IMG/VR virus record: IMGVR_UViG_3300031787_000001
Span: 1-64,000 of that record
Strand: one strand, 5' to 3'
Length of the DNA stretch: 64,000 nucleotides
Shown here: piece after piece, positions 1-64,000 of the stretch
Layout: every line of letters starts with the position of its first letter
How positions within the stretch are numbered: position 1 is the first letter of the stretch
Notes under the pieces: generated by a model
Database searches by the model: none
Told to the model about the DNA's origin: nothing
What the model saw: only the letters and a program-made list of their open reading frames with translations
Program-made: the position numbers and the translations under genes

Positions 1-3000
1 TTTTAGGGTTTATAAATTTAGCATTTGCGGTAATAATTTTAGATCCACTAATAACATTAGGTGTTTGAAATCTAGTACCATAAAAATATGAAGTACTACT
101 ACTATCTTTTATTTCACCCCATAATAATGGTTTTGGTTTAGGATCTGTTTTAATGTTATTGATAACACCCATTGTCATATCATCATCAATTTTATATATC
201 CCTCCACCCATTTTAACTACCGCCGCTCTTAACCATTCATAATTCTTATCAGGAGATGAATAGTTTTTATTTTCAATTAATTGTATATATTTTTCACCAG
301 TTGTTTTATTATCACTAAATCCATTATACGGTACACCAAAAATATTAACACCCGACCTGTGTACTAATGTTTCACCATTAAATGATTTACCAGATAAGTC
401 TACTGTCACTGTCCTTCCATCTTGTACTGTTAATGATATTTCACTTTCAGGTCTCTTTATTAATGATTCTTTAACCTTTATTTGTGCTTTATTTACTATG
501 GACTCAAATAAAGGTCTATAGGTTGCCATAGTGGCCTCTTTTGGATCAGGTAAAGACGCGTATGGTATTCTTGTTCCCGTAAAATTTGTTGTTATATTAT
601 TATTTCTTATAGAATGTGTAACCTCCGTAATCCAATACGTACCTTTAAACATTGGAATATTTTTAAGATAAAAATACATTGTTGGTTGTATCATGACGTT
701 ACCCATAGAACTAACTTGACATGTATATGAAGATTGTCTGTATATGTCATATAACCCAATATCTACTTGATATGCATTTGCACCTGATTCAGATCTACCT
801 AAATTTTCCATTGCAATAAATGATTCGGTAGTATTTTTTAATGATGATTGGTCAAGTTGTACTCCTTTAAAAATGCCTTGATTTTGATCACCAAAACTTA
901 CCTCGAATGCAACGACTCTATTTGATTTTGATAATTCAGCATTATCAAATACAGCAGGTGCGGTTATTATTAATGGATTTCTATTTTGATCTTGTATATT
1001 AAAACTGTCATCAATAAATTTATAATCTTTATTATATTTGTTAAGATCCAAATGTTTTGATGTTGGTCCAGTATATTGTAAAATTACTTTGGGTGACGAT
1101 TCTTGATAATCAACTTCTAAAAACGTACCAAACAAATTTTTGGCTAATTTTTTGGAAGGAATCAATTTAACTTTATTACTATAATTTGCACCATAAAAAT
1201 TTATATATGAGGGAAGTACTCTCATATCAAATCCGGTACCTTGTATTAAAACAGAAATAACACTGTATAAATTTAATTTTTGATTTTTTGTGTCACCTAA
1301 TGGTATTAATTTTTGTATATTAAAATACGCATCAGAACCAATATCTTTGTTTGCCTTATCTAAAAATAAAAATTCTTCAAATAATAATCTTTGACCGATT
1401 GAATTACCTCCAATCCACTTATCATTAAATGACTTGAAAAAATTATATGTTTCTAGTTTTAATATTTCATCACCAAAACCACTAACTGGTGTCATTCTTT
1501 GTGCATCTGTTGTTTTTGTTAACTTACTAAACTGTGAAATTAAATTTTGTAAAAATTCGGTATGTCTTTTTGTTAAAGTTGTTGTTGAATCAATTACTAA
1601 AACATTTTTTCTAATATAATCTATAAAATCAGGTTTAGTTGGTGATGCGGTGTTTAAATAATGTCCAGCAAATATTTGTGCTAACGATCTAAACTGAATT
1701 ACATTGTCCTCACTTAACTCAATATCATTTGTTGCAAAAAATTGTAAATATTTATTATCAATATCTTCACCTAAATAAAGATCAATATATTTTGAATTGG
1801 GCGATACTTGAGCAATATTAAATGTATTATAACTAAATGTACTTCCAGAATTTATATTTGCAAACCCATTAACAACATATGAATCAATTTCTTTAGGGTT
1901 TCCGTTTGTAAATTTTATTAAATTATCTTTACTTAATAATTTTGTATGTATGTTCTGTATCTTGTCTTTTTGTCTATTTTTTATATCAATAATAATTTGA
2001 TCTGTTCTACCAGTATCTGTTGATATTTTTTCTACACTACACAAATCTTTTAAAATAGATTGAAACTTATCATAAAAAACACTTTCAAATTTTTTATAAG
2101 GTAATTCTTCTTTTACTGTCGACGTTGCAAAATTTATGAACATTTCTTCCATTTCGTTCAGAATATCTGGATTAAATGTTGCAATTAAATCGATAACTTT
2201 TCTATAGTTTGTGTCCATAGAAAATATATTATCATTAGTTGTGGAACCACTATTATAATTTCTGGTATATTGGTATGGGGAAGCAAATGTTAATCCACTA
2301 AAATTTTTAAATAAACCCTCATCCTCCCAAATTATTCTTGTGTATTTTTGTTCTTGTTCAAAAAAATTATTTTGTGGTATATATGAATTACCCCCATCTG
2401 ATGGTAATACAGTAAATCTGAGATCTTTCGGGTCGTATTTGGAATTATCAACAAATGTTGTCCAATATCTCATTCCGTTTGTCACAACTCGAGCATTACC
2501 TATAATCCCACCTGCAACAACATTTACATCAAAAGAAGGACTACCTGAAAATACATCATAATGATTATAACCATTAACTACTTGGTGAAATATAGCATCA
2601 TAATATGGATGAATACCTACATCAGAATTATTAGAATATGTCACACCACTACCATTTAATGTAAATGTAAATCCAGAATTATTATCAAAAAACTCACTAC
2701 CATTAAAATTTGTGGTTATATTTGATGTACTTAAAAAACCATCTAATATATCATTATTGTCTAAAATTTTCTTTTTATATCTGTGATATATTGATCCCCA
2801 TTTTAATAGTAAATGATATGGTATAAAATGTGTTGAACCTATTTCTCTAAATAAAGAAGATACTTTTATGTTATTTGAAAATCTATCTTCCAAATCTTTA
2901 AAAGGTAATGAATTAAGTAATAAATATGCAGAACCCACATACTTACCAACTCTTCCTGATTTGAAGAAATCGGAATATAATTGTTTGTGGAAATATGGTG

Positions 3001-5614
3001 TATTTAAAATATTGACTTTAGTATCTAAACCGAATGTTTGTACCGTACCAGGTACTGGTACTGTAGTGGTACCTAAATACAATTTATTTGAAAATATATT
3101 ATTCTTAAAATTATCTTTAACCCATAATTCGGGATTCACCTCTGTTGAAATAAATCCTTCCGATGTATTGACTTTTAAAGTGTTACCAAATTTAAACTCA
3201 TTATCAGTAAAACTATTTTGTTTTAAATAAGACAAATATGTTTTTGAATTAAATGGATATATTTCTGTTCTATATGTATCTGACTGATATCTTAATAAAT
3301 CATCACTTAATTTAACATATAAAGAATCATTATTAACAGGTTTAGGGTTAGTATTATTATTAGAATTCCTGTTAGGGTCGTAATATTGTTCAAAAATGTG
3401 TGGACTATCTATTATGCTAGAAATATAACCTACTGTTGGTAGTCTATCAACGTAATATGGATATCTATCAAATGGTGATAGACTTCTCATTAAGTTTAAT
3501 AAGTCAGGAAAACTTTTAACACTGTCTCTTAATATATCAATAACATCATTGTCATGTTTTATCGACTCGCTTAAGTTTTCAAATTCAAAATTAGATAATT
3601 CTCTTATTGTATTTGAATTAAAAGAATCAAATAATGTTATATAATATGATCTTTCAAATATTTCATATAATATAGAAACTAATGTTTTTTCTGTATAAGG
3701 AATTACACCTAAAGATTTACCAAAACCATTTATTAGTGTGTCAAGTGTACTTATCTTTTTTATTTTACCCTCATCTAAATTATCTTCAAAAACGTAATCT
3801 ATTTTACCAATACCACCTTCCTTTTCTGATAATGGGTCATATTTTTTAGTTGTTACCGCAATATAGTCTTCAACAAAATCAATTTCTGGCCACAATTTCT
3901 TATCATTAGTTTTCAATTTTTGTAATAGATCTTTATCACCAGGATATGCCACTACTTTACTTTTACTACCTGAACCTGTACTTTTTTTAACTTCCGGCCA
4001 AGGATATACCGCACCACCACCAGGTGTTTCATCGGAAAATCCGACTAATAAATTTTTTCTAGTTTCGGCATCTTGAAATGCCTTATTATGTGTATCTTTT
4101 AATAGTCTAATGTAAACTTCTGCATTAGCAAGAACCACAGCAAATATGTTTCTTATTGTTGGTTCAAACCCAATACCCTTTTTAGGGTCTCTTAAAATTG
4201 TATTTATTTCTTTTTCAACATCTTTTTGTAGTGCATCTTTTTGTTTTAAAAATTCATTTACCATTTTTTTATAATCCTCACCAAGTAAATCAATATTCAA
4301 CCCAACTTGTTTGTCTTTATAACCAATATAATCATCGATATTTTTAATATCGTTACTTTTCTTTAATTTAGTAAAATCACTACTTGTCTTGTTTATTACA
4401 TTATTGGCAAATAAATTAGTTTTAGATAAAAGTTCTTTATACCTATTTAAACCCTTTTCAAGAGTATCGTCTGAATCTCCTTTTATTTTTGATTTATCTG
4501 TTTTATCGGATATATTTAATAAATAAAATAATTCATCCCCCCTTGTTCCGCCAGTGAAACTAACAGTAGATAAATTTTTCTTTGTCCATATGTTTATGTA
4601 TTCACCTAATTTTGATAAACCATCTTCATATTCAACTATACCTGCGAAAACCTTAAAATCTACTTTTTGAAATATTTCGTTTTCCAGTATTTTATCTAAA
4701 CTTTCTGAAATTGTAATAAGTTCTTTAAGTGTTTTTACGGGAAAATTTGGATCAATTAATTTTTTTTGTTTTAGTTCATTATAAACAGATCTTAAAATTG
4801 CATATCCTCTAGATGATTTTGAAATCTTTTTTTCAAAAGTACCACTACCTTCATTAAATGTTGGTCTTGTACTATTTTCAACTCTAAACATATAAGGACA
4901 ATTTAACATACCATTTAATGGTATATCAGAAATGTGTGCAAATGTTGCACCAACGAATGTTGCCATACTTTCAAAATTACCAGACCCTTCGTTAAATTTT
5001 GTTGTAAATTTTACTAAATGTAATCTATATCTAATTGCCTTCCCATAATAACCTTTAACTGTCAAATAAAATATCGGCCAAGGTAAATGAAAAAATGCTT
5101 TATATGGTGAGTTTTCGGGAGACTCAAATAATGTTTTACCTCTAACATCTATAAAGTTTATTGTAACTTGTGGAATTGAGTTCAAACCTTTGGTTGTTAT
5201 TGTTATACTATCAATACCAAAACTTTGTCCGGTTCCATCCGATTGAAAAAATTCACCAGTACCTACATTTATTTTATTACCATTTATGTCGGTACTTTTT
5301 TTTGTAATTTCTGTTTTTTCTAAAAATGCATTTGTCCATGACGTATCAAAATCATCACCATTTTGATTTCTTAAAAAATTAAGAGTACCTTTTGCTATAG
5401 ATATTAAAGTATTTTTATCATTACTAGAAACTAAAATAGATCTGGGAATAATATCCGCCTCCAAATTAACATACATCATCAAATTTTCAGGACGAATAGA
5501 TCTAGGTTCTATTTCACCATCCACAACAACACTGTTAGGGTCGACATAAATTAAATTATTTACATCTGATTTAACAAGAATGTCCTCACTATTTGAAATA
5601 TCTTTATTCCCCAT
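1..5614 (-). CDS. Giant baseplate hub-like virion protein (>1870 aa), partial; the 3' end lies beyond the left edge of the window
   Basis: ATG at 5614 (MGNKDISNSEDILVKSDVNNLIYVDPNS...) overlaps the end of the upstream gene. The same frame reads through at about 690 (QVSSMGNVMIQPTMYFYLKNIPMFKGTYWITEVTHSIRNNNITTNFTGTR, resembling a gp27/gpD-type hub C-terminus) and at the window edge. It is absent from the ORF track, consistent with no in-window stop. Confidence 0.8.
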   Translation of the reverse strand, partial: MGNKDISNSEDILVKSDVNNLIYVDPNSVVVDGEIEPRSIRPENLMMYVNLEADIIPRSILVSSNDKNTLISIAKGTLNFLRNQNGDDFDTSWTNAFLEKTEITKKSTDINGNKINVGTGEFFQSDGTGQSFGIDSITITTKGLNSIPQVTINFIDVRGKTLFESPENSPYKAFFHLPWPIFYLTVKGYYGKAIRYRLHLVKFTTKFNEGSGNFESMATFVGATFAHISDIPLNGMLNCPYMFRVENSTRPTFNEGSGTFEKKISKSSRGYAILRSVYNELKQKKLIDPNFPVKTLKELITISESLDKILENEIFQKVDFKVFAGIVEYEDGLSKLGEYINIWTKKNLSTVSFTGGTRGDELFYLLNISDKTDKSKIKGDSDDTLEKGLNRYKELLSKTNLFANNVINKTSSDFTKLKKSNDIKNIDDYIGYKDKQVGLNIDLLGEDYKKMVNEFLKQKDALQKDVEKEINTILRDPKKGIGFEPTIRNIFAVVLANAEVYIRLLKDTHNKAFQDAETRKNLLVGFSDETPGGGAVYPWPEVKKSTGSGSKSKVVAYPGDKDLLQKLKTNDKKLWPEIDFVEDYIAVTTKKYDPLSEKEGGIGKIDYVFEDNLDEGKIKKISTLDTLINGFGKSLGVIPYTEKTLVSILYEIFERSYYITLFDSFNSNTIRELSNFEFENLSESIKHDNDVIDILRDSVKSFPDLLNLMRSLSPFDRYPYYVDRLPTVGYISSIIDSPHIFEQYYDPNRNSNNNTNPKPVNNDSLYVKLSDDLLRYQSDTYRTEIYPFNSKTYLSYLKQNSFTDNEFKFGNTLKVNTSEGFISTEVNPELWVKDNFKNNIFSNKLYLGTTTVPVPGTVQTFGLDTKVNILNTPYFHKQLYSDFFKSGRVGKYVGSAYLLLNSLPFKDLEDRFSNNIKVSSLFREIGSTHFIPYHLLLKWGSIYHRYKKKILDNNDILDGFLSTSNITTNFNGSEFFDNNSGFTFTLNGSGVTYSNNSDVGIHPYYDAIFHQVVNGYNHYDVFSGSPSFDVNVVAGGIIGNARVVTNGMRYWTTFVDNSKYDPKDLRFTVLPSDGGNSYIPQNNFFEQEQKYTRIIWEDEGLFKNFSGLTFASPYQYTRNYNSGSTTNDNIFSMDTNYRKVIDLIATFNPDILNEMEEMFINFATSTVKEELPYKKFESVFYDKFQSILKDLCSVEKISTDTGRTDQIIIDIKNRQKDKIQNIHTKLLSKDNLIKFTNGNPKEIDSYVVNGFANINSGSTFSYNTFNIAQVSPNSKYIDLYLGEDIDNKYLQFFATNDIELSEDNVIQFRSLAQIFAGHYLNTASPTKPDFIDYIRKNVLVIDSTTTLTKRHTEFLQNLISQFSKLTKTTDAQRMTPVSGFGDEILKLETYNFFKSFNDKWIGGNSIGQRLLFEEFLFLDKANKDIGSDAYFNIQKLIPLGDTKNQKLNLYSVISVLIQGTGFDMRVLPSYINFYGANYSNKVKLIPSKKLAKNLFGTFLEVDYQESSPKVILQYTGPTSKHLDLNKYNKDYKFIDDSFNIQDQNRNPLIITAPAVFDNAELSKSNRVVAFEVSFGDQNQGIFKGVQLDQSSLKNTTESFIAMENLGRSESGANAYQVDIGLYDIYRQSSYTCQVSSMGNVMIQPTMYFYLKNIPMFKGTYWITEVTHSIRNNNITTNFTGTRIPYASLPDPKEATMATYRPLFESIVNKAQIKVKESLIKRPESEISLTVQDGRTVTVDLSGKSFNGETLVHRSGVNIFGVPYNGFSDNKTTGEKYIQLIENKNYSSPDKNYEWLRAAVVKMGGGIYKIDDDMTMGVINNIKTDPKPKPLLWGEIKDSSSTSYFYGTRFQTPNVISGSKIITANAKFINPK

Positions 5615-5927
5615 AATATAATTTATACAATTCTACGTTTCTTTTGTAATCTTGTAAAGAGGTAACTAGTGGAAATGGTACTCTAACTACAAAATTATCA
5701 GGTATTTCGAATTCAATACTACCCGCTAATGGGTTGGCCAATAATATTAACCACCCGAAGACAGGAGTACCATAATATTGATCTGAAATTTTATCTAATC
5801 TAGTTTGATTTTTTTTAAAAAAAACATACTTATCTGTCTTTTTTATAGGTATTTCTATGCCAGGTACTATTCTAAACTCACCATCAATAAGAAATTCGTC
5901 ATATCTATCATAATAACTTCTACTCAT
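5604..5927 (-). CDS. LysM-like baseplate wedge / tail protein X-like (T4 gp53 / P2 gpX type)
   Basis: RLDKISDQYYGTPVFGWLILLANP is the typical LysM-like baseplate motif; the gene lies between large baseplate genes. Confidence 0.7.
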   Translation of the reverse strand: MSRSYYDRYDEFLIDGEFRIVPGIEIPIKKTDKYVFFKKNQTRLDKISDQYYGTPVFGWLILLANPLAGSIEFEIPDNFVVRVPFPLVTSLQDYKRNVELYKLYYGE

Positions 5928-8900
5928 TTCTAAAATAATTTAGTTTTTTATCTACAGGTTGTTTTGTAGAATTTATTTTTGTAAGTATATCTTTTTCATT
6001 GGTGTCGGTAATATCTGATTGTGTACCTGTTTTAAACTTAATTTTTAATGTGTCTTTTCTTTTTGGGTATTTTTTTAATTTAAATTTAATATCATCAGGT
6101 TTTTCTAAAAATTTATCTAACGACTTGGATAATTTTTCTTTTTCAACATTAGGTCTGAAAACAAGTACATCAGTATATTGATTTAATATATTATTTTTAT
6201 AATCACTTAATAAATTTGAAATCATTTTTATAACTTGTGCGTCTGTTATTGATTGTGGATTATTAAAATTAACTGTGTTAGAAATTTTATTAGTTAATCT
6301 TACATGGTTATCACTAATATAATCAACGCACGATGAATATTTGTCCAATAAAATATCATATGTAAATCCAGATAAATCAACCTTTGTGAATTTTTCATTT
6401 TCTATTTTTCCATCATGTATATAATAGATTAAATAGTTTAACCCATCTAATGTTTTTATAATTTCATTTCTAGCCAATATTAGATCTTTTTCAATTGCCC
6501 CAAATTTTTCTGGAATTTCATCAAATATTTTTTTAATTTCTGAACTTAAATATGGTTTTAAAATTTGATCTGAATTTGGGACTTTAGCATCCGGTATTTT
6601 TGCGTCTAATAGGTCTTTTGTTAAACTTGGTATTTTATTTTCAATAACATCAACAAATCTTTCTCTAACGTCTCTCAATATTATTGGTAATTCTTTACTT
6701 TTTTTGTATTCACCTACTAAATCTAAAACAACAGTTTGAGCACCATTTGGTTGTGTATAAACATCATATTTTGTTATTGGTCTATATGTTTCAGAAAAGA
6801 ATAAACTTGTAATATCTTCACCATATTTTAATAAAGATGTGTTATAAGCACTCTTATATTTTTCAAAATAATTCTCAACTTGTTTAAATAATCCGTTGAC
6901 TAAATCATCGTAACTTATTTCTTCACCTTCAGGTTTACCTATAAATTTACCATTAACAATATTATTTCCATTATTAACATCGTCTTGTCTTTCAGGTGTT
7001 TTTGGTGCGTTTTTTTGTATCTTTTCTAAAAAATCTTTTGTAAACTGTTCCGCATCAACACCAGCAATTTTTGTATTTGTTGGTATGGATCTCTCATCGT
7101 ACATTTCGGTATTAGCATAAAAATTAGATGATAGTGCGTTCTGTAATTTTTCAACTGGTTTTTCTAATCCATGTCCACCAATGAAACTTAATTGTAATGT
7201 GACAGACGCAATCATCGGTTGTACACCAATACCTTCAGGATTAAAATCCCAAACAGCATCATCAAAATTTATACTTATATCTTTTATGGCAACTTTTGAA
7301 TGATAAAAATCCCCAATTCTTATTATACAAATTGGTGGTGGTCCAAATGTTGTGTTTCTGGCATTTAAATCGGCTTCATCTGATAATCCTTTTATTGGTA
7401 ATGTGTCGCCAGGTCTAATACATTGATGTAAAAATGTTAATCTAGCATTTAAACCTTCCGGTGTCATTGAATGAAATGCGGGATGAAAATATTTTAATTT
7501 TTCTTTTAAAGATGAAAATTGTATTGGTGAATCCTCCTCTAATTTTTTGAAATAAAAACACTCCGATAATGTTTTCATTATCAATCTTTTCATAACATCA
7601 ATAGGTGGTTTCTTTATTTCTTTTTTAATTTCAATTTTACCATCTTCTTCTAATGATGTCTTTGGTAAAACAGGTGGATTTGGTGGTGGTGGAGGTGGTG
7701 TTGGTTGTACCTGTTGTTTAATATATCCTATCTTTACTTTTGATTGTCTACAATTAACCGCAACTGGTGCTACAACATCTAATTTTTCACCTGCAGATAC
7801 ATTTAGCGGATATAAAAAATCTTGTGTTGTACACGAAACACTAGATCCATTTTCTTCTACATTACCATATTCACCATAGTTTGTTACTTTTATTTTAAAT
7901 TTACCATCTATCTCGTATCCAATGTCTCTAAATGTAACAATATCATTAACCCATTGTATTGGGGACTTAGTGTCTTTAATATTATTGGTGGTTGGATCTG
8001 TTGGAAATACATATTTTAATCTTGTTGTTCTAAACTTTTCCATATCAAACGAAGGATCATTTGCTATTTTTTCAAAAATGTCCTTTAAGATTGAATATGT
8101 TCTTCTAAAAGATAAATTAAGGTTATATTCATTATTTGTTAACGCGGATGTTGATGATCCTATTTCAATTGTAACTTCTTGTACCGTACCTCCAGATATG
8201 TCTACTTTTAATTGATCAATTGTTTTTCTATATGTACTATAATTCTCATCTAATTTACTAAAAATATCTGTTAATCTATTTAAAGATATTTGTATTAAAC
8301 TACTTTTACTTGTACCTCTAACATCTGTCTTACCATATAATAATTTTATATCGTTTAACATGTTTTTATCAGGATTTGTTGTTGCACTATATGCGGTTAA
8401 CAAAAGATTTAAATTTTTTTGTAAAGCATTTTTCTGTTTGTCATAATCTCCAGTTTGTTGTGTGGGTGACGATCCTTTATAATAAGAATATGCAGTTTCA
8501 TAACTTTCCGCAGTTATATAATTCTTAGTACTCATTTTTGGATAATCGTTCTCAAATTTTAGATTAACATCTAAATTAATATTTTGTGGTTGAGTACCTC
8601 CACCGCTAGGTGATGTGTTTGGTTCATCTTGTTTAATATCTTCAGTTACTACTTTATATTTTTGTATTAATTCAGTTGATACACCCGCATTCAAATATCT
8701 TTGAATTAGTTTTATATCATCTTCATTTAATGTTGCGTACTTTTTAACTAAATCATATAAGTCAACATCTTGACATCCAGCAAAAAAGGCATTTATATAA
8801 TTGTCCGCCTCTTCATCTGACATATCCTTAAAGACTTCTCTAACCAATAAGTTCATTATACTTGGATGGTCGACAATTACTTTAAATGAAATTGTACCTG

Positions 8901-10773
8901 ATCTTGATGTATTTTGATAAGTATAGATTGGTTCAGGTCTACCTAAAAATAAGTTTTCTTCCCATCTTGCATTGTTTGTTTCATTTACTTTTAAATCATA
9001 TGGTGGAAACCACATAACTCTACCACCGTTTGGTCCTCTTTCGCAATATGGTAAATCTTGAACTGTAAATCCTTCTCTATTAGATGTTTTCCATGCCAAG
9101 TTCTCAATTGAAAACATATATTTTTTAGCATAAAATCCACCACCATACGGGTAATTTGGAAATATATTTGACGATCCTTCAAAACTTTTATTACCATCGG
9201 ACATAGGTGCAATATTCAAATTATAAGGTGTTGTTAAAACACTACCTTCAAATTTTCTAATATTAGTCCCTCTTTTCATGGTATCTGACCTTGTCATGTA
9301 TGGTCTATCTTTTGTCCACACTCTACAATACTCAACACCACTTTCTTCTCCTGTAAATTTATCTGTATATTTAACTGCAGAACCTCTAGATATTCTAATA
9401 TCACCTTCACCAAAAACTCTACTTGTTTGGTCAATAACATTTGCCACATGTGAACGGGCTTCACCACCATTTGTTGGTAATGTATTTAATAGTTCTTGTG
9501 TTACTCCTAAAATAGAATCTTCTCTAAAATCAAAACCACTCGATAGAGACTGATCGTAATTTGATTTTTGTAAATTAAAAAACTCGTTGTTCGCACCTAT
9601 TTTATTTTTTGAATTTTTACTTATCCAAGTTAATTTATTTGAAATCTGTCCTCCCTCACCGATATTTTTTGTTCTTTGAAATAGAGTTGCTTGTATCTCA
9701 TCAAACATTAAAGTTAAATAAAAATTACTTTTAACAGGTCTATCATTAAAATCACTCATCGCGTATTTTACATCATTTCCTCTGTCATCACCGATATATG
9801 CGATACCTGCCGGTGCTTCAACACCTAAAACATTTTTAACACCTTGTGCAACATTATCAACAAAATTAAATAATTTAGATGAATTTTGTGATCTTGCTGT
9901 TGTGGTATAATTTGGTGCATATTTTGAAAAAGATAAGTTGTCAAATAATCTTTGTTTCTGACCCTGACCCATATACTCAATAAAAAGATCAGAAGGTTTC
10001 CTGTCTCTTTGTGGTCTTCTTTGAATACCGATTAAAGAACCTAAAGCACCTGTGACATCCTGAAGTATCGCACCTAATTCAGTTCTTGTATCAGGTCTAA
10101 CATTTACAGGATTCGCCGGATTACTTAAATAATCACCAGGTATTTCTGTAAATGGGAATTCCACACCGGCAACAGATTGTAAAAAATCAATGGCTTTACC
10201 GGGTAATGTTTTTGCAACAGTAATTTGATAGTTTGGATCAACTAACGGTTCTCTACCTGTTATTAGATTTATTGCTGTGGTATTATTACCTCTTATTGCA
10301 TCTAATAATCTAACCCTACCTTCTGTTACTCTTTTAAGATTTTGTTCTATTCTAGAATACACGGGACCCTTTTGATCTTTATCCCTAATATATGATGCCG
10401 CAAATTTAAATAATTCAGATTCATTATCGTAATTTGATGTGGTCATTATACCAACTAAATTATAGTTACCACTTCTAAAATATGGTGTTCCATTATAATA
10501 TAATAATAAATTTGCTCTTCTTGGAATTGTATCTATCCTATCTTTAACAAAATATTGTAACGGTTTAAATGTGTTAGAATTTTGATGTTGTTGTAAATCA
10601 TTTGCTCTATTTGTATCTACCGCACCCGGATCTACATTTGAAAAATCACTTAGATTTTGTACTGTATAGTTACTTGCATTAAATGTCTGTGGACCATTTG
10701 GTTGTTGTAGTGTTCTAACAATTAACGCATCCCTAAATGTTCTTGTTGTATTAAAATCTAAATATGTTGGCAT
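5920..10773 (-). CDS. 1617-aa baseplate / tail-tube-initiator-like protein with two tube-fold-like segments and an OmpA-C-like segment
   Basis: Follows the tape measure gene. Segments FPPYDLKVNETNNARWEENLFLGRPEPIYTYQNTSRSGTISFKVIVD and PPICIIRIGDFYHSKVAIKDISINFDD...PMIASVTLQLSF resemble gp48/gp54/CIS-tube folds; IEIGSSTS...YNLNLSFRRTYSI resembles OmpA-C. Confidence 0.55.
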   Translation of the reverse strand: MPTYLDFNTTRTFRDALIVRTLQQPNGPQTFNASNYTVQNLSDFSNVDPGAVDTNRANDLQQHQNSNTFKPLQYFVKDRIDTIPRRANLLLYYNGTPYFRSGNYNLVGIMTTSNYDNESELFKFAASYIRDKDQKGPVYSRIEQNLKRVTEGRVRLLDAIRGNNTTAINLITGREPLVDPNYQITVAKTLPGKAIDFLQSVAGVEFPFTEIPGDYLSNPANPVNVRPDTRTELGAILQDVTGALGSLIGIQRRPQRDRKPSDLFIEYMGQGQKQRLFDNLSFSKYAPNYTTTARSQNSSKLFNFVDNVAQGVKNVLGVEAPAGIAYIGDDRGNDVKYAMSDFNDRPVKSNFYLTLMFDEIQATLFQRTKNIGEGGQISNKLTWISKNSKNKIGANNEFFNLQKSNYDQSLSSGFDFREDSILGVTQELLNTLPTNGGEARSHVANVIDQTSRVFGEGDIRISRGSAVKYTDKFTGEESGVEYCRVWTKDRPYMTRSDTMKRGTNIRKFEGSVLTTPYNLNIAPMSDGNKSFEGSSNIFPNYPYGGGFYAKKYMFSIENLAWKTSNREGFTVQDLPYCERGPNGGRVMWFPPYDLKVNETNNARWEENLFLGRPEPIYTYQNTSRSGTISFKVIVDHPSIMNLLVREVFKDMSDEEADNYINAFFAGCQDVDLYDLVKKYATLNEDDIKLIQRYLNAGVSTELIQKYKVVTEDIKQDEPNTSPSGGGTQPQNINLDVNLKFENDYPKMSTKNYITAESYETAYSYYKGSSPTQQTGDYDKQKNALQKNLNLLLTAYSATTNPDKNMLNDIKLLYGKTDVRGTSKSSLIQISLNRLTDIFSKLDENYSTYRKTIDQLKVDISGGTVQEVTIEIGSSTSALTNNEYNLNLSFRRTYSILKDIFEKIANDPSFDMEKFRTTRLKYVFPTDPTTNNIKDTKSPIQWVNDIVTFRDIGYEIDGKFKIKVTNYGEYGNVEENGSSVSCTTQDFLYPLNVSAGEKLDVVAPVAVNCRQSKVKIGYIKQQVQPTPPPPPPNPPVLPKTSLEEDGKIEIKKEIKKPPIDVMKRLIMKTLSECFYFKKLEEDSPIQFSSLKEKLKYFHPAFHSMTPEGLNARLTFLHQCIRPGDTLPIKGLSDEADLNARNTTFGPPPICIIRIGDFYHSKVAIKDISINFDDAVWDFNPEGIGVQPMIASVTLQLSFIGGHGLEKPVEKLQNALSSNFYANTEMYDERSIPTNTKIAGVDAEQFTKDFLEKIQKNAPKTPERQDDVNNGNNIVNGKFIGKPEGEEISYDDLVNGLFKQVENYFEKYKSAYNTSLLKYGEDITSLFFSETYRPITKYDVYTQPNGAQTVVLDLVGEYKKSKELPIILRDVRERFVDVIENKIPSLTKDLLDAKIPDAKVPNSDQILKPYLSSEIKKIFDEIPEKFGAIEKDLILARNEIIKTLDGLNYLIYYIHDGKIENEKFTKVDLSGFTYDILLDKYSSCVDYISDNHVRLTNKISNTVNFNNPQSITDAQVIKMISNLLSDYKNNILNQYTDVLVFRPNVEKEKLSKSLDKFLEKPDDIKFKLKKYPKRKDTLKIKFKTGTQSDITDTNEKDILTKINSTKQPVDKKLNYFRNE

Positions 10774-10810
10774 CTATAATTTATATTATAAATAGGTTTT
10801 AATTAAAAAA

Positions 10811-12727
10811 TTATTCATCTACCACTAGATAACTATTTTTTGTTGGTGATACAACTGTAGGTTCAATTTTTATTCTTTTTATTATATTACCAAATTTATC
10901 GTAATCAAATACTATATTATTATTTGTTTGTGGTGCATTATTTGATGTTGTTGCGGTTGTTTTTGTGTTTGATGCTTCTTTGTTTTCTTTGTTCATATTT
11001 TGAGCCTTAAGTCCATCCCTAATTATCTTTTGACCTTCTTTTAACTGATTATCTACACTATTACCCATTTTATCAACAAAGTCTGTAACCAATTTACCTC
11101 CTGCAACCGATTCGGTTTTAGTTGATTGTGCTAATTTAGCTTGTGCTGTTGGTCCAAATCCTAATGTTTCCGCAAGTTGAGTTCCTTTTTTACCCGCCTG
11201 ATTCATACCCAATAACGCAATGTAATTGACATCTCTTTTTATGTTTTCAATATTTGAAGCCTGTCCCCTCGCAATGTCTTCTGTTGTTTTTTCTTTTAAT
11301 TGGTCTTGGTATTGTAATAATTCTTTTGCTTGTTGGTCTGTTAACTCATCTAATGCAACTTCTTGTTTACCAAAATATTTTTGTAAATCTGGTGATTTTC
11401 CTAAATCGATGGTCATCTTACCATCTTTCATTCTCGCTATGTTTGTTAAAAATTCCGTTTGGTCAGGATCTAAAGTTAAACCTCTAGCCAATAAATCAGA
11501 AGCCGCCGATGATTTTTCAGCCGCTGCCAAAGCACCTTGTGCGAGTTCTTTGTATGAAATACCCATTTGAGCGGCCATTTCTTTTGCTCTACGTAAATTA
11601 ACACCAGTTATTTCAAATCTACCTTGTTCAGAATTATATGTTGCCAAACCTTTTGCAGCACCAATTAATGCGTCCTGTAGTCCCTCAACATTGTTTGTTG
11701 ACATGTACATTAATTTAAGTGGATCATTAAAATCACCTATTGCACCACCTAATACTTGTAAATTAGCGGATAATTCTAACGCACCTTCAGGATTCATAAC
11801 TTTATCCGCTATTTGGAAAACTTCATTCATACTCATTCTAAATTCAGTTGCCTTTCTTGCCATAGTTGCCAATCCATCAATACCGTTTTTAAAACCATAC
11901 GAATTTATTTTGTCCATATTTTGTGCTAAGTCACCAATTACTTTTTTAGATTGTAAACCGAGTTCCATAGAACGTTTACCCGCTCTTTCTATTGCTGAAT
12001 TTGCTTCTTGTGCACCTATACCTATTTTTTCAAAATCATCATATAAGCTAACCATGTCTTGCATTGAACCTAAATATGCCTTACCAACCTCTCCCGCCTT
12101 TTCTAATGTTTGTTGATTGACCAATGCAAATCTACCACTTTCATTTACAATTGAAATTGCAGCATCTGCCACCTCCGCAAAACTAATACCAAGTTGAACT
12201 AATCTTGGGTTGGCGTCTGTTATTGTTTCTCTAAAATCTCTAGAAAGATCACCTGTTAAAAGTGCTTTGGAGTTAACTTCTTCTAATAATTTTGTCTGTC
12301 GTGCATAATAACTTTCCATTCCCTTGGCCACCATTTCGACAAGTGTTTTACCCATACCTTGTAAAGTAAAAGTTCCTGTCTTAATTTTTTCCATTAGATC
12401 ATCTATACCCACCAATTGATCTTGTAAATTAGGTAAATAAGTATTTGATTGTGATTCTTGAGTTTTTAATAAACCCATAACAGCGTTCAAAGATGCTGTA
12501 CCAACATCCTTAATTGCACTACCGGTACTAACAGTACCTGTACCACTTGTGCTAGATGAACTTGATCCAGAGTTAGATTGTTTTTGTACCTTATTCCATT
12601 CATCCATTAATCTTCTTTTTTCATCGGAAGTTAATGGATTACCACCATTTTGTCTTAAAGCTTCATTAAATACGTCAGTATAATCATTTGAAAATCTTGC
12701 TAACGCTGAATAATTTAAATTTGGCAT
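10811..12727 (-). CDS. Tape measure protein
   Basis: 638 aa, Ala/Gly/Leu-rich and helical in composition; canonical position after tube and chaperone and before the baseplate genes. Confidence 0.75.
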   Translation of the reverse strand: MPNLNYSALARFSNDYTDVFNEALRQNGGNPLTSDEKRRLMDEWNKVQKQSNSGSSSSSTSGTGTVSTGSAIKDVGTASLNAVMGLLKTQESQSNTYLPNLQDQLVGIDDLMEKIKTGTFTLQGMGKTLVEMVAKGMESYYARQTKLLEEVNSKALLTGDLSRDFRETITDANPRLVQLGISFAEVADAAISIVNESGRFALVNQQTLEKAGEVGKAYLGSMQDMVSLYDDFEKIGIGAQEANSAIERAGKRSMELGLQSKKVIGDLAQNMDKINSYGFKNGIDGLATMARKATEFRMSMNEVFQIADKVMNPEGALELSANLQVLGGAIGDFNDPLKLMYMSTNNVEGLQDALIGAAKGLATYNSEQGRFEITGVNLRRAKEMAAQMGISYKELAQGALAAAEKSSAASDLLARGLTLDPDQTEFLTNIARMKDGKMTIDLGKSPDLQKYFGKQEVALDELTDQQAKELLQYQDQLKEKTTEDIARGQASNIENIKRDVNYIALLGMNQAGKKGTQLAETLGFGPTAQAKLAQSTKTESVAGGKLVTDFVDKMGNSVDNQLKEGQKIIRDGLKAQNMNKENKEASNTKTTATTSNNAPQTNNNIVFDYDKFGNIIKRIKIEPTVVSPTKNSYLVVDE

Positions 12728-12731
12728 TATT

Positions 12732-12881
12732 TTAACCTTTTTCTAATTCTATTATATAATTTATGAAATATCTTCTTATATAAATAGGCATGGACAAAAT
12801 ATCCGAATAGGTAAAACCTTTTTTAACCAAAAATAATATCTCTGAAAGTTGATCCTTTCTATATTCCGTAGAAAGGGCGAA
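12732..12881 (-). CDS. Start-less C-terminal extension of the tail assembly chaperone (G-T-like product reached by +1/-2 frameshift)
   Basis: The frame shifted +1 from 12859..13608 reads (F)ALSTEYRKDQLSEILFLVKKGFTYSDILSMPIYIRRYFINYIIELEKG* to TAA at 12732-12734. It has no start codon before residue 30 and an upstream in-frame TAG; it overlaps TTT TTT CGC at 12877-12885. Confidence 0.7.
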   Translation of the reverse strand, partial: FALSTEYRKDQLSEILFLVKKGFTYSDILSMPIYIRRYFINYIIELEKG

Positions 12882-13608
12882 AAAAGTCCACCCCGAAACC
12901 TATAACAAATAGGACTTCTTCTCCTGATGGGGCGATTGTTTTTTGTGTTAAATCTAAACCTGGTTTGTTATCGTTTATAAATTTTCTAAAGTCCTGAGCA
13001 TCTTTAATTGGTAATCTATCAATAAAATTTTTAATATTCATCATATCTTTATTACCTGCAACAGATTTAATCATAAATTCAAGCCTTTTTGTCATAATCG
13101 GTGGTACACCTAAACCATTCCAACTTTTTTGAATTTCGTCTATTTCACTTTCTTGTTTTTTTGTTAAAAATTTAAAAGTAACATCTACCTTAGATTTTTC
13201 CATAAAATATTTGTATTCACCATTTGAATCTGGTGTTAAAGTGAAATCTTTCATTTTTAATGTACCTAAGTCAACGGTTACATTAAAATCTTTATTTGTT
13301 TTCGGATCAGTTAATGTTACTTTATATTCTGAACCAAAAGCAGTGTTTCTAAGAAAAATTAAAATCGCTTGAATATCTTCATCAATTAATTCGTCAATAG
13401 TTATGTCTCTGTCTAAAACTTTTCTTTTTAATAATTCATTAACAACACCATTCGTATTAACAATATTAGGTGCGGCTAATATATTTTCATCTGTTGCTGT
13501 TAGATATGCGACTCTTACTGATTTTTTATTGTTTGGGTAGTGTATTCCTCTTGATGGTAATTCTACCACATCGTATGCGATTGTTGGGTCTATTCTTAAT
13601 TCTTCCAT
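12859..13608 (-). CDS. Tail assembly chaperone / T4 gp26-like baseplate hub assembly protein
   Basis: VELPSRG...MT(A)xDE(N)IL-type N-terminus and a C-terminal GVDFFRP motif; lies between the tube and tape measure genes. Confidence 0.7.
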   Translation of the reverse strand: MEELRIDPTIAYDVVELPSRGIHYPNNKKSVRVAYLTATDENILAAPNIVNTNGVVNELLKRKVLDRDITIDELIDEDIQAILIFLRNTAFGSEYKVTLTDPKTNKDFNVTVDLGTLKMKDFTLTPDSNGEYKYFMEKSKVDVTFKFLTKKQESEIDEIQKSWNGLGVPPIMTKRLEFMIKSVAGNKDMMNIKNFIDRLPIKDAQDFRKFINDNKPGLDLTQKTIAPSGEEVLFVIGFGVDFFRPFYGI

Positions 13609-13659
13609 AATAAGTTAATTTAATAAATAACTATGTTAAAGTAAAGTTTTTAAAATAAA

Positions 13660-13689
13660 AAAACCAATAGAAAAATATCTATTGGTTTT
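13660..13689 (-). terminator. Intrinsic terminator after the tail tube gene
   Basis: AAAACCAATAG-8 nt-CTATTGGTTTT inverted repeat with A/T tracts. Confidence 0.65.
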
Positions 13690-13710
13690 AAAAATAAAAA
13701 ATTTATAGTA

Positions 13711-14199
13711 TTAATAAACAAGAATACAACGATCTGGTCTTAATCCACAATCAATTGATGCAATTTCATCTTGTTTGTAATCAAGTGAACCAAAATTTAA
13801 ACTTGTTATAAATGTACCTTGAAGAATCCATTTTTCAACAACAACACCTGTTGGGTCCAACATTTCTAATTCAATATCTTTTTTATAACCAGCAGCATAA
13901 CCCATACGACCTGTAACTGATTCTGCATGTAAACGGAACCACTCCATTAACGCCTGTGCGGCAGAAGGACCAATTGGGTCTTTAAATGTTACTTTCATCT
14001 CATCCCATGTAAATCTACCAGCAACATATGTTGAGGTATTTAAAAAAGGAATCTCAGTTGCATTTATTTTTGCTGATGGTCTCTGTGTTGATATTACATA
14101 CCATTCGTTAATTCCCAAAGACGAAGGGAAACGAAGGATAAACCTGTTCTGTCTTTTCGGTTCGTAAGGAACCGGCATTTTCATTAGTAAATCTGCCAT
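13711..14199 (-). CDS. gp19: Tail tube protein (T4 gp19-like)
   Basis: EPKRQNRF...QRPS...YVAGRFTWDEMKVTFKDP...EWF...GYKKDIELEMLDPTGVVVEKWILQG; directly downstream of the sheath gene. Confidence 0.9.
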   Translation of the reverse strand: MADLLMKMPVPYEPKRQNRFILRFPSSLGINEWYVISTQRPSAKINATEIPFLNTSTYVAGRFTWDEMKVTFKDPIGPSAAQALMEWFRLHAESVTGRMGYAAGYKKDIELEMLDPTGVVVEKWILQGTFITSLNFGSLDYKQDEIASIDCGLRPDRCILVY

Positions 14200-14229
14200 T
14201 GTAGATTATTTTGTTTTTTTTATCTTTAT

Positions 14230-14237
14230 TATAAATA
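14230..14237 (-). promoter_or_regulatory. Putative late promoter TATTTATA (tail tube); further copies at 14325-14332 and 14354-14361
   Basis: Same motif recurs upstream of about 19 structural genes in the window. Confidence 0.6.
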
Positions 14238-14429
14238 TGTCGTAAATCAAAAAATATTTTTAGATATTATTGATTTTATCAAATATTTTTCGTAGTTTTT
14301 TACTACTAGTATATCTGGTCCCAGTATAAATATTACAATAAATAAAATAAGTTTATAAATAATATAAAACTAGAATACTGGATCTAGTATACTGGGTGAA
14401 ATATAAAAATATAATCTTTATAAAATAAA

Positions 14430-14445
14430 TGTTTCTCGTGAAACA
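14430..14445. promoter_or_regulatory. parS-like palindrome TGTTTCTCGTGAAACA
   Basis: 15/16 match to the bacterial parS consensus TGTTTCACGTGAAACA; intergenic; the palindrome extends into the AAA/TTT flanks. Confidence 0.6.
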
Positions 14446-14459
14446 TTTTTTAGAATAAA

Positions 14460-14484
14460 AAAGGTGGTCAACTAGACCACCTTT
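14460..14484 (-). terminator. Intrinsic terminator after the tail sheath gene
   Basis: AAAGGTGGTC-AACTA-GACCACCTTT perfect stem, followed by a T-run on the minus strand. Confidence 0.8.
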
Positions 14485-14503
14485 ATTTTTATCTCCTTTT
14501 AGA

Positions 14504-17335
14504 TTATATATTATCAAATGAAGCACCTGTTGGTGTTATAATGAACTCTAAATCAATAAATTCAAGAGAACGAGTAGGTTTAATATAGATTTTACCTCTC
14601 AATGTGTTAGCGTCAATATCTTCAGGGGCATTTGATACCGTAACACGGAAATCATAAAGACCTCTTTCTTTCTTGATTGCTTCCATTATTGGATTAACCA
14701 ATCTTAAGAATTCATTTCTTACCTGATCATCATTTTGTTCAAACAATAATCTAACGGCTACCGCAGATATTAATTTTCTTGCTCTTAATAATAATCTTCT
14801 TACGTTAATTCTATCAAGTGCAGATTCTCTAACTTGTAAGGTTTTATTACCCCAAATTATTGTACCTGTATCTGAGAAAGTCGCAATTGGGTTTATTCTA
14901 CCTTTGTAAAGAATGTCTCTTTCGTCCAATGTTAATTTCTTAACAGCTTTAATTGATTTAACTAAACCTCTTGAATAACCCGCAACCGCGAACCATGGAT
15001 AAGAAACATTATCAGTTAATGCTACATTTCTTAATACCTCACCTGTTGGTGGTATGTAAAGTTGTGTTGCATTATCACCATCTCTTACCTGTATCCAAGG
15101 CCAGTATGTAGCTGAATAGTTACTATCATAACCTAAATCATCTAACATACCAACAACTTCTTCGGCATCATCTACATTTGGTGAATTTATAATATATAAT
15201 GAATCGGCTCTTTCTTCTTCAACCATATCAATTGCTTGATTAGTTAATGAATTGTGATCATAAAAGTTTAGACCAGGCGTTGCGAATACATTTATATTTA
15301 CCGCCTCAGGATTTGAGAATGTTTCAATACCTTTTAGAAAAGCATAATAATCTGAGTTACCTTCAGTAGAACTGAAAACACCACCATTACTTTCCCAGTT
15401 TGACACATATGTATTTTTTCCAAATATGTATTGATCGGTGTTTGTTTTTACATTTCTGTAAATGTCCCAACCATCAAATCCACCATAAGCCGCGAATGTG
15501 AACTTACGGAAAGTTATATTTTCTAACTTATCTTTATTTAAACCTTCTAAATCATATGGGGTTGTTTTATATGTTATACCCGTAATTGACGCGGCGTTAA
15601 CAGATAAGTGGAATGCATATGTTGTTGTATCTTCTGAACTTAAACCTTTATATTTTAAAAGATCGTTATCATACTTGAACCCTTCTTGAGTTGAAAAACC
15701 TAAAGATACTTTTCTTGGTTTATCTCCATTTGTTGTGATTGGAGATCCGTCGGATTCATAACCAACGATATCACCCGCATCGAAGTATTCTGTTTTATAC
15801 ATTAAACTACCCAATATTGAATTTGTTCCGAAACTTGTGTTACTTGAAAAACCTTTGAAACCTGCGGGAATTGCATCTGCCGGTGCGTTTTCTTTCATCT
15901 CCAACATAATGAATTTTGATTTTAATTCATATTCACCATCACTCGTACCTAATTTTTTAGCAATATATCCCGGAACTTCAGGGTCCATAGAACATCTTGA
16001 ATATTTTTCAAGAGCCACTACATTTTCATCGGTATCATTAAAATCACGAACAAGTAAATCAAATTCTTTTGTATCTAAATTAATGTTAGCAATTGTAATT
16101 TTTACTTGTTGATTAGACGCTTCACCATCAGATATTGTGATAACATCAAAAAGATCTGCAACTTTACCACCACGAACTTCAGATACTACTGTTGGTGACA
16201 ATGCAGTACTCCATCTTTCCGCGAAATCGAGTTGGTCTAAATTATAAACATTACTAGTACTTAAACCTCTAATTAAACCTTGTTTATATAAATTTTTAAC
16301 TAAATTAGGATAAGACTCGTGAAGATATAAAGGGAATTCAACATAAGATTTATCAAATACAGAATTACCAATTACTTTACCAATATATTTTGAAGATGTT
16401 AAATCCATACTACATTGATATGATTTAAGACCACCGGTTAATCCATTAACACTTAATTTGAATTCACTTAAAGGATCAGAATCTAATGTAGAAGATGTGA
16501 TATTAACATTTGAAGAATTTGTCACTTCTAATGTTAAAGATTGACCAACATATCTACCTCTAGATCTTAATGCCGCAACAATAACATTCGAATAATCCGT
16601 ATTTAAAGAAGCAGGATACTTGAATCTAGTTACGGTAAATGTATTTCCTGTATCGGGATAAACAAATAAATAAGAATAAACACCATCAATTGTTGTATCT
16701 ACACCTGGAGTTGATTCAGTATAATAAACATTATACCAATTTTTACCATTGTTTGTACCTATTGGTGATGATATTGTTGTACCAGTTAAACCAGATACTG
16801 ATGAATTAGGAACAGGTCCAACTGTAAACCAGTTACCACCATTAAATGTTGTTCCACTTATATACTCAGGTATTGTAGTACCATCTGTTGTTAACTTATC
16901 TGATAGTTCAGTATAAAACGCACTTAATGTAACTGCTGTTGTTGACATTCCACCATTTGTGGTTGTAGGAGTTGCGGTTGTATCTACAGTAACACCACCT
17001 AATGTTCTAATACCAAAAGTGTTAAAAGGTCTGTAACCTGTTAAACCTAAAACTCTTGTTACAAATAATTGATTAGATTCTTCTAAATATGATTTTGCAA
17101 CATATCCTAATTCATATTTTGGATTACCATTACCATCTTTTTCAGGTGATGTTGTTCCGAAATATGTTCTAAACTCATCAAAACTTGTAATTAATACTGG
17201 TTCGAAAGCAGGTCCTTTTAATGTCTCCCCAACCAAACCCAATGTAGTTACACCAACACTTTGTGCAACAAATGTTAAATCTAATTCAGATGTGTACACA
17301 CCTGGTGACACGAATACTCTGTTTGAAGTTGCCAT
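14504..17335 (-). CDS. gp18: Contractile tail sheath protein (T4 gp18-like, 943 aa)
   Basis: FVSPGVYTSELD N-terminus; PWFAVAGYSRG, LYKGRINPI, IWGNKTLQ...SALDRINVRRLLL, IYIKPTRSLEFI C-terminal motifs. Confidence 0.93.
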   Translation of the reverse strand: MATSNRVFVSPGVYTSELDLTFVAQSVGVTTLGLVGETLKGPAFEPVLITSFDEFRTYFGTTSPEKDGNGNPKYELGYVAKSYLEESNQLFVTRVLGLTGYRPFNTFGIRTLGGVTVDTTATPTTTNGGMSTTAVTLSAFYTELSDKLTTDGTTIPEYISGTTFNGGNWFTVGPVPNSSVSGLTGTTISSPIGTNNGKNWYNVYYTESTPGVDTTIDGVYSYLFVYPDTGNTFTVTRFKYPASLNTDYSNVIVAALRSRGRYVGQSLTLEVTNSSNVNITSSTLDSDPLSEFKLSVNGLTGGLKSYQCSMDLTSSKYIGKVIGNSVFDKSYVEFPLYLHESYPNLVKNLYKQGLIRGLSTSNVYNLDQLDFAERWSTALSPTVVSEVRGGKVADLFDVITISDGEASNQQVKITIANINLDTKEFDLLVRDFNDTDENVVALEKYSRCSMDPEVPGYIAKKLGTSDGEYELKSKFIMLEMKENAPADAIPAGFKGFSSNTSFGTNSILGSLMYKTEYFDAGDIVGYESDGSPITTNGDKPRKVSLGFSTQEGFKYDNDLLKYKGLSSEDTTTYAFHLSVNAASITGITYKTTPYDLEGLNKDKLENITFRKFTFAAYGGFDGWDIYRNVKTNTDQYIFGKNTYVSNWESNGGVFSSTEGNSDYYAFLKGIETFSNPEAVNINVFATPGLNFYDHNSLTNQAIDMVEEERADSLYIINSPNVDDAEEVVGMLDDLGYDSNYSATYWPWIQVRDGDNATQLYIPPTGEVLRNVALTDNVSYPWFAVAGYSRGLVKSIKAVKKLTLDERDILYKGRINPIATFSDTGTIIWGNKTLQVRESALDRINVRRLLLRARKLISAVAVRLLFEQNDDQVRNEFLRLVNPIMEAIKKERGLYDFRVTVSNAPEDIDANTLRGKIYIKPTRSLEFIDLEFIITPTGASFDNI

Positions 17336-17375
17336 TGATTTTTCTTTTGATTAAAATATTTTTATTACTTTTATT

Positions 17376-17383
17376 TATAAATA
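17376..17383 (-). promoter_or_regulatory. Putative late promoter (AAAGA)TATTTATA of the sheath gene
   Basis: Recurrent motif, 40 nt upstream of the ATG. Confidence 0.6.
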
Positions 17384-17460
17384 TCTTTATTTTTACCAAA
17401 GATTTTTTTATCTTCAACATAAAAGATAGTATTCTATCCTTTATTATCTTTATTTATCTT
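17382..17460 (+). repeat. Array of TATCTT hexamers upstream of the RHH gene
   Basis: TATCTT at 17382, 17409, 17445 and 17455; TATCCT at 17435; inverted AAGATA at 17423. The last three direct copies are spaced exactly 10 bp apart. Confidence 0.5.
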
Positions 17461-17465
17461 TAGAT

Positions 17466-17624
17466 ATGGAAAAGAAAATAAAAAACATAAAAATTAGTGA
17501 TATTCACCACGAAATGTTAAAAAAACACTGTGATAAAAATGGTTTAAAAATTCATAAGGTCGTGGAAAAAATGATAGAAGAATTATGTAAACCAAAGAAA
17601 AAAGATTTATATGGTGAAACTTAA
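17466..17624 (+). CDS. 52-aa ribbon-helix-helix-like DNA-binding protein (below the ORF-track cutoff)
   Basis: MEKKIKNIKISDIHHEMLKKHCDKNGLKIHKVVEKMIEELCKPKKKDLYGET*: alternating beta-strand, helix, G-L-K turn and second helix. Its stop overlaps the stop of the convergent gene (TTAA 17621-17624). Confidence 0.7.
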   Translation: MEKKIKNIKISDIHHEMLKKHCDKNGLKIHKVVEKMIEELCKPKKKDLYGET

Positions 17625-18862
17625 TATGTGTAAGTTATACCAATTTTAGACCCAACAATAGGTGTAAAACTTAGTTCTACTGTATTTGTACCGGTAACAC
17701 TAAAACTTATATCATCACTTTCAATAAGTCCATTTATTGTAAATGTAACAATATCGTTAATTGGGTTAGATGTTGTAAAAATTAATGACGATCCGTCATA
17801 TGTGAAATTTTCAGTGGTAACTTGTAAAACAAAACCTTGATTGTTAACTAAAATTGCGTTAGATGTTCCTTTATAGTATGTTATTGTTATTACACTACCT
17901 GGTGGAGGCGGTGTAACAAAGGTTACTTTAGATGTTCCCGCAATATGGTAATAATCAACACCTAATTGTTGAATCAGACCGTTTATTGCAACATTAAATA
18001 ATATATCCATAGGTTCACCAACACCAAATATAGTCTGAATACCATTACCATATAATGTTGTGATTATTATGTCTATATTTTTTGGTACCACTTTTTTACT
18101 CATTTTTTTCGTATCAACAAATTCGGTTAATAAAATTGTTCTGTTAACCGCTGGCTTAACTTCAAATTCTTCAGCATCAATTAAAAATCCAAGTAAAATA
18201 AATTGATAGTTTTGAACATAAAATCTCCTACCATCAATTGTATCCATAGGTGTATTGTCTTCAATTCTTTCAAGAATTAATGGTACGTAATGTCCCTTTA
18301 TTGTTGTGTAATCTTGTCTTGAACTAAAATTTTGCATAACCATCTTATTAAATCTGTTCAAGTCTCTGAATTTATTACAAACAATTGTAACGTCATAACT
18401 AATATCTACAGGTATTGGTTGTGGTATTTTATATACATCAGCACCTAACATACCATTAGCATCTTGTTTTTTAACTGTAGAATAATGAAATCTATGTCTA
18501 TCGGGAATAGTCCTTAATACGGATGGATTTGTACCTGGCTGAACATCTGGTTTCCTAACTACAGAAATAAAAGGTAAATTTATGTTTCCCTCCTCATCAC
18601 TATATTCCCACGTATTTTGTAATTCCGCCCATCTTTGTATTGTTAAAATTCTTGGGATCATGGGTATTTTTTTACCATCAGAAACAACAACAAAATTCTT
18701 TTCAACATAATCTAACATACCTCTATCCAAATCATCATGTAAAATAGAATCGGGTAAGTATGGATCTGATTTAGTAATAAAATCTAACAACTCCTGTCTT
18801 CTCGGTAATAATTCTTTACCGAGATAAACTTGAATATTATTTTTCTTTTTAGGTATACCCAT
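17621..18862 (-). CDS. Tail terminator / sheath stabiliser (gp15-like) with two C-terminal beta-rich decoration domains
   Basis: Position between neck and sheath genes; PIPVDISYDVTIVCNKFRDLNRF core; likely start MGIPKK at 18862, just after the upstream stop. Confidence 0.55.
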   Translation of the reverse strand: MGIPKKKNNIQVYLGKELLPRRQELLDFITKSDPYLPDSILHDDLDRGMLDYVEKNFVVVSDGKKIPMIPRILTIQRWAELQNTWEYSDEEGNINLPFISVVRKPDVQPGTNPSVLRTIPDRHRFHYSTVKKQDANGMLGADVYKIPQPIPVDISYDVTIVCNKFRDLNRFNKMVMQNFSSRQDYTTIKGHYVPLILERIEDNTPMDTIDGRRFYVQNYQFILLGFLIDAEEFEVKPAVNRTILLTEFVDTKKMSKKVVPKNIDIIITTLYGNGIQTIFGVGEPMDILFNVAINGLIQQLGVDYYHIAGTSKVTFVTPPPPGSVITITYYKGTSNAILVNNQGFVLQVTTENFTYDGSSLIFTTSNPINDIVTFTINGLIESDDISFSVTGTNTVELSFTPIVGSKIGITYTY

Positions 18863-18863
18863 T

Positions 18864-19376
18864 TTAAACTCCTCTAAATTGACCTTCTTGTACAAATGCA
18901 CAAGTTATTGTTCTATAATGTGGTTTATAACCGAACATTTTATGTTTACCATCAGATGTCACTCTACCGTCATTTGTCACTTGATAGTATCTCATTTTAG
19001 TTTCAGATTCGGGATACCCCACATAATCACCATATTTTATATCTATTTTTAATTCGTCTAAATGTTTGATGTATACAGAAATTGTCATATTCCCGTGTTC
19101 ACTATAACGAATCAAACCCCCTTTATATGAATTATTTTTTGGTTCTTCTATTTTTACCAAAGCATTTATTTCAACAGGAGGAAAAAATTTTATTTCGTCC
19201 ATACCAACCTCACCATAAACATTGTCATTATCTGTTTTTTGTCTATCAACACGATATACAACTACTTTCATGTTCACATCACCATGTAAGTATTCCTGAC
19301 CCAATTCTAAATTGAAATCAAAATCTTCTTGAGAGAAAAACTTGGATAGTCTTGTTATAGGTAATTTATTGTCCAT
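18864..19376 (-). CDS. Neck / head-closure protein (gp14-like)
   Basis: VVVYRVDRQKTDNDNVYGE...KFFPPVEINALV...GDYV pattern typical of T4-like neck proteins; late motif TATTTATT at 19381-19388. Confidence 0.6.
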   Translation of the reverse strand: MDNKLPITRLSKFFSQEDFDFNLELGQEYLHGDVNMKVVVYRVDRQKTDNDNVYGEVGMDEIKFFPPVEINALVKIEEPKNNSYKGGLIRYSEHGNMTISVYIKHLDELKIDIKYGDYVGYPESETKMRYYQVTNDGRVTSDGKHKMFGYKPHYRTITCAFVQEGQFRGV

Positions 19377-19389
19377 ACCTAATAAATAG

Positions 19390-19420
19390 TTTAAAAATAC
19401 ATTCTATTTACTTATATTAG
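19390..19420 (+). promoter_or_regulatory. Bacteroidota-type early promoter candidate TTTA-N19-TATATTAG (helicase)
   Basis: Variant of TTTG-N19-21-TAnnTTTG; ends 5 nt before the ATG. Confidence 0.4.
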
Positions 19421-19425
19421 TTAAT

Positions 19426-21177
19426 ATGCAGAAAAATATACCAGAAGTAGAAGCCAGAGAAATATTATCTGTTTATGATGGGTTTAATAACCAACTTTTA
19501 GAGTGGAAAGATAAATTTGTAAATGTTAAAAATTTCAAATTAACTAGACCACAATCTGATTATGTATTAAAATATCATACGGTTAAACCTAAAGTTGCTA
19601 GAAAATATCTGAATTTAGTACCAAGTTTTGGTGAAAAAATCAGAGAAGATAAATTATTACCAAAAGTACCTGAAAAGATTTGGTGTGAAAAATTATTGTG
19701 TGAGACAGATAAAGCATATCACATTTGGGGTAAGATTTTAGACACTGAACAAAACCACGCAATGTGGTTACCAAAAGGGGCAATACTACAAGAAGAGAAA
19801 AAATTAGATAGAATCATTGATTACTCAAAATATGAAAAAAGACCACCATTAGAACATCAAAAAGTGGCGATCGAAAAATTATTGGCCAACAATAAATTTA
19901 TTCTTGCGGATGATATGGGATTAGGTAAAACAACATCTGCTGTCATCGCTTCTTTGGAGTCTGAAGCAAAAAAGATTTTAATTGTTTGTCCGGCTTCACT
20001 TAAAATAAATTGGGAGAGAGAAATAAGAAATTATAGTGATAGAAAAATATTAATTGTTGAGGGTAGGAAGTGGGGTTCTACTTTTGATTATTATATTATA
20101 AATTACGATATAATCAAAAACTATCACACAACGGATAATAGTGAAGATAGTGAAGATTATAAATTATTGGTTAACGCAGGATTTGACCTTGCAATCGTCG
20201 ATGAAGCACACTATATTTCAAACAATACAGCACAAAGAACAAGATTGTTAAATGACGTTTTAAGTAAGATACCTAAAGTATGGTTATTAACAGGCACACC
20301 AATGACATCAAGACCAATTAACTATTATAATCTTTTAAAGATTGTGGAATCCCCATTAACTTTAAATTGGCAACATTATGTTTACAGATATTGTAAGGGG
20401 TATCAATTCAGGGTTGGTAATAGAAAAGTGTGGAATACAAGTGGCGCTAGTAATTTAGACGAATTACGTGAAAGAACTAAGAATATTGTTTTAAGAAGAA
20501 TGAAAACCGATATTCTTGATCTACCTGAAAAGATAATAACACCCGTTTTCTTGGATTTAAAAAGTACTTTTTATAATGAAGAGTTAGAAGAATTCATGAG
20601 AATATCTAAAGAAAATAAAAAAGAAGAAAGTCTGAGTGTCACGATTAATCGTCTAATGAAAGTTAGACAAATTATCGCACAAGAAAAAGTACCATACACT
20701 TGTGAGTTAATTGACAAATTTATTGAACAAGATAAGAAAGTAATTGTCTTTACTAATTTCACAAGTACATTAGAACTGTTACAAGAAAAATACAAGAAAA
20801 ATTCTGTAATATTAGACGGTCGTATGTCTAAACAAAAAAGACAGGAAAGTGTGGATAGATTTCAAAATGAAAGTAAAATAAAAGTTTTTATTTCTAACAT
20901 TGTTGCCGGTGGTGTTGGGATCACATTAACTGCGGCTGAAGGGGTTATTATGAATGATCTTTCTTTTGTTCCCGCTCACCATTCACAGGCGGAAGATAGG
21001 GCGTACAGATACGGACAAAAAAATAGTGTTCTCGTATATTATCCAATATTTGAAAACACTATTGAAATGATAATATATAATATCTTAAATAAAAAGAAGG
21101 GTATTATTGATCAGGTAATGGGTGACGGTGAATATTCTGAAAACTTCAGTACTGAATTATTGAATAATATTCTTTAA
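19426..21177 (+). CDS. SNF2-family (SMARCAL1/HARP-like) helicase/translocase
   Basis: ILADDMGLGKT, IVCPASLKINW, IVDEAH, LLTGTP, RRMKTDIL, GGVGITLTAA, HSQAEDRAYRYGQ. Confidence 0.92.
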   Translation: MQKNIPEVEAREILSVYDGFNNQLLEWKDKFVNVKNFKLTRPQSDYVLKYHTVKPKVARKYLNLVPSFGEKIREDKLLPKVPEKIWCEKLLCETDKAYHIWGKILDTEQNHAMWLPKGAILQEEKKLDRIIDYSKYEKRPPLEHQKVAIEKLLANNKFILADDMGLGKTTSAVIASLESEAKKILIVCPASLKINWEREIRNYSDRKILIVEGRKWGSTFDYYIINYDIIKNYHTTDNSEDSEDYKLLVNAGFDLAIVDEAHYISNNTAQRTRLLNDVLSKIPKVWLLTGTPMTSRPINYYNLLKIVESPLTLNWQHYVYRYCKGYQFRVGNRKVWNTSGASNLDELRERTKNIVLRRMKTDILDLPEKIITPVFLDLKSTFYNEELEEFMRISKENKKEESLSVTINRLMKVRQIIAQEKVPYTCELIDKFIEQDKKVIVFTNFTSTLELLQEKYKKNSVILDGRMSKQKRQESVDRFQNESKIKVFISNIVAGGVGITLTAAEGVIMNDLSFVPAHHSQAEDRAYRYGQKNSVLVYYPIFENTIEMIIYNILNKKKGIIDQVMGDGEYSENFSTELLNNIL

Positions 21178-21366
21178 TTCTTCAATTTTTTCATCTAACA
21201 ATTTTACAAAGTTTTTATCTTCATTATTTGAAAAATTTACAATAATTTCTTTTTTAGGTTCTAAAGTGTGATTTATAAAATTATTCTCACCTTCTCTTTG
21301 TAAAATAAAATCAAAATTATTTATTACACATATCCTAAATAGTTCGTCTATTTTTTTATCTATCAT
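21157..21366 (-). CDS. Hypothetical protein (69 aa)
   Basis: Start MIDKKIDELF overlaps the stop of the upstream gene (translational coupling). Confidence 0.55.
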   Translation of the reverse strand: MIDKKIDELFRICVINNFDFILQREGENNFINHTLEPKKEIIVNFSNNEDKNFVKLLDEKIEELKNIIQ

Positions 21367-22246
21367 ATATTTTTTCTTTATATAATAATTTTTTAGGAAA
21401 ATAAACACCATTGTTTTTTATTTCAATTTTTGATTTATTATTTTCAAAAATAACAATTCTTTTACCGATACATACGAAAACGTAATAGTTACATTTTGAT
21501 GTCTGACTTACACTAACATCAAGAAAATAATAATCGTCATGTTCCTCAATATTACATATACTTTTTATTTGATGTGTTGTTTTTTTTGATTGATGATTTA
21601 ACCACAGATCAATACCTTCTTTTCTATCATTATAATCACCTCTACCTTTTGTTGAAACATAATTTACGATATCGTCAAAAAAATCATTAATGTTTTCTTC
21701 ATAAAATTTTTGTGCTTTATCACCAATACCCATCGTTTTATTAAATAATTCAATCAATTCATGGTACATAGGAGAACCTATAAGAAAAATATCGTTTTTC
21801 TTATATTTAACAATTTTTAAAAATTTTTTTATTTTTTCTATAGTTTCACTTTCAGTGTCGTTAATATTAAAAATTATTTGATTTTTATATGAAAAAATCT
21901 CATTATCAATTATAATTTCTTCAATACCTTTTACCCTATAAAGATTAACTAAAAATTTATTACACCTATTAGCAATTATTGTATGACAACTGTAATTTGT
22001 ATCTGCTTGCATTAATGGCGACCATTCATTATTTATTATAACACCAATATCTTTTTTTTCTGATTTCGGGTTCTGTTTCCACATACCCAATGGTTCATAA
22101 ATTTCTCTTAAAATTTTATTTATCTCCTCTCTTAAAAATAATTTTATTCTATTATTTCTTTGCCAACTTTTAGAAATTTCGTCATTTAATGACATTTTTA
22201 AAAGAGGATCGATTTTTAATGTTTTTAATCTTTCTTGTAATGTCAT
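21356..22246 (-). CDS. Hypothetical protein (296 aa), possible PD-(D/E)xK-fold nuclease
   Basis: Likely start MTLQERLK at 22246 behind a host-type promoter; C-terminal GRGDYNDRKEGIDLW...TTHQIKS resembles a D-x-Q-x-K nuclease motif. Confidence 0.5.
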   Translation of the reverse strand: MTLQERLKTLKIDPLLKMSLNDEISKSWQRNNRIKLFLREEINKILREIYEPLGMWKQNPKSEKKDIGVIINNEWSPLMQADTNYSCHTIIANRCNKFLVNLYRVKGIEEIIIDNEIFSYKNQIIFNINDTESETIEKIKKFLKIVKYKKNDIFLIGSPMYHELIELFNKTMGIGDKAQKFYEENINDFFDDIVNYVSTKGRGDYNDRKEGIDLWLNHQSKKTTHQIKSICNIEEHDDYYFLDVSVSQTSKCNYYVFVCIGKRIVIFENNKSKIEIKNNGVYFPKKLLYKEKIYDR

Positions 22247-22252
22247 AATACC

Positions 22253-22284
22253 GAAATATAAGATATTTATAGTAAATAAACAAA
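22253..22284 (-). promoter_or_regulatory. Bacteroidota-type promoter TTTG-N20-TATATTTC
   Basis: One mismatch to TAnnTTTG with correct spacing; 6 nt before the ATG at 22246. Confidence 0.55.
22264..22271 (+). promoter_or_regulatory. Putative late promoter TATTTATA (neck gene)
   Basis: Recurrent motif, 15 nt before the ATG at 22287. Confidence 0.6.
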
Positions 22285-22286
22285 TT

Positions 22287-23405
22287 ATGGCGGCGACTAT
22301 TATAACACCGGAAGAAAAAGACAAATTATTTACCCAAGTTTTACACCTTTTAGGTATGCCAGTTAGAGGAGTAGAGTTAACTGAAGAACAAATGGATAGT
22401 TTTTTACAGCTGGCGATATCAGAATATGAGCAATATGTAAACGATTGGTTAATCGAATCACAATGGTCTGCATTGGCTAATTTGGACGTTGATAACAACT
22501 CATTAACAAGGGCATTTACAAATAGAAGTTTAGATTATGAAACTCAATACACTTACGCATATTCAAAGATAGTGGGGTTACAAGCAAACGGTCCATGGGA
22601 ACTTAAAAAAGATTATTTTGATTTAGTACAAAATCAACAAACATATGTAATCCCCGCAGGACGTGAAATTAATGAATTATTATGGTTTACAAGGGCCACA
22701 TTAACCGACTCTATTGTTGACCCATTTTTAGGTGGTTTTGGTGGTCTTGGGGGTGTTGCATTTGGTGGTGTCGGGGGTTTCGCACAAGTAGGTGCGTCAG
22801 GTTCTTATTTCTTATTACCCGCGTTTGACCTATTATTAAGAATGGGTGATAGGAATTTAAAAAATAGATTAATTGGTGGTGATTTAACATATAGAATAAC
22901 TGCAGGTCCAAATGGAACTAAAATAGTACACTTACTTAATGTACCGGGTGGTAAATTTGATTTTGGATCAATAAATAAAAATACAAGAGTTTGGTATTGG
23001 TATTATGATGCCGGTGACAATAGAGATGAATGTTTAGAGAAAAACAAAGATATTATCAGATTACCTTCAGATGTTATGACCGATCCATTAACTTGGGATG
23101 ATCTTAATAAACCTTCACAAAACTGGGTTAGAAAATATTTTATTGGTTATTGTAAAGAAGGTTTGGCAAGAATTTGGGGTAAATTCTCAGGTGACCTTAA
23201 AGTTCCTGATAGTGAGGTTAAATTAGATTACTCTTCATTACTTACAGAAGGTAAAGACGAAAGATTAAAACTTGTTGAAGAATTAATGGCACGTTTAGAA
23301 AGACTCCGCCCCGAAAAACTTTTAGAAAGAAAGAAAAACGAGGCGGAATTCCTTAATGGTTCATTGAAATTTAGAGCAATGCCAAGTCCGATCAATATTA
23401 TCTAA
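22287..23405 (+). CDS. Neck / head-tail adaptor protein (gp13-like)
   Basis: LGMPVRGVELTEEQMD N-terminus; NWVRKYFIGYCKEGLARIWGKFSG...LDYSSLLTEGKDE C-terminus, typical of gp13-family adaptors. Confidence 0.75.
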   Translation: MAATIITPEEKDKLFTQVLHLLGMPVRGVELTEEQMDSFLQLAISEYEQYVNDWLIESQWSALANLDVDNNSLTRAFTNRSLDYETQYTYAYSKIVGLQANGPWELKKDYFDLVQNQQTYVIPAGREINELLWFTRATLTDSIVDPFLGGFGGLGGVAFGGVGGFAQVGASGSYFLLPAFDLLLRMGDRNLKNRLIGGDLTYRITAGPNGTKIVHLLNVPGGKFDFGSINKNTRVWYWYYDAGDNRDECLEKNKDIIRLPSDVMTDPLTWDDLNKPSQNWVRKYFIGYCKEGLARIWGKFSGDLKVPDSEVKLDYSSLLTEGKDERLKLVEELMARLERLRPEKLLERKKNEAEFLNGSLKFRAMPSPINII

Positions 23406-26299
23406 ACATGATCTGCGTGGTATGCAAAATCATTACCATTCGTTTCAATTATTTCATCTTCATTACTTATAACAGAGTTTTCTTGTAATGAAACAACTTT
23501 TCTATTGTGATCAACCCAATATTGATCAACTAAACTTAAACTATCTTCCACATACATAAAATAAGGGTCACGATTAACTCTATTCCAAAATATCACCTCA
23601 CTATCTGAAAGTGTCATAACTTCATCAAAATTATCTTGACCACCTTCTTTTAATGGATGTCCACTGATTAATTCACATTGTGATTTTGTAAAGTATTGAC
23701 GATCTTTTGGGTCTTCTATTAATATATCTTCCCTTATCTCAGGTTTAAACACAACTAATAAAGGTTCTATTCTTTTATTAAAATTATTAAGATAACGAGG
23801 CACATTATAATCACCGGTCATGTCGGGATTATTTTGAATATCTTTTTCTGATATCATGTAGCAATTAACTTCTATGAAATCGTTCGGCATTTCTACACCA
23901 TGTTTTTGTAGGTATTCTTCTTGTTGTTTTTTAGTTGGTTTACTTATTTTTTGTACATCACCCGAAGACTTTTTAAGACCATTGTTGATGTAATATATTG
24001 TTTCACCCAAACCGGCAGGATAGTTATTTTGAATAACTAATTCCATATGAGCTTGTCTTGACATCAGTGATCCTGCCTTAGTTGTTTTCTTTATGTGTTT
24101 TTTATAATCTTCCACATTTTGTTTTACACGTGATTTGTTTGCTATTTTAGATAGTGGAATTTCTTTATTATATATCTTTTCAACGTATGAATAGTATAAT
24201 TCAACAAATGAATGTCCATCACCATTTAACAAATATTTTAAACCTTCATCTAAAAACTCAACAATATACTGTTGTAATTTTTTTGATTTAATCGTATTAC
24301 CTGTTAATTTTATTTTTTCCTTACCTTTCTTAATTAATTTAATGATGTAATTCTTTCTTGAAACATTGATACAAGATGGGGCAACATAATCAATATCTAA
24401 CCCCATCTCATTTCTCATAAAAATATCATTAAACTCGGCAGTATCCGCTTCAATACCTTTATACTCTTTTCCTTCTGTAACTAATTCATTTAATCCTTTA
24501 CCGACATAAATATGTTTGTCAATATCTTCAGGTGTTTCAAAGTTAACACCATCAGTGTCCATTACAAGTGGTTTATAACCTTTCTTCATAAAGAACATAA
24601 TCATCATACGAAGACATTGTCTACCCACACATGTAATAGTTTCACCCATATTCATATCACCCCACGGAAATACTTGTGGTGCAGATAATGAACCAAAATA
24701 TGCATTGATGAAAATTTTAATAGGTAATTGTTTCCTATCATACATTTCCGCCTCAACAGGATTTGTTTTAGAAAGTTCACCGGCAAGTCTTTTATATTTG
24801 ATACGAATATTACGGAAATATTTCAACATTGATTTCTGTACACCCATAACATCGCAATCGGGAAACACATCATATACAAGTTGAATTGATGGATAAAGAG
24901 ATGCATAGTCAAATTTAACAATGTTCTTCGCATAACCTACATTTAATAATCTTGATAACCCACCTGTAATTGCCCTCTTTTCATCTTTTTCAGGTATTGC
25001 CAAATTATTTTCATAAGACCATGCCAACATTATTATTTTCCATAATGTTGCTGTACCCATTGTTGCAACTCTCTCATAAGTGGTAGGTACTAATTTAGAA
25101 AGTAAAAATGTAGACTGACTAAAAGAATCATCAACAATCATCGTTTCATAAAGATCATCATCCAAGTATTGTTCTACAATTCTTTTACCTGACCATATTT
25201 CATATTTACCAGGATATTTTTCCAATAGTCCTTCAGTACCTTTCTCACCAATTTTTTTATATTTTCCCGTTTTTGGATTTACGTAGTATAATTCATTATC
25301 TAAGTAAATTTTGGAAATAAATGGACCGTCAACATAAACACGATTTTCTTTTTCCTTTTCGAGATATTTTGTTATATATTTTAAACCCCAAGATTTGATT
25401 TCTGAGTTTATCGCCTGAGCTCTTCTTACAGAATGTGCAATATCAATAATATTGAAACCCCAAATGATATGTTGGGTATATGGTTCGATTTCATTAGCGA
25501 GTTTTAATATACCTTCTTTTTCTTTTATTCCCTGTGAGGTTAAAATACTTGTCAACCCTTCAACATTAACACCAAGTATTTCCGCCCTTTTAAGTATAAA
25601 CGGAAAGTCAAATGAAGCTGAATTGTATCCACCAATTATTGTTGGTTTTAATTCTTTTATTGTTTTAAAAAACTCTTCGATACATCTTTTCTCACCATCA
25701 TCACCGAAAGCGTCGATTGTTTTAACTAAACCACGATTATCCTTCATACCAATTAAGATTATCTTATTGGTTTCAGGTTCAAGACCTGTGGTTTCAATAT
25801 CAAATACAAGTCTATGTACACCACTATAATCATCGATACCCTTAAACAATCTTTTTTTCTTTTGAATAAGATATTGTTCAACAGGTGATAATATTGTGAA
25901 ATATTTTTTAGTTTCATCACCCCAAGGATTTAACCCACCAAACCTAAAAAAATTAATTAATTCTGTATAACCTTTAATACTCTTAACAAGAAACTTCATT
26001 CCGTTTTCTAATCGTTCATTACCGTGAGTTTCTAATTTTTCGATAATAATACCAAATTCACCCATTTTTTTCTTTTGAGTCATTTTACTATTACCGTAAA
26101 AATTTAATCCATTTAGATCTGAAACCCACAAAAATGGTGTGAACGTGTCGGGAACAACAACTTTACCCTTTTGGGGGTCTTGTATAATTTTATAAATTTT
26201 ATTTGTGGGATAATCGTATTCTACACCAACGATAAATTCTTCGGGATCTGCACCGTTTAGGAAGCTCTCGATAACTTCCTGAGAGATAACATCTTTCAT
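23402..26299 (-). CDS. Family B DNA polymerase with 3'-5' exonuclease domain
   Basis: FDIETTG, GYNSASFDFPFI, YLDDDL (exonuclease); FDYASLYPSI, KIFINAYFG, MDTDG, RKNY (polymerase). Confidence 0.95.
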   Translation of the reverse strand: MKDVISQEVIESFLNGADPEEFIVGVEYDYPTNKIYKIIQDPQKGKVVVPDTFTPFLWVSDLNGLNFYGNSKMTQKKKMGEFGIIIEKLETHGNERLENGMKFLVKSIKGYTELINFFRFGGLNPWGDETKKYFTILSPVEQYLIQKKKRLFKGIDDYSGVHRLVFDIETTGLEPETNKIILIGMKDNRGLVKTIDAFGDDGEKRCIEEFFKTIKELKPTIIGGYNSASFDFPFILKRAEILGVNVEGLTSILTSQGIKEKEGILKLANEIEPYTQHIIWGFNIIDIAHSVRRAQAINSEIKSWGLKYITKYLEKEKENRVYVDGPFISKIYLDNELYYVNPKTGKYKKIGEKGTEGLLEKYPGKYEIWSGKRIVEQYLDDDLYETMIVDDSFSQSTFLLSKLVPTTYERVATMGTATLWKIIMLAWSYENNLAIPEKDEKRAITGGLSRLLNVGYAKNIVKFDYASLYPSIQLVYDVFPDCDVMGVQKSMLKYFRNIRIKYKRLAGELSKTNPVEAEMYDRKQLPIKIFINAYFGSLSAPQVFPWGDMNMGETITCVGRQCLRMMIMFFMKKGYKPLVMDTDGVNFETPEDIDKHIYVGKGLNELVTEGKEYKGIEADTAEFNDIFMRNEMGLDIDYVAPSCINVSRKNYIIKLIKKGKEKIKLTGNTIKSKKLQQYIVEFLDEGLKYLLNGDGHSFVELYYSYVEKIYNKEIPLSKIANKSRVKQNVEDYKKHIKKTTKAGSLMSRQAHMELVIQNNYPAGLGETIYYINNGLKKSSGDVQKISKPTKKQQEEYLQKHGVEMPNDFIEVNCYMISEKDIQNNPDMTGDYNVPRYLNNFNKRIEPLLVVFKPEIREDILIEDPKDRQYFTKSQCELISGHPLKEGGQDNFDEVMTLSDSEVIFWNRVNRDPYFMYVEDSLSLVDQYWVDHNRKVVSLQENSVISNEDEIIETNGNDFAYHADHV

Positions 26300-26361
26300 T
26301 ATTATATTTTTAAATGTGACACATTAGCTTACCGAAAATCGGTAGTTTGTCTTAACATTAA

Positions 26362-26393
26362 TAAATATAATAAAAATTTTACCCTAAATCAAA
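26362..26393 (-). promoter_or_regulatory. Bacteroidota-type promoter TTTG-N20-TATATTTA of the DNA polymerase, overlapping a late-type TATTTATT (26360-26367)
   Basis: Spacing and motif match; followed by a roughly 60-nt leader containing two inverted repeats. Confidence 0.55.
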
Positions 26394-26757
26394 AAATGTT
26401 GATAAATAGTTTTTCTTTTAACGGAACAATTAATTTTGTTGTTGGATTCGAATTTGTGTCTAAAAATTGAATGGTAACAATTCCTTCAAATTTACCTTTT
26501 ACAGATGTACCTTCTTCTGTAAATCTATATGTAATATAATATTCATCGGTTGTTTGGTCGTATTTCTTGGTTCTTGTGGTTATTAAACACTGACCATTTA
26601 AAATTTGAGGTTCTTCTGTTTTAAAATCATACATATCAAATGTGATATTTGAATTTTCTAACATATCATTAAAAGATGACTTGTCGTTTTTACCATCATC
26701 AATTAATCTTAATTTTAAAATTGGTTCAGTTGCTCCCTGTCTTATATTAAATTCCAT
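26389..26757 (-). CDS. Small Ig-like virion protein (BppU N-terminal-like)
   Basis: FNIRQGATEPILKLRL...YYITYRFTEEGTSVKGKFEGIVTIQF...LIVP; late motif at 26770-26777. Confidence 0.5.
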   Translation of the reverse strand: MEFNIRQGATEPILKLRLIDDGKNDKSSFNDMLENSNITFDMYDFKTEEPQILNGQCLITTRTKKYDQTTDEYYITYRFTEEGTSVKGKFEGIVTIQFLDTNSNPTTKLIVPLKEKLFINIF

Positions 26758-26779
26758 ATAGGTTTATTTTATAAATATT

Positions 26780-27409
26780 TTACTTTTGAAAGTATTTCTC
26801 AATTCTTTTACTTAATCTAACTCTCGGGTCGTTTATATTTCTACCAAGATCCTCATATTTCAAAATAAATCCGAAACTCAAAAAAACTCTTCTTGAATTA
26901 AATTCATTTGTCCAGTGTTTATAAAGAGAAGCTTCAAATCCATATAAATCTGTTTCTTGAATTTTTATTGATTCCCTATCAATAAAAAAATCATAATCCT
27001 CAGATAATACACTTATATTACATTTGTAATTAACATAACCATCAATTGACGCATCATAATGTGGATTTATTTTTCCACCTTTATTCATGTCTACAGCCTG
27101 TAAAAAAATATTGTCTTTTGGGAAATTAAATTCTTCAGATATTCTATCTATTATTTTATAGATAAAATCAGGTAAAGGTTCTTTTGAAACGTCAGATATT
27201 GATTGAAATTTTGTGATGTAATTTGTTAAATAGGTATTTGAAATATCGAATATACAAGATTTACCCTTTAATGTTTTTGAAAGTTCAGTGAGATGGTAAT
27301 TACTATCATTACCTATATGATTGACAGAATCCAACCAGTTAATTATCTGATTGGATTCGTCCTTTGTGATAAAGTTTTTTTTTATTTTATAACAATCCGT
27401 ATTTTCCAA
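26780..27409 (-). CDS. 2OG-Fe(II) oxygenase
   Basis: GGKINPHYD (HxD), distal H in LYKHWTN and R in SRRVFLSFGF. Confidence 0.8.
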   Translation of the reverse strand: MENTDCYKIKKNFITKDESNQIINWLDSVNHIGNDSNYHLTELSKTLKGKSCIFDISNTYLTNYITKFQSISDVSKEPLPDFIYKIIDRISEEFNFPKDNIFLQAVDMNKGGKINPHYDASIDGYVNYKCNISVLSEDYDFFIDRESIKIQETDLYGFEASLYKHWTNEFNSRRVFLSFGFILKYEDLGRNINDPRVRLSKRIEKYFQK

Positions 27410-27647
27410 TTTTTTTAAGATTATGTTTTTCCAAAAATTCTTTTGGATTCATCGCTTCAATTATTGTTAATTCAGCAGAACTAATCATTTCTTGTGCTTT
27501 ATTTTCGGGTATCGCCATAACACACATTTTATGTGTTGCGGGTGATTCTCCGGTTGGTGATAAATCTATGTTTAAGATGTTATCATTTTTCATTTTTTCT
27601 CTAACTTGTGAAAGTTTAGATACTTCACATAATATACAGATTCTCAT
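27387..27647 (-). CDS. Hypothetical protein (86 aa)
   Basis: Co-oriented ORF that fills the gap and overlaps the oxygenase start. Confidence 0.6.
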   Translation of the reverse strand: MRICILCEVSKLSQVREKMKNDNILNIDLSPTGESPATHKMCVMAIPENKAQEMISSAELTIIEAMNPKEFLEKHNLKKIGKYGLL

Positions 27648-27673
27648 ATTATTTATTTTTTATTTTTTATTTC

Positions 27674-28831
27674 TTAATTATACACTCTTATTTCTATTGA
27701 TTCTATCGCATCTTGACCAATATCAATATAGTCTCCAACATTTACAATTCCATCATTAAAGACTAACTGAACTTCGTTATTTGATATTCTAACTCCTCCA
27801 GGAAATCCTGTATTTCCATTAAGACCATCATGAGTATAAATTATGAATGTTTTATTCTCAGGAAAAGCGTTACTTAAAGTACCCAAATAATATCCGACAT
27901 TATTTCTTGTCCAAACTATATCACCAATAGTATTTTCTAAAACAGTAACAACAGGGTCAGTTATTCCAGATTGTCTTAATAAAGCAGTGTACACTTTATA
28001 TTTAGGTCCATATGCCGTTGATTGTACCGTATCATCAGGGAAGGTTAGACCTGTAGTAGAAAAACTCCAAGCCGTCCCAACTCCATCTGAGAAGTTAATG
28101 TTTACGTTTGTCGGATTGGCAACCACTGCACTACCTGGTGCGGATGGTCCACTACTTATTAAGTCGGGAATTGCGGTAGTCTGAATAGATCCGTCGGGAA
28201 ACTCTAAAGATCCGTCTGCACCGAAGGTCCAGTTACTAGCAGTTATTGCTCCGCCAATATAAGTTGATGAAGTTGTTAAAAAATCACCTCCTGGTAGAAA
28301 GTAGTTACCTACTCCTCCATCTCCTTGTGGTGTTAGTACAGTACCAAATTGTAAAGTATAACCGCCAAGTATTCCAGGACCGTATATTGTCATACCATCT
28401 GTAATCGTACCGTTAATCATATCGGTAACATGTAGTGTTGCTCCTGGACCATCACCATATCCATTATCAATGTATCCTATAAATTCAACTTCTGCATCGG
28501 TTGTTTTTATTTGTACCTTATTTAATGAATCGCTTATTAATAGATTATTATTTTCACCACCAATTATTAAATCAGCGTTACTCTGATCAATAGTACCTCC
28601 GGCTCTAATGTGAATGTGATTAGGACCGGTTGGATCTAAAACAACGTAACGATTATCATCGGTACTTGCGTCAGGTTTTAGGATAAGTGTAGTCAATCCT
28701 GAACCATCACCCGAACTTTCAGGTATTGATTCTATTTGACTACCTTCAGGAAAATTAAGAGGACTTGTTAAATTTATTTGAGGTATTGTTTGTCCCGATA
28801 CGTTATTTACAATATATTTTGTTGTTGCCAT
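27674..28831 (-). CDS. Tail fibre / virion adhesin-like protein
   Basis: Gly/Thr/Asp-rich; repeated WTFGADGSLEFPDGSIQTTA and WSFSTTGLTFPDDTVQSTA fibre-shaft motifs. Confidence 0.6.
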   Translation of the reverse strand: MATTKYIVNNVSGQTIPQINLTSPLNFPEGSQIESIPESSGDGSGLTTLILKPDASTDDNRYVVLDPTGPNHIHIRAGGTIDQSNADLIIGGENNNLLISDSLNKVQIKTTDAEVEFIGYIDNGYGDGPGATLHVTDMINGTITDGMTIYGPGILGGYTLQFGTVLTPQGDGGVGNYFLPGGDFLTTSSTYIGGAITASNWTFGADGSLEFPDGSIQTTAIPDLISSGPSAPGSAVVANPTNVNINFSDGVGTAWSFSTTGLTFPDDTVQSTAYGPKYKVYTALLRQSGITDPVVTVLENTIGDIVWTRNNVGYYLGTLSNAFPENKTFIIYTHDGLNGNTGFPGGVRISNNEVQLVFNDGIVNVGDYIDIGQDAIESIEIRVYN

Positions 28832-28833
28832 TT

Positions 28834-31362
28834 TTATTCGTTTATATCTTTAATTGTTAATATATCACTTGAATCGTAATATGATAATCTTTTATTTCCA
28901 CCTTGTCTTTCAAAAATATGACAAGTATATGATTCATATACAGATGGATTAGGACTTACGCCGGTTATTGTTATTACAATGTCACCATCACCGTCAGAAC
29001 CACCAATAGCGGAACCTAATATAGTAATTGTGTCTCCAACATTGAAAGACGTTCCTGATGAAACAAGTGACATACTTGTAACCTCACCACCAACAGGTGT
29101 AAACTGAAAGTCAGAACCAACACCGTTTCCACTATTTATAAATTTAGTAGGTTCAAAAAGTTCAATAATCTGTGTTGACCATGGATTATCCGTTCTATTA
29201 GTTCCTAAAGCAGTATACGTAAATGATGTTATAATACCATAATTAGTTGTAAAATCAGTCCCACTAACGTCTGTATCAATAACATTCCATTGGAAGTAAT
29301 CACCAATAGTGTTATTTTGGAAGTAATTACCAACTCTATTATTGTAAAAGTATTCTCCAATAATATTATTTTGGAAAATATCACCAATGTAGTTTTTCTG
29401 TGAGTTAAATCCTCCAAATCCGAAACCTTCATCAATTATATTATTTTGGAAGAAACTACCAATTTCATTATGTTGGAAATTTTGTGCAATTGTATTTCCT
29501 TGAAAAGCAGAACCTATGTTGTTACCAACAAATCCGTCACCGATAATATTACTTGTAAATCCATCCTTAATTATATTTGCAAAAACATTACCAAAAAAGT
29601 CATTACCTAAGAAAAATGAACCGAAAGAATTATCGGCACAAATCCCACTAAATTCATTTCCTGAAACACCCCAACCTGTTTTATTGGTGTAAAACTCTTG
29701 ATATATTATATTACCTTTAAATTCATTGAATATTTGGTTATCGTAGAAATGACCATATATTGTGTTATTTTCAAATCGTTCTCCAATGATATTGGTATAA
29801 AAATCTGAGTTTATTGTGTTATTATAAAAATCATGATCAATTTGGTTTTTATAAATCGATTCGTTAATTGTATTGTTAGAGAATCTAGTACCTATTCTAT
29901 TTTCATAAAAATCTCTACTAGAAGGATTCAAAATATCACCTAATGTGTTATTCTCAAAATATTCACCGATAACATTATCATAAAACACACAATAAAGGTT
30001 ATTATTGTTAAATCCGTTACCAATTAAATTTCCATTACCTCCCCAATAAATTTCATTATTATAAAATCCATTACCAATATCGTTTTTATAAAATTGTTGT
30101 TTAATTTTATTATTATTGAACTGACTACCTATTTCGTTATTTTGAAAGTCTCCTCCACTTATTTCATTATCTCGGAAATCATTCATAATATTATTTCTAT
30201 AAAAACTATTTTGGACTATATAGTTGTTATAAAAGTTTTCACCAATTCTATTATATTGGAAATTTGAGGTAATTCTATTATTAAAAAACTCATTTCCGAT
30301 AACATTAGCATCAAAGTCATCATCAGTAATGTTGTTAAAGAAATAGTTTCCAATGTTATTATCATAACAATCATCAAAAAATGTGTTATTATAACAACTA
30401 TGACCAAATTTATTACCTATAAATCTATTATGAAAAACATTATTAGCTAAAATAAAGTCATTTTCATTCTCTTGATATAAATTGGCATGATTACCAATAT
30501 AATTGTTATAATTACCAGTACCGTCAAAAGTATAATACTCTCCAAATAAAGAAGGGTCATCTACATTGTTTTGATAATAACTACCATATTCGTCCCAAAA
30601 GGTACCATACATTTTAGTATTTGGACCTAAAGTTACGGTTGTTAATCCTGTAATAGCCATTTCGGTATCACTTACAATATTTGTTACTTCAAAAACCCTA
30701 AAATCATTATTAACCGATTCAAAACCAATCTTATCGCCCACTATAAGAGTACTTAAGAAAATAGTATCAGTACCAAAAACTGTCATTTCTGTTGAAGAAA
30801 TATCCGCAACACTAACAGTTCCTTGATATGGATTGTTTAGTGAAACTTCATAGTATCTATATCTTTTGAATAAAATTGTTCTATGATCGTAATCAGTTCT
30901 GTTATTAAACTCATCAATTCTTTCTGTTATTCTACCTTTAGCTGGTGATCCAGTTCTTTCTGTCACATTAAATGTTATATCATACTTAATACTATCTTTT
31001 GGATAAGAAGGTTGATATGCGTTTTCAGATAAAGTTGAATTTGATGTTGCAAACACAATTATTGAGTCAATATCCGCAACTTTATAGTTATTTCCGACTA
31101 TGGAATTTTTATTGTAATCATAATCAGGTTGATCATAACAAGTTTGGAAATCTGTTATTCTATAATAAGAACCGGCAACAAATGTTGCACCTGTATATTT
31201 GTCATATAACTCTGAGTAAGTAATATCCTCAAATGTTAGATTATTAGTTATAGATGAAAAATCTATATGATATGTTGACCCACTTAATTCTACCGGAAAT
31301 AATGTGTCCGAAGTGGGATTTGCTAGATTAGTTAATTGACCGATGGTTTTTCCTGTTAACAT
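28834..31362 (-). CDS. Fibre/adhesin with a long N-x-I-G-x-x-F beta-solenoid
   Basis: Dozens of 9-10 aa Asn/Phe-rich repeats; N-terminus MLTGKTIGQLTNL is shared with the neighbouring gene; late motif at 31379-31386. Confidence 0.65.
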   Translation of the reverse strand: MLTGKTIGQLTNLANPTSDTLFPVELSGSTYHIDFSSITNNLTFEDITYSELYDKYTGATFVAGSYYRITDFQTCYDQPDYDYNKNSIVGNNYKVADIDSIIVFATSNSTLSENAYQPSYPKDSIKYDITFNVTERTGSPAKGRITERIDEFNNRTDYDHRTILFKRYRYYEVSLNNPYQGTVSVADISSTEMTVFGTDTIFLSTLIVGDKIGFESVNNDFRVFEVTNIVSDTEMAITGLTTVTLGPNTKMYGTFWDEYGSYYQNNVDDPSLFGEYYTFDGTGNYNNYIGNHANLYQENENDFILANNVFHNRFIGNKFGHSCYNNTFFDDCYDNNIGNYFFNNITDDDFDANVIGNEFFNNRITSNFQYNRIGENFYNNYIVQNSFYRNNIMNDFRDNEISGGDFQNNEIGSQFNNNKIKQQFYKNDIGNGFYNNEIYWGGNGNLIGNGFNNNNLYCVFYDNVIGEYFENNTLGDILNPSSRDFYENRIGTRFSNNTINESIYKNQIDHDFYNNTINSDFYTNIIGERFENNTIYGHFYDNQIFNEFKGNIIYQEFYTNKTGWGVSGNEFSGICADNSFGSFFLGNDFFGNVFANIIKDGFTSNIIGDGFVGNNIGSAFQGNTIAQNFQHNEIGSFFQNNIIDEGFGFGGFNSQKNYIGDIFQNNIIGEYFYNNRVGNYFQNNTIGDYFQWNVIDTDVSGTDFTTNYGIITSFTYTALGTNRTDNPWSTQIIELFEPTKFINSGNGVGSDFQFTPVGGEVTSMSLVSSGTSFNVGDTITILGSAIGGSDGDGDIVITITGVSPNPSVYESYTCHIFERQGGNKRLSYYDSSDILTIKDINE

Positions 31363-31400
31363 GATTTTTTCTTTTTAATATAAATATCTTTTTAAATGAA

Positions 31401-31423
31401 AAACCCTCTAATTTAGAGGGTTT
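31401..31423 (-). terminator. Intrinsic terminator
   Basis: AAACCCTCTA-ATT-TAGAGGGTTT stem with T/A tracts on both sides. Confidence 0.75.
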
Positions 31424-31428
31424 GTTTT

Positions 31429-32472
31429 TTATACTGTTTCAGCAACAAATTTAAATTTATATGTTTTACTTGGATATGTTGCAGGTATTATAATACCAAA
31501 ACCATAATATTCATTACTGTACGGGTTAAACACCGCATCAATTGGACCGGCATATGTTGGACCATTTGGATTAAGACTCAAATCAAGAACTGCACCGAGT
31601 GTATTTGAATCACCTATCTGAGTTGGATTATTAACAACAGAAGATCCTGGAGTTACTCTAGTTGTATATGTGTATGGATACCATTCAATACCAACGAGAT
31701 CACCACCAATATCAACCCCACCACCTTGAAGACCTGAAGAAGATCCGTTAGGAGAAACTTTTAATGCTTTATATATACCAACAAATAATCCATACTTACC
31801 ATCGGCTTCAGTGTCCAATATATTTGTTGTTACCGTTAATTTACTAATTGATTGTGGTGTTGAAAAACTGTGCCAATATTGACTATCAGGATATAAAATT
31901 AAACTTGTATCAACATTTATACCTGAACCAATACCTATTGATGGTGCTTGAAAATAATCGTATACACCGAAAGCCTTTGTTTCTGTTCCACCAGTATGAC
32001 TAATCTCAAAAATTGGATAATCCGCCACATTTGAACTTAATGGTGTTACAGTTGTTGACCAACCGCCAGGTAATGGATTTTCATAACATACAAAATCATA
32101 TGATATACCATCGTTAGGTACTCTAAAAAATCCGTCTACTATACCATTAATATCACCACCACCATTTGATGGGAATACTCTAATTGATCTATCGGATTTA
32201 TTAACAACACTAACTCTCTTACCTTTAATTGGTGTTGTGGGTAATTTTACTGCAAAATTTTCAGTTGTTGCTGTTGTTATTACATTAATACCGTAAACCA
32301 ACACCGCGGTTGTACCACTATCAACACCTTGTGGTATCAAATCTGAAACCTGTTCAACAAATCCTGAATATATCACATGATATGTTTGACCATCAAGTTG
32401 TACTGGTATAAGTGAATCTTGTGTGATTCTGTTTAAATTCGTTAATTGACCAATTGTTTTTCCTGTTAACAT
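31429..32472 (-). CDS. Fibre/adhesin-like virion protein
   Basis: MLTGKTIGQLTNL anchor; AVKLPTTPIKGKRVSVVNKSDRSIRVFPSNGGDIN resembles phage fibre domains. Confidence 0.6.
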   Translation of the reverse strand: MLTGKTIGQLTNLNRITQDSLIPVQLDGQTYHVIYSGFVEQVSDLIPQGVDSGTTAVLVYGINVITTATTENFAVKLPTTPIKGKRVSVVNKSDRSIRVFPSNGGGDINGIVDGFFRVPNDGISYDFVCYENPLPGGWSTTVTPLSSNVADYPIFEISHTGGTETKAFGVYDYFQAPSIGIGSGINVDTSLILYPDSQYWHSFSTPQSISKLTVTTNILDTEADGKYGLFVGIYKALKVSPNGSSSGLQGGGVDIGGDLVGIEWYPYTYTTRVTPGSSVVNNPTQIGDSNTLGAVLDLSLNPNGPTYAGPIDAVFNPYSNEYYGFGIIIPATYPSKTYKFKFVAETV

Positions 32473-32499
32473 TTTATTTTTTTTTATTTTTTTATACTT

Positions 32500-33681
32500 T
32501 TATTCAATAAATTGAAGATAAAATCCCTCACCGATTGAAATATATTCATTATTATCTGTTATTATTGGATCTACTAGAACTTCATCTAATGGTGGACACT
32601 GACAATCACCAACATAAGTTATAGTGTAACTTGGGAATAAATCTAAATAAAAAGTTCCACCTGATATACAACTATTATCAAAAGGTGTATATTCTGTAAC
32701 ACCAGAATTTATGAGATCATTTTTTTGTTGTCCTGTACAACAATCAGTCCAAAATACATATGTAGAATCTGTAGTTACATCAAATTGAACTGATGTATAA
32801 CAACCTGAAATCGGTGACAGACACGTACCTGATGTAACTATTGGTAAAGGATTTTGTCCCGGACCAGTTAATTCCCACGTAGTAACTAAATCAGGTGTTG
32901 CAACATTGTCGCTACTAAAATAATAACTAGTTCCTATATTTTTTATAAACCAAAATCCTCCAAATCCTGGCTCCCAAACTATAAAATTATTTTCATTTGA
33001 ATATGAATTTTTACCATCTACAATTCCCACAAATGTGTATGTACCATTAACAATAGATGATCCCGCATCGGACACACAAATTGGTCCAAATGGATCAATT
33101 GTAGGCGTTGGCGTTGGTGTTGGTGTATCTGTTGGTGTTGGTGTAGGTGTATCTGTTGGCGTTGGTGTTGGGGCATTAATTAAAAAGATTTCTGCAATAG
33201 AACCAAGAGGTGCCCCCGATAAAATCGGTTGACCAAATAAAACTTCACCGGTCAAATTACTATATTCTTCATTTATTGTGACAATTGTTTGTCCTGTTAA
33301 GTTTGAGTGATTTATTGTAACACCAGTAGAAATAGTCACCGAACCACCTGAAAATAAACTTAAAAACATTTCAAAATATAAAGTAACGTTACCACTAACT
33401 CTACGATTAGAAATTAAGTTAAATTTACCAATTATTGAACCGGGTAAAATTTCTGTTTCTAAACTTAATTCTAATGGTGTTGGATCGGGTACCAATAAAG
33501 AATATGTGTGATCATATTCCCCAAAGTACAAATCATATATACCATATGGGTTTGTGTCATAATAATTAAATGGAACTGTTTTGACACCCAAATTAAACGA
33601 TCCACCGGAAGTTGGATTAAAAGTAACATTTGTTGTTTTACCACTCAAATTATTACTTAATATTCTTGCACCTATTGCCAT
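32500..33681 (-). CDS. Virion surface protein with a short Pro/Thr linker
   Basis: [24 protein letters not shown] linker and Cys-containing C-terminal modules; late motif at 33695-33702. Confidence 0.6.
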   Translation of the reverse strand: MAIGARILSNNLSGKTTNVTFNPTSGGSFNLGVKTVPFNYYDTNPYGIYDLYFGEYDHTYSLLVPDPTPLELSLETEILPGSIIGKFNLISNRRVSGNVTLYFEMFLSLFSGGSVTISTGVTINHSNLTGQTIVTINEEYSNLTGEVLFGQPILSGAPLGSIAEIFLINAPTPTPTDTPTPTPTDTPTPTPTPTIDPFGPICVSDAGSSIVNGTYTFVGIVDGKNSYSNENNFIVWEPGFGGFWFIKNIGTSYYFSSDNVATPDLVTTWELTGPGQNPLPIVTSGTCLSPISGCYTSVQFDVTTDSTYVFWTDCCTGQQKNDLINSGVTEYTPFDNSCISGGTFYLDLFPSYTITYVGDCQCPPLDEVLVDPIITDNNEYISIGEGFYLQFIE

Positions 33682-33736
33682 TTTTTATTTTATTTATAAA
33701 TATCTTTAATTTACTATTTATTTTTTCATATTAAAT

Positions 33737-35203
33737 TTATTCCAAAATTTCGTGATTCAGATCACCGGTTGGTATTATCAAATAAGACAATTCTCCGTTA
33801 GGTATAATTGTATATATTGTATCGTTATTTGGGATTATTAAGTGTGTTAAGTTATTAGGTATTATTAAATAAGACAAATCCCCGTTAGGTAATATATTAT
33901 AATTTATATCGTTATTTGGAATTATTAGATATGTTAAATCATTTTTTGGTGCAAATATAAATTCATAATTTATTGTATATTGAGCATTAATTGTATTTGG
34001 AACAACATTTAATTGATCATAAGATGCTGTGGCATTTAATAAATTGTAATCATCATTCAAATTAACAATCGTACTTCCACTAGTACCATTTTGCTCTATT
34101 GATACTGAATTTGTTATTGTTATTGGTGATCCCGATATCACACCAAGATTATTAACAAAATTTAATGTTATAGATTCAAATAATGGTTTATCTGACGTTA
34201 ATATATATTTTGATTTAATAGATCCTGGAGTGAAAATTGCCTTAAGATTTAAATTAAAATTCGTACCTGAACCAATTAAATTATCATCACATTTAACACC
34301 ACAAATTTCAAAATCAAACTCATTCAGTCTGGTCATAAAATTATGATAAACCTGAACAAAATTTAACGGTTCTTCATAATATTTTATTGTTTTTATATTA
34401 AATTCAGAAACACCTTCGTGAATACCCATCATTAATGGTGTACCACCTCCCCATGATTGTATGAATGGTTGAACACCTCTATTTGAAGGTATTACCTCTT
34501 CAAAATCTTTTATTTTTGCAATAGGTCTACCATTTAAATATATTTTTAAAATACCCAATCTGTTTTTTCTTTCATTCGCCCATTTTCTGTTTAAAACTTC
34601 AGGATACGAATAATCGGGAGTGGCCCCCGTCATAACATCAAGAGGATTGTTATTTAATGTTCTACCGGTAATTAAATCATTCCAACCACCATCATTTTCT
34701 AAATTACAATCTGTTAATCTTTTATATCGGTCAAATGTTATTGTAATATTAAAATCTTTATTTAGATCTGTAACACATAATGGGTCCGTTTGACCATTTG
34801 TAACATAATAAGATTCGGTATACCCACTATTTGTTTGACATATACCCAAATAACGAATTGCAGACCATTTTATTCTACCATCATTTGTAAAACCAAAAGA
34901 TAGGTTATTGTCTGCATAATTTTTAATGTTGTCATCACCCCTAACACCAATATAATAAAAAATACTACCTTGTGACCAATTTAAACCCTCTCTATTGAAT
35001 ACAAAGTCAAGGGTCCATCCTTTTTCTGGTCTTCTTTTTATTATACCATCACAATTATCGGGACCGGCACCACTATCAATTTTAAACGCCCAAGGTTTTA
35101 CACCCGTTTTTGGGGCTTGTGAACAACAATTATCAGGATCAGATAATTTTTCCACACAATCAATAATAGAAACCGAAAATCCCGAAATATTTAATATTGA
35201 CAT
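33737..35203 (-). CDS. Virion protein, possibly LamG/ConA-like, with C-terminal 10-aa repeats
   Basis: GWTLDFVF...LKIYLNG...IKTIKYYEEPL pattern; C-terminal (L/I)xYxIIPNxD repeats; late motif at 35215-35222. Confidence 0.5.
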   Translation of the reverse strand: MSILNISGFSVSIIDCVEKLSDPDNCCSQAPKTGVKPWAFKIDSGAGPDNCDGIIKRRPEKGWTLDFVFNREGLNWSQGSIFYYIGVRGDDNIKNYADNNLSFGFTNDGRIKWSAIRYLGICQTNSGYTESYYVTNGQTDPLCVTDLNKDFNITITFDRYKRLTDCNLENDGGWNDLITGRTLNNNPLDVMTGATPDYSYPEVLNRKWANERKNRLGILKIYLNGRPIAKIKDFEEVIPSNRGVQPFIQSWGGGTPLMMGIHEGVSEFNIKTIKYYEEPLNFVQVYHNFMTRLNEFDFEICGVKCDDNLIGSGTNFNLNLKAIFTPGSIKSKYILTSDKPLFESITLNFVNNLGVISGSPITITNSVSIEQNGTSGSTIVNLNDDYNLLNATASYDQLNVVPNTINAQYTINYEFIFAPKNDLTYLIIPNNDINYNILPNGDLSYLIIPNNLTHLIIPNNDTIYTIIPNGELSYLIIPTGDLNHEILE

Positions 35204-35249
35204 TACATTTTTTATATAAATATCAATGAAATAAAAGATTTGATAATAA

Positions 35250-35278
35250 AAAACCCCACATAATACATGTGGGGTTTT
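35250..35278 (-). terminator. Intrinsic terminator
   Basis: AAAACCCCACAT-AATAC-ATGTGGGGTTTT perfect 12-bp stem. Confidence 0.8.
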
Positions 35279-35300
35279 ATTTTTGATTTTTAATCAAATC

Positions 35301-35891
35301 TTATACTGCTAATTTTTTAACATATATTGTTGTTGGGGCACCGTTACTATTTGACGGGAATGGTGCATTTATTGATGGATTTATTGAAACTGTATAATAT
35401 GTTGGTGAAGTAATGTTAACAATTGTATGACCATATATTATTTGATCGTCCGAAGTCTCTGTACTTGAATAATCTGAAATCATATTACCTACAGTCATTG
35501 CACCGTTAGATGTTGTTGAACTATTTAATCTAACACTAACGTCGATACTATTGAATAAGTCAAAAATATGTACACTTGAAGTTATTTCATAAAATCCAGG
35601 TTCTTTAAAAAATATTCTAGCACCTGTATTACCTGCTTGTGTTGAGTTAACTAATTCAAAAATATCGGTATTACTATTAAGAATGGTAGTGTCCCATCTA
35701 GGATAGTTTTCAACACCATTTGTTAAGTTAGCATAGTTTGTTGTCCAAGAAAAAGATGCAACTGCGGAATCTAAAAAAACAGATCTGGTTACTTTAAATG
35801 TTTCTGTTTCACCACTATTATTCATCACCACGTATGAACCAGTGGTGTCCCCTGTAAATAAGGGTAATTGACTTATTTTAACGTTAGCCAT
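35301..35891 (-). CDS. Virion protein with a C-terminal jelly-roll (C1q/BclA-like) domain
   Basis: MANVKISQLP anchor-type start; FFKEPGFYEITSSVHI...YYTVS; late motif at 35904-35911. Confidence 0.5.
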   Translation of the reverse strand: MANVKISQLPLFTGDTTGSYVVMNNSGETETFKVTRSVFLDSAVASFSWTTNYANLTNGVENYPRWDTTILNSNTDIFELVNSTQAGNTGARIFFKEPGFYEITSSVHIFDLFNSIDVSVRLNSSTTSNGAMTVGNMISDYSSTETSDDQIIYGHTIVNITSPTYYTVSINPSINAPFPSNSNGAPTTIYVKKLAV

Positions 35892-35939
35892 ATTCTTTTT
35901 TTATATAAATATCATAGATTTATGTTTTTTCAATTTTTT

Positions 35940-37166
35940 TTAATACAAACCTACTTGATAAAATGTTTTACCTGATAAAATTAATTTTTCGGTAGAACTT
36001 CTACCTAAAACAATATGTGTTTCGGTAATACCTGTATTTGAATAATTAACAGTTTGTCCTGTCCAAGGAGAAATATTTATGGCGTCTACAACATCATCTA
36101 TTCTATTGGCGTATCCAAAATATGTAACACCACCAATTAGTCCACCAGCAAATACCAACCCAACAATTTTTCTTGTTCCTGAAATATCAGCAACAAGAGC
36201 GGATCCCGAATCACCACCATTTATTGGATATGAACATATACTACCATTCGGTGTTGTAGTTGCACTCGCAATAAATTGTATACATCTACCAAATTGAACC
36301 ACAGTGTCGTTCCCCTGCTTAGTATATGCAATATTAATTGTTACAGGATATGAATTTGTTAAAAGTTTCATTTCACCTTCACCTTTAGATCCGGTCGTTC
36401 TACCCGCACTAAATAAATTGTTTTTATTTGTTAATAATCCGTCAATTTCAGAAGAAGTTGCAAATTCGAGTGGTTGCGTCCATCCGGTAACACCTTCCAT
36501 TAAATAAGAAGTACTTATGTTAATATCTGAAGAATTAATGGTTGTTAATGCAACATCTGCATAGTTTATTGAACCACTTGAAATTGGTTTATATTTTTTT
36601 ACTTTACCAATTGCATTATTTAAACTTGAATTACCCGATTCATTTGGTTGTGTAACAAAATCATTAAGTATTGATGTTTTTATTCCACCTAAACTTCTAT
36701 CTGAATTTAAAAATGCATCGTAAACTAAAACATGATTATTTGATACACCCACCAATGAATTTGTCTCGTTGTCAACAGCCAAAAACCCCATCGTCCCAAC
36801 AAACCCACTTAAATCACTAAAATTTGTTACAGATATACCACATTTTAAAGGTCTTATTTTATTTCTATTGGATGGAGGTGTTGTTTGCCAATTATAAAAA
36901 TCAGAAGGACATGTTAATGGTTTTATTTCCAATTCTACCACATCTGTTTTAAATGTCTCACCAGAATATGTTATGGTATTTGGGATTAAATCTTTTTCAT
37001 CCACTTGTTCTATCGGTAATTTTTTCGACACACTGAAAATCAATGATTTTTCTGTTGTTAATAAACCATTTTTTGTTTTATATCCATATCCAACACCAAT
37101 AACATTATCTGAAGTCTCTTGTTGATATTTTATTGTCAATTCATCCAATAATTTCATGTCTTCCAT
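35940..37166 (-). CDS. Trypsin-like serine protease (Nal1-like) with N-terminal prodomain
   Basis: Catalytic triad motifs SNNHVL, YADVAL and GDSGSAL, plus GRTTG and VGLVFAG. Confidence 0.82.
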   Translation of the reverse strand: MEDMKLLDELTIKYQQETSDNVIGVGYGYKTKNGLLTTEKSLIFSVSKKLPIEQVDEKDLIPNTITYSGETFKTDVVELEIKPLTCPSDFYNWQTTPPSNRNKIRPLKCGISVTNFSDLSGFVGTMGFLAVDNETNSLVGVSNNHVLVYDAFLNSDRSLGGIKTSILNDFVTQPNESGNSSLNNAIGKVKKYKPISSGSINYADVALTTINSSDINISTSYLMEGVTGWTQPLEFATSSEIDGLLTNKNNLFSAGRTTGSKGEGEMKLLTNSYPVTINIAYTKQGNDTVVQFGRCIQFIASATTTPNGSICSYPINGGDSGSALVADISGTRKIVGLVFAGGLIGGVTYFGYANRIDDVVDAINISPWTGQTVNYSNTGITETHIVLGRSSTEKLILSGKTFYQVGLY

Positions 37167-37169
37167 ATG

Positions 37170-40100
37170 TTATAAATTTGGTATAAAGATAAATAATGTG
37201 TTGACTGTTGAATCAATTATTAAAAAATCAGAATTTTCTGTTAATATATTATCCGAACCTTCCGTTGATAAATAATCTTCAGGGACACTTGTCGATGTTG
37301 GCGTTGGTGTAGGTGTTGGAGTTGGCGTCTCAGTTGGTGTAGGTGTACTAGTTTCAGTTGGTGTAGGTGTACTAGTTTCTGTTGGTGTAGGTGTACTAGT
37401 TTCTGTTGGCGTTTCTGTTGGTGTAGGTGTACTAGTTTCTGTTGGTGTAGGTGTACTAGTTTCTGTTGGCGTTTCTGTTGGTGTAGGTGTACTAGTTTCT
37501 GTTGGCGTTTCTGTTGGTGTAGGTGTACTAGTTTCTGTTGGTGTTGGCGTCTCCGTAGGAGTTGGCGTTTCTGTTGGCGTAGGTGTACTAGTTTCAGTTG
37601 GTGTTGGCGTACTAGTCTCCGTAGGAGTTGGTGTCTCGGTTGGCGTAGGTGTACTAGTTTCTGTTGGTGTTGGCGTTTCTGTTGGTGTCTCGGTTGGCGT
37701 TGGTGTACTAGTTTCAGTTGGTGTTGGTGACGGTGTTGGGTCAGGACACTCATCCTGTTCTAATGAAATATAATCACTATTCTCAGTTAATACATAAAAC
37801 CCATCTTCTTTTGTTAATAATTTTTCACAAGTTTCTATTGGTGTTGGTGTTGGCGTTTCAGTTGGTGTTGGCGTACTAGTCTCCGTAGGAGTTGGTGTCT
37901 CGGTTGGTGTTGGTGTTTCTGTTGCAGTTGGCGTAGGTGTTTCTGTTGCGGTTGGTGTAGGTGTACTAGTTTCTGTTGGTGTTGGCGTTGGTGTACTAGT
38001 TTCAGTTGGCGTTGGTGTACTAGTTTCTGTTGGTGTAGGTGTACTAGTTTCTGTTGGTGTTGGCGTTGGTGTACTAGTTTCTGTTGGTGTTGGCGTTGGT
38101 GTACTAGTTTCTGTTGGTGTTGGCGTCTCCGTAGGAGTTGGCGTTTCAGTTGGCGTTGGTGTACTAGTTTCTGTTGGTGTTGGCGTCTCCGTAGGAGTTG
38201 GCGTTTCAGTTGGTGTTGGCGTACTAGTCTCCGTAGGAGTTGGTGTCTCGGTTGGCGTTGGCGTAATAGTTTCAGTTGGTGTTGGGGACGGTGTTGGGGT
38301 CGGTGTTGCTGTAGGTGTAGGAGTAGGTATTGTCACATACACATAGTTAGTTGAAATTGTGAAACCACTTAAAGTTCCTCCTGTTGTATTAACAGTAATA
38401 TTTTCAAATTGAGATTCTAGTGTTAGTTCATTATAATTACCATTTGTTACGATTTGTGTCGTTCCACTTGTTGTACCACTTGATAATAATAATGTAACAT
38501 TATTAATTATCGGACTTCCAGTTGTGGTATATAATACCTCATCAAAATTTAAAGAAATGTCAAAATCATATTGTTGAAATATATATGTATTATAATTACT
38601 GATTATTGAACCTTCAGTATGTTCAGATTCAATAATTATTGTACCACAATTTCCATCTTCAAATATTATATAATCACCATTTTCAGTTGTTATTAAATTA
38701 CCATTTTCACCTTCAACTATTATTTCACATAATGGTAATGTAGGTGTTGGTGTTGGAGTTGGTGTTTCTGTTGGAGTTGGAGTCTCAGTTGGTGTAGGCG
38801 TTGGCGTACTAGTTTCAGTTGGTGTAGGCGTTGGCGTACTAGTTTCAGTTGGTGTAGGCGTTGGTGTTTCTGTTGCAGTTGGCGTTGGCGTACTAGTTTC
38901 AGTTGGTGTAGGCGTTGGTGTTTCTGTTGCAGTTGGCGTTGGGGTTGATGTTGCGGTTGGTGTAGGCGTTGGAATAGGTCCGGGTTCCGCACCAAAAATA
39001 CCCCATAAAAGATTTGTTCTAAATTCTATACCAGTAAATGTTAATGTTATTTGACTATGTGTACCTGGGAATCTTATAACACCATATCCTTCATTTGATG
39101 ATATTTTTTTATTTATTGGATCAACTATTAGTCCATTAAAACATGTCGGATAACATGGATCAAAATTAACAAAATCAACATCGGTAAAGAATGTTTGAGT
39201 TTGTGTCGGCGAACCTAAAGACCAAACACCTAATAATGCGTCTGTTATTTGAGGATTAAATGTAAAGGTTAATTGATTTGGACCCTCAACTAAATAGGTT
39301 ATACCAGTACTCGGTTGTGTAACATCAGTACATGTTAAACAATCTGTAAATTGTGCACTTTCTTTACTTACAATTCCCGATCCACTATAACTCACTGAAA
39401 CATCATGAGATTGTGTTGTTGTTATAATTTGACCTTCAGTAACACCTGTATTTATAAAATATTCCCAAACAATATTTTGAATACTTGGTGTTGGTGGAAG
39501 TGTAGGTGTTGGAGGAGTACAATCGTTTATCTCGGTATATATTATACTACCATCTTCTGTTGTTATAATGATATCATTTTCACCTGACACAACACCAATA
39601 CAAGTACCTATATTAGTGGTTATACCACCTTCATCATCAATAACACTTGATGCACAGAAATAAACCTGACTATTACCCGAAACTTCAATTGTGATAGGTG
39701 AAGAAGTTAAACAATCCAAATATGTTACAAAACTTGAACTTGGGAAAGTGTTATTTGCTAAATAACAATAACAATTAAGTATAGTAGGTGTTGGCGTTGG
39801 TGTAGGTGTACTAGTTTCTGTTGGTGTAGGTGTACTAGTTTCTGTTGGTGTAGGTGTACTAGTTTCAGTTGGTGTTGGTGTACTAGTTTCTGTTGGTGTA
39901 GGTGTACTAGTTTCAGTTGGCGTTGGTGTACTAGTTTCAGTTGGTGTAGGTGTACTAGTTTCTGTTGGTGTTGGTGTACTAGTTTCAGTTGGCGTTGGGG
40001 TTGATGTTGCGGTTGGAGTACTAGTTGCAGTTGGAGTACTAGTTGCAGTTGGAGTACTAGTTGCAGTTGGAGTACTAGTTGCAGTTGGAGTACTAGTTGC

Positions 40101-40622
40101 AGTTGGTGTTGGAGTACTAGTTGCAGTTGGTGTTGGAGTACTAGTTGCTGTTGGAGTACTAGTTGCGGTTGGGGTTGGTGTAATTGTGGGTGTTGGGGTT
40201 AATGTCGGGCTAGGTGTTGGTGTCGGAATGGCAATACTTAAATAATGAGTTTCTCCCGATATTCCAACATATGTATATATATGATTACTTAGTATTATAT
40301 GAGAATAGATATATTCAGGAACATTAAAATGTGTTACAAATTCATTGTAGTTAAATGTTACAGATAAACCGGAATATATATAATTAGGATTATTTATCGT
40401 ATTATCTATCTCAACAAGTGTTATTGTTAAGGTATTACTACTAAAATTTTCTAAACTATCGTCTATTTTTAATGAATTATAAAAAATTGGACCACTAAAA
40501 TCAAGTACCTCTTTATTGTAATCATTACCTATTTTTGATAATTCATAATCGTAATATTCTGAGCTATCCAATTTAACATCTAATCTAGACCCAAAAAACT
40601 TTAAAATGTTCTGATTATTCAT
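37170..40622 (-). CDS. 1150-aa mucin-like virion protein with four Pro/Thr(Glu/Ser) tracts separating small beta domains
   Basis: Translation shows (TPTPTETS)n tracts; late motif TATTTATT at 40628-40635. Confidence 0.8.
37285..37742 (-). repeat. PT tract 4 (18/24-nt degenerate coding repeats)
   Basis: Repeats of GGTGTACTAGTTTCTGTT / GGTGTAGGT units; boundaries approximate. Confidence 0.85.
37835..38330 (-). repeat. PT tract 3
   Basis: Same repeat family; boundaries approximate. Confidence 0.85.
38737..38975 (-). repeat. PT tract 2
   Basis: Same repeat family; boundaries approximate. Confidence 0.85.
39782..40230 (-). repeat. PT tract 1
   Basis: TATSTP and TETSTPTP units; boundaries approximate. 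Confidence 0.85.
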
Positions 40623-40652
40623 ATTTTAATAAATATCTTTCGAAACGTTTGA

Positions 40653-40660
40653 TATTTATA
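40653..40660 (+). promoter_or_regulatory. Putative late promoter TATTTATA, back to back with TATTTATT (40628-40635) on the minus strand
   Basis: Divergent pair inside a 50-bp intergenic region. Confidence 0.6.
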
Positions 40661-40672
40661 TAAAAAACTGTA

Positions 40673-41422
40673 TTGATGAATAATTTTATAAAACAAGTTA
40701 TTGAAGAGAAATTTCTGTCTAAAAAACAACAAAGATTTTTTTATGCAAAAACTTCCGATAAATCTTTACCAAAGAAAGAAAGAAAGAAATGGTCAAAGTG
40801 GGCTAAAGAGTTTTCAGATAAGACAGATTTCAAAAAACTACCTGATGAAGTAAAAGAAAAGGACATCGAAGAAATCGTTGATGGGTTAGGTAATATTGGT
40901 AGAAGTAAAAAATCTAATAATTTTAATACCAAAGGTATCACATCAAATTCAATAACAGATAAAGTGGTTAAAATGGGTGCAGGTACAATGGGTACACATG
41001 GTGTACATGGTACACACACATCTTTAAGATATTGGGCCGAATCTGATATGAGTAAATCACTTGGATTTGATAAAACCATGGGAGTAGACGCATCATATGA
41101 AGACGCTGAAGACCACTTTGAAGATGAATTAGGTTTAGAACCAGAAGAGGCAAAAGATAGATTAGACCAAATGGGTTATGATAAAAAATTAAAAGACGAT
41201 AAAGTAAGATTGGTTGAAAACCCTAAAAAATTTATTGAGGAGTATATTGATAATATTTTAAGTAAAAAAAACCAATCAAATGATATCCTTTCAAATAAAG
41301 AAATTAATCCTATTATTTTAAAACAAATAAAAGCTTTAAAAAATAGTATGAATAGTAATAATTTATCGATGGAAACAATTGTAAAATATCTATCCGATGA
41401 TGTTGTTAACTTTAAAAAATAA
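40673..41422 (+). CDS. Hypothetical protein, probably head-internal
   Basis: IKQVIEEKFLSKKQQRFFYAK N-terminus; preceded by the late motif. Confidence 0.65.
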   Translation: MMNNFIKQVIEEKFLSKKQQRFFYAKTSDKSLPKKERKKWSKWAKEFSDKTDFKKLPDEVKEKDIEEIVDGLGNIGRSKKSNNFNTKGITSNSITDKVVKMGAGTMGTHGVHGTHTSLRYWAESDMSKSLGFDKTMGVDASYEDAEDHFEDELGLEPEEAKDRLDQMGYDKKLKDDKVRLVENPKKFIEEYIDNILSKKNQSNDILSNKEINPIILKQIKALKNSMNSNNLSMETIVKYLSDDVVNFKK

Positions 41423-41916
41423 TGAATAAAGATCTAAAAGGTAGGATATTTGATATACCACAAAATATTTTAGATAAGATTAATCACACAATTGTTGGTC
41501 TTAATGGTAAACATGCACATGGATTAAATAGGGCAAAAAAGTTACTTTCAGATAAAAAAGTAAAATATGGTCAATTAAAAAGAATAATACACGATATTCA
41601 AAATACAGATAAAATAAAAGATAGAACTAAATATGATTTATGTGGTGGTGACTTGATGAAAGAATGGAGTAGAAAATTTTTAGATGGTGAAAGAGATTTA
41701 GTGGGTAAAAGAAAAGATTCTAAAAAAAGAGCGGACGATATAGGTGGTCTAACTGGAAGTAGAAAAAATAGTCATTTAAAGAAACATACTAAAAGATTTG
41801 GGTTCAAAATCCCTGTAAATTTAATAAAAAGTAATTCAAATAAAAGTTCAATTTCACCAATAACATCTTTAAAGTTATTTGAAGAAATTGAAAAAATAAA
41901 AAAATTAATGTTATAA
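41422..41916 (+). CDS. Hypothetical basic protein, probably head-internal
   Basis: Coupled start and stop; ends LFEEIEKIKKLML. Confidence 0.65.
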   Translation: MNKDLKGRIFDIPQNILDKINHTIVGLNGKHAHGLNRAKKLLSDKKVKYGQLKRIIHDIQNTDKIKDRTKYDLCGGDLMKEWSRKFLDGERDLVGKRKDSKKRADDIGGLTGSRKNSHLKKHTKRFGFKIPVNLIKSNSNKSSISPITSLKLFEEIEKIKKLML

Positions 41917-41917
41917 T

Positions 41918-42577
41918 ATGCCAACACAATTAGAAATTATCGCAAACCAACAAAGAGTTGAACATTTGGCAAGAAATGAATACAACTATTCAGACTTATA
42001 TTCTTCAGTAAACACGAGAGCTTTATCTGATGGTGATGAAGCGGGTAAAGGTGAAAATAATGGTTCTATTGGTTCTTTGACAGACATCAACACAAGAAAC
42101 GATTTAAAAGGTAGAAACATATATAATGAAAACAATGGTTATTCATCGGTAAACACAAGAGCATTATCCGATGGTGATGAACCAGGTAAAGGAGAGAATA
42201 ATGGTAATGTTGGTGGACAAACAGATATATTAACAAGGGTCGATAACACCGGTAGAAATTTATATTCACCTAATAATCAATATTCTTCAGTAAACACGAG
42301 GGCTTTATCTGATGGTGACGAAGCGGGTAAAGGTGAAAACAACGGTTCTATCGGGGGTCAAACAGATATTTTCACAAGAGTTGATAATACTGGCAGAAAC
42401 TTATATTCCCCTAATAATCAATATTCTTCAGTAAACACAAGAGCATTATCTGATGGTGACGAAGCGGGTAAGGGGGAGAATAATGGATCTGTAGGTTCAT
42501 TAACAGATATAAACATAAGAGTAGATAATACAGGTAGGAACATTTACGGACTAACAAGACAATATCCTGATTTCTAA
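41918..42577 (+). CDS. Protein built from four 47-aa repeats
   Basis: YSSVNTRALSDGDExGKGENNGxxGxxTDIxTRxDxxGRNxY four times. Confidence 0.8.
   Translation: MPTQLEIIANQQRVEHLARNEYNYSDLYSSVNTRALSDGDEAGKGENNGSIGSLTDINTRNDLKGRNIYNENNGYSSVNTRALSDGDEPGKGENNGNVGGQTDILTRVDNTGRNLYSPNNQYSSVNTRALSDGDEAGKGENNGSIGGQTDIFTRVDNTGRNLYSPNNQYSSVNTRALSDGDEAGKGENNGSVGSLTDINIRVDNTGRNIYGLTRQYPDF
41999..42548 (+). repeat. Four tandem 141-bp coding repeats
   Basis: Units start at 41999, 42140, 42281 and 42422 (TATTC[T/A]TC[A/G]GTAAACAC...). Confidence 0.9.
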
Positions 42578-43464
42578 TGAAAATAAAAAAAATATTATTT
42601 AATCTTTTAAATGAACAGGTCGTTCTTCAAAGTACAAGAACGAAACCAATTGTTAATGCAATTAAAAATAGGAATCCGATTACATTTTATTATTCTGGAC
42701 CAAGAAAACCTAAAAAAGATAGTGTAAAACCAGGTAACAGAATAAAAGGTGAGGCAGTCGCAATAGGGTTAAATAAAAAAGGTAATTTAGTTATTAGAAT
42801 GTGGGTCCAACCCCCATCAGTATCAAAAAGAGGATTTGAGGAACATGGTTGGAGAACATTTATGGTTTCAAGAATGAGTAATATACAAATATTAACAAAC
42901 GAAAAGTTTGACACAAAAAGACCACAATATAAAGAAGGTGATGACGGTAGTATGAGTGTCACATATGTTACATCCGATTGGACATCAACACCACCAGTAT
43001 CTAAAAAACCAGAAATAAAACAACCCCAACAACCAACTAATTTACCACAACCTAAACCAGAAGAAAAACCAACTAAAAAACCTGAACAATTACCACAACC
43101 TAAACCAGAAGAAAAACCAACTAAAGAACCTGAAATAGTTAGTACAACAAAATATGACGTTGATGTTTATACTACACTAAAACCGAAAATAAAAGATATT
43201 AATGGTAAAAAAGTGGTTTCAACACAAGATTATCAAAATTCATTAAATGATCTTTATAAGAAAAAAGAAACAGAATGGATTGATAATCAGAAAAAAATTG
43301 GCGGGAACATAAGGCCAGGTGAGGGAACAAGAAATAAATTTAAAAAAGATTCTAAATTCGAATTAGATAAGTTATTGTCTAATGACAAGATAGAAGTTTC
43401 GGACGAACAAGAAACACAACTTAATGAAACTATAAAAAGATTTAAATCTTTAATTTTTTATTAA
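42577..43464 (+). CDS. Stand-alone WYL-domain protein with a Pro/Lys-rich linker
   Basis: IVNAIKNRNPITFYY...GNRIKGEAVAIG...LVIRMW...GWRTFMVSRMSNIQIL matches the WYL pattern; no HTH is present. Confidence 0.7.
   Translation: MKIKKILFNLLNEQVVLQSTRTKPIVNAIKNRNPITFYYSGPRKPKKDSVKPGNRIKGEAVAIGLNKKGNLVIRMWVQPPSVSKRGFEEHGWRTFMVSRMSNIQILTNEKFDTKRPQYKEGDDGSMSVTYVTSDWTSTPPVSKKPEIKQPQQPTNLPQPKPEEKPTKKPEQLPQPKPEEKPTKEPEIVSTTKYDVDVYTTLKPKIKDINGKKVVSTQDYQNSLNDLYKKKETEWIDNQKKIGGNIRPGEGTRNKFKKDSKFELDKLLSNDKIEVSDEQETQLNETIKRFKSLIFY
43042..43134 (+). repeat. 48-bp-period duplication (LPQPKPEEKPTK twice)
   Basis: 36 identical nt at 43042 and 43090. Confidence 0.85.
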
Positions 43465-43496
43465 AAAATAATATATTATATAAAATATTTAATATT

Positions 43497-44096
43497 ATGT
43501 CAGGGAGAGGAACAGTATCGGAAAACGATTTAATGTATAAATTGGTTAACGCCAAAAAAGTAATGAATAAAGTAGAGACAGGATCTTATCAAAGAGGTAA
43601 TGTAAATGAAGAAATTTTAAGATCTTCACCAGAAGAAATAATTTCAAATAAACAAATGACGAATCAACCAATATCTAATCAATCTCATTTGAAACCTGTT
43701 AACTCAAATTTGAATGTTGATAAAATCAACCAATCCAAATTACCTGATGCAATTAAAAAAGCAATGATTGAAAATCCAATACCTCAAATATCTTTAAACG
43801 ACACGATAGATATGAATTTTGTTCAAGGAGCAAAAAGATTAATGGAACGTGAAGGTATGATATCAAAAAAACCAAAATCACAACCACAACAAGTGATTAA
43901 TGAATCATATGTGTCTTCAGATTTAATATCACAATTAACACCAATAATTGAAAATACAATTAGAAAAGTTTTAGACGAAAAATTAAATCAATTACTTACA
44001 GCACAACAAACAGCAAGTATTAATGAAAACTTGGTATTAAAAGTAGGTGACTCCATTTTTAAAGGAAAAATAACTGGAGTAAATAAGTCAAAATAA
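43497..44096 (+). CDS. Hypothetical protein
   Basis: 199-aa co-oriented ORF; SKLPDAIKKAMIENPI core. Confidence 0.7.
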   Translation: MSGRGTVSENDLMYKLVNAKKVMNKVETGSYQRGNVNEEILRSSPEEIISNKQMTNQPISNQSHLKPVNSNLNVDKINQSKLPDAIKKAMIENPIPQISLNDTIDMNFVQGAKRLMEREGMISKKPKSQPQQVINESYVSSDLISQLTPIIENTIRKVLDEKLNQLLTAQQTASINENLVLKVGDSIFKGKITGVNKSK

Positions 44097-44129
44097 TTTG
44101 TTTTTTCATTTTTTTTTCGTATAATTTAG
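44097..44129 (+). promoter_or_regulatory. Bacteroidota-type promoter TTTG-N21-TAATTTAG
   Basis: One mismatch to TAnnTTTG; lies upstream of the glycosyltransferase-dUTPase operon. Confidence 0.45.
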
Positions 44130-44144
44130 ACATATAATATTAAT

Positions 44145-45365
44145 ATGTCAAAAATTAAAATTTTAGCAATTCCATCCGATTCATTTGGTGTAGGTAAATT
44201 CAGGATGTTAGATCCATATAAATTTATTGGTGATAATTATACAGATGAGATACATGTAGACATCGTATATAATGTTCAAAACATTGACGACGCTTTCAAA
44301 GATTACAATATTGTTATTTTCCACTCTTTTATTCACCAATTACCACATGAAGTCAATATTGCAAGAATTAATTGGTTAAAACAAAGAGGTGTAAAAGTTA
44401 TAATGGATATTGATGATTTATGGTATGTTGATCATAGACATCCTTTATATTATCACATAATGAAAGAAAAGATCGGTGATAAAAAAATTCAGATGTTAAA
44501 ATTGGTTGACTATGTGACAACAACAACACCAATTTTTGCTAAAACAATAAAAGAAAAATTAGGTATTAAAAATGTAGAAATTTTTCCAAACGCAGTTAAC
44601 CCAGAAGAAAAACAATTTCAACCAAATCCAATATCATCAGATAAAATAAAGTTTGGTTGGCTCGGAGGATCAACACACTTACACGATTTAGATTTATTAA
44701 GAAATGGTATATCAAGTTTACATTATTCACATAGAGGAAAAGTACAATTTGTTTTGTGTGGATTTGACTTGAGGGGTACAATGACCGAAGTAAATAAAAT
44801 GACAGGGGAAGTTGTTAGGAGAGACATCAAACCAATGGAAACGGTTTGGTATGAATATGAAAAAATATTCACAGACAATTATACAATATTAGATGAACAA
44901 TATAAAAACTTTTTATTAACATTTGTTAAAACAGATCAGTATTTTTCTGAGATGCCTTATATTAGAAGGTGGACAGAAGATGTTAGTGAGTATGGTAAAA
45001 ATTATAACTATTTTGACGTTTCTTTAGTACCTTTAGTTGAAAATGTTTTTAACACAAACAAATCACAACTTAAAGTTATTGAGGCGGGATTTCACAAAAA
45101 AGCAATCATTGCAAATGAAAGTTTACCATATACATTAGATTTAAAATCGGCCTTTAATGATGGTAAGTTTAATGAAACGGGAAATGCTCTTTTTGTGTCT
45201 CAAAACAAAAATCACAAACAATGGGCACAACAAATGAAAAGATTGGCCGATAATCCAAATATGATTACAGATTTAGGTGAAAAATTATATGAAACAGTTA
45301 AAGACAAATATTCATTACAGAAAGTTTCTAAAGATAGAGTTGAGTTCTTAAAATCAATAATATAA
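44145..45365 (+). CDS. GT-B fold glycosyltransferase
   Basis: IMDIDDLW, IFPNAVN, KFGWLGGSTHLHDL, SLVPLVENVFNTNKSQLKVIEAG. Confidence 0.85.
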   Translation: MSKIKILAIPSDSFGVGKFRMLDPYKFIGDNYTDEIHVDIVYNVQNIDDAFKDYNIVIFHSFIHQLPHEVNIARINWLKQRGVKVIMDIDDLWYVDHRHPLYYHIMKEKIGDKKIQMLKLVDYVTTTTPIFAKTIKEKLGIKNVEIFPNAVNPEEKQFQPNPISSDKIKFGWLGGSTHLHDLDLLRNGISSLHYSHRGKVQFVLCGFDLRGTMTEVNKMTGEVVRRDIKPMETVWYEYEKIFTDNYTILDEQYKNFLLTFVKTDQYFSEMPYIRRWTEDVSEYGKNYNYFDVSLVPLVENVFNTNKSQLKVIEAGFHKKAIIANESLPYTLDLKSAFNDGKFNETGNALFVSQNKNHKQWAQQMKRLADNPNMITDLGEKLYETVKDKYSLQKVSKDRVEFLKSII

Positions 45366-45384
45366 AAATTAAAATTAAAAAAAC

Positions 45385-45615
45385 ATGCATTATTTAGTAA
45401 CTATCGGTTATGAAACCGAACAAATGGACAGAAACGGAAATCCAAGACTTCAAAAATTGAAATACATTGTTGAAGCAGAATCAGTTGAAGAGGCTACTCT
45501 CGTTGCTTCAAAGTATAGATCGGGAGATGTTAGATCTAGTGAAAGTATTTCAATTGTAAAAATGCCAATTGAATGTATTATCGACAAGAAAAACACACCT
45601 GAATACTATAAATAA
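45385..45615 (+). CDS. Hypothetical protein (76 aa)
   Basis: In-operon ORF; KYIVEAESVEEA. Confidence 0.7.
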   Translation: MHYLVTIGYETEQMDRNGNPRLQKLKYIVEAESVEEATLVASKYRSGDVRSSESISIVKMPIECIIDKKNTPEYYK

Positions 45616-45621
45616 AATATA

Positions 45622-45864
45622 ATGGAATTTTATAGTAAAGATATCCAAATTTTGAGACAGTCTCAAAGTAAACTTGCTTTGGAGTATTTTAATTCTATGG
45701 GTATAATATTATCTGTTGAAGAGTTACAAAGAGTTACAGATGTATTTGTTGAATGTTGTTTAAGACCGTCAGATAATGATTTAAAAAATAGAATCAAATT
45801 ACTTGATAAATGGATATTAGATAAACAACAACAAATGAAATTATTATTAGAAGAAAAAAAATAA
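45622..45864 (+). CDS. Hypothetical protein (80 aa)
   Basis: In-operon ORF. Confidence 0.7.
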   Translation: MEFYSKDIQILRQSQSKLALEYFNSMGIILSVEELQRVTDVFVECCLRPSDNDLKNRIKLLDKWILDKQQQMKLLLEEKK

Positions 45865-45869
45865 ATTAT

Positions 45870-46472
45870 ATGGAAAAACAACAAATTGAAGACTATATTA
45901 AAAGATTACAACAATTAGAGTCTGACATGAGTGGTGGTGAAGAAGATATAGATCACGATTTTATACAGGATTTAGATAAATTATTAAAAAATCTAAGTAC
46001 AGATATCGGATCTTCTTTTGGTCCACAATCATTAAAAATTCCTGTTAGGTTTAAAAAATTACACAATTTGGCAGTCACCCCTAGATATTCTAAAGATGGT
46101 GATGCTGGCATGGACCTAACAATTACCGATATTATATCAGAAACAAAAAGTGATGTAACATACGGATTCGGAATTGCAATAGAAATCCCAAAAGGATATG
46201 TCGGATTATTATTTCCGAGATCGTCAATTCGTAAATACGATTTAGCATTAACTAATTGTGTTGGTGTTATTGATAGTGGGTATAGGGGTGAAATACAAGC
46301 AACTTTTAAAAAAACAAGTTGGTTAAAAGGTGAATCATCAGAAAAATACAATGTGGGTGAAAGAGGTGCTCAAATTATTATATTACCGTATCCACAAATA
46401 GAGTTTATTGAAACCGATAATTTATCGGAAACTGAAAGAGGTGGAGGTGGATTTGGTAGTTCAGGATTGTAG
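45870..46472 (+). CDS. dut: Trimeric dUTPase with an acidic N-terminal extension
   Basis: All five motifs present: AGMDL, PRSS, GVIDSGYRGEI, AQIII, RGGGGFGSSG. Confidence 0.95.
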   Translation: MEKQQIEDYIKRLQQLESDMSGGEEDIDHDFIQDLDKLLKNLSTDIGSSFGPQSLKIPVRFKKLHNLAVTPRYSKDGDAGMDLTITDIISETKSDVTYGFGIAIEIPKGYVGLLFPRSSIRKYDLALTNCVGVIDSGYRGEIQATFKKTSWLKGESSEKYNVGERGAQIIILPYPQIEFIETDNLSETERGGGGFGSSGL

Positions 46473-46511
46473 TATATTTATAATTAAAATAAATAATTTA
46501 AAACTAAAAAA

Positions 46512-47234
46512 TTGACAGTTAAAAAAAACACGAGAGCAAAATCAGAACCTCTTATTGAAAAAAAATTAACAGCAAAAGAAAAAATAAGATCTTTGGTTAA
46601 AAAACCAAAAGAAAAGTTTTTAACCAAATCTCAGGAAGAATATTGGAATATTTTAGGTAATAACCAAATAACCTTTTGTTTTGGTCCTGCGGGTGTTGGT
46701 AAATCATATATCGCAATGAAAAGAGCAGTTGATTTACTTTGGGAAGAAGACAACAAATATGAAAAAATAATAATTGTTAGACCCGCAGTTGAAGCTGAAG
46801 AAAAATTAGGTTCATTACCTGGTGGTATGGAGGAAAAATTAGATCCATATATCTATCCTTCATATTATCTTTTAAATAAAATAATCGGTAAAGAAGCAAG
46901 GGAAAAATTAAAAGACGAAGGTATAATTGAAGTTGCTGCTCTTGCTTATATGAGAGGATGGAATGTTGATAACACGATCTTAGTTTTTGAGGAGGCACAA
47001 AACGCAACACCGTCTCAAATAAAGTTGTTAATCACTCGTATCGGTTATAATTCCAAATTTTTTATATCTGGAGATCTTGAACAATCCGACAAATATAAAG
47101 ATAAAACAAAATCAGGATTGTACGATGCTAAAAGAAGATTGGAAGGTGTAAAAGATATTGGACTATATGAATTCGGTAAAGAAGACATTGTTAGAAATCC
47201 ATTAATTGGTGAAATATTAAAAAGATACGACTAA
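46512..47234 (+). CDS. phoH: PhoH-family ATPase
   Basis: GPAGVGKS, RPAVEAEEKLGSLPG, AYMRG, EEAQN, SGDLEQSD, DIVRNPLI; TTG start. Confidence 0.95.
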   Translation: MTVKKNTRAKSEPLIEKKLTAKEKIRSLVKKPKEKFLTKSQEEYWNILGNNQITFCFGPAGVGKSYIAMKRAVDLLWEEDNKYEKIIIVRPAVEAEEKLGSLPGGMEEKLDPYIYPSYYLLNKIIGKEAREKLKDEGIIEVAALAYMRGWNVDNTILVFEEAQNATPSQIKLLITRIGYNSKFFISGDLEQSDKYKDKTKSGLYDAKRRLEGVKDIGLYEFGKEDIVRNPLIGEILKRYD

Positions 47235-47294
47235 CAATAAAGTCGTTTTTGCACAATAAACCCATACTCTTTATTATAAAAGTATGGGTTTATT
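47227..47294. terminator. Two tandem hairpins after phoH
   Basis: ACGACT-N8-AGTCGT-TTTT (47227-47250) and AATAAACCCATACT...AGTATGGGTTTATT (47255-47294). Confidence 0.65.
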
Positions 47295-47295
47295 A

Positions 47296-47326
47296 TTTAC
47301 TTAAAAAAATTTTATTATTATATTTT
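47296..47326 (+). promoter_or_regulatory. Early promoter candidate TTTA-N19-TATATTTT
   Basis: Same geometry as the other candidates; 4 nt before the ATG at 47331. Confidence 0.4.
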
Positions 47327-47330
47327 AAGT

Positions 47331-47978
47331 ATGGAAATATTTGTAAGTGTTGATGGTGTATTAAGAAACACAATTCAAAAATTGGATTACCATTATAAAG
47401 ATTTTTATTTTGATTCTGATGTAGAAAATACCGAAAACACAACAGAATTCAAATACGATGTTATTGAACCAGTTTATAATGATAATTTATTAAATCATTA
47501 TAAATTTCAATCTAAAGAAGAATTTGAACATTTTCTTTTTATTGAATTTCCAATAGAAATTTTCGGTCACGCATCCACAAGTTATCAAGGTGTTTTTACG
47601 GATTTAAATAAAATTATTTATGAAAATAAAGAACATAATATAACAATTGTCGGACTTGATGAATTAGGTAAATCTAAACCCGGAACTTTATTCTTTTTAT
47701 CTAAAAATGGATTTATGGGTAATAACATAAAATTCATAAGGAGTGAAGACATTAAAGATATGTGGGAAAAATGTGATTATTGGATCACAGACAATGAAAA
47801 AATTATTATAGAATGTCCAAAAGAAAAAACCGTAATTAAATTTAACACATCTTACAATCAATACTTTACAAATAAAAAAGAAATAACTAAATTAATACAA
47901 ATCGAAGAATTATGCTCGAAATTTTTGGAAAAGAATACTACATCGACATTGATAGAATCACAGAAGAATGTAGAATAG
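47331..47978 (+). CDS. HAD-superfamily 5'(3')-deoxyribonucleotidase-like protein with a degenerate motif I
   Basis: VSVDGVLRN (DxDGVL-like) and CDYWITDN (motif IV-like). Confidence 0.55.
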   Translation: MEIFVSVDGVLRNTIQKLDYHYKDFYFDSDVENTENTTEFKYDVIEPVYNDNLLNHYKFQSKEEFEHFLFIEFPIEIFGHASTSYQGVFTDLNKIIYENKEHNITIVGLDELGKSKPGTLFFLSKNGFMGNNIKFIRSEDIKDMWEKCDYWITDNEKIIIECPKEKTVIKFNTSYNQYFTNKKEITKLIQIEELCSKFLEKNTTSTLIESQKNVE

Positions 47979-48211
47979 AAGTTAAAGAAAATTCAAATCA
48001 GAATGATGAAAATTCTGAAGAAGATACACAAACAATAAATATTTTTAAATATGAACTTTTAAAAATATTCATTGAGAGAATATTAGGCGAGAATTTTGAA
48101 GATGATGAAACAATTGGATCATTTGGGTCGGAAACCACAACATTATCATTTAAAATAGCTTTTAACACTTTAATAAAAAATCAAATTTTAATCGAAAACG
48201 AAGATGAGTAA
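47912..48211 (+). CDS. Hypothetical acidic protein
   Basis: Coupled to both neighbours; GKEYYIDIDRI...FKIAFNTLIKNQIL. Confidence 0.7.
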   Translation: MLEIFGKEYYIDIDRITEECRIEVKENSNQNDENSEEDTQTINIFKYELLKIFIERILGENFEDDETIGSFGSETTTLSFKIAFNTLIKNQILIENEDE

Positions 48212-49268
48212 CAAAGAGAACATTGAAAATTTAGAAATCGCCTTGTCAAGGCTAGAGTCAAATAAACAAATTTTTTATTTTTTGACGTATGACACAAAAA
48301 ATAACCCAAGAGCGTCGGTAAAGTATATCTACGACTTGGCACTAACACTAAATAAACAGGGATATATTTCCAAGATTTTAGTGGAAGATAAGACATATAC
48401 TGGCGTTGAACATTGGTTAGGTGACAAATACAAAGATTTACCCGTCGTGTCGATAAAAGAAGATAAAATAGAAATTAATATTGACGATGTAATTGTTGTA
48501 CCCGAATATTATTCAAATGTTTTAGAACAATTGTCTAATATAAAATGTGTAAAAGTAATGTTAGTACAACAAAAAGATTACATGTTTGAAACATTGTCTA
48601 TTGGTAGTAGATGGAGTAATTTTGGTTTCGATAAGGTAATCACAACAACTAATAATACTAAAAAATATATTTCAGAATATTTTCCTGAAGTTTTAGTACA
48701 CGTTATTCCACCAATTATCGGTGAAAATTTTAAACCATATGAGAAACCAATTAAACCATATATTGCAATAAGTTGTAGAAATAGATCTAAAAGTAGAAAA
48801 CTAATATCTGAATTTTATTTAAAATTCCCACAATTAAGGTGGATTACTTTTAGAGACATGGTTCAAATGACTTATGATGAATTTGCATCTTCATTAAAAG
48901 AATGTTTTGTTTCAGTATGGGTTGATGAAGAAAGTACTTTTGGTACGTTTCCATTAGAGTCTATGAAATGTGGTGTACCTGTTGTCGGTAAAATACCAAA
49001 TAATGAACCAGATTGGTTAAGTGAAAATGGTATGTGGACATATGATGAAAGTAAGTTAGTTGAAATATTGGGTACATATGTTTTGGCTTGGTTGGAAGGT
49101 GTTGAATTAACAGATGATGTTAAAACAAAAATGAAAGATACACTGTTACCTTATGACTCCACTATTACAGAAAATAACATAATAAGTATTTTTAATTCTT
49201 TTAAAGATAGAAGAGAAGAACAAATTAAAAATGCATTACAAAAATTAAAAACAGAAGAAACAGTATGA
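48204..49268 (+). CDS. GT-B fold (GT4-like) glycosyltransferase
   Basis: DVIVVPEYY; VWVDEESTFGTFPLESMKCGVPVVG matches E-x-F-G-x-x-x-x-E-A-M-x-x-G. Confidence 0.85.
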   Translation: MSNKENIENLEIALSRLESNKQIFYFLTYDTKNNPRASVKYIYDLALTLNKQGYISKILVEDKTYTGVEHWLGDKYKDLPVVSIKEDKIEINIDDVIVVPEYYSNVLEQLSNIKCVKVMLVQQKDYMFETLSIGSRWSNFGFDKVITTTNNTKKYISEYFPEVLVHVIPPIIGENFKPYEKPIKPYIAISCRNRSKSRKLISEFYLKFPQLRWITFRDMVQMTYDEFASSLKECFVSVWVDEESTFGTFPLESMKCGVPVVGKIPNNEPDWLSENGMWTYDESKLVEILGTYVLAWLEGVELTDDVKTKMKDTLLPYDSTITENNIISIFNSFKDRREEQIKNALQKLKTEETV

Positions 49269-50056
49269 AAAATATAACAGTAATTTTACCAGTACATAAA
49301 TTAAACGAAGAGTACATTGTAATGTTAACAAATTCAATAAAATCGGTTGAATTATTTTATGAAGATGTTAAATTATTAATTGTACATCCAACTGAAATTT
49401 CAGGTGATTTGAAAAAAATTCTTTCCACATTAAATCAAAAATTAGAGATAAAATGTCTTGAAAATAAAAAGAATAGTGGTTTTACCTCACAAGTAAATTT
49501 AGGTATAGAACAATGTGATACCGAATGGTTTTCAATATTGGAGGTTGATGATGAGTATAAACCTATATGGTTAAAATCAATAATGGAATATAAAAACGAA
49601 TATACCGATGTTGATGTGTTTTTACCAATTATAAAAGATGTAAATGTGGAAGGTAATTTTCTATCTTTTACAAATGAATCTACATGGGCATATGGGTTCT
49701 CAGAAAAACAAGGATTCCTCGATAATGAAGTTTTATTAGAATATCAAAACTACCAAACAAGTGGTGGATTATTTAAAACTGAAGTAATAAAAGAAAATGG
49801 ATTGTTTAAAGAAAATTTTAAATTAACGTTTATTTATGAACTATTACTAAGATTAACACATAATAAAGTAAAAATTATGACTGTACCAAAAATAGGGTAC
49901 CAACATGTTAATTTTAGAGAAGACTCTTTATTTTGGAATTATAAAAATGACGAATCCTCTAAATTATCAGAAAATGAAGTTAAGTTTTGGTTAGATGCCG
50001 CAAAAAAAGAATATTTCTTTAAAAATAATAGAGACCTAAACTATGTTGAGTCTTAA
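49265..50056 (+). CDS. GT-A fold (GT2) glycosyltransferase
   Basis: ITVILPVH, QVNLGIEQCDTEWFSILEVDDEY, FIYELLLRL. Confidence 0.85.
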   Translation: MKNITVILPVHKLNEEYIVMLTNSIKSVELFYEDVKLLIVHPTEISGDLKKILSTLNQKLEIKCLENKKNSGFTSQVNLGIEQCDTEWFSILEVDDEYKPIWLKSIMEYKNEYTDVDVFLPIIKDVNVEGNFLSFTNESTWAYGFSEKQGFLDNEVLLEYQNYQTSGGLFKTEVIKENGLFKENFKLTFIYELLLRLTHNKVKIMTVPKIGYQHVNFREDSLFWNYKNDESSKLSENEVKFWLDAAKKEYFFKNNRDLNYVES

Positions 50057-50754
50057 TGCCAAAAAAAAGAACCCAAAAAATCTATTTTGGGGATGATCAA
50101 GAAAAAGCGGTAATAAGATATTTGGAATCTGAAACCGAAGAAGAAAAGAACAAGATATTCAATGAATATTTAAGAGAACCCCTCATTATAATGGTCGAAA
50201 GTATTATCCGCCGTTATAAATTATATAGAAAAGACTTAGAATTTGAAGAAATTCATAATGACACAATGTCTTTTCTAATGACAAAGATTAATAAATTCGA
50301 TCATACTAAAAATCATAAGGCGTATTCTTACTTTGGTACAATATGTAAGAATTATCTTATGGGGGCAATTCAAAAAGACACTAAAGAATTAAAAAGAAAT
50401 GTGTCATATGAAGATGTAACAAGTGAACTCGAAAATAGACCAGATTTGGTTTACACTATTGATGCATATGAAATAGATTATTCCGAAGTATTGGTTAAGT
50501 TAGTAACTTCTTTAGAAGAGTTTATTGAAAATGAAGAATTAAACGAAAACGAAAAAAAATTAGGTTACGCGTTAATAGAAATATTTACAAATTTTGATAA
50601 AATATTTCAAATAGGAGATGGTAATAAATTTAATAAAAACCTAATATTACTCTCACTTAGAGAAATGACATCCTTGTCCACTAAAGAAATTAGGATTTCT
50701 CTAAAAAAATTCAAGAAAACATATAACGGGATAATGTTAGGATTTTTAAACTAA
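50056..50754 (+). CDS. Phage sigma factor, T4 gp55-like (late)
   Basis: KINKFDHTKNHKAYSYFGTICKNYL aligns with the gp55/sigma region 2 pattern FDPEKxxNPFAYFTQIxxN; YFGDDQEKAV N-terminus. Confidence 0.72.
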   Translation: MPKKRTQKIYFGDDQEKAVIRYLESETEEEKNKIFNEYLREPLIIMVESIIRRYKLYRKDLEFEEIHNDTMSFLMTKINKFDHTKNHKAYSYFGTICKNYLMGAIQKDTKELKRNVSYEDVTSELENRPDLVYTIDAYEIDYSEVLVKLVTSLEEFIENEELNENEKKLGYALIEIFTNFDKIFQIGDGNKFNKNLILLSLREMTSLSTKEIRISLKKFKKTYNGIMLGFLN

Positions 50755-50769
50755 AATCTATTTATTGTT

Positions 50770-51147
50770 ATGAAAAACAGAAACAATATAACATTAGACG
50801 TAGATTCTGCAATATCGTTAATGCAAGAAATTTACAATGATGTCGTGGAACAAAAAAACACAGCATCGTTGATAATGAAAAAAATGCTTTCCTTTATGAA
50901 AGATGCTGAAGATATGAGCGTAATTGGTCCGGTAATAAAAGAACAACAAAAAATACTAAACGAATGTACCGAAAAGAAAATTTCTTTGGTAAAATTACAA
51001 GGTGCCCTATTAAAACAAACACAAGGTGGAGGAGGTAAAAACTTACCAATGGGTAAGTTAAGTCTTTCTGATGAAGATAGAGAATTACTTGATAAGTTGG
51101 TCAATGAAGAGGGAAATAATAATAATTCTGAAAATTATCAACTATAA
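50770..51147 (+). CDS. Helical protein, candidate small terminase subunit
   Basis: 125 aa with two long amphipathic helices and a C-terminal LSDEDRELLDKL; late motif 3 nt upstream. The function is inferred only. Confidence 0.35.
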   Translation: MKNRNNITLDVDSAISLMQEIYNDVVEQKNTASLIMKKMLSFMKDAEDMSVIGPVIKEQQKILNECTEKKISLVKLQGALLKQTQGGGGKNLPMGKLSLSDEDRELLDKLVNEEGNNNNSENYQL

Positions 51148-53054
51148 TGAGTAAAACTAAAAAATTAAAAAAAGAAATAAAATCAAAATTAGAGGTCATC
51201 AAAAAAATAAATGATGACCCTAAAAAAGTATCCGACGATTTATATGATGCGTATTTAAAAGATTTACCATCAACAGATAAACTATTTGGTAAAAAATTTG
51301 GTGATTTTTTAGATAAAAGAAGAAAAAAAAAGGAAAACAATAAGGACATATTCTCAGATATTTTAGAAATAGCCGAAAGTTTTTTAAATAAAAAAAATCC
51401 AAAAGGTGGTACAGATAAATTATTTTCTAAAAATAGGTTAAAAAAACACGGATTAGACTCAACGATTGTTACATTGAGGTCTTCAAAAGAAATAATTTCC
51501 AAAAGAGTAAAAGAAGTTTTTTTTGTGTCTGATGGTATATGTGGTGTTGACTCTACTTTAAAAATTGACACAATAACATTAAAACCAAGTGAATTTGATT
51601 TTTTAAATCTTTTAACCGTCGATCCAAATAGTGATGTTGGTAAAGTGGCATATGAACCAATAAAACCAGTTCCTGGTAAAGAAAAAGTAAATAGGAAATT
51701 ATATGAGACATTCGGTGGAACCCCGTATCAATTTGATTCACAAAATAATAATACATTATTCACATTAAATTGGGACGCACCAAATCAACAATATATTGTT
51801 AACGGTTTAACACAAGGACTACCTGGTGTAATAAAAGTAGAAGATTTTTTTAATGATTATTATTCAACAGTAGAATTACCTGATATTGAACAAATAATTA
51901 AAAACGCCATGTATTTGAGTTTAGGTGGAGGTGGAGGTGACAACCCTTCTTTTCAAAAGGGAGTAGATTTTTTAAATAGACTTATAGCAAAATTATTTGC
52001 GGTTTGTGGATCACCAAAAGAAGGACAAAATCTAAAACAAAATGCGGTAGACATGTTTAATGAAAATGACGAAGATATTGAAAGTTATTTTGATTTTACA
52101 AACACGGAAGGTATTGATTTAGATGATGAAAATAATAGATTTAGGAGAGTTCTTAAATTTACTGATTGTAATAATTTTGAAATACCTGTTGATGACAAAA
52201 TATTAGAAGATTTTGTTTATTTAACAAATAGTAAATCGATAAATGATGTAATTAATGACGCATTAAATGATGCTGCCACAGCCGCTTTTGATAGGTCGGA
52301 TGGAACAATACCACAGATAAATTTTAATTTAAATTTAATGAATGATTTCATTATAAATTTACCAAAAGCTTTAATAATGTCGATATTAACACCTAAAGTA
52401 TTTTTACCGATTTTAATAATATATAAATTATTTAAATCATTGTTAAATATTAGAATTGATGTTAAAGAAATAATGAAAAAATTAAGTAAATTATTTAATG
52501 CTATTATTAAAGATTTATTTTGGCTTTTTATTAGAGAATTTTGGAGATTATTAAAAATAGATTTATTGGAATTCGTTTATCAAATTGCGGCTAAAATATT
52601 AAAAAACAAATATAAAAGATACTTAACAATTATTAGATCAATAATCTCAATACTACAACAAATAGTTGTTAATCCACCTGATAATTGTTTTGATATTTTT
52701 AATCTAATATTGACAACAATCACCAGTGCACTTAGGGGAGGTATTTCAAATGCAATTCCTGCAATTTTATTATCATTCGCAGATAAATTACCTGGTTATA
52801 GTCAGGATAGAGCATATATGAATATTGCCGAAAGATTAGAAGCGGCTGGTATCCCAATGGGACCACTGTATGGTGCATCAAATGATTTACCGGCATTAGT
52901 TAAATCAATAATTGATGGCCACACTGAAGAAGAAGATAAAAACGGATTTATTGCCGGAGGAAATCAATTCTTTACTGTACCTATTCCACCTATGGGTGCA
53001 GGACCATTAATTGTTCCACCCGGTATGATAAGAGTTTTTGGTAAAAAACAATAA
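51147..53054 (+). CDS. Hypothetical virion/baseplate protein (635 aa)
   Basis: Coupled between late genes, upstream of the spike gene. Confidence 0.6.
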   Translation: MSKTKKLKKEIKSKLEVIKKINDDPKKVSDDLYDAYLKDLPSTDKLFGKKFGDFLDKRRKKKENNKDIFSDILEIAESFLNKKNPKGGTDKLFSKNRLKKHGLDSTIVTLRSSKEIISKRVKEVFFVSDGICGVDSTLKIDTITLKPSEFDFLNLLTVDPNSDVGKVAYEPIKPVPGKEKVNRKLYETFGGTPYQFDSQNNNTLFTLNWDAPNQQYIVNGLTQGLPGVIKVEDFFNDYYSTVELPDIEQIIKNAMYLSLGGGGGDNPSFQKGVDFLNRLIAKLFAVCGSPKEGQNLKQNAVDMFNENDEDIESYFDFTNTEGIDLDDENNRFRRVLKFTDCNNFEIPVDDKILEDFVYLTNSKSINDVINDALNDAATAAFDRSDGTIPQINFNLNLMNDFIINLPKALIMSILTPKVFLPILIIYKLFKSLLNIRIDVKEIMKKLSKLFNAIIKDLFWLFIREFWRLLKIDLLEFVYQIAAKILKNKYKRYLTIIRSIISILQQIVVNPPDNCFDIFNLILTTITSALRGGISNAIPAILLSFADKLPGYSQDRAYMNIAERLEAAGIPMGPLYGASNDLPALVKSIIDGHTEEEDKNGFIAGGNQFFTVPIPPMGAGPLIVPPGMIRVFGKKQ

Positions 53055-53055
53055 T

Positions 53056-53256
53056 ATGGATATAAATAAAATAATTGAAATATCTGAAAATGCCGAAAAT
53101 AAACCAAACAAAGATTTAATTTCTGCCAGAGATATTTTAATTGAAGAATTTGAAAAAACAAAAGATTTAATAATAAATCTAACAAAACATCTTGAAGGTG
53201 TTGAAGAAATGTACGACAAAGTAAATAACGAAATAAAGAAAAGAATTATTAACTAA
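53056..53256 (+). CDS. Small coiled-coil protein (66 aa)
   Basis: Start MDINKIIE follows the upstream stop and is coupled to the next gene. Confidence 0.6.
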   Translation: MDINKIIEISENAENKPNKDLISARDILIEEFEKTKDLIINLTKHLEGVEEMYDKVNNEIKKRIIN

Positions 53257-54764
53257 TGAAAATAATTGATATTGCGGTATGTGACGATAATAAAGACCCT
53301 AAAGGTTTGGGTAGAATAAGATATAAATTACATAGTTCAGGTGGTGGTGCAAAAGAAAAGGCTGTTGATTATGAAAAATGGGGTGAAACAGATTTGTTTG
53401 TTGCTCAACCATTTTTACCATTAAATATAAATTTTATACCAGAGATTGGACAGGCGGTCAAAATAATAAGATATGATGTTAATAAAGAGAGTGTAAATCA
53501 GGAATACATTGCAGGACCATTTGGAAATCCCTATGATTTTAATAATACAGTGTTGTCGTCACAATTACAAAACACTACTTATGGTTCAATTGCCAAAAAA
53601 TCACCAGACATATATAAAAACGGTGAAATAGATGAAAGATATAAGGCGGCATTTACTGAAATAAATCATTATGGAGTTTATGGTAAATATGGTTCGGATT
53701 TAATTTTTACTGACAATGGATTACAGTTAAGAGGAGGTAAACTTTTATCAAAAGAAGCTGCAAGTTCAAAAAATAGGGAAACACTTATCAATTTTCCGAT
53801 AATGTCGAAAAAATCATCTAGAATTTATTTAAAAAAATTTCCTAAAGTAATGGAGTTAAAACCGGTGGAAGAAAAGACGGAAAAAGTACAATTTGCGGTT
53901 TTAAAGACAATAATTGAATATAGTTTAGATAGTCTAACAAATCCACAATTTGTAAACATATATATGTATGATGTTGAAAAACCATATGGGAATTTATACA
54001 ATACAAATTCATTTAACGAACATACTGAATTAGATTTTAATTATTTAAAATTGTATACATTATCAGGTAATACACCAACACTAACATTACCAATACCTCC
54101 ATCCCCACCATCATTAACACCAACTATTAATGATGCATATCTTTTTCTAAGAGACGGATTTAAAAAGATAATTGAAAATGGTCCCTTTTCTTTAAACCCA
54201 TTGTATAGAAAAACCACAGATTTATACCCATTATATTTTAGACCAACTAAAGAATTTAGAGAAAGAGTGGGTAATAATACAGAAAAACTAAAATTTTTAG
54301 ATAATGTTTTTATAAGAAATAAAAAAACATCTGGTTTAATATGGTCATTCACACAAGTCGATCCACAAGTGATCCCAAATGTTGAAATAAAATTAAAACC
54401 ATTTGTAAATGAAAATTCATCAGAACAAACTTTTGGTTCTATTTTATCTGATAAAATATTTTTATTATCTACAGAATATTCTTTAGGAACACCTGGTGGA
54501 TCACCAAATATTAATTTTGAGGGATTAAGTAAATATGATTTAACTCAAGAGGATTACATATCAAAAATAGAACCTAGTACCTATGCAACAGTAAGGGGTG
54601 AAAAATTATTGGAATTCCTATTTGCATTGAAGGAAGTTTTATATGGTCACGTGCATAATATTAATAAAACATATATTAAGGAATGGGACGAACATGAAAA
54701 TTTAGATAGATTATATCAATCTTTAGCAAATGACTTATTAAATACCTCAATTAGAATAAACTAA
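53256..54764 (+). CDS. Baseplate central spike (gp5/VgrG-like OB-fold, C-terminal HxH)
   Basis: DDNKDPKGLGRIRY...PFLP...FIPEIGQAVKII OB-fold; RGEKLLEFL...GHVH tip motif. Confidence 0.7.
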   Translation: MKIIDIAVCDDNKDPKGLGRIRYKLHSSGGGAKEKAVDYEKWGETDLFVAQPFLPLNINFIPEIGQAVKIIRYDVNKESVNQEYIAGPFGNPYDFNNTVLSSQLQNTTYGSIAKKSPDIYKNGEIDERYKAAFTEINHYGVYGKYGSDLIFTDNGLQLRGGKLLSKEAASSKNRETLINFPIMSKKSSRIYLKKFPKVMELKPVEEKTEKVQFAVLKTIIEYSLDSLTNPQFVNIYMYDVEKPYGNLYNTNSFNEHTELDFNYLKLYTLSGNTPTLTLPIPPSPPSLTPTINDAYLFLRDGFKKIIENGPFSLNPLYRKTTDLYPLYFRPTKEFRERVGNNTEKLKFLDNVFIRNKKTSGLIWSFTQVDPQVIPNVEIKLKPFVNENSSEQTFGSILSDKIFLLSTEYSLGTPGGSPNINFEGLSKYDLTQEDYISKIEPSTYATVRGEKLLEFLFALKEVLYGHVHNINKTYIKEWDEHENLDRLYQSLANDLLNTSIRIN

Positions 54765-54786
54765 TTGATATTTATAAAATAAAAAG

Positions 54787-56157
54787 ATGTCATATTTTCG
54801 TTCTTATTTTGAAAAAAATAATACTATACTTAAAAATTCTAGTATTAATACTGCCAAAAATCCGAATACCGAGATAATATACGGCACCACATTCTCAAAA
54901 TATCTGTTTAAGATAGATTTATCAACTTTACAACAAAAAATCGATTCCGGTGAGTATGTTATTGATGAAAACACAAAACACACTTTACATTTAACAAATA
55001 CTATTTTTGGTGATGAGGCCCTATTGGGTGATGATAGGGGTAATAGTAATAGAAGAGCAACTTCTTTTGATTTGATATTATTTAGGGTTAATGAATTTTG
55101 GGACGAAGGTGTTGGTTTTGATTATGATAAAGTATATGATTTAGCAACTGGAGAACAGTTATTTGACGTTAGACCATCAAATTGGTTTAATAGAACAAGT
55201 GTTGATACATGGGGGGAAGAAGGTGTTTATTCAACTTCACCCGATATAATTGAAACAATACATTTTGATAATGGTAATGAAGATATTAATATAGATCTAA
55301 CAGATTATGTTAACGGTATTTTAGAAAATGGTGACGATAATTATGGTCTTGGTTTGGCGTTTTCTGTTATATATCAGGATGTAACGACGGATGTTGGTCA
55401 AAGTGTTTCATTTTTTTCAAAGTATACACAGACGTTTTTCGAACCATATCTTGAGACTTATTTCCATGACGTAATAGAAGATGATAGACAAAATTTTGTA
55501 CATGGTGTTGAACAAAATCTATATCTGTATGTGACAAAGGGTACAAATTTTTATGATTTAGATTCATTACCATCTGTAGATATATTAGATAGTACAAAAA
55601 CACCGATAGCGGGATTAGAAAATCTAACACCAGTAAAAGTTAAAAAGGGTGTTTACAAGGTTACATTTGGTATTGAGGGTATTTTATGTGATGGTAAAAA
55701 GTTTTTTTATGATAAATGGAAAAATATAGAAATTGATGGAGTATCAATTGATGATATACTACAAAAGTTCGTACCAAAACCATATACTTCACAATATACA
55801 ATAGGTGAAAATCCAACAGAATTACAGAGATATGCAATACAATATTTTGGTATTAAACTTAATGAAAAAATAAATAGAGGAGAAAAAAGAAAAGTTGTGG
55901 TAACTTTCAGATCAATCGATTATCCAAAAACAGTTTTATTTGATGAGGTATATTATAGAATATATATAAGGGAAGGTAGAACACAAGTAAATGTATTTGA
56001 TTGGACTAAATTAGATAGGACAAATGAGAATTCTTTTGTTTTTGACACATCCTACATGATACCGAGAGAATATTATTTGGAGATAAAAGGTAAAACACAT
56101 TCTGAAGAAATTTTTTACAAAGAAAATATAAACTTTGAGATTGTGTCAGAAAAGTAA
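54787..56157 (+). CDS. Virion protein with a DNRLRE/CBM96-like domain
   Basis: FDLILFRVNEFWDEG, SNWFNRTSVDTW, INIDLTDYVNG...NYGLGL, EPYLETY; late motif at 54769-54776. Confidence 0.5.
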   Translation: MSYFRSYFEKNNTILKNSSINTAKNPNTEIIYGTTFSKYLFKIDLSTLQQKIDSGEYVIDENTKHTLHLTNTIFGDEALLGDDRGNSNRRATSFDLILFRVNEFWDEGVGFDYDKVYDLATGEQLFDVRPSNWFNRTSVDTWGEEGVYSTSPDIIETIHFDNGNEDINIDLTDYVNGILENGDDNYGLGLAFSVIYQDVTTDVGQSVSFFSKYTQTFFEPYLETYFHDVIEDDRQNFVHGVEQNLYLYVTKGTNFYDLDSLPSVDILDSTKTPIAGLENLTPVKVKKGVYKVTFGIEGILCDGKKFFYDKWKNIEIDGVSIDDILQKFVPKPYTSQYTIGENPTELQRYAIQYFGIKLNEKINRGEKRKVVVTFRSIDYPKTVLFDEVYYRIYIREGRTQVNVFDWTKLDRTNENSFVFDTSYMIPREYYLEIKGKTHSEEIFYKENINFEIVSEK

Positions 56158-56170
56158 AATATTTATAAAT

Positions 56171-56626
56171 ATGAAAAATTTAAATCAAATTATAAGAAAA
56201 CACCTCAGAGTTATATCTGAAAATGATGGAAAACCTGAACAGGAAAATTATATGTTTTTTGGTAACATAGAACAAATGAAAAGACAATGTGAACTATTAA
56301 TGGGGGAAGATAAAAACCAAATAGATTCAATTTTAAAGGAACACGATTGGGCACAAGATCATATTTCTGAGGCAAAAAGTTTACTAGACCAAGTTTTTGA
56401 TTTTTTAATGAATCAAACAAAAGGAGAACAATATGAAGATGAAATGATTAATGAAGAAAGTCAAATTGATGAGGGAAAAAACAAACCAACAAATCCTAAA
56501 TTATGGGCAAGAGCTAAATCTATGGCAAAATCCAAATTTAAGGTTTATCCAAGTGCATATGCAAATGGTTGGGCGGCAAAATGGTATAAAAAACATGGTG
56601 GTGGTTGGAGAAAAACTAAAAAATAA
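56171..56626 (+). CDS. Probable head-internal protein; acidic module plus basic KPTNPKLWARAK...YPSAYANGWAAKWYKKHGGGWR module
   Basis: Start at 56171 lies 3 nt after TATTTATA; ISE, INE and IDE motifs. Confidence 0.65.
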   Translation: MKNLNQIIRKHLRVISENDGKPEQENYMFFGNIEQMKRQCELLMGEDKNQIDSILKEHDWAQDHISEAKSLLDQVFDFLMNQTKGEQYEDEMINEESQIDEGKNKPTNPKLWARAKSMAKSKFKVYPSAYANGWAAKWYKKHGGGWRKTKK

Positions 56627-56638
56627 ATTTTATTACAA

Positions 56639-57934
56639 ATGAATCAATTGGGTATAATAGTATCAAAAGAGGATAAAGAATACATCGAAGAATGTATACA
56701 ATCTGGCGAGGTACTAAAGGAGGATTTAAGAAGGTGGTTTAAGGAAAAGTGGGTTGATGTAAGTAGAAAAGTTGATGGTAAACATCCACCATGTGGACGT
56801 AAAAAAGCAACAGGTAAAGGTTATCCAAAATGTCGACCAAAAAAGAAAGTATCAAAAGAAACACCTAAAACCGCGGGATCATATTCTAAAAAAGAAAAAA
56901 AGGCAATGACTTCTCAAAAAAGAAGAGCAGAAAAAAAAGACCCGAAACCCGGTAAAGGAAATAAACCAACATTTACGAGATATGTAAATGAGGCCTTCGA
57001 TGTTGATCCGAATGAATATAAAAAAATACTACAAACTAAAGATTTTTTATTAGTTGTTCCATTTACACATAAAGCATCTTGTAAATATGGTGCTAATACT
57101 AAATGGTGTACAACTAAAAGACATGACGATGAGGATTTTGAAGATCATGTTTCATCGGGTGTATTAGCGTATTTAATAGTAAGAAACCCTGAATATAGAG
57201 ATAAATTAAATAATTCAAAATTTGCATTATTTAGATATAAAGGAGAAGAGGGTGATGAAGATGGTTTGGTTTACACTGAATTAAATAATGAATATCCAAT
57301 AAAGTGGTTTAAAAACTTAATGGGTAAAAATGGTTTAACAGATGATTATTCTGAAATAATTGAAAAATATAATAATTTTTATAAAAAATATACAAACATG
57401 GCGTTAAATGAAAATATAGTTAAAAAATTAACTAATTTAGTTATGGAAGAATTAAGTAATGAGATAACTTTTGAAGATTTAGAAACACTAAAAAAAATAA
57501 ATAAGTTCGTTAAAAAACAAGAAGTAATTGATTGGTTTAATGAAAACGATATTGAGTATTTTGACATGAATGATATGGAAATGTATATAATGTACATCGA
57601 AAAAAACATGGAGGATTCTGAAGATTTAGGATCAGTAGAAGAAACTGACTTTATTGCTGATGATTTATTAAATGAGGCAGAATATCAAGGACGTAAAGTT
57701 CAATTAGGTAAGATCATGCAAGGTGATATTAAGAAATTTAAAGTATACGTTAAAAACGATAAAGGAAAAGTTGTTAAAGTTAATTTCGGTTTCGGTGGTA
57801 AATCTGCCAAGGGAAAAAGAATGGTTATTAAAAAGAATAACCCTGAAAGAAGAAAATCATTTAGAGCAAGACATAATTGTGACAATCCAGGTCCTCGTTG
57901 GAAACCAAGATATTGGGCTTGTAGAACATGGTAA
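56639..57934 (+). CDS. Multi-module probable head-internal protein
   Basis: Modules EDLRRWFKEKWVD...PCGR...YPKCRP, PFTHKASCKYGANTKWCT and EAEYQGRKV...RKSFRARHNC...YWAC, each preceded by (L/V)xE. Confidence 0.7.
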   Translation: MNQLGIIVSKEDKEYIEECIQSGEVLKEDLRRWFKEKWVDVSRKVDGKHPPCGRKKATGKGYPKCRPKKKVSKETPKTAGSYSKKEKKAMTSQKRRAEKKDPKPGKGNKPTFTRYVNEAFDVDPNEYKKILQTKDFLLVVPFTHKASCKYGANTKWCTTKRHDDEDFEDHVSSGVLAYLIVRNPEYRDKLNNSKFALFRYKGEEGDEDGLVYTELNNEYPIKWFKNLMGKNGLTDDYSEIIEKYNNFYKKYTNMALNENIVKKLTNLVMEELSNEITFEDLETLKKINKFVKKQEVIDWFNENDIEYFDMNDMEMYIMYIEKNMEDSEDLGSVEETDFIADDLLNEAEYQGRKVQLGKIMQGDIKKFKVYVKNDKGKVVKVNFGFGGKSAKGKRMVIKKNNPERRKSFRARHNCDNPGPRWKPRYWACRTW

Positions 57935-58375
57935 TTAATAAAAGATAATTTTAATATCACATTCATTAAGGAGTTCTAAACTCCTTTTTTGTTGCTCTTC
58001 CCACATCTCTTTATTGTTTGTTGTACAAACCTCTTTACAATAAACTGTTTTTATACCCGAGTTAACAATACCCCTTGCACAATCCATACAAGGTAAACCC
58101 GACGTAAGATATATTGTTGAATTTTTTAATGAAACACCTATTCTTGCTGCGTTATATATGGCATTACGTTCCGCATGTTCAAACCAGAAGTATTTTTCGG
58201 GTCTTTCCTGACGTTCTTCTTTTGAATCATATAAACCCCTTGGGAATGAATTATAACCTGTAGAAAGGATCTCATTATCCTCACCAACTATAACTGCACC
58301 TATTTGGGTGTATTTGTCTTTTGACTTTAACTTAACCTGTTCTGCGATCCCCAAAAAATAGTCTTTCCAATCCAT
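57935..58375 (-). CDS. cd: dCMP deaminase
   Basis: STGYNSFPRG, EHAERNAI, PCMDCA; start MDWKDYF is coupled (TGATG) to the upstream stop. Confidence 0.92.
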   Translation of the reverse strand: MDWKDYFLGIAEQVKLKSKDKYTQIGAVIVGEDNEILSTGYNSFPRGLYDSKEERQERPEKYFWFEHAERNAIYNAARIGVSLKNSTIYLTSGLPCMDCARGIVNSGIKTVYCKEVCTTNNKEMWEEQQKRSLELLNECDIKIIFY

Positions 58376-58701
58376 CACATTAATTTTTGTGGAGACCAAT
58401 ATTGTAATCTATTATCTGAATACCTATCCAATCTACGAGCCTCTTTTTTCTCGATAAGTTTATTAATTTCTGTCATGTGTTTTTTATTTCTAATATCAAC
58501 ACCGACAATGTATCCTCCGTCCGATTTTTCATATGTTGTTTCAAATATGAATTTACCCTCATCATCTTTTTTTAATAGTTCAACAATACCATTTTTGGTA
58601 TCATTTTCTTTCTTATAAATTTTGTAGGGAATCGAACGTAATTCAATTAACTTTTGAAGAACGTCTAATCTTAGTTTTTCGTATTCATTTTCATCTGTCA
58701 T
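58375..58701 (-). CDS. Hypothetical protein with a possible HeH/SAP-like N-terminus
   Basis: YEKLRLDVLQKLIELRSI...TKNGIVELLKKDD. Confidence 0.5.
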   Translation of the reverse strand: MTDENEYEKLRLDVLQKLIELRSIPYKIYKKENDTKNGIVELLKKDDEGKFIFETTYEKSDGGYIVGVDIRNKKHMTEINKLIEKKEARRLDRYSDNRLQYWSPQKLM

Positions 58702-58705
58702 TTAA

Positions 58706-58737
58706 CAAATATAACGAATAAAACAATAAACACCAAA
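58706..58737 (-). promoter_or_regulatory. Perfect Bacteroidota primary-sigma promoter TTTG-N20-TATATTTG
   Basis: Exact TTTG / TAnnTTTG consensus; ends 4 nt before the ATG at 58701. Confidence 0.75.
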
Positions 58738-58738
58738 A

Positions 58739-58888
58739 TTAATTCACTTTAAGTAACCAAAATTTTCTATCATTTATTTTTACAAAGGTGGTATTTGATG
58801 TCATCCTATCAACATAAGTTTCTTTAACTCCATTTGTAAATGTGAGAACAAATCCTGTTTTTGTTGAATTCCATTTAATTTTATTCAT
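58739..58888 (-). CDS. 49-aa hypothetical protein (below the ORF-track cutoff)
   Basis: MNKIKWNSTKTGFVLTFTNGVKETYVDRMTSNTTFVKINDRKFWLLKVN*; fills the gap and has its own TTTA-N19-TATATTAA candidate at 58903-58933. Confidence 0.5.
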   Translation of the reverse strand: MNKIKWNSTKTGFVLTFTNGVKETYVDRMTSNTTFVKINDRKFWLLKVN

Positions 58889-58934
58889 ATAATGTATTTG
58901 AATTAATATAAGATTTTAACGGGATTATGTAAAC

Positions 58935-58963
58935 AAAAAACCCCCGATTTCTCGAGGGTTTTT
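58935..58963 (-). terminator. Intrinsic terminator after the major capsid gene
   Basis: Minus strand: AAAAACCCTCGA-GAAA-TCGGGGGTTTTTT. Confidence 0.85.
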
Positions 58964-58982
58964 ATATTGACATCAATTAAGA

Positions 58983-60722
58983 TTATCTTAATGTATCCAA
59001 GCTAAATGTAGTTAAACCATTTACTGTGATAGTACCGAAGTAACGGTTGTTAACCATTTTCTTCGCGTATCTTGTCATGATACCTTTGATAGGTGTCATT
59101 GTGAATGGATTATACATTGTTGGAGTCAACTGTAAAGGTACGTATGGAGCGTAGATGTAACCAGCGTCCAATAAAGATTTACCTTTATGACCAATCAAGA
59201 TCTTATTCGCAGGGAAGTAAGGATCACGATAAACTTGGTAACGACCAGCAAGTGAACCTACTTTTTCGATACCCATGTTATATTGATCTTGCTCAGGAGC
59301 TGCGTTTGATACGTGGAAATACTCTAAATCATCGAATACTGCAGAAACTTCTGAAGAAACAACGATCCAGTTAGCACCACCTCTCAAAGTAGTCTTGTGG
59401 ATTTGAGCAGAAATTTGGTTGATCTTGGTAACCAAAGTTTGGTTCCAGTCTTTCTGAGTGTAACCTTGAAGAGTTGCACCACCTGTTCCACCATATTTCC
59501 ATTCGTTATAGTCCCATTTAGCCGTCCAAGCTGCACCTTTTCTAAGGTCACGTAAGATTTCACGATCAACCTCAGCTGCGATTTGCTCAGATAACAATGC
59601 TGTTAACTCAGCTTCAGCGTCGATGTTGTGGAATGCACTTACGTCTTGAGCCAATTCAGGAGACCAAGTAGCTCTCAACTTTCTTTCAGTAACAGAAACT
59701 GTTACAGATTGAAGATCGAAAGAAACTTCACCAATTTCATCTTCGAATTCTAATGTTTCATACACTCTGAAGTGTAAAACGAAGTCAGCAAGAGCGAATG
59801 TACTATTAAGTGTTGTGTTAGAGTAACCGGACACAGAAGAATAGTTTTGTAAATCTACTTGAACATAAATTGTTCCTGTTTCATCACAAATGTCATTATA
59901 CTTAGCAGTACCACCCATAGCACCTGGGAAAGTAGCTGTTGATTTTTGACCGTATTCAACAATACCTTTACCGTATTTTTGAGTTACGATATTGAAGTTT
60001 TTAGAAACACCACTGAATTTAATTTCAGCAGATGCTAAAAATTCTTCAGTATCCATAATCTGACCGTTAGGTCCAATTAATTTACCTTGACCGTCTTTAG
60101 CGAATCCGGTGAACGTAAGAATTAATGAAGGAACGCTTTGACTATTTAATGAACTTAATGGACTTACAGGTGTAGCCACACCGTTACTGAAATTAACTAC
60201 ACTAGCAGCATTCATTGTGATAGCACTGAATCTACCTTTAGAATAATCGAAAAGTCCTGTGTCAGGTGCGTTACCGTCACCAGTCTCATAGAAACGATCA
60301 TAAAGGTTTACTCCAGTATATCCATCATCAGCAGAACCTGTTCCACCAGGAATACCATATGGTGTGTAGTGTGATCCACTGTTTCTTTCCTGAATTTTAG
60401 GAATGAAGTAGAATAATTTACCGATAGGTAAGTTCATAGCTTGTACAGACACGATGTCATTAGCTAATAATTTAGAGAATACACGTCTGATGATTGGGAA
60501 TACAACAGTTTCGAAAGAACCTGATGCATCCGCAACCGCAGCTTCGTTGATTAAGTATGAAGCTTGGTTTTCATACAATTGTGCAATGTTATCTTTTTGG
60601 TGACCATCAAGACCTTCTAAAAAGCCTAAGTCATCCCATTTTTTAATGGTATCTTCTTTGATAACACGAAGGTGCTTAAGACCGATGTTACCAACCATAC
60701 CTGATTCTAATAATGCTCCCAT
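58983..60722 (-). CDS. gp23: Major capsid protein (T4 gp23-like, 579 aa)
   Basis: PIIRRVF...IVSVQAMNLPIGKLFY; RKLRATWSPELAQDVSAFHNIDAEAELTALLSEQIAAEVDREIL; GYIYAPYVPL...PIKGIMTRY. Confidence 0.97.
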   Translation of the reverse strand: MGALLESGMVGNIGLKHLRVIKEDTIKKWDDLGFLEGLDGHQKDNIAQLYENQASYLINEAAVADASGSFETVVFPIIRRVFSKLLANDIVSVQAMNLPIGKLFYFIPKIQERNSGSHYTPYGIPGGTGSADDGYTGVNLYDRFYETGDGNAPDTGLFDYSKGRFSAITMNAASVVNFSNGVATPVSPLSSLNSQSVPSLILTFTGFAKDGQGKLIGPNGQIMDTEEFLASAEIKFSGVSKNFNIVTQKYGKGIVEYGQKSTATFPGAMGGTAKYNDICDETGTIYVQVDLQNYSSVSGYSNTTLNSTFALADFVLHFRVYETLEFEDEIGEVSFDLQSVTVSVTERKLRATWSPELAQDVSAFHNIDAEAELTALLSEQIAAEVDREILRDLRKGAAWTAKWDYNEWKYGGTGGATLQGYTQKDWNQTLVTKINQISAQIHKTTLRGGANWIVVSSEVSAVFDDLEYFHVSNAAPEQDQYNMGIEKVGSLAGRYQVYRDPYFPANKILIGHKGKSLLDAGYIYAPYVPLQLTPTMYNPFTMTPIKGIMTRYAKKMVNNRYFGTITVNGLTTFSLDTLR

Positions 60723-60750
60723 TTTAGTTTGTTTTTATTTTTTTGGTTTA

Positions 60751-62037
60751 TTATTTTATTTTACTCATCAAATCTTTCATTCTCTTGAACTGTGGATTTT
60801 CGTATGCTTTTGATTCCGACAATACATTTGAAGAAGATGTTGATGGAGTTGAAGTGATTTTTTCTGAAACTGTTTCGGTTACTGGTTTTTTAGTTCCCAA
60901 TTCAGATTTTATTGTGTTAAATAAGTTTTTAGACTCATTCATAGTAGAAATCGAATCAAATCTCTTCATAATATTCAATTTCTCCTGTTTTGTTGTTGAA
61001 TGTTCAGTGAACAAACGAGTAGCGTAAGCCAAATTAGCATTGAATACCGCAACTTCATTTAATTTTTCCTTAAAAAGAACTAAAGCCTTTTTGTATTCTG
61101 CGTTTTGTTTTCTTAATTTAGAAACTTCTTCATTAATACCAAAAACACCTGAACCTGCTTTATATTTTTTCTTACTTGGTAATCCGGATCTGTCTAAACC
61201 ACCTTTATTACCATGAGGATTTGATTTAGTTCTTGCGGCTTCAGTCGCCTCAATTGGTGTCCCATCTTCAGAACCTTCTGGTTCTTCGTATGTGAATGGT
61301 TCCTCTTCAGAAATATCTAATGTTGGATCTTCTTCATCAAGTGTTATTTCATAAACATTTTCTTCACCTAATTCAGGATCCATGTCCATTTCTTCTTCCA
61401 ATTCAGGTTCCATACCCATTTCTTCTTCCAATTCAGGTTCCATACCCATTTCTTCTTCCAATTCAGGATCCATGTCCATTTCTTCAGAAAGATCTTCTGT
61501 GTATGGTGATTCTTCTTCTAGATCTTCGTCACCTTCACCATCTAATTTAATGATATATTCATCACCGTCGATTTCAAGATCAAGTTCATCATCATCTTTT
61601 TTAACAATAATACCATCTTCAGGTTTCATTGCTTTAAAAACTTTAAGAACTTCATCGTGAGAAGCGCCTGTCATGTCCATAACACCACTATCGTCAGATG
61701 GTTCGTCTTCATATGATGTTTCGTCTTCATCATCAGAAGGTAATTCTTCATCATCAGAAGTCTCATCATCAGAAGGTAACTCTTCATCATCAGAAGTTTC
61801 ATCTTCATCGGAGGTTGTGTCATCACCAGCATCATCGGCTGTTACATCATCTTCCTCTTCTTCAGGATTGGGTTGTTCTTCAACATCCTTTTCCTCTTCT
61901 TCCAAACTTTCTTTAAGCAATTCGTTTAGTTCTTGTTTCATTGTTGAAGCAAGTATACCTTTTGCATTTGCTTTTACTGCTTCTTCAAGATTTTGTACTT
62001 GAAGTAACGCTTGTTCTAAAACTGATTTTTCGGTCAT
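60751..62037 (-). CDS. Prohead scaffold/core protein (gp22-like)
   Basis: Highly acidic middle and coiled-coil C-terminus; lies between the protease and capsid genes; late motif at 62056-62063. Confidence 0.8.
   Translation of the reverse strand: MTEKSVLEQALLQVQNLEEAVKANAKGILASTMKQELNELLKESLEEEEKDVEEQPNPEEEEDDVTADDAGDDTTSDEDETSDDEELPSDDETSDDEELPSDDEDETSYEDEPSDDSGVMDMTGASHDEVLKVFKAMKPEDGIIVKKDDDELDLEIDGDEYIIKLDGEGDEDLEEESPYTEDLSEEMDMDPELEEEMGMEPELEEEMGMEPELEEEMDMDPELGEENVYEITLDEEDPTLDISEEEPFTYEEPEGSEDGTPIEATEAARTKSNPHGNKGGLDRSGLPSKKKYKAGSGVFGINEEVSKLRKQNAEYKKALVLFKEKLNEVAVFNANLAYATRLFTEHSTTKQEKLNIMKRFDSISTMNESKNLFNTIKSELGTKKPVTETVSEKITSTPSTSSSNVLSESKAYENPQFKRMKDLMSKIK
61370..61495 (-). repeat. 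Four 30-bp repeats (EEM[D/G]M[D/E]PEL[E/G])
   Basis: Units start at 61370, 61400, 61430 and 61460. Confidence 0.85.
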
Positions 62038-62117
62038 TTGCGAATTTTATTTTTATATAAATACTTTGATTATATAGAAAATTTACTTTTAAGATATTAA
62101 TATCAATAAAAAATTTA

Positions 62118-62801
62118 CTATTTTGATAAAAATGTATCTAGTCTACCCATTAATTTTTTCATTCTATCATCAACAACAGGTTTTCTCTCAATTGTTTCTT
62201 GATATTGTTCTCTGTCTTTTAAATCACTAAACACATATGCTCCGGGAGTCGATGGTGAGGAGACTAAGTCAAAACACACTAATTCAAAATCATCTTGTAC
62301 TATGTTTTGTCCTTTTATATTTTTCAATGATCCTACACCTCTTGATGAAATACCTAAAGTGGCACCATTCATAATTAACATTGCCGCTTGATCACCTCTT
62401 GTACTTACGATACCCATTTTTTTCCAACCTGGTGATGTAAATAATTTAATTTTACCCATTAACATTTTACCATCCCACCATGTTTCAATGATTGAATGTG
62501 ATACTCTATCTAAATCAATTAATGAAGATGAGGGGTGATTTAATTCATTTAAAGCACCACCTTTTTTTATTAAAGATTGATATTTTTCATTTTCTCTTTT
62601 TAATAAAACTTCAGGATAAATTCTACCATTTTTGTTTGGGGTATCGTATTTCTGTAAAACAGCAAAAAGGATAAGGTCTTGCGAAAAGTCCATATCCTTC
62701 ATTTCTGAAATTATTTTTTTATTATCTTCTGGTGAGATATGGCCGGCATCATATTCTATTAATATACCATGTCCGGTTTCTTTTGGTCCTAATATCTTCA
62801 T
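62118..62801 (-). CDS. gp21: Prohead protease (T4 gp21-like)
   Basis: NKNGRIYP, NELNHP, GISSRGVGS, FDLVSSPSTPGA; late motif at 62817-62824. Confidence 0.93.
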   Translation of the reverse strand: MKILGPKETGHGILIEYDAGHISPEDNKKIISEMKDMDFSQDLILFAVLQKYDTPNKNGRIYPEVLLKRENEKYQSLIKKGGALNELNHPSSSLIDLDRVSHSIIETWWDGKMLMGKIKLFTSPGWKKMGIVSTRGDQAAMLIMNGATLGISSRGVGSLKNIKGQNIVQDDFELVCFDLVSSPSTPGAYVFSDLKDREQYQETIERKPVVDDRMKKLMGRLDTFLSK

Positions 62802-62837
62802 TTATAGTTTTTATACTATAAATACATCGATATCGTA

Positions 62838-63263
62838 CTATTTTTTTGTTTTATAAAAATTAAACAAGTTTTTATCTACCAATGATTCGTTAATTATTGT
62901 TTTTATAATATCCGTAATTATTCTTTTTGTGTCTTTAGATTTAACATCAAATTTATTTTCAACATATAATGTTATTTCTAAATTCATAAAAGATCTTTTT
63001 TCTTTTTTTATTCCTTTGGTTCTTATGTCTAAATCTACAATAGATTGTGGTTTAAAATTTTGATGATTTAAATCGTATATTAATCTTTTTATATCTCTCC
63101 TTGTTTTAAAAATCACACTATCAAAGTCATCATTTTCATTATTTGGTTGTAACCAAGAATTTAATTTTAAATAAATTGTTTTTAGATTTTTAAAATCTAC
63201 GGTTCCATATCCGATCTTAACATCATCGTATGTTCCCAAAGGAATAAACTTTCCTGTCTTCAT
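62838..63263 (-). CDS. Hypothetical protein (141 aa)
   Basis: Clean ORF; YGTVDFKNLKTIYL...IVDLDIRTKGI...SFMNLEITLY. Confidence 0.7.
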   Translation of the reverse strand: MKTGKFIPLGTYDDVKIGYGTVDFKNLKTIYLKLNSWLQPNNENDDFDSVIFKTRRDIKRLIYDLNHQNFKPQSIVDLDIRTKGIKKEKRSFMNLEITLYVENKFDVKSKDTKRIITDIIKTIINESLVDKNLFNFYKTKK

Positions 63264-63365
63264 TATTTTTTACATATTAAAAATATTTTATGGTGTAAAT
63301 AAAAAATATGAAAAATTATCCACAAAACCAAATTTTTTTTGTATATATGGGTATAATTATAAAAT

Positions 63366-63557
63366 ATGATTATTATTGATTTAACTAAAGAAAAAAATTT
63401 GGAGTCTGCGTTAAGAACCTATAAACATAAAGTTCAAAAAACAAAATTGATCCAAGAACTTAGAAAAAGAAAGGAGTTTGTAAAACCTTCGGTAGAAAAA
63501 AGAGATTTGAAATTAAAAGCAATCCACACCAGTAAAATTAAAAATGGTCTCGATTAA
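63366..63557 (+). CDS. rpsU: Phage-encoded 30S ribosomal protein bS21 (Bacteroidota type)
   Basis: NLESALRTYKHKVQKT...ELRKRKEFVKPSVEKR...KA matches the bS21 signature; 63 aa. Confidence 0.9.
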   Translation: MIIIDLTKEKNLESALRTYKHKVQKTKLIQELRKRKEFVKPSVEKRDLKLKAIHTSKIKNGLD

Positions 63558-63571
63558 TCAAGACCATTTTT
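63540..63571. terminator. 32-bp palindrome (one mismatch) spanning the overlapping stops of two convergent genes; candidate bidirectional terminator
   Basis: AAAAATGGTCTCGATTAATCAAGACCATTTTT. Confidence 0.65.
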
Positions 63572-64000
63572 TAATTCTTTAAGTTTATAGTAACCGTACT
63601 TTGTGGTTTCCGTTTTCATCACTTCAGTTTTCACATTATTTAATTTAGTTACTAATTCAACATCATCTTTTGATTCAAGAATAGTTGAATCTATTTTAGA
63701 TACTATGGATTCTTTTAAATTTTTAACTTTATCTTTAAGTTCATTTTCATTTAAAGAAACAATTTCTTTTAATTCTTTCTTTTCGTTTTCATTTAAAGAA
63801 TTGTCAAATATAGTGTTAAAATTATTTGTCAATACGGCGTGTAGTAAATTTTGATTTTTAATAAAAATGGAAGATTTATTTTCATTTACTGTTTTGTTTT
63901 TTTTTCCAGTTAAAAAATCAATTAATTTTTTCTTTGCGGATATTTTTTTGTCTATGTTTAATAGATTATCATTCTCAGACAATAGATCTAACATTTTATA
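63554..64000 (-). CDS. Probable prohead core-associated protein, partial (frame stays open to the right edge)
   Basis: The frame upstream of the M at 63994 stays open; many (L/I/V)xE motifs (LLSE, VNE, LNE, LKE, ILE); head-gene context. Confidence 0.65.
   Translation of the reverse strand, partial: YKMLDLLSENDNLLNIDKKISAKKKLIDFLTGKKNKTVNENKSSIFIKNQNLLHAVLTNNFNTIFDNSLNENEKKELKEIVSLNENELKDKVKNLKESIVSKIDSTILESKDDVELVTKLNNVKTEVMKTETTKYGYYKLKELKNGLD

What the first reader, a model, noticed from the sequence alone, without database searches (positions are those of the whole stretch)
10787..62824. Late promoter candidate TATTTAT(A/T) is the reverse complement of the T4 late promoter
Seen on the coding strand upstream of about 19 mostly structural genes, usually 3-18 nt from the start codon. 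Motif positions: 10787, 13622, 14230, 17376, 19381, 22264, 26770, 31379, 33695, 35215, 35904, 40628, 40653, 46475, 50759, 54769, 56160, 62056, 62817. It is often preceded by GA. Established: T4 gp55 recognises TATAAATA on the non-template strand. Inference: the gp55-like sigma at 50056..50754 has a different -10 specificity whose consensus happens to be the inverted T4 box.
Basis: partly seen in the sequence, partly recalled or inferred. Interest (0 to 1): 0.65.

Follow-up and report, generated by a model that had tools for sequence, protein, structure and literature searches.

The report
Late promoter box of a Bacteroidota jumbo phage
A short DNA word, TATTTAT(A), sits just in front of the virion genes of this 287-kb phage and its relatives and is most likely the late promoter read by a phage-made sigma factor; it is a two-letter variant of the phage T4 late box, not an inverted one.

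Summary
All 19 sites exist on the strand of the gene downstream. The word is not over-represented in the window as a whole (46 vs 44.8 expected). It is strongly over-represented in sense orientation in co-directional intergenic DNA of the whole 286,785-bp genome: TATTTATA 43 vs 4.4±2.1, while the T4 box TATAAATA is at chance (7 vs 5.1).

- **Gene class:** it precedes sheath, tube, baseplate and prohead-protease genes. It is absent before DNA polymerase and helicase and from an early block at 141-186 kb.
- **Early block:** this carries Bacteroidota-type TTTG-N19-TATATTTG promoters.
- **Conservation:** TATTTAT is at least 90% conserved at three of four aligned sites in IMG/VR relatives. It recurs in Flavobacterium phage immuto and phage Mel-JY01.
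- **Architecture:** no -35 element.
- **RNA:** metatranscriptome contigs from four studies stop at the box upstream of the capsid operon.

The "inverted T4 box" reading is a coincidence. TAT..ATA is palindromic, so the word matches the T4 box at 6 of 8 positions in the same orientation. The core shared across the sigma family is TATTTA; RM378 uses TATTTAA.

The sigma at 50056-50754 has a sigma-2 fold but is only weakly gp55-like. A second, canonical sigma lies at 239 kb. Spacing suggests many late mRNAs are leaderless. No transcription start has been mapped.

The parts
10787..10794 (-). late box TATTTATA, 14 nt before the ATG of gene 5920-10773 (1617 aa, unknown)
13622..13629 (-). late box, 14 nt before the baseplate-hub-like gene 12859-13608
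14230..14237 (-). late box, 31 nt before the tail tube gene 13711-14199. Three more sense copies lie at 14325, 14337 and 14354 in the same 300-nt spacer.
17376..17383 (-). late box, 41 nt before the tail sheath gene 14504-17335
19381..19388 (-). late box, 5 nt before the ATG of gene 18864-19376 (short-spacing class)
22264..22271 (+). late box, 16 nt before gene 22287-23405 (weak head-tail adaptor match)
26770..26777 (-). late box, 13 nt before gene 26389-26757
31379..31386 (-). late box, 17 nt before gene 28834-31362. A terminator hairpin at 31423-31401 lies just upstream.
33695..33702 (-). late box, 14 nt before gene 32500-33681
35215..35222 (-). late box, 12 nt before gene 33737-35203. A terminator hairpin at 35278-35250 lies just upstream.
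35904..35911 (-). late box, 13 nt before gene 35301-35891
40628..40635 (-). late box, 6 nt before the ATG of gene 37170-40622 (short-spacing class). It forms a back-to-back pair with 40653 in a divergent spacer.
40653..40660 (+). late box, 13-16 nt before gene 40673-41422
46475..46482 (+). late box, 30 nt before the PhoH-like gene 46512-47234. This is the least conserved of the four sites aligned across relatives.
50056..50754 (+). Divergent sigma factor, 232 aa. It has a sigma-2 fold plus a family-specific C-terminal helical domain, and no late box of its own. It is the candidate reader of the box.
50759..50766 (+). late box, 4 nt before the ATG of gene 50770-51147, immediately after the sigma gene. 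Box and spacing (4-5 nt) are conserved in 42 of 44 distinct relatives.
54769..54776 (+). late box, 11 nt before gene 54787-56157. It is conserved in all 47 distinct relatives, with spacing of 10-15 nt.
56160..56167 (+). late box, 4 nt before the ATG at 56171. The gene is 56171-56626; the TTG at 56135 is not the start.
62056..62063 (-). late box, 19 nt before gene 60751-62037, which heads the operon with the major capsid gene 58983-60722. RNA-library contigs cover 58986-62062 and nothing in the next 180 nt upstream.
62817..62824 (-). late box, 16 nt before the prohead protease gene 62118-62801

Best explanation
(a/g)A-TATTTAT-A is the -10-like core of this phage's late promoters.

**Proposed mechanism**
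- Host (Bacteroidota) core RNA polymerase is redirected late in infection by the phage sigma encoded at 50056-50754.
- That sigma's sigma-2 domain recognises the box on the non-template strand. No -35 element is used.
- Transcription starts a few nucleotides downstream, in the direction in which the box reads TATTTATA.
- The box ends either 4-6 nt or 11-17 nt before the ATG. About 40% of late transcripts would therefore begin at or next to the start codon (leaderless). The rest would carry 5-12-nt A-rich leaders, which fits a host that does not use Shine-Dalgarno pairing.
- Early genes instead use the host primary sigma at TTTG-N19-TATATTTG promoters.

**Relation to T4**
- The box is the T4 late box with TT for AA at its 4th and 5th positions.
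- In T4 numbering these are -10 and -9. The adenines at -12 and -8 that T4 gp55 flips into deep pockets are kept.

**Shown here:** existence, orientation, enrichment, conservation, gene-class association, absence of a -35 box, sigma-2 fold, and co-occurrence of sigma family and motif.

**Inferred:** that it is a promoter, which sigma reads it, the start-site position, and leaderless translation.
For: - **Orientation and enrichment:** sense TATTTATA 43 vs 4.4+-2.1; reverse complement 7 vs 5.1.
- **Architecture:** no conserved position from -45 to -1 and no enriched upstream word; A-rich downstream, as at T4 late promoters (PMC2988020).
- **Gene class:**
  - Present before sheath, tube, baseplate, protease and the capsid operon; absent before DNA polymerase and helicase.
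  - In the early block at 141-186 kb, 1 of 94 genes has the box, against 63 of 269 elsewhere; Fisher p = 2e-8.
  - That block carries about 35 Bacteroidota-type -33/-7 promoters. The same ribosomes translate genes without the box, so it is not a general translation signal.
- **Conservation:**
  - 80 related loci: 176 sense vs 16 antisense.
  - TATTTAT is at least 90% conserved at three of four aligned sites while flanks vary; the fourth (46475) is weaker.
- **Spacing:**
  - Bimodal: 4-6 nt (29 sites) and 11-17 nt (36 sites), with a trough at 7-10 nt.
  - In relatives the short class stays at 4-5 nt, while a long-class site drifts over 10-15 nt.
  - This is expected if the box fixes the mRNA 5' end.
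- **Terminators** lie directly upstream at 31423 and 35278. A back-to-back pair sits in a divergent spacer at 40628/40653.
- **RNA:** contigs of four freshwater metatranscriptomes from four studies cover 58986-62062. Depth is zero in the next bin in three runs and 0.08 in the fourth, and zero past the capsid stop.
- **Reader:**
  - Sigma-2 fold: rmsd 2.3-3.0 A over 82-96 residues, Z 8.4-9.1.
  - Y92 aligns with gp55 Y97, which stacks on the flipped A at -12 (PMC7892883). It is at least 90% conserved in the family.
  - One full-length family member is present in immuto, Mel-JY01 and RM378. Each shows the TATTTA core enriched in sense.
  - The canonical second sigma gave no match in immuto and Mel-JY01.
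Against: - No transcription start site has been mapped. Assembled contigs cannot define 5' ends or strand, and only one locus could be laid.
- The box alone is not specific: about 47 of 110 genomic TATTTATA copies lie inside genes.
- Assignment to the sigma at 50056-50754 is correlative. A second phage sigma with regions 2 and 4 exists in this genome.
- The late box shares ATATTT.T with the host-type -7 box, and an EM run merged the two. A modified host sigma is therefore not excluded.
- The sigma's C-terminal domain may be a sigma-4 relative (Z 4.5-6.1 to six sigma-4 structures). If so, the lack of a -35 box needs explaining.
- Spacings of 4 nt would put the start only 5 nt after the last T of the 7-mer, the short end of what bacterial RNA polymerase normally does.
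Confidence: 0.6

Rival explanations
1. The box is a late or middle promoter, but it is read by the second phage sigma (271 aa, regions 2 and 4, genome 239342-240157) and not by the one at 50056-50754.
For: This protein is an unambiguous sigma-70 family member: region 2 at 62 bits and region 4 at 47.7 bits. Its gene does not carry the late box.
Against: - A sigma with region 4 is expected to use a -35 element, and none is conserved.
- Phages immuto and Mel-JY01 show the same box enrichment but gave no match to this protein or to Pfam Sigma70_r2.
- Both of those phages do carry the other sigma family.
Confidence: 0.1
2. The box is a variant of the host primary-sigma -7 element (TAnnTTTG). Host holoenzyme uses it with help from a phage activator or sigma-appropriation factor, as at T4 middle promoters. 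The phage sigma would then have another role.
For: Late aTATTTATa and early gTATATTTGt share ATATTT.T, and an EM motif search merged them. Both are T-rich -10-like words.
Against: - The invariant positions differ. The host-invariant TA and G are variable or A in late sites, and the late-invariant T1/A2 fall on the host's 'nn'.
- No -33 TTTG occurs at about 19 bp.
- The two classes are segregated along the genome.
- RM378, from a different host phylum with 42% GC, keeps the TATTTA core together with the sigma family.
Confidence: 0.12
3. The word is not a promoter. It is an RNA-level signal near the start codon: a translation enhancer or repressor site, or an endonuclease processing site that creates the mature 5' ends.
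For: It lies 4-19 nt from start codons in most cases, where ribosome-binding and RegA-type operator sites lie. RNA coverage edges could equally result from processing.
Against: - Spacing is bimodal and reaches 30-41 nt at the sheath, tube and PhoH genes. That is unlike a ribosome-positioning element.
- The box is absent from 93 of 94 early genes translated by the same ribosomes.
- It follows intrinsic terminators, where no upstream RNA would exist to be processed.
- It occurs as divergent pairs (40628/40653).
Confidence: 0.08
4. The sigma binds the T4 box TATAAATA on the template strand, or the promoter is truly inverted. This is the literal reading of 'reverse complement of the T4 box'.
For: The 8-mer is the exact reverse complement of the T4 box. 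Template-strand promoter recognition has a precedent in phage AR9 non-virion polymerase (title of PMC5449584, seen).
Against: - The two words already agree at 6 of 8 positions in the same orientation.
- Lineages with the same sigma family use TATTTAA (RM378, L086). Its reverse complement is not the T4 box.
- The sigma-2 fold and the conserved aromatic aligned to gp55 Y97 point to ordinary non-template-strand recognition.
Confidence: 0.03

Closest known systems
Phage T4 late promoters (TATAAATA at -13 to -6; gp55 + gp33 + gp45)
   Same: - A single compact 8-bp A/T box at the -10 position, with no -35 element and an A/T-rich stretch downstream.
- Placed before virion genes on either strand, in a phage with a gp23-type capsid that encodes its own small sigma.
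- 6 of 8 positions are identical in the same orientation, including the adenines at -12 and -8 that gp55 flips into deep pockets (PMC2988020, PMC7892883).
   Different: - TT replaces AA at -10/-9.
- The T4 box itself is not enriched here (7 vs 5.1).
- The sigma is 232 aa with an extra C-terminal domain and is only marginally similar to gp55.
- No gp45 or gp44 homologue was found by sequence.
- The boxes sit much closer to start codons.
Bacteroidota primary-sigma promoters (-33 TTTG / -7 TAnnTTTG)
   Same: A T-rich -10-like word sharing ATATTT. The same genome uses textbook examples for its early genes.
   Different: Late boxes lack the -33 element, the terminal G and the correctly placed TA. 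They occupy a different part of the genome.
Sigma factors of 'group 2' jumbo phages (Iyer et al. 2021, PMC7824862)
   Same: A gp23-type capsid, no phage RNA polymerase, and two sigma types in one genome: a reduced one and an RpoD-like one. Bacteroidota phages are included in that group.
   Different: That survey assigns no promoter specificity. Here a motif is tied to the reduced type.
Promoters of leaderless mRNAs in Actinobacteria and Deinococcus (from general knowledge)
   Same: A -10 element at a nearly fixed short distance from the ATG. A gap in the spacing distribution separates this class from genes with leaders.
   Different: Here the pattern occurs in a phage of Bacteroidota and depends on a phage sigma. 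Leaderless starts are inferred from spacing only.

Membership tests
T4-type late promoter system | single -10-like 8-bp box without a -35 element, A/T-rich downstream | tested here: met
   Position matrix of 67 sites, plus an upstream word search.
T4-type late promoter system | consensus TATAAATA on the non-template strand | tested here: not met
   Sense TATAAATA is 7 vs 5.1 expected; TATTTATA is 43 vs 4.4.
T4-type late promoter system | precedes late (virion) genes and not early or replication genes | tested here: met
   (1/94 vs 63/269, p = 2e-8). Many downstream genes are unannotated.
T4-type late promoter system | gp55 orthologue as specificity factor | tested here: inconclusive
   phmmer gives gp55 at E 0.0088. 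The family profile gives gp55 at E 0.064 and SigA at E 0.003. hhalign gives 56% probability at E 1e-4 over 112 columns. There is an extra C-terminal domain.
T4-type late promoter system | gp45 sliding clamp, gp44/62 clamp loader and a clamp-binding C-terminal tail on the sigma | tested here: inconclusive
   No match to PF09116, PF02916, T4 gp45 or T4 gp44. The record is estimated 86% complete and these proteins diverge fast. C-terminal tails of the sigma family are not conserved; some end in acidic-hydrophobic motifs.
T4-type late promoter system | gp33 co-activator | not tested
   No T4 gp33 reference was fetched. Iyer et al. report gp33 orthologues in group 2 jumbo phages (PMC7824862).
T4-type late promoter system | transcription starts about 6 nt downstream of the box, late in infection | not testable with these tools
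   Only assembled metatranscriptome contigs were available. Their edge is consistent with this but not decisive.
Bacteroidota sigma-A promoter | -7 TAnnTTTG with -33 TTTG about 19 bp upstream | tested here: not met
   Late sites lack both. About 35 early sites in the same genome meet it, which serves as a positive control.
Sigma-70 family (protein 50056-50754) | sigma-2 domain fold | tested here: met
   AF2 pLDDT 92.6. VIA-align to RpoS, SigA, SigW and SigK region 2: rmsd 2.3-3.0 A over 82-96 residues, Z 8.4-9.1. Pfam Sigma70_r2 scores 21.7 bits, below the 24-bit cut-off.
Sigma-70 family (protein 50056-50754) | sigma-4 DNA-binding domain | tested here: inconclusive
   The C-domain folded alone has pLDDT 89.7. 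Foldseek finds nothing. The wide VIA search lists six sigma-4 domains at Z 4.5-6.1, within the noise range for helical bundles.
Leaderless-mRNA promoters | -10 element at a fixed 5-8 nt from the ATG | tested here: met
   TATTTA-to-ATG spacing in this genome: 5 nt (14 sites), 6 nt (10), 7 nt (14), with a trough at 8-10 nt. In RM378 there is a sharp peak at 7 nt (11 sites).
Leaderless-mRNA promoters | mRNA 5' end at the start codon | not testable with these tools
   Needs raw-read or 5'-end data.

The most novel reading that the evidence does not exclude
The sigma at 50056-50754 represents a large, uncharacterised lineage of phage sigma factors: 1,257 clusters at 50% identity.
- It is found in T4-superfamily myoviruses including a cultured Flavobacterium phage, Rhodothermus phage RM378 and abundant freshwater jumbo phages.
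- It is not a gp55 orthologue.
- On its own, and without clamp coupling, it directs host polymerase to a -35-less TATTTA(T/A) element.
- That element is positioned so that a large share of late mRNAs are leaderless.

This would be a promoter class and an expression strategy not described for phages of this phylum.
Probability: 0.3. Interest if true: 0.6.

Novelty: new variant of a known kind. Interest (0 to 1): 0.5.

Why it matters
- **Annotation:** if confirmed, it gives a rule for late genes in a very abundant, mostly uncultured group of freshwater jumbo phages and their cultured relatives. Most of their genes have no annotation; a box in front of a gene marks it as late, probably virion or lysis.
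- **Sigma specificity:** it offers a natural experiment. The box is the T4 late box with two central bases changed, alongside changes at the residue aligned to the gp55 -9 pocket.
- **Translation:** it suggests that phages of hosts lacking Shine-Dalgarno pairing may rely on leaderless or very short-leader late mRNAs.
- **Tractability:** phage immuto and its Flavobacterium host are in culture, so these ideas can be tested directly.

Tried and rejected
- **Whole-window over-representation:** rejected (46 vs 44.8). Only strand- and position-aware counts show the signal.
- **E. coli-type TTGACA/TATAAT promoters:** not enriched (90 vs 86.1).
- **A -35-like partner:** none at fixed spacing. With variable spacing only generic A/T words such as TTAATA appear, explained by intergenic composition.
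- **PHROGs on the sigma and its neighbours:** no family.
- **T4 gp45, gp44 and Pfam clamp models against the genome:** nothing found. This is not evidence of absence.
- **Whole-model Foldseek:** only weak hits, all to sigma factors (E 0.019 or worse).
- **C-domain Foldseek:** no match.
- **A conserved clamp-binding tail on the sigma:** not found.
- **Literature searches:** searches for the word with 'late promoter' or 'phage', and for immuto, Mel-JY01 and RM378 promoters, found no prior description. The library lacks many subscription journals.
- **A third, 'middle' promoter class for the second sigma:** only a vague TTTTTTGT-TATATT-like pattern seen by eye. Not pursued.
- **Complex prediction:** not used, because the host polymerase is unknown.

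Full report
**What the window is**

The window is the first 64 kb of a single 286,785-bp virus record with 30.5% G+C.

Annotated genes in the window:

| Gene | Coordinates |
|---|---|
| gp23-type major capsid protein | 58983-60722 (-) |
| prohead protease | 62118-62801 (-) |
| tail sheath | 14504-17335 (-) |
| tail tube | 13711-14199 (-) |
| baseplate hub | 12859-13608 (-) |
| DNA polymerase | 23402-26299 (-) |
| helicase | 19426-21177 (+) |
| PhoH | 46512-47234 (+) |

- The best capsid matches are Rhodothermus phage RM378 and Microcystis phage Mel-JY01.
- This is a distant member of the T4 superfamily. It fits the 'group 2' jumbo phages of Iyer et al.: gp23 capsid, no phage RNA polymerase, phage sigma factors (PMC7824862).
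- No Shine-Dalgarno sequences are visible; leaders are A-rich.

**Check of the observation**

- All 19 positions carry TATTTAT(A/T) on the strand of the gene that follows.
- The word is not more frequent in the window than dinucleotide shuffles give: 46 vs 44.8.
- Counted by strand in the 175 co-directional intergenic regions of the whole genome:

| Word (sense strand) | Observed | Shuffles |
|---|---|---|
| TATTTATA | 43 | 4.4±2.1 |
| GATATTTAT | 14 | 0.4 |
| TATAAATA (T4 box) | 7 | 5.1 |

- It is the most strand-asymmetric 7- and 8-mer upstream of genes.

**What distinguishes the genes that carry it**

- Structural genes carry the box; DNA polymerase and helicase do not.
- A block at about 141-186 kb, made of many small genes, has the box before 1 of 94 genes. 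Elsewhere it is 63 of 269 (p = 2e-8).
- That block carries about 35 copies of aaTAAATTTGG-N~19-gTATATTTG. This is the -33/-7 promoter type of Bacteroidota primary sigma factors, known from general literature.
- The phage therefore has a host-type early class and a distinct second class in front of virion genes.
- The early genes act as an internal control. They are translated by the same ribosomes without the box, so the box is not a general translation signal.

**Anatomy**

- Aligning 67 sites shows information only in (a/g)A-TATTTAT-A and in an A-rich stretch downstream. Nothing is conserved between -45 and -1, and no upstream word is enriched with variable spacing.
- E. coli-type bipartite promoters are at chance.
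- Intrinsic terminators lie directly upstream of the boxes at 31379 and 35215.
- The divergent spacer at 40622-40673 holds a back-to-back pair.
- This is the architecture of T4 late promoters: one 8-bp box at -13 to -6, no -35 element, A/T-rich downstream (PMC2988020).

**Conservation**

- The sigma-like protein has more than 7,900 90%-identity clusters within reach of a word search and 1,257 clusters at 50% identity.
- In 80 IMG/VR loci with 76-100% sigma identity, co-directional spacers hold 176 sense vs 16 antisense TATTTATA.
- At three of four orthologous spacers TATTTAT is at least 90% conserved while the flanks vary. The fourth, before PhoH at 46475, is weaker.
- Contigs with sigma at 35-38% identity keep TATTTAT immediately downstream of the sigma gene. 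One at 44% has ATATTTAA instead.
- Other genomes with a full-length member of the sigma family:

| Genome | Sense-strand result |
|---|---|
| Flavobacterium phage vB_FspM_immuto (160 kb, cultured) | TATTTATA 22 vs 2.5±1.7; T4 box 6 vs 3.5 |
| Phage Mel-JY01 | TATTTATA 14; T4 box 2 |
| RM378 (42% G+C) | tTATTTAA 18 vs 4; TATTTATA 0 |

- The core shared across the family is TATTTA.

**The 'inversion'**

- TATTTATA is the reverse complement of TATAAATA only because TAT..ATA is its own reverse complement.
- Read in the same direction, the two words differ just at positions 4 and 5 (TT vs AA).
- In the T4 open complex, gp55 flips A-12, A-9 and A-8 into pockets. Y97 stacks on A-12; N13 and H95 line the shallow -9 pocket; T99 bonds A-8 (PMC7892883).
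- In the same register the present box keeps A-12 and A-8 and changes -10 and -9.
- In the weak alignment to gp55, F86 and Y97 are matched by F81 and Y92. H95 is replaced by Y90 and T99 by G94. Y92 is at least 90% conserved in the family.
- This fits a changed -9 pocket, but it rests on a marginal alignment and is inference.
- The TATTTAA form in RM378 and one metagenomic lineage shows that the exact reverse-complement relation is accidental.

**Spacing**

- From the end of TATTTAT to the ATG of an ORF of at least 60 codons:

| Spacing | Sites |
|---|---|
| 4 nt | 11 |
| 5 nt | 7 |
| 6 nt | 11 |
| 7-10 nt | 5 in all |
| 11-17 nt | 36 |

- Measured from the hexamer TATTTA, the short class is 5-7 nt in this genome. 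RM378 has a sharp peak at 7 nt with 11 sites.
- In relatives the short-class sites stay at 4-5 nt, while a long-class site varies over 10-15 nt.
- If TATTTA occupies the usual -10 hexamer position, the A of the ATG falls 6-8 nt downstream. That is where bacterial polymerases normally start (general knowledge).
- The simplest reading is that the box fixes the 5' end of the mRNA. About 40% of late mRNAs would then be leaderless and the rest would carry very short leaders.
- The avoided 7-10-nt spacings correspond to leaders of a few nucleotides, which are poor for both initiation modes. This is inferred, not shown.

**RNA evidence**

- Twenty freshwater metatranscriptome runs from nine studies hold part of 57900-63300.
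- Contigs of four runs from four studies were laid on this 5,401-base stretch.
- They cover 58986-62062, which is the capsid gene plus the gene upstream of it. Some contigs bridge the two genes.
- Depth in the next bin, 62063-62243, is zero in three runs and 0.08 in the fourth. It is zero past the capsid stop.
- The box is at 62056-62063. The longest contigs end at 62032 and 62020.
- Even coverage would be expected from contaminating DNA, so this looks like a highly expressed unit bounded by the box.
- Contigs cannot prove a start site or a strand, and only one read-laying run was allowed.

**Who reads the box**

The sigma at 50056-50754:
- Pfam Sigma70_r2 scores 21.7 bits, below the cut-off.
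- T4 gp55 is the best single-sequence PDB hit, at E 0.0088.
- The family profile prefers SigA region 2 (E 0.003) to gp55 (E 0.064).
- hhalign to gp55 gives 56% probability over residues 8-119.
- The AlphaFold model is confident (pLDDT 92.6).
- Its N-domain superposes on sigma-2 domains at 2.3-3.0 Å.
- The C-domain (137-232) finds nothing by Foldseek. A wide search finds six sigma-4 domains at Z 4.5-6.1, which is within noise for helical bundles.
- No gp45 or gp44 homologue was detected. The C-terminal tails of the family are not conserved.

So it is a sigma-70-family protein with a sound sigma-2 domain. 'gp55-like' describes its role better than its ancestry.

The second sigma:
- A canonical sigma with regions 2 and 4 lies at genome 239342-240157.
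- It gave no match in immuto and Mel-JY01, which still have the box.
- The box has no -35 partner.
- I therefore favour the small sigma as reader. This remains correlative.

**Rivals**

- An EM search merged the late box with the host-type -7 box, since both contain ATATTT.T. A modified host sigma cannot be excluded.
- Against that: the invariant positions differ, the -33 box is missing, the two classes are separated along the genome, and RM378 keeps the core in a different host phylum.
- An RNA-level signal (translation or processing) is made unlikely by the bimodal and sometimes long spacing, by absence from early genes, and by the position after terminators.
- Template-strand reading of a true T4 box is made unlikely by the TATTTAA lineages.

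**Novelty**

- In-silico late consensus sequences reported for T4 relatives are TATAAATA-like (PMC2988020).
- I found no paper linking TATTTATA or TATTTAA to phage late transcription, nor any promoter analysis of immuto, Mel-JY01 or RM378. The library is incomplete.
- The finding is a new variant of a known kind: a phage-sigma-dependent, -35-less late promoter with a changed box, in phages of Bacteroidota. It carries a likely leaderless component.

**Procedural notes**

Noticed in passing
genome G000:C1 about 141000-172000 (outside the window): About 35 near-identical early promoters of Bacteroidota type (aaTAAATTTGG, about 19 nt, gTATATTTG) precede small genes, mostly on the + strand. This points to a Bacteroidota host.
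   Followed up: partly
genome G000:C1:239342-240157 (-): A second phage sigma factor, 271 aa, with Pfam regions 2 and 4. A ClpP protease gene lies about 0.7 kb upstream of it on the same strand. Its promoter class is unknown.
   Followed up: partly
genome G000:C1:81744-88990: A cluster of 23 tRNA genes found by ARAGORN.
   Followed up: no
PP395634.1 (loci L098-L107): 'Microcystis phage' Mel-JY01 shows the same late box. It also shows the Bacteroidota-type TATATTTG word enriched in sense (8 vs 1). That is unexpected for a cyanobacterial host and may bear on its host assignment.
   Followed up: no
window 14200-14503 (-): The 300-nt spacer between the sheath and tube genes holds a terminator, four sense copies of the box (14354, 14337, 14325, 14230) and a pair of imperfect repeats around CCAGTATACTAG-like words.
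   Followed up: no
genome G000:C1 upstream of genes 138068-139117 and 139166-140608 (-): Two adjacent genes have almost identical 30-nt upstream regions ending in the box 6 nt from the ATG. This suggests a tandem duplication that included the promoter.
   Followed up: no
window 49265-50754 and loci L084, L086: The order glycosyltransferase, sigma, small gene, then a gene of about 600 aa is conserved down to 38% sigma identity. In L084 a large terminase gene follows within 4 kb.
   Followed up: no
NC_004735.1 (loci L109-L115): RM378 has dozens of tTATTTAA boxes. Eleven lie exactly 7 nt (counted from TATTTA) before an ATG, a very regular arrangement suggesting leaderless late mRNAs in a thermophile's phage.
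   Followed up: partly

What the first reader, a model, noticed from the sequence alone, without database searches (positions are those of the whole stretch)
12732..12899. Hidden +1 (or -2) programmed frameshift in a T4-like tail assembly chaperone
Seen: the chaperone ends GAC TTT TTT CGC CCT TTC TAC GGA ATA TAG. Slipping +1 on TTT-C (Phe to Phe) opens ALSTEYRKDQLSEILFLVKKGFTYSDILSMPIYIRRYFINYIIELEKG*, which fills the gap to the tape measure gene almost exactly. This frame has no early start codon and is closed upstream by TAG. Established: lambda G/G-T-type chaperone pairs sit between tube and tape measure genes and are usually made by -1 shifting. Inference: a TTTTTTC +1/-2 recoding signal in a T4-superfamily-like myophage, where frameshifting is not the textbook mechanism.
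Basis: partly seen in the sequence, partly recalled or inferred. Interest (0 to 1): 0.75.

Follow-up and report, generated by a model that had tools for sequence, protein, structure and literature searches.

The report
+1 frameshift in phage tail chaperone
A jumbo freshwater phage most likely makes the long form of its tail assembly chaperone (a relative of T4 gp26/gp51) by a ribosome slip of one base forward on UUU-UUU-C before a very rare arginine codon, a layout kept in all the roughly 80 related phage loci examined, although no shifted protein has been observed.

Summary
On the minus strand, a 249-aa ORF lies between the tail tube and tape measure genes. It ends FFRPFYGI-stop. The +1 frame is open from 12899 to 12735, has no start codon before its conserved part, and ends 4 nt before the tape measure ATG.

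The ORF belongs to the T4 gp26/gp51 family (PF12322, phrog_150). Its best structural matches are two phage tail assembly chaperones.

- **Conservation:** all of the roughly 80 related loci (30-74% identity) and seven cultured phages carry the same +1 extension.
- **Selection:** the extension evolves as protein: 36% of codon differences are synonymous in that frame, against 7-9% in the other two.
- **Natural fusions:** seven database proteins carry the same two parts fused in frame, and T4 gp51 carries the extension in frame.
- **Shift site:** stop codons in relatives confine it to the Phe-Phe codons. These are invariably TTT TTT, followed by CGN only. CGC is 0.6% of this genome's Arg codons.

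UUU_CGN is the known +1 motif of influenza PA-X and amalgaviruses. Two relatives use a -1 shift at the same junction.

No shifted protein or RNA has been observed. A 2022 paper that I could not read identified the T4-like chaperone genes. I rate this a new variant of a known kind.

The parts
14504..17335 (-). Tail sheath gene (943 aa)
   Evidence: Pfam Phage_sheath_1C and phrog_23, E 4e-61.
13711..14199 (-). Tail tube gene (162 aa, gp19-like)
   Evidence: phrog_4542, E 6e-27. A weak PF06841 match (E 1e-4, 22.6 bits) lies below Pfam's cut-off of 28.2. It is 80-88% identical in the closest clade.
12859..13608 (-). Short chaperone ORF (TAC-N, 249 aa, frame 0), stop TAG at 12861-12859
   Evidence: PF12322 at 31.8 bits against a cut-off of 24.5. 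phrog_150, E 2e-12, covering positions 17-233 of 282, as T4 gp26 does. AF2 model has pLDDT 88.6. Top structural matches are the HK97 TAC 2ob9 (Z 5.2) and YqbN 3klu (Z 5.0).
12891..12894 (-). GGGG run: the Gly codon GGG plus the G of the next codon, 5 nt upstream of the T-run. Candidate Shine-Dalgarno-like stimulator, unproven.
   Evidence: The Gly codon is GGG in 35 of 35 clade members. GGG is 5-7% of Gly codons in this genome, and the Gly two codons upstream varies freely.
12879..12885 (-). Slippery heptamer TTT TTT C (Phe242, Phe243 and the first base of the next codon)
   Evidence: Stop codons in relatives confine the shift to these codons. Both Phe codons are TTT in 35 of 35 clade members, against TTT 24 / TTC 11 at a control Phe four codons upstream.
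12877..12879 (-). Rare Arg codon CGC in the frame-0 A site
   Evidence: CGC is 12 of 2035 Arg codons in the genome (0.6%). This position is CGN in 34 of 35 clade members and never AGR, although AGA is 78% of Arg codons. In-frame TTT TTT occurs 63 times in the genome and is followed by CGN only here.
12859..12899 (-). Overlap zone in which both frames are open (+1 frame opens at 12899, frame 0 closes at 12859)
12732..12884 (-). +1-frame extension (TAC-C part): 48 new residues after Phe-Phe, stop TAA at 12734-12732. Predicted fusion product is 291 aa (residues 1-243 plus 48).
   Evidence: Conserved as protein in 77 unique loci. 35.7% of codon differences are synonymous in this frame, against 9.3% and 7.4% in the others. 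A profile of it finds 1758 cluster representatives, including in-frame fusions. It is the only such locus in the genome.
10811..12727 (-). Tape measure gene (638 aa), named by position
   Evidence: ORF list. The syntenic genes are annotated as tape measure in phages immuto, HSE3, SP-15 and LIS04.

Best explanation
The 249-aa ORF is the short form (TAC-N) of a tail assembly chaperone of the T4 gp26/gp51 family. Most ribosomes terminate at TAG and make this short form. A minority shift one base forward at TTT TTT C. With peptidyl-tRNA-Phe on the second UUU and the very rare CGC waiting in the A site, the tRNA re-pairs with UUC, and decoding continues with GCC in the +1 frame. This adds 48 residues forming a small helical domain and gives a 291-aa long form (TAC-NC) with the junction ..GVDFF/ALSTEYR... 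By analogy with lambda G/GT, the shared N-terminal part would coat the tape measure protein, and the extension would recruit another tail component. Shown here: the two-frame layout, its conservation, purifying selection on the +1 frame, natural in-frame fusions, the confinement of the shift site, and the nucleotide-level constraints at it. Inferred: that the shift is ribosomal, that codon 243 rather than 242 sits in the P site, the efficiency, and what the extension binds.
For: Layout and family. All ~80 IMG/VR relatives have the +1 ORF. So do seven cultured phages and one uncultured record: immuto, Mel-JY01, HSE3, SP-15, LIS04, GXN1 and LR756508. Of 77 unique loci, 21, including the window, have no ATG, GTG or TTG ahead of the conserved domain, and 60 have no ATG. 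The +1 frame shows a coding signature. Seven natural in-frame fusions of PF12322 plus the extension were found, some without any T-run at the junction. T4 gp51 and the fusions extend through phrog_150 positions 236-280, which gp26 and the window ORF lack. The genome holds one PF12322 gene and one extension locus. The shift window is bounded by a +1-frame stop directly before the T-run in about 12 loci and by frame-0 stops two to three codons after it. Codon constraints are TTT TTT 35/35, GGG 35/35 and CGN only. CGC is rare. HSE3, GXN1, L054 and L056 have TTC TTT, so only the second Phe codon can slip there. UUU_CGN is an established +1 motif (PMC3498833, PMC5052127). Independent assemblies agree at the site.
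Against: No trans-frame protein, peptide or reporter result exists. The metatranscriptome contigs do not cover the site, so an RNA-level change is not excluded for this phage. In the overlap, synonymous variation follows frame 0, and the first +1 residues vary (A/V/D/G, L/P). Conservation alone therefore cannot place the shift to the codon. Some relatives (TTT CTA TTC, TTT CTT AAC) fit a slip on the first Phe codon better, so the exact P-site codon may differ between lineages. No stimulatory RNA structure was found. The complex prediction of extension with tube protein gave no answer. The structural match to known chaperones is only Z about 5, and Foldseek found nothing significant.
Confidence: 0.8

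Rival explanations
1. Transcriptional slippage. RNA polymerase drops one U in the T6 run, so a minority of mRNAs encode the fusion in frame and the ribosome does nothing unusual.
For: Many relatives have T6-T7 runs at the junction. The title of Vladimirov et al. [quoted passage not shown] RNA data do not cover the site.
Against: The homopolymer is not conserved. TTT CTT, TTC TTT C, CTT TTT and TTT CTA variants keep the same +1 extension. Six T is short for efficient bacterial slippage (my own knowledge). The CGN-only rule and the rarity of CGC have no role in this model.
Confidence: 0.07
2. A -2 ribosomal frameshift on the T-run reaches the same frame.
For: It gives the same reading frame. On T6-T7 runs, tRNA-Phe could re-pair two bases back.
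Against: In TTC TTT CGT (HSE3, GXN1) and in TTT CTT lineages, a -2 move puts the P-site tRNA on non-cognate triplets, while +1 re-pairing works. A -2 shift would add one residue. The one natural fusion that keeps a full TTT TTT junction (P0107) and P0135 both show exactly two Phe before Gly.
Confidence: 0.04
3. The extension is a separate small protein made from its own start. Candidates are the TTG at 12830 or non-canonical initiation or reinitiation after the TAG.
For: Gene callers list such small ORFs in GenBank records: immuto gp038, HSE3 gp075, SP15_046 and Mel-JY01 WWT39326. Most database hits to the extension are ORF calls of 56-130 aa.
Against: 21 of 77 loci have no start codon before the conserved helix, and the starts that exist sit at inconsistent positions, as by-products of frame-0 codons. 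The TTG at 12830 would remove the conserved first helix. In-frame fusions and T4 gp51 show that the domain works attached to the N-terminal part.
Confidence: 0.05
4. The layout is a sequencing error or a decaying gene, and the true gene is a single frame.
For: One database fragment (P0110) reads the +1 frame in frame from about ten codons upstream.
Against: Independent assemblies are identical at the site. The frame-0 tail FFRPFYG[ILV]-stop is itself conserved with synonymous changes in 35 clade members. The two-frame layout is kept in about 80 loci and seven cultured phages.
Confidence: 0.01

Closest known systems
Lambda gpG/gpGT and the conserved tail assembly chaperone frameshift of long-tailed phages (Levin 1993; Xu 2004; reviewed in PMC5009743)
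   Same: The gene lies between the tube and tape measure genes. A short major product and a C-terminally extended minor product share the N-terminal part. The second ORF has no start codon. [quoted passage not shown]
   Different: The direction is +1, not -1. The site is UUU_UUU_C plus a rare codon rather than an X_XXY_YYZ heptamer. The protein family is gp26/gp51 (PF12322), which resembles solved chaperones only at Z about 5.
T4 gp26 and gp51, hub assembly chaperones, reported as the T4-like TAC genes by Vladimirov, Gautam and Davidson 2022 (paper not held; described in PMC10885494 and PMC12846349)
   Same: Same family: phrog_150 holds gp26, gp51 and the window ORF. gp26 ends at the same Phe-Phe motif as the window's short form. 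gp51 carries the counterpart of the extension.
   Different: T4 has two separate genes, placed away from the tube gene, and no downstream +1 ORF. Its junction reads TTC TTT GAG. gp26 and gp51 are sisters in the tree, which suggests a duplication in that lineage, with a long-branch caveat. The window genome has one gene and needs recoding.
UUU_CGN +1 frameshift motif of influenza A PA-X (UCC_UUU_CGU, PMC3498833) and plant amalgaviruses (PMC5052127)
   Same: An in-frame UUU is followed by a rare CGN Arg codon, and P-site tRNA-Phe can re-pair UUU to UUC. HSE3 and GXN1 even read TTC TTT CGT CCC.
   Different: Those are eukaryotic RNA viruses translated by 80S ribosomes. Here it is a bacteriophage. 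Other lineages of the same family use UGG, UAY or CAC after the run.
Other +1 sites: prfB (CUU_UGA with an upstream Shine-Dalgarno-like element), yeast Ty1 (CUU_AGG_C), Listeria phage PSA (CCC_UGA), and the archaeal myovirus HSTV-2 chaperone ('very likely +1', PMC5009743)
   Same: A P-site tRNA re-pairs one base forward while the A site is slow. An invariant GGGG a few bases upstream recalls the prfB stimulator. Some relatives have CUU_U or CUU_A as in prfB and Ty1.
   Different: No stop codon sits in the A site. The spacing of GGGG to the shift codon (5-8 nt) differs from the 3 nt of prfB. The role of GGGG is untested.
-1 frameshift versions in the same protein family: Pseudomonas jumbo phage PA5oct and Ralstonia phage RsoM2USA
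   Same: Same family, same Phe-Phe junction, and a homologous helical extension.
   Different: Their extension lies in the -1 frame behind U_UUU_UUC or a T9 run. They form one well-supported clade.

Membership tests
Frameshifted tail assembly chaperone pair (G/GT type, TAC-N/TAC-NC) | The gene lies between the tail tube and tape measure genes. | tested here: met
   Gene order is sheath, tube, this ORF, extension, tape measure. The same order holds in immuto, Mel-JY01, HSE3, SP-15 and LIS04.
Frameshifted tail assembly chaperone pair (G/GT type, TAC-N/TAC-NC) | [quoted passage not shown] | tested here: met
Frameshifted tail assembly chaperone pair (G/GT type, TAC-N/TAC-NC) | A conserved slippery sequence lies in the overlap. 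| tested here: met
   A T-rich Phe-Phe site is invariant at synonymous positions.
Frameshifted tail assembly chaperone pair (G/GT type, TAC-N/TAC-NC) | The shift is -1 on an X_XXY_YYZ heptamer (the usual form). | tested here: not met
   The extension is in the +1 frame in the window and in all ~80 fetched relatives. Only PA5oct and RsoM2USA use -1.
Frameshifted tail assembly chaperone pair (G/GT type, TAC-N/TAC-NC) | The fold resembles solved chaperones. | tested here: inconclusive
   After VIA-align re-ranking, 2ob9 (HK97 TAC, Z 5.2, 95 of 104 residues) and 3klu (YqbN, Z 5.0) are first and second, and the next match has Z 2.6. Foldseek E-values are not significant.
Frameshifted tail assembly chaperone pair (G/GT type, TAC-N/TAC-NC) | Both products are made at a fixed ratio and are required for tail assembly. 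| not testable with these tools
   This needs proteomics and genetics in a cultured relative.
T4 gp26/gp51 family (PF12322 T4_baseplate, phrog_150) | The sequence passes the curated family threshold. | tested here: met
   PF12322 scores 31.8 bits against a cut-off of 24.5. phrog_150 gives E 2.3e-12. hhalign to T4 gp26 runs end to end with E 1.3e-4.
T4 gp26/gp51 family (PF12322 T4_baseplate, phrog_150) | The extension corresponds to the C-terminal part specific to gp51. | tested here: inconclusive
   Natural fusions reach phrog_150 positions 273-279 as gp51 does (280), while gp26 stops at 235. The MAFFT alignment shows shared DEIF and M-P/I..R motifs. The direct profile match to gp51 residues 224-244 has E 0.28.
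UUU_CGN +1 ribosomal frameshift motif | An in-frame UUU is followed by a rare CGN codon, with a conserved +1 ORF. | tested here: met
   The site reads TTT TTT CGC. It is CGN in 34 of 35 clade members. CGN is 11% and CGC 0.6% of Arg codons.
UUU_CGN +1 ribosomal frameshift motif | A +1 product is demonstrated. | not testable with these tools
   No peptide or reporter data exist. RNA contigs do not cover the site.
prfB-type +1 frameshift | A stop codon sits in the A site, with a Shine-Dalgarno-like element 3 nt upstream. | tested here: not met
   The A-site codon is a sense codon (CGC). The invariant GGGG lies 5-8 nt upstream.
Transcriptional slippage site | A long homopolymer run is conserved wherever the two-frame layout is conserved. 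| tested here: not met
   Interrupted runs (TTT CTT, TTC TTT C, TTT CTA) keep the layout.

The most novel reading that the evidence does not exclude
The gp26/gp51 chaperone family may be, across most of its diversity, a recoded gene. Its conserved Phe-Phe junction would serve as a slip site that lineages have used in the +1 direction (most of those sampled), in the -1 direction (PA5oct, RsoM2USA), or removed by in-frame fusion. T4's two-gene gp26/gp51 arrangement would be a later duplication. The window's clade would then be the first bacterial-virus use of the UUU_CGN +1 motif, known from influenza PA-X and amalgaviruses. This implies that the motif works on 70S as well as 80S ribosomes.
Probability: 0.45. 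Interest if true: 0.7.

Novelty: new variant of a known kind. Interest (0 to 1): 0.62.

Why it matters
T4 has been quoted as the exception to the otherwise conserved chaperone frameshift of long-tailed phages. These data show that relatives of the T4 chaperone genes do use recoding, mostly in the unusual +1 direction. They also tie T4 gp51 to the long form.

The result would correct the annotation of a very large set of phage genomes. The extension profile hits 1758 cluster representatives. None of the ten GenBank records opened joins the two ORFs: eight are annotated and lack a join, two carry no annotation.

The data offer a family in which +1, -1, fused and duplicated solutions to the same two-product problem can be compared. 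They also suggest that UUU_CGN is a +1 signal in bacteria as well as in eukaryotes.

Tried and rejected
- **Complex prediction:** extension with tube protein scored 0.00, which the tool calls no answer. I do not use it either way.
- **Foldseek against PDB:** nothing significant for the 249-aa model. Only the VIA-align re-ranking gave the two chaperone matches.
- **Sequence search of PDB:** no hit with the family profile.
- **Pfam and PHROGs on the extension alone:** no family.
- **Consensus RNA folding around and downstream of the site:** 21 clade members gave only a 7-pair hairpin, GGGG pairing with CCC across the T-run. It has -3.2 kcal/mol and no covariation, so it is not supported.
- **Laying public runs:** DNA contigs confirm the sequence. 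RNA contigs stop at 12904 and do not cover the site, so they say nothing on RNA-level slippage.
- **Empirical null for open +1 frames past stop codons:** uninformative, because neighbouring genes often start there (17% have 42 or more open codons).
- **Vladimirov et al. 2022:** not held. I used only its title and two citing papers' summaries. Whether it already reports +1 members is unknown.
- **Tree:** the backbone is unresolved, so no ancestral state is claimed. Loci were seeded from +1 members, so their predominance is partly a sampling effect.
- **Stop-codon reassignment:** rejected, because clade members end frame 0 with TAA or TAG, and the extension is in another frame.

Full report
**What is there.** The window is the first 64 kb of a 286,785-bp virus record (GC 30%, about 86% complete) found in lake and freshwater metagenomes. 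On the minus strand lie, in order:
- a tail sheath gene (17335-14504);
- a gp19-like tube gene (14199-13711);
- a 249-aa ORF (13608-12859);
- a 638-aa ORF in the tape measure position (12727-10811).

The 249-aa ORF ends ..GFGVDFFRPFYGI and TAG. The frame one base forward is closed by TAG just before 12899. It then stays open for 55 codons to TAA at 12734-12732, 4 nt before the tape measure ATG. It has no ATG, GTG or TTG before its conserved part. Contigs from two other studies match the region with no difference or indel.

**What the ORF is.** It passes Pfam PF12322 (the T4 gp26 family) at 31.8 bits against a cut-off of 24.5. It also matches phrog_150.
- phrog_150 holds both T4 gp26 (profile positions 14-235) and T4 gp51 (13-280). 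The window ORF covers 17-233, like gp26.
- An AlphaFold model (pLDDT 88.6) has no significant Foldseek match in the PDB.
- On VIA-align re-ranking, the two best chains are both tail assembly chaperones: HK97 2ob9 (Z 5.2, 95 of 104 residues aligned) and YqbN 3klu (Z 5.0). The next match has Z 2.6.
- T4 gp26 and gp51 are listed as hub assembly chaperones absent from the virion. A 2022 paper I could not read reports them as the T4-like tail assembly chaperone genes.

**Conservation of the two-frame layout.** A profile search of IMG/VR confirmed 542 relatives, and the best 80 were fetched (74% down to 30% identity).
- In every one, the +1 frame carries an ORF of 51-119 codons across the frame-0 stop. 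The -1 frame is usually short (mostly 5-45 codons, at most 72) and is not conserved.
- The +1 products align as one small domain, with nearly invariant Met-Pro and Arg positions.
- Cultured phages from three bacterial phyla share the layout: Flavobacterium phage immuto, Microcystis phage Mel-JY01, Bacillus phages HSE3 and SP-15, Listeria phage LIS04 and Streptococcus phage GXN1. None of their records joins the ORFs.
- In the window's clade (35 unique sequences), beyond the overlap, +1-frame codon positions have entropies of 0.93, 0.62 and 1.36. In that frame 35.7% of codon differences are synonymous, against 9.3% and 7.4% in the other two frames. The extension is therefore a protein under selection.

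**It works as a fusion.**
- A profile of the extension, run against 1.84 billion cluster representatives, finds 1758 hits. Most are short ORF calls. Seven proteins of 293-331 aa carry PF12322 followed in frame by the extension.
- In several of these the junction has no T-run, so they are real fusions, not run-length errors. Two keep ..FFG.. exactly as a +1 shift would produce.
- One fusion folds with pLDDT 93.5 and pTM 0.87. The extension forms three helices packed on the body. Its viral structural neighbours are gp26/gp51-type hub proteins.
- T4 gp51 aligns with the fusions through its C-terminus, while gp26 stops at the Phe-Phe motif. The direct profile match of the extension to gp51 is weak (E 0.28).
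- The window's genome has a single PF12322 gene and a single extension locus. A long form can therefore arise only by recoding.

**Where and how the shift happens.**
- In about a dozen loci, a +1-frame stop lies directly before the codon preceding the T-run. In others, the frame-0 stop follows two or three codons after it. A homologous site must lie in the Phe-Phe codons.
- In the clade, both Phe codons are TTT in 35 of 35 sequences, whereas a Phe four codons upstream is TTT 24 / TTC 11.
- The next codon is CGT, CGC, CGA or CGG in 34 of 35 sequences and never AGR.
- A Gly three codons upstream is GGG in 35 of 35 sequences.
- Genome-wide, AGA is 78% of Arg codons and CGC 0.6% (12 of 2035). GGG is 7% of Gly codons. 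In-frame TTT TTT occurs 63 times but is followed by CGN only here.
- HSE3 and GXN1 read TTC TTT CGT CCC, and L054 and L056 read TTC TTT TGG. There, only the second Phe codon can re-pair forward.

The most likely event is this. Peptidyl-tRNA-Phe sits on the second UUU while a slow CGC waits in the A site. The tRNA re-pairs to UUC, and GCC is read next. UUU_CGN is the +1 motif shown for influenza PA-X and proposed for amalgaviruses.

A -2 shift and transcriptional slippage fit the interrupted runs poorly. No RNA structure is supported. The invariant GGGG may act like the prfB stimulator, but this is untested.

**Variation in the family.** Ralstonia phage RsoM2USA and Pseudomonas phage PA5oct have the homologous extension in the -1 frame, behind a T9 run or U_UUU_UUC at the same junction. 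In a tree of the N-terminal parts:
- these two phages form one clade;
- T4 gp26 and gp51 are sisters, on long branches;
- the fusions fall in two or three places;
- the backbone is unresolved.

**Limits.** No product has been seen. RNA contigs do not cover the site. The binding partner of the extension is unknown. Priority over the 2022 paper could not be checked.

Noticed in passing
G000 81744-88990 (outside the window): A cluster of 23 tRNA genes, including Phe(GAA), Arg(ACG), Arg(TCT), Trp(CCA) and Leu(TAG). The phage supplies the very tRNAs involved at the shift site, which could tune shift efficiency during infection.
   Followed up: partly
L092 2700-2980 (Ralstonia phage RsoM2USA); L093 3277-3510 (Pseudomonas phage PA5oct): In these jumbo phages the homologous extension is in the -1 frame, behind GTT TTT TTT TCC or AGT TTT TTC. 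The same Phe-Phe junction is therefore used for a classical -1 shift. Neither record annotates a join.
   Followed up: partly
L002 4854-4964, L087 4743-4913, L090 2821-2940, L001 4728-4964: Small 'hypothetical protein' CDSs in the GenBank records of immuto, HSE3, SP-15 and Mel-JY01 are fragments of the +1 extension, called from incidental start codons. They are probably mis-annotated.
   Followed up: yes
window 12859-13608 compared with L003 3986-4750 and T4 gp26/gp51 (L084): T4 gp26, gp51 and many relatives have two Cys pairs (CxxC...CxxC) resembling a zinc ribbon, and the NrdR zinc ribbon appears as a weak structural match. The window's clade has lost all four cysteines.
   Followed up: no
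L046-L051, about 2300-3900: One divergent clade has a short-form gene of 436-531 aa with a long charged N-terminal addition. Its frame-0 stop lies about ten codons (L051) to 13 codons (L046-L050) after the TTT CTT motif.
   Followed up: no
window 13749-14199, especially 13858-13876: In metagenome contigs, the tube gene shows very high summed depth and several alternative bases within 20 nt. Many related strains appear to share this conserved gene in the same samples.
   Followed up: no
window 5920-10773 (minus strand): A 1617-aa ORF directly follows the tape measure gene and contains a poly-proline stretch. It is presumably a hub or baseplate protein, but it was not analysed.
   Followed up: no
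P0110 (database fragment, 158 aa): A clade member reads from frame 0 into the +1 frame about ten codons upstream of the T-run. This is either an indel variant or a sequencing error.
   Followed up: no

What the first reader, a model, noticed from the sequence alone, without database searches (positions are those of the whole stretch)
14430..14445. Host-type parS centromere palindrome on a lytic-looking jumbo phage
Seen: TGTTTCTCGTGAAACA, a 15/16 match to the bacterial parS consensus, in the largest intergenic region of the window, with no ParA or ParB gene in the window. A rough estimate assuming about 28% GC (eyeballed) gives roughly 1e-3 chance occurrences at one mismatch or fewer. Established: parS loads CTP-dependent ParB clamps, which spread, recruit SMC and couple to ParA. 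Inference: the phage may use host ParB/SMC to position, compact or shield its genome, or may titrate ParB to disturb host segregation and replication initiation. I am not aware of this being described as a phage strategy.
Basis: partly seen in the sequence, partly recalled or inferred. Interest (0 to 1): 0.75.

Follow-up and report, generated by a model that had tools for sequence, protein, structure and literature searches.

The report
Host-type parS site on jumbo phage
A large lake-water phage that probably infects Flavobacteria carries, between its tail sheath and tail tube genes, one conserved copy of its host's chromosome "centromere" sequence, which probably lets it borrow the host's DNA-segregation protein, a trick so far shown only for the small Bacillus phage phi29.

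Summary
TGTTTCTCGTGAAACA lies at 14430-14445, a 15/16 match to parS and the only such site in the 287-kb genome (about 0.005 expected). It sits in the 304-bp gap between the tail sheath and tail tube genes, just after the sheath terminator.

It is not chance. In 54 of 78 related phage loci a site with at most 3 mismatches lies next to the tube gene, against 1.4% of background windows. The flanks and terminator stems differ between lineages. Several relatives carry a perfect TGTTCCACGTGGAACA.

That variant is the chromosomal parS of Flavobacteriaceae (36 of 41 genomes sampled), and three lines of evidence point to a Bacteroidota host. The phage has no canonical ParA or ParB. It does encode a divergent ParB/Srx-fold early protein at 158.9 kb.

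Best reading: an orphan host-type parS that loads host ParB. This window's copy is slightly degenerate, because one half-site is changed at a position that determines specificity.

The strategy is not new. Virulent phage phi29 carries five host parS sites used through Spo0J. This case is a new variant: a T4-like jumbo phage, a host that forms no spores, and a single syntenic site. Binding was not tested.

The parts
14430..14445 (.). parS-like 16-bp palindrome. It reads TGTTTCTCGTGAAACA on the + strand and TGTTTCACGAGAAACA in the sense of the tail genes. One half-site is perfect (TGTTTCAC) and the other has one changed base.
   Evidence: Syntenic counterparts in relatives.
14427..14448 (.). Extended palindrome AAATGTTTCTCGTGAAACATTT with 9-bp arms. 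As sense RNA it would fold at -7.8 kcal/mol and is followed by AUUUUAU.
14460..14484 (-). Intrinsic, bidirectional-looking terminator of the sheath gene (AAAGGTGGTC..GACCACCTTT plus a T run; -15.8 kcal/mol). The parS-like site follows it by 14 nt.
   Evidence: In relatives the site always follows a terminator whose stem sequence differs between lineages.
14504..17335 (-). Tail sheath gene (943 aa), the upstream neighbour.
13711..14199 (-). Tail tube gene (gp19-like, 162 aa), the downstream neighbour.
14306..14396 (-). Conserved block between the site and the tube promoter. Inverted repeat CCCAGTATA (14388-14396) and TATACTGGG (14320-14328) flanks an AT-rich spacer, with CCAGTAT and CTAG motifs, in a genome that otherwise avoids CTAG. 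Its role is unknown. It may belong to the late-promoter region rather than to the parS element.
14230..14238 (-). Late-promoter-like motif ATATTTATA about 31 nt before the tube ATG. A second copy lies at 14325-14333. The parS-like site is about 190 nt upstream of the proximal one, so it is not an operator overlapping the promoter.
   Evidence: The motif precedes 40 genes, including sheath and tube.
13660..13689 (-). Terminator of the tube gene. In 14 related loci the parS-like site sits just after this terminator instead of after the sheath terminator.

Best explanation
The palindrome is an orphan, host-type parS: a cis-acting DNA site that copies the chromosomal centromere sequence of the phage's Bacteroidota (probably Flavobacteriaceae-like) host.

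Shown here:
- It is sequence-conserved, present in one copy and syntenic across a large family of lake-water T4-like jumbo phages.
- Its variants match the host family's own parS spectrum.
- The phage encodes no canonical ParA or ParB.

Inferred from established ParB biology:
- Host ParB dimers recognise the site through their helix-turn-helix domains.
- They bind CTP, close into clamps and slide onto the flanking phage DNA. Each phage genome then carries a partition complex that can engage host ParA and SMC.

Inferred most likely benefit, by analogy with phi29/Spo0J and with the parS-dependent stabilisation of plasmids: the phage genome travels with the host chromosome-segregation machinery when lytic growth is stalled (carrier state or pseudolysogeny in slow-growing lake bacteria). 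Titration of ParB by the many phage copies, and compaction by SMC, are possible side effects or alternative benefits.

The copy in this window is a slightly degenerate member. Both arms are of the T type, and one base is changed at position 6 of one half-site. It may therefore bind ParB more weakly than the perfect sites of its relatives.
For: - Site and rarity.
- Conservation: 54 of 78 related loci have a site with at most 3 mismatches next to the tube gene. Forty lie after the sheath terminator, 14 after the tube terminator and none have both. Only 1.4% of 550-bp background windows reach that score. The exact core GTTYCACNNGRAAC occurs in 43 loci against 0.11 expected.
- Sequence, not structure, is conserved. 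Flanking bases and the adjacent terminator stems differ between lineages while the palindrome keeps its letters.
- A complete relative (310,542 bp, tube protein 84% identical) has a terminator followed directly by ATGTTCCACGTGGAACAT.
- Mixed half-site pairs (TGTTCCACGTGAAAC, TGTTTCACGTGGAACA) and extra half-sites beside the main site fit a dimeric DNA-binding protein.
- Host type: 36 of 41 Flavobacteriaceae genomes have 1-3 exact TGTTYCACGTGRAACA sites and none match the reversed control. The sites are mostly TGTTCCACGTGGAACA and often come in pairs about 1.9 kb apart. In MAG G009 the pair flanks mnmG. Host sites vary at the outermost bases, as the phage sites do. All five host genomes tested encode canonical ParB, and G009 also has ParA beside it.
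- Host assignment: no Shine-Dalgarno signal; 38 Bacteroidota-type promoters TTTG-N17-21-TAnnTTTG; a related 248-kb phage contig binned in a Flavobacteriaceae MAG.
- No canonical ParB_N, ParA (AAA_31) or integrase in the genome.
- Precedent: phi29 parS/Spo0J (PMC2731898).
- Wider pattern: exact parS 16-mers are far more often intergenic in viral contigs than matched control palindromes. The counts are 28 of 120 against 2 of 66, and 47 of 119 against 0 of 39. They include unrelated phage contigs with head, portal or phi29-like modules.
Against: - No binding evidence of any kind. The complex prediction was not folded.
- This window's site has a central change (CACGAG instead of CACGTG). Many relatives also carry changes at the two central bases of one half (CACGCG, CACATG, CACAAG). 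Such changes were not seen in the host's paired sites among the matches listed (278 further matches were not shown).
- About 30% of related loci have no recognisable site, and one 248-kb relative has none with at most 2 mismatches in the whole bin. The site is therefore dispensable.
- The constant position just after a terminator beside the tube gene is not predicted by a pure centromere role.
- The phage has no known way of persisting as an episome.
- The host is inferred, not known.
- The phage encodes a ParB/Srx-like protein that might be the true partner.
Confidence: 0.55

Rival explanations
1. The site is the target of a phage-encoded protein, not host ParB. The leading candidate is the early ParB/Srx-fold protein at G000 158871-159614. 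The OmpR-type winged-helix protein encoded next to it is a second candidate. On this reading the phage has a private system, and the site only resembles, or descends from, host parS.
For: - The phage encodes a 247-aa protein assigned to phrog_12305 ('ParB-like partition protein', E 1e-28). Its model (pLDDT 83) gives weak fold matches to ParB, KorB and Noc.
- The gene has a Bacteroidota-type early promoter.
- The protein was found in the three genome lineages with a site that could be checked (G000, G001, G005). It was not found in the one large relative that lacks a site (G009 contig).
- The central-base variants of the phage sites lie outside the variation seen in the host sites that one search listed.
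Against: - Profile comparison aligns only the N-terminal domain with host ParB (probability 4%). No homology to the parS-recognising helix-turn-helix was detectable.
- No Pfam ParB_N match reaches the cut-off.
- Nothing explains why a private system would keep the host's exact 16-mer in several lineages.
- The co-occurrence rests on four lineages. Two further contigs were too short to hold both loci.
- The second motif copy, inside this gene, is a by-product of codons and is lost in orthologues.
Confidence: 0.2
2. The palindrome acts as a nucleic-acid hairpin. It would be a weak second terminator or an RNA-stability element after the main terminator, and its likeness to parS would be incidental.
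For: - It always follows a terminator and is often followed by a T run.
- The sense RNA folds at -7.8 kcal/mol.
- Variation is concentrated in the central four bases, which would form the loop, and at the outer bases. The G000 arms differ from the family majority by a complementary pair of changes.
Against: - The terminator scan does not call it, and Rfam finds nothing.
- Real terminators in the same gap change their stem letters freely, whereas this element keeps its letters.
- Seven of 33 distinct contexts carry a C·A mismatch in the 5-bp stem on the sense strand.
- Extra half-sites and mixed half-sites fit a protein better.
- Identity to the host family's parS at 16/16 in several lineages would be an unexplained coincidence.
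- Metatranscriptome contigs cover sheath and tube but none crosses 14200-14474. This is weak evidence because depth is low.
Confidence: 0.08
3. In this genome the site is a decaying relic. It is functional in relatives with a perfect core but disabled here by the central mismatch.
For: - The changed base lies at position 6 of the 7-bp half-site. From my own recollection of Jalal et al. 2020 (not checked here), this is one of two positions that separate parS from the Noc site.
- The host's paired sites among the matches listed keep the 14-bp core.
- About 30% of relatives have lost the site altogether.
Against: - Both arms are intact and both are of the T type, which is a legitimate parS variant.
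- The three 100%-identical contigs and two further records keep the same site.
- Natural parS sites with one mismatch are known to work in Bacillus (own knowledge).
Confidence: 0.15

Closest known systems
phi29 parS sites used through host Spo0J (Bacillus subtilis; Meijer et al. 2005, as described in PMC2731898 and PMC9437464)
   Same: A virulent phage with no partition genes of its own carries chromosomal-type parS sites that are recognised by the host's ParB homologue. This couples the phage genome to host chromosome segregation when lysis is deferred.
   Different: phi29 is a roughly 19-kb podovirus with five sites, and the benefit is entrapment in the spore of a Firmicute. Here the phage is a roughly 300-kb T4-like myovirus of a Bacteroidota host that forms no spores. 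It has a single site at a fixed place beside the tail tube gene, and binding is untested.
Chromosomal ParABS of bacteria (parS TGTTNCACGTGAAACA; ParB/Spo0J CTP-dependent clamp)
   Same: The same 16-bp palindrome. Relatives carry the exact variant used by Flavobacteriaceae chromosomes.
   Different: It lies on a virus, in a single copy, not beside an origin or parAB genes. This window's copy has a central mismatch.
SGI1 parS mimics that hijack the IncC plasmid ParABS system (PMC10954446)
   Same: A parasitic element carries only the cis site and uses another replicon's ParA and ParB for its own stability, at that replicon's expense.
   Different: SGI1 mimics a plasmid's parS and is an integrative mobilisable element. 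Here the mimic is of the chromosome's parS and sits on a phage.
Phage-plasmid partition cassettes (P1, N15; Mic1 proposal in PMC7156551)
   Same: A phage genome bears a centromere-like site.
   Different: Those phages encode their own ParA and ParB beside their own, unrelated parS. This phage has neither.

Membership tests
Chromosomal-type parS (ParB nucleation site) | 16-bp palindrome matching TGTTNCACGTGAAACA | tested here: met
   The window has a 15/16 match. Syntenic sites in relatives match 16/16.
Chromosomal-type parS (ParB nucleation site) | Matches the parS variant actually used by the host clade | tested here: met
   TGTTCCACGTGGAACA and TGTTCCACGTGAAACA dominate in 36 of 41 Flavobacteriaceae genomes and in the phage family. 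The T type seen in this window occurs in 2 of the 41. Caveat: the host is inferred, not known.
Chromosomal-type parS (ParB nucleation site) | Bound by ParB, with CTP-dependent loading and spreading | not testable with these tools
   The complex-prediction job was not folded and gives no evidence. EMSA, BLI or ChIP is needed.
Chromosomal-type parS (ParB nucleation site) | Intact 14-bp core, as in the host's sites | tested here: not met
   The window has CACGAG in place of CACGTG. The host's paired sites among the matches listed vary only at the outermost bases. Many relatives do meet this feature.
Chromosomal-type parS (ParB nucleation site) | Origin-proximal, usually several copies | tested here: not met
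   There is one copy per genome. GC skew shows no turning point at 14.4 kb. The phage origin is unknown.
Orphan host parS on a virulent phage (phi29 type) | Host-type parS on a phage that lacks its own ParA/ParB and lysogeny genes | tested here: met
   No ParB_N match above the cut-off, no AAA_31 ParA and no tyrosine integrase were found in an 86%-complete record. Caveat: a divergent ParB/Srx-like protein is present.
Orphan host parS on a virulent phage (phi29 type) | Host ParB-dependent segregation of the phage genome | not testable with these tools
   This needs an isolated phage-host pair.
Self-encoded phage/plasmid ParABS cassette (P1, N15 type) | parA and parB genes next to the site | tested here: not met
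   The neighbours are the tail sheath and tail tube genes. The only ParB-like gene lies 144 kb away.
Intrinsic terminator | G+C-rich stem followed by a U run; structure conserved rather than sequence | tested here: not met
   The scan does not call it. The stem is A/U-rich at -7.8 kcal/mol. Its sequence is conserved, and C·A mismatches occur in 7 of 33 contexts.

The most novel reading that the evidence does not exclude
Orphan copies of the host's chromosomal parS may be a recurrent, independently acquired feature of virulent phages well beyond the phi29 family. Examples seen here are T4-like jumbo phages of Flavobacteria and unrelated phages with the site in head or portal modules. On this reading they are a general way to load host ParB clamps on phage DNA and so be inherited during stalled infection. 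The divergent phage ParB/Srx-fold early protein might modulate the host clamp.
Probability: 0.3. Interest if true: 0.8.

Novelty: new variant of a known kind. Interest (0 to 1): 0.58.

Why it matters
If host ParB really loads on this site, a very abundant group of lake-water jumbo phages has a built-in way to travel with the host chromosome without lysogeny genes. That would give carrier-state or pseudolysogenic persistence in nutrient-poor waters a concrete mechanism that can be tested.

It would also extend the phi29/Spo0J principle from spore-formers to bacteria that form no spores, and from a 19-kb podovirus to 300-kb myoviruses. The match between phage and host parS variants could become a host-prediction signal for uncultured phages. 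The excess of intergenic parS 16-mers in viral contigs suggests the trick is common and overlooked.

Tried and rejected
- **Complex prediction.** Flavobacteriaceae ParB dimer with the 24-bp site: the job was counted but not folded, so it is no evidence.
- **Rfam on the gap.** Nothing meaningful.
- **Weak ParB_N match in the window (46330-46461).** It lies in a dUTPase gene and is spurious.
- **Second exact motif at G000 159525, inside the ParB-like gene.** It looked striking, but it encodes the conserved peptide VPCGT and is lost through synonymous changes in orthologues of 84, 75 and 67% identity. I rejected it as a codon by-product.
- **Origin-of-replication idea for the gap.** GC skew follows gene strand only and has no turning point there. 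This remains unresolved.
- **Raw counts across IMG/VR.** parS gave at least 120 loci against controls of 66, 12 and 3. Only the intergenic fraction and the multi-copy loci separate parS from the controls.
- **Nearby partition or origin genes.** tblastn with Flavobacteriaceae ParA, ParB, MnmG and YbeY found none in those loci. Divergent homologues could have been missed.
- **Nearest cultured phages.** They are too distant to give a host.
- **Co-occurrence of the site with the ParB-like gene.** Only four lineages were informative, because the two loci lie about 150 kb apart and most contigs are shorter.
- **The 1.9-kb insertions in the gap of some relatives.** They hold an endonuclease-like ORF, not a partition gene.
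- **Literature searches for host-type parS on lytic phages.** They found nothing until the phi29-like contig L316 pointed to Spo0J.

Full report
**Observation.** The 16-mer TGTTTCTCGTGAAACA is at window 14430-14445, one mismatch from the classical parS TGTTTCACGTGAAACA. The palindrome extends to 9-bp arms at 14427-14448. The window is the first 64 kb of a 286,785-bp IMG/VR virus record, 86% complete, GC 30.5%. No other site with at most 2 mismatches exists in the record. The independent-base expectation for at most 1 mismatch is 0.001 per window and 0.005 per genome. There is therefore no enrichment, only one very unlikely site.

**Setting.** All local genes are on the minus strand. The site lies in the 304-bp gap (GC 0.20) between the tail sheath gene (14504-17335) and the gp19-like tail tube gene (13711-14199). 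In the direction of transcription the gap holds, in order:
- the sheath terminator at 14484-14460 (-15.8 kcal/mol);
- the palindrome, 14 nt later;
- a block with the inverted repeat CCCAGTATA/TATACTGGG and several CTAG motifs, in a genome that otherwise avoids CTAG threefold;
- the motif ATATTTATA about 31 nt before the tube ATG.

That motif precedes 40 genes, including sheath and tube, so it is probably the late promoter. The palindrome lies about 190 nt upstream of it and is not an operator overlapping the promoter. The gap is the largest true intergenic region of the window. The apparent gaps at 1-5603 are one giant open frame that runs off the window's end.

**Relatives.** The tube protein recovers more than 595 related viral loci, of which 80 were kept (85-100% identity). 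I scanned, without preselection, the sheath-tube gap and the 250 bp after the tube gene.
- 54 of 78 loci have a site with at most 3 mismatches to TGTTYCACGTGRAACA. Forty lie just after the sheath terminator, 14 just after the tube terminator, and none have both.
- Only 1.4% of 550-bp background windows from the same loci reach that score. The mismatch distribution is bimodal.
- The exact core GTTYCACNNGRAAC occurs in 43 loci against 0.11 expected.
- A complete relative (310,542 bp with terminal repeats, tube protein 84% identical) has its own, different terminator followed directly by ATGTTCCACGTGGAACAT.
- Across lineages the flanks and the terminator stems change freely, while the palindrome keeps its letters.
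- Mixed half-site pairs occur (TGTTCCACGTGAAAC, TGTTTCACGTGGAACA). Several lineages have additional GTTCCAC or GTGAAAC half-sites beside the main one.
- About 30% of loci have no site. One 248-kb relative has none with at most 2 mismatches anywhere. The element is therefore conserved but dispensable.

**Host and host parS.** Three kinds of evidence point to a Bacteroidota host.
- There is no Shine-Dalgarno signal, and an A-rich tract lies at -13 to -10.
- Thirty-eight promoters of the Bacteroidota type TTTG-N17-21-TAnnTTTG are present, 28 of them in the 141-167 kb block of small genes.
- A related phage contig is binned in a Flavobacteriaceae MAG.

That MAG has two perfect TGTTCCACGTGGAACA sites flanking mnmG on a bacterial contig. 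In a sample of 41 Flavobacteriaceae genomes, 36 have 1-3 exact TGTTYCACGTGRAACA sites and none match the reversed control. The sites are mostly TGTTCCACGTGGAACA, often TGTTCCACGTGAAACA and rarely the T/T type, and they frequently come as pairs about 1.9 kb apart. At one or two mismatches, the paired host sites listed vary at the outermost bases only. All five host genomes tested encode a canonical ParB, and G009 also has ParA beside it. The phage family's sites thus mirror the host family's parS, including the Y/R degeneracy at positions 5 and 12 and the loose outer bases.

**What does not fit.** Many phage sites, including this window's, carry changes at the central two bases of one half (CACGAG here; CACGCG, CACATG/CATGTG and CACAAG elsewhere). 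The listed host sites do not show these. One half-site is always perfect. From my own recollection (not checked here), position 6 of the half-site is one of two positions that separate parS from the Noc site. The window's copy may therefore be weakened.

**Phage-encoded candidates.** No ParB_N match reaches the cut-off, and there is no ParA (AAA_31) or tyrosine integrase. A 247-aa protein at G000 158871-159614, outside the window, belongs to phrog_12305 ('ParB-like partition protein', E 1e-28) and has no Pfam match.
- Its model (pLDDT 83) gives weak fold matches to ParB, KorB, Noc and sulfiredoxin.
- Profile comparison with host ParB aligns only the N-terminal domain, at low probability. It does not align the helix-turn-helix that reads parS.
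- The gene has a host-type early promoter, and an OmpR-type winged-helix gene lies next to it.
- It was found in the three lineages that have a site and could be checked. It was not found in the one large relative that lacks a site. The sample is too small to weigh much.
- A second exact motif lies inside this gene in G000, but it is a by-product of the codons for VPCGT and is lost in orthologues.

**Hairpin rival.** The element always follows a terminator and is often followed by T's. Its variation is concentrated where a loop would be. On the other hand, its sequence is conserved and 7 of 33 contexts have a C·A mismatch in the 5-bp stem. The terminator scan and Rfam are negative. Metatranscriptome contigs cover sheath and tube but none crosses 14200-14474, though depth is low.

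**Wider pattern and precedent.** Raw counts are ambiguous, but two features separate parS from the controls.
- Intergenic location: 28 of 120 and 47 of 119 for parS, against 2 of 66, 1 of 12 and 0 of 39 for the three controls scored.
- Multi-copy loci: 26 for parS against 0 for the controls.

No ParA or ParB homologue was detected in those loci. Examples unrelated to this phage include:
- L143, in a major-head module;
- L107, in a portal module, where again the site directly follows a terminator;
- L316, a phi29-like podovirus contig with four perfect sites.

The last example led to the known precedent. phi29, a virulent Bacillus phage, carries five host parS sites, and host Spo0J helps segregate its genome into the prespore (PMC2731898; PMC9437464, citing Meijer et al. 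2005). A further analogue is SGI1, which carries mimics of its helper plasmid's parS (PMC10954446).

**Verdict.** The most likely mechanism is loading of host ParB on phage DNA, phi29-style, in a new setting: a jumbo T4-like phage, a Bacteroidota host that forms no spores, and one site fixed beside the tube gene. Still open are the binding partner, the effect of the central mismatch in this genome, and the benefit to the phage. The complex prediction was not folded and counts for nothing.

Noticed in passing
window 14306-14396; the same gap in L008, L012, L049, L066 and L097: Between the parS-like site and the tube promoter lies a conserved block. It has the inverted repeat CCCAGTATA...TATACTGGG around an AT-rich spacer. 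In relatives it has long arrays of ACTAG/CTAGTAT or TTAGAAT-like short repeats. The genome otherwise avoids CTAG threefold (273 seen against about 800 expected). This could be an array of protein-binding sites or of late-promoter-like elements.
   Followed up: partly
G000 141000-167000 (outside the window) and genome-wide: There are two promoter classes. The Bacteroidota host type TTTG-N17-21-TAnnTTTG stands before 38 genes, 28 of them in one block of small plus-strand genes (probably early genes). ATATTTATA stands before 40 genes, mostly structural (probably late genes). No Shine-Dalgarno signal is seen anywhere.
   Followed up: partly
G000 158871-160212 (L085:3872-5212): An early gene pair: a divergent ParB/Srx-fold protein (DGQNR motif, phrog_12305) followed by an OmpR-type winged-helix protein (Trans_reg_C, E 3e-20). 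The first gene contains GTTCCGTGTGGAACGGTGGAAC, a parS-core-like motif that is not conserved in orthologues.
   Followed up: yes
L005:903-2432 and L078:2398-3951: Some relatives carry a roughly 1.9-kb insertion in the sheath-tube gap. It holds a 509-517-aa ORF with many CxxC motifs and looks like an endonuclease. It occurs in either orientation in different lineages, which suggests a mobile homing-type gene that targets this gap.
   Followed up: no
window 1-5603, minus strand: One open frame of at least 1867 codons runs off the left end of the window. A 1617-aa ORF (5920-10773) lies just upstream of it in the direction of transcription. These are very large structural-region proteins and were not annotated here.
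   Followed up: no
window 37348-40210; G000 251144-258525: Long coding tandem repeats rich in GGTGTACTAGT units (Thr/Pro/Ser-rich when read on the minus strand) hold most of the genome's clustered CTAG sites.
   Followed up: no
L103 (G009:C36) 3341-3356 and 5235-5250; pairs in 14 or more other Flavobacteriaceae genomes: In Flavobacteriaceae the chromosomal parS sites typically form a pair about 1.9 kb apart. In the one genome inspected the pair flanks mnmG (gidA), and one site encodes the C-terminus of YbeY. The sites lie far from the parAB genes.
   Followed up: partly
L143:6483-6498, L107:5343-5358, L105:288-303, L316 (four sites), L331 and L370 (five sites each): Viral contigs unrelated to this phage carry perfect chromosomal-type parS sites with no ParA or ParB homologue detected nearby. 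Several sites sit directly after terminators in head or portal modules. One contig is phi29-like, and some contigs hold arrays of 3-5 sites within 1 kb.
   Followed up: partly
window 14200-14474: Four lake metatranscriptome runs give contigs over the tube (13737-14199) and the sheath (14475-17279), but none across the gap that holds the palindrome. One tube contig continues upstream into a different 5' sequence, which comes from a relative. Depth is low, so the hole proves little.
   Followed up: partly
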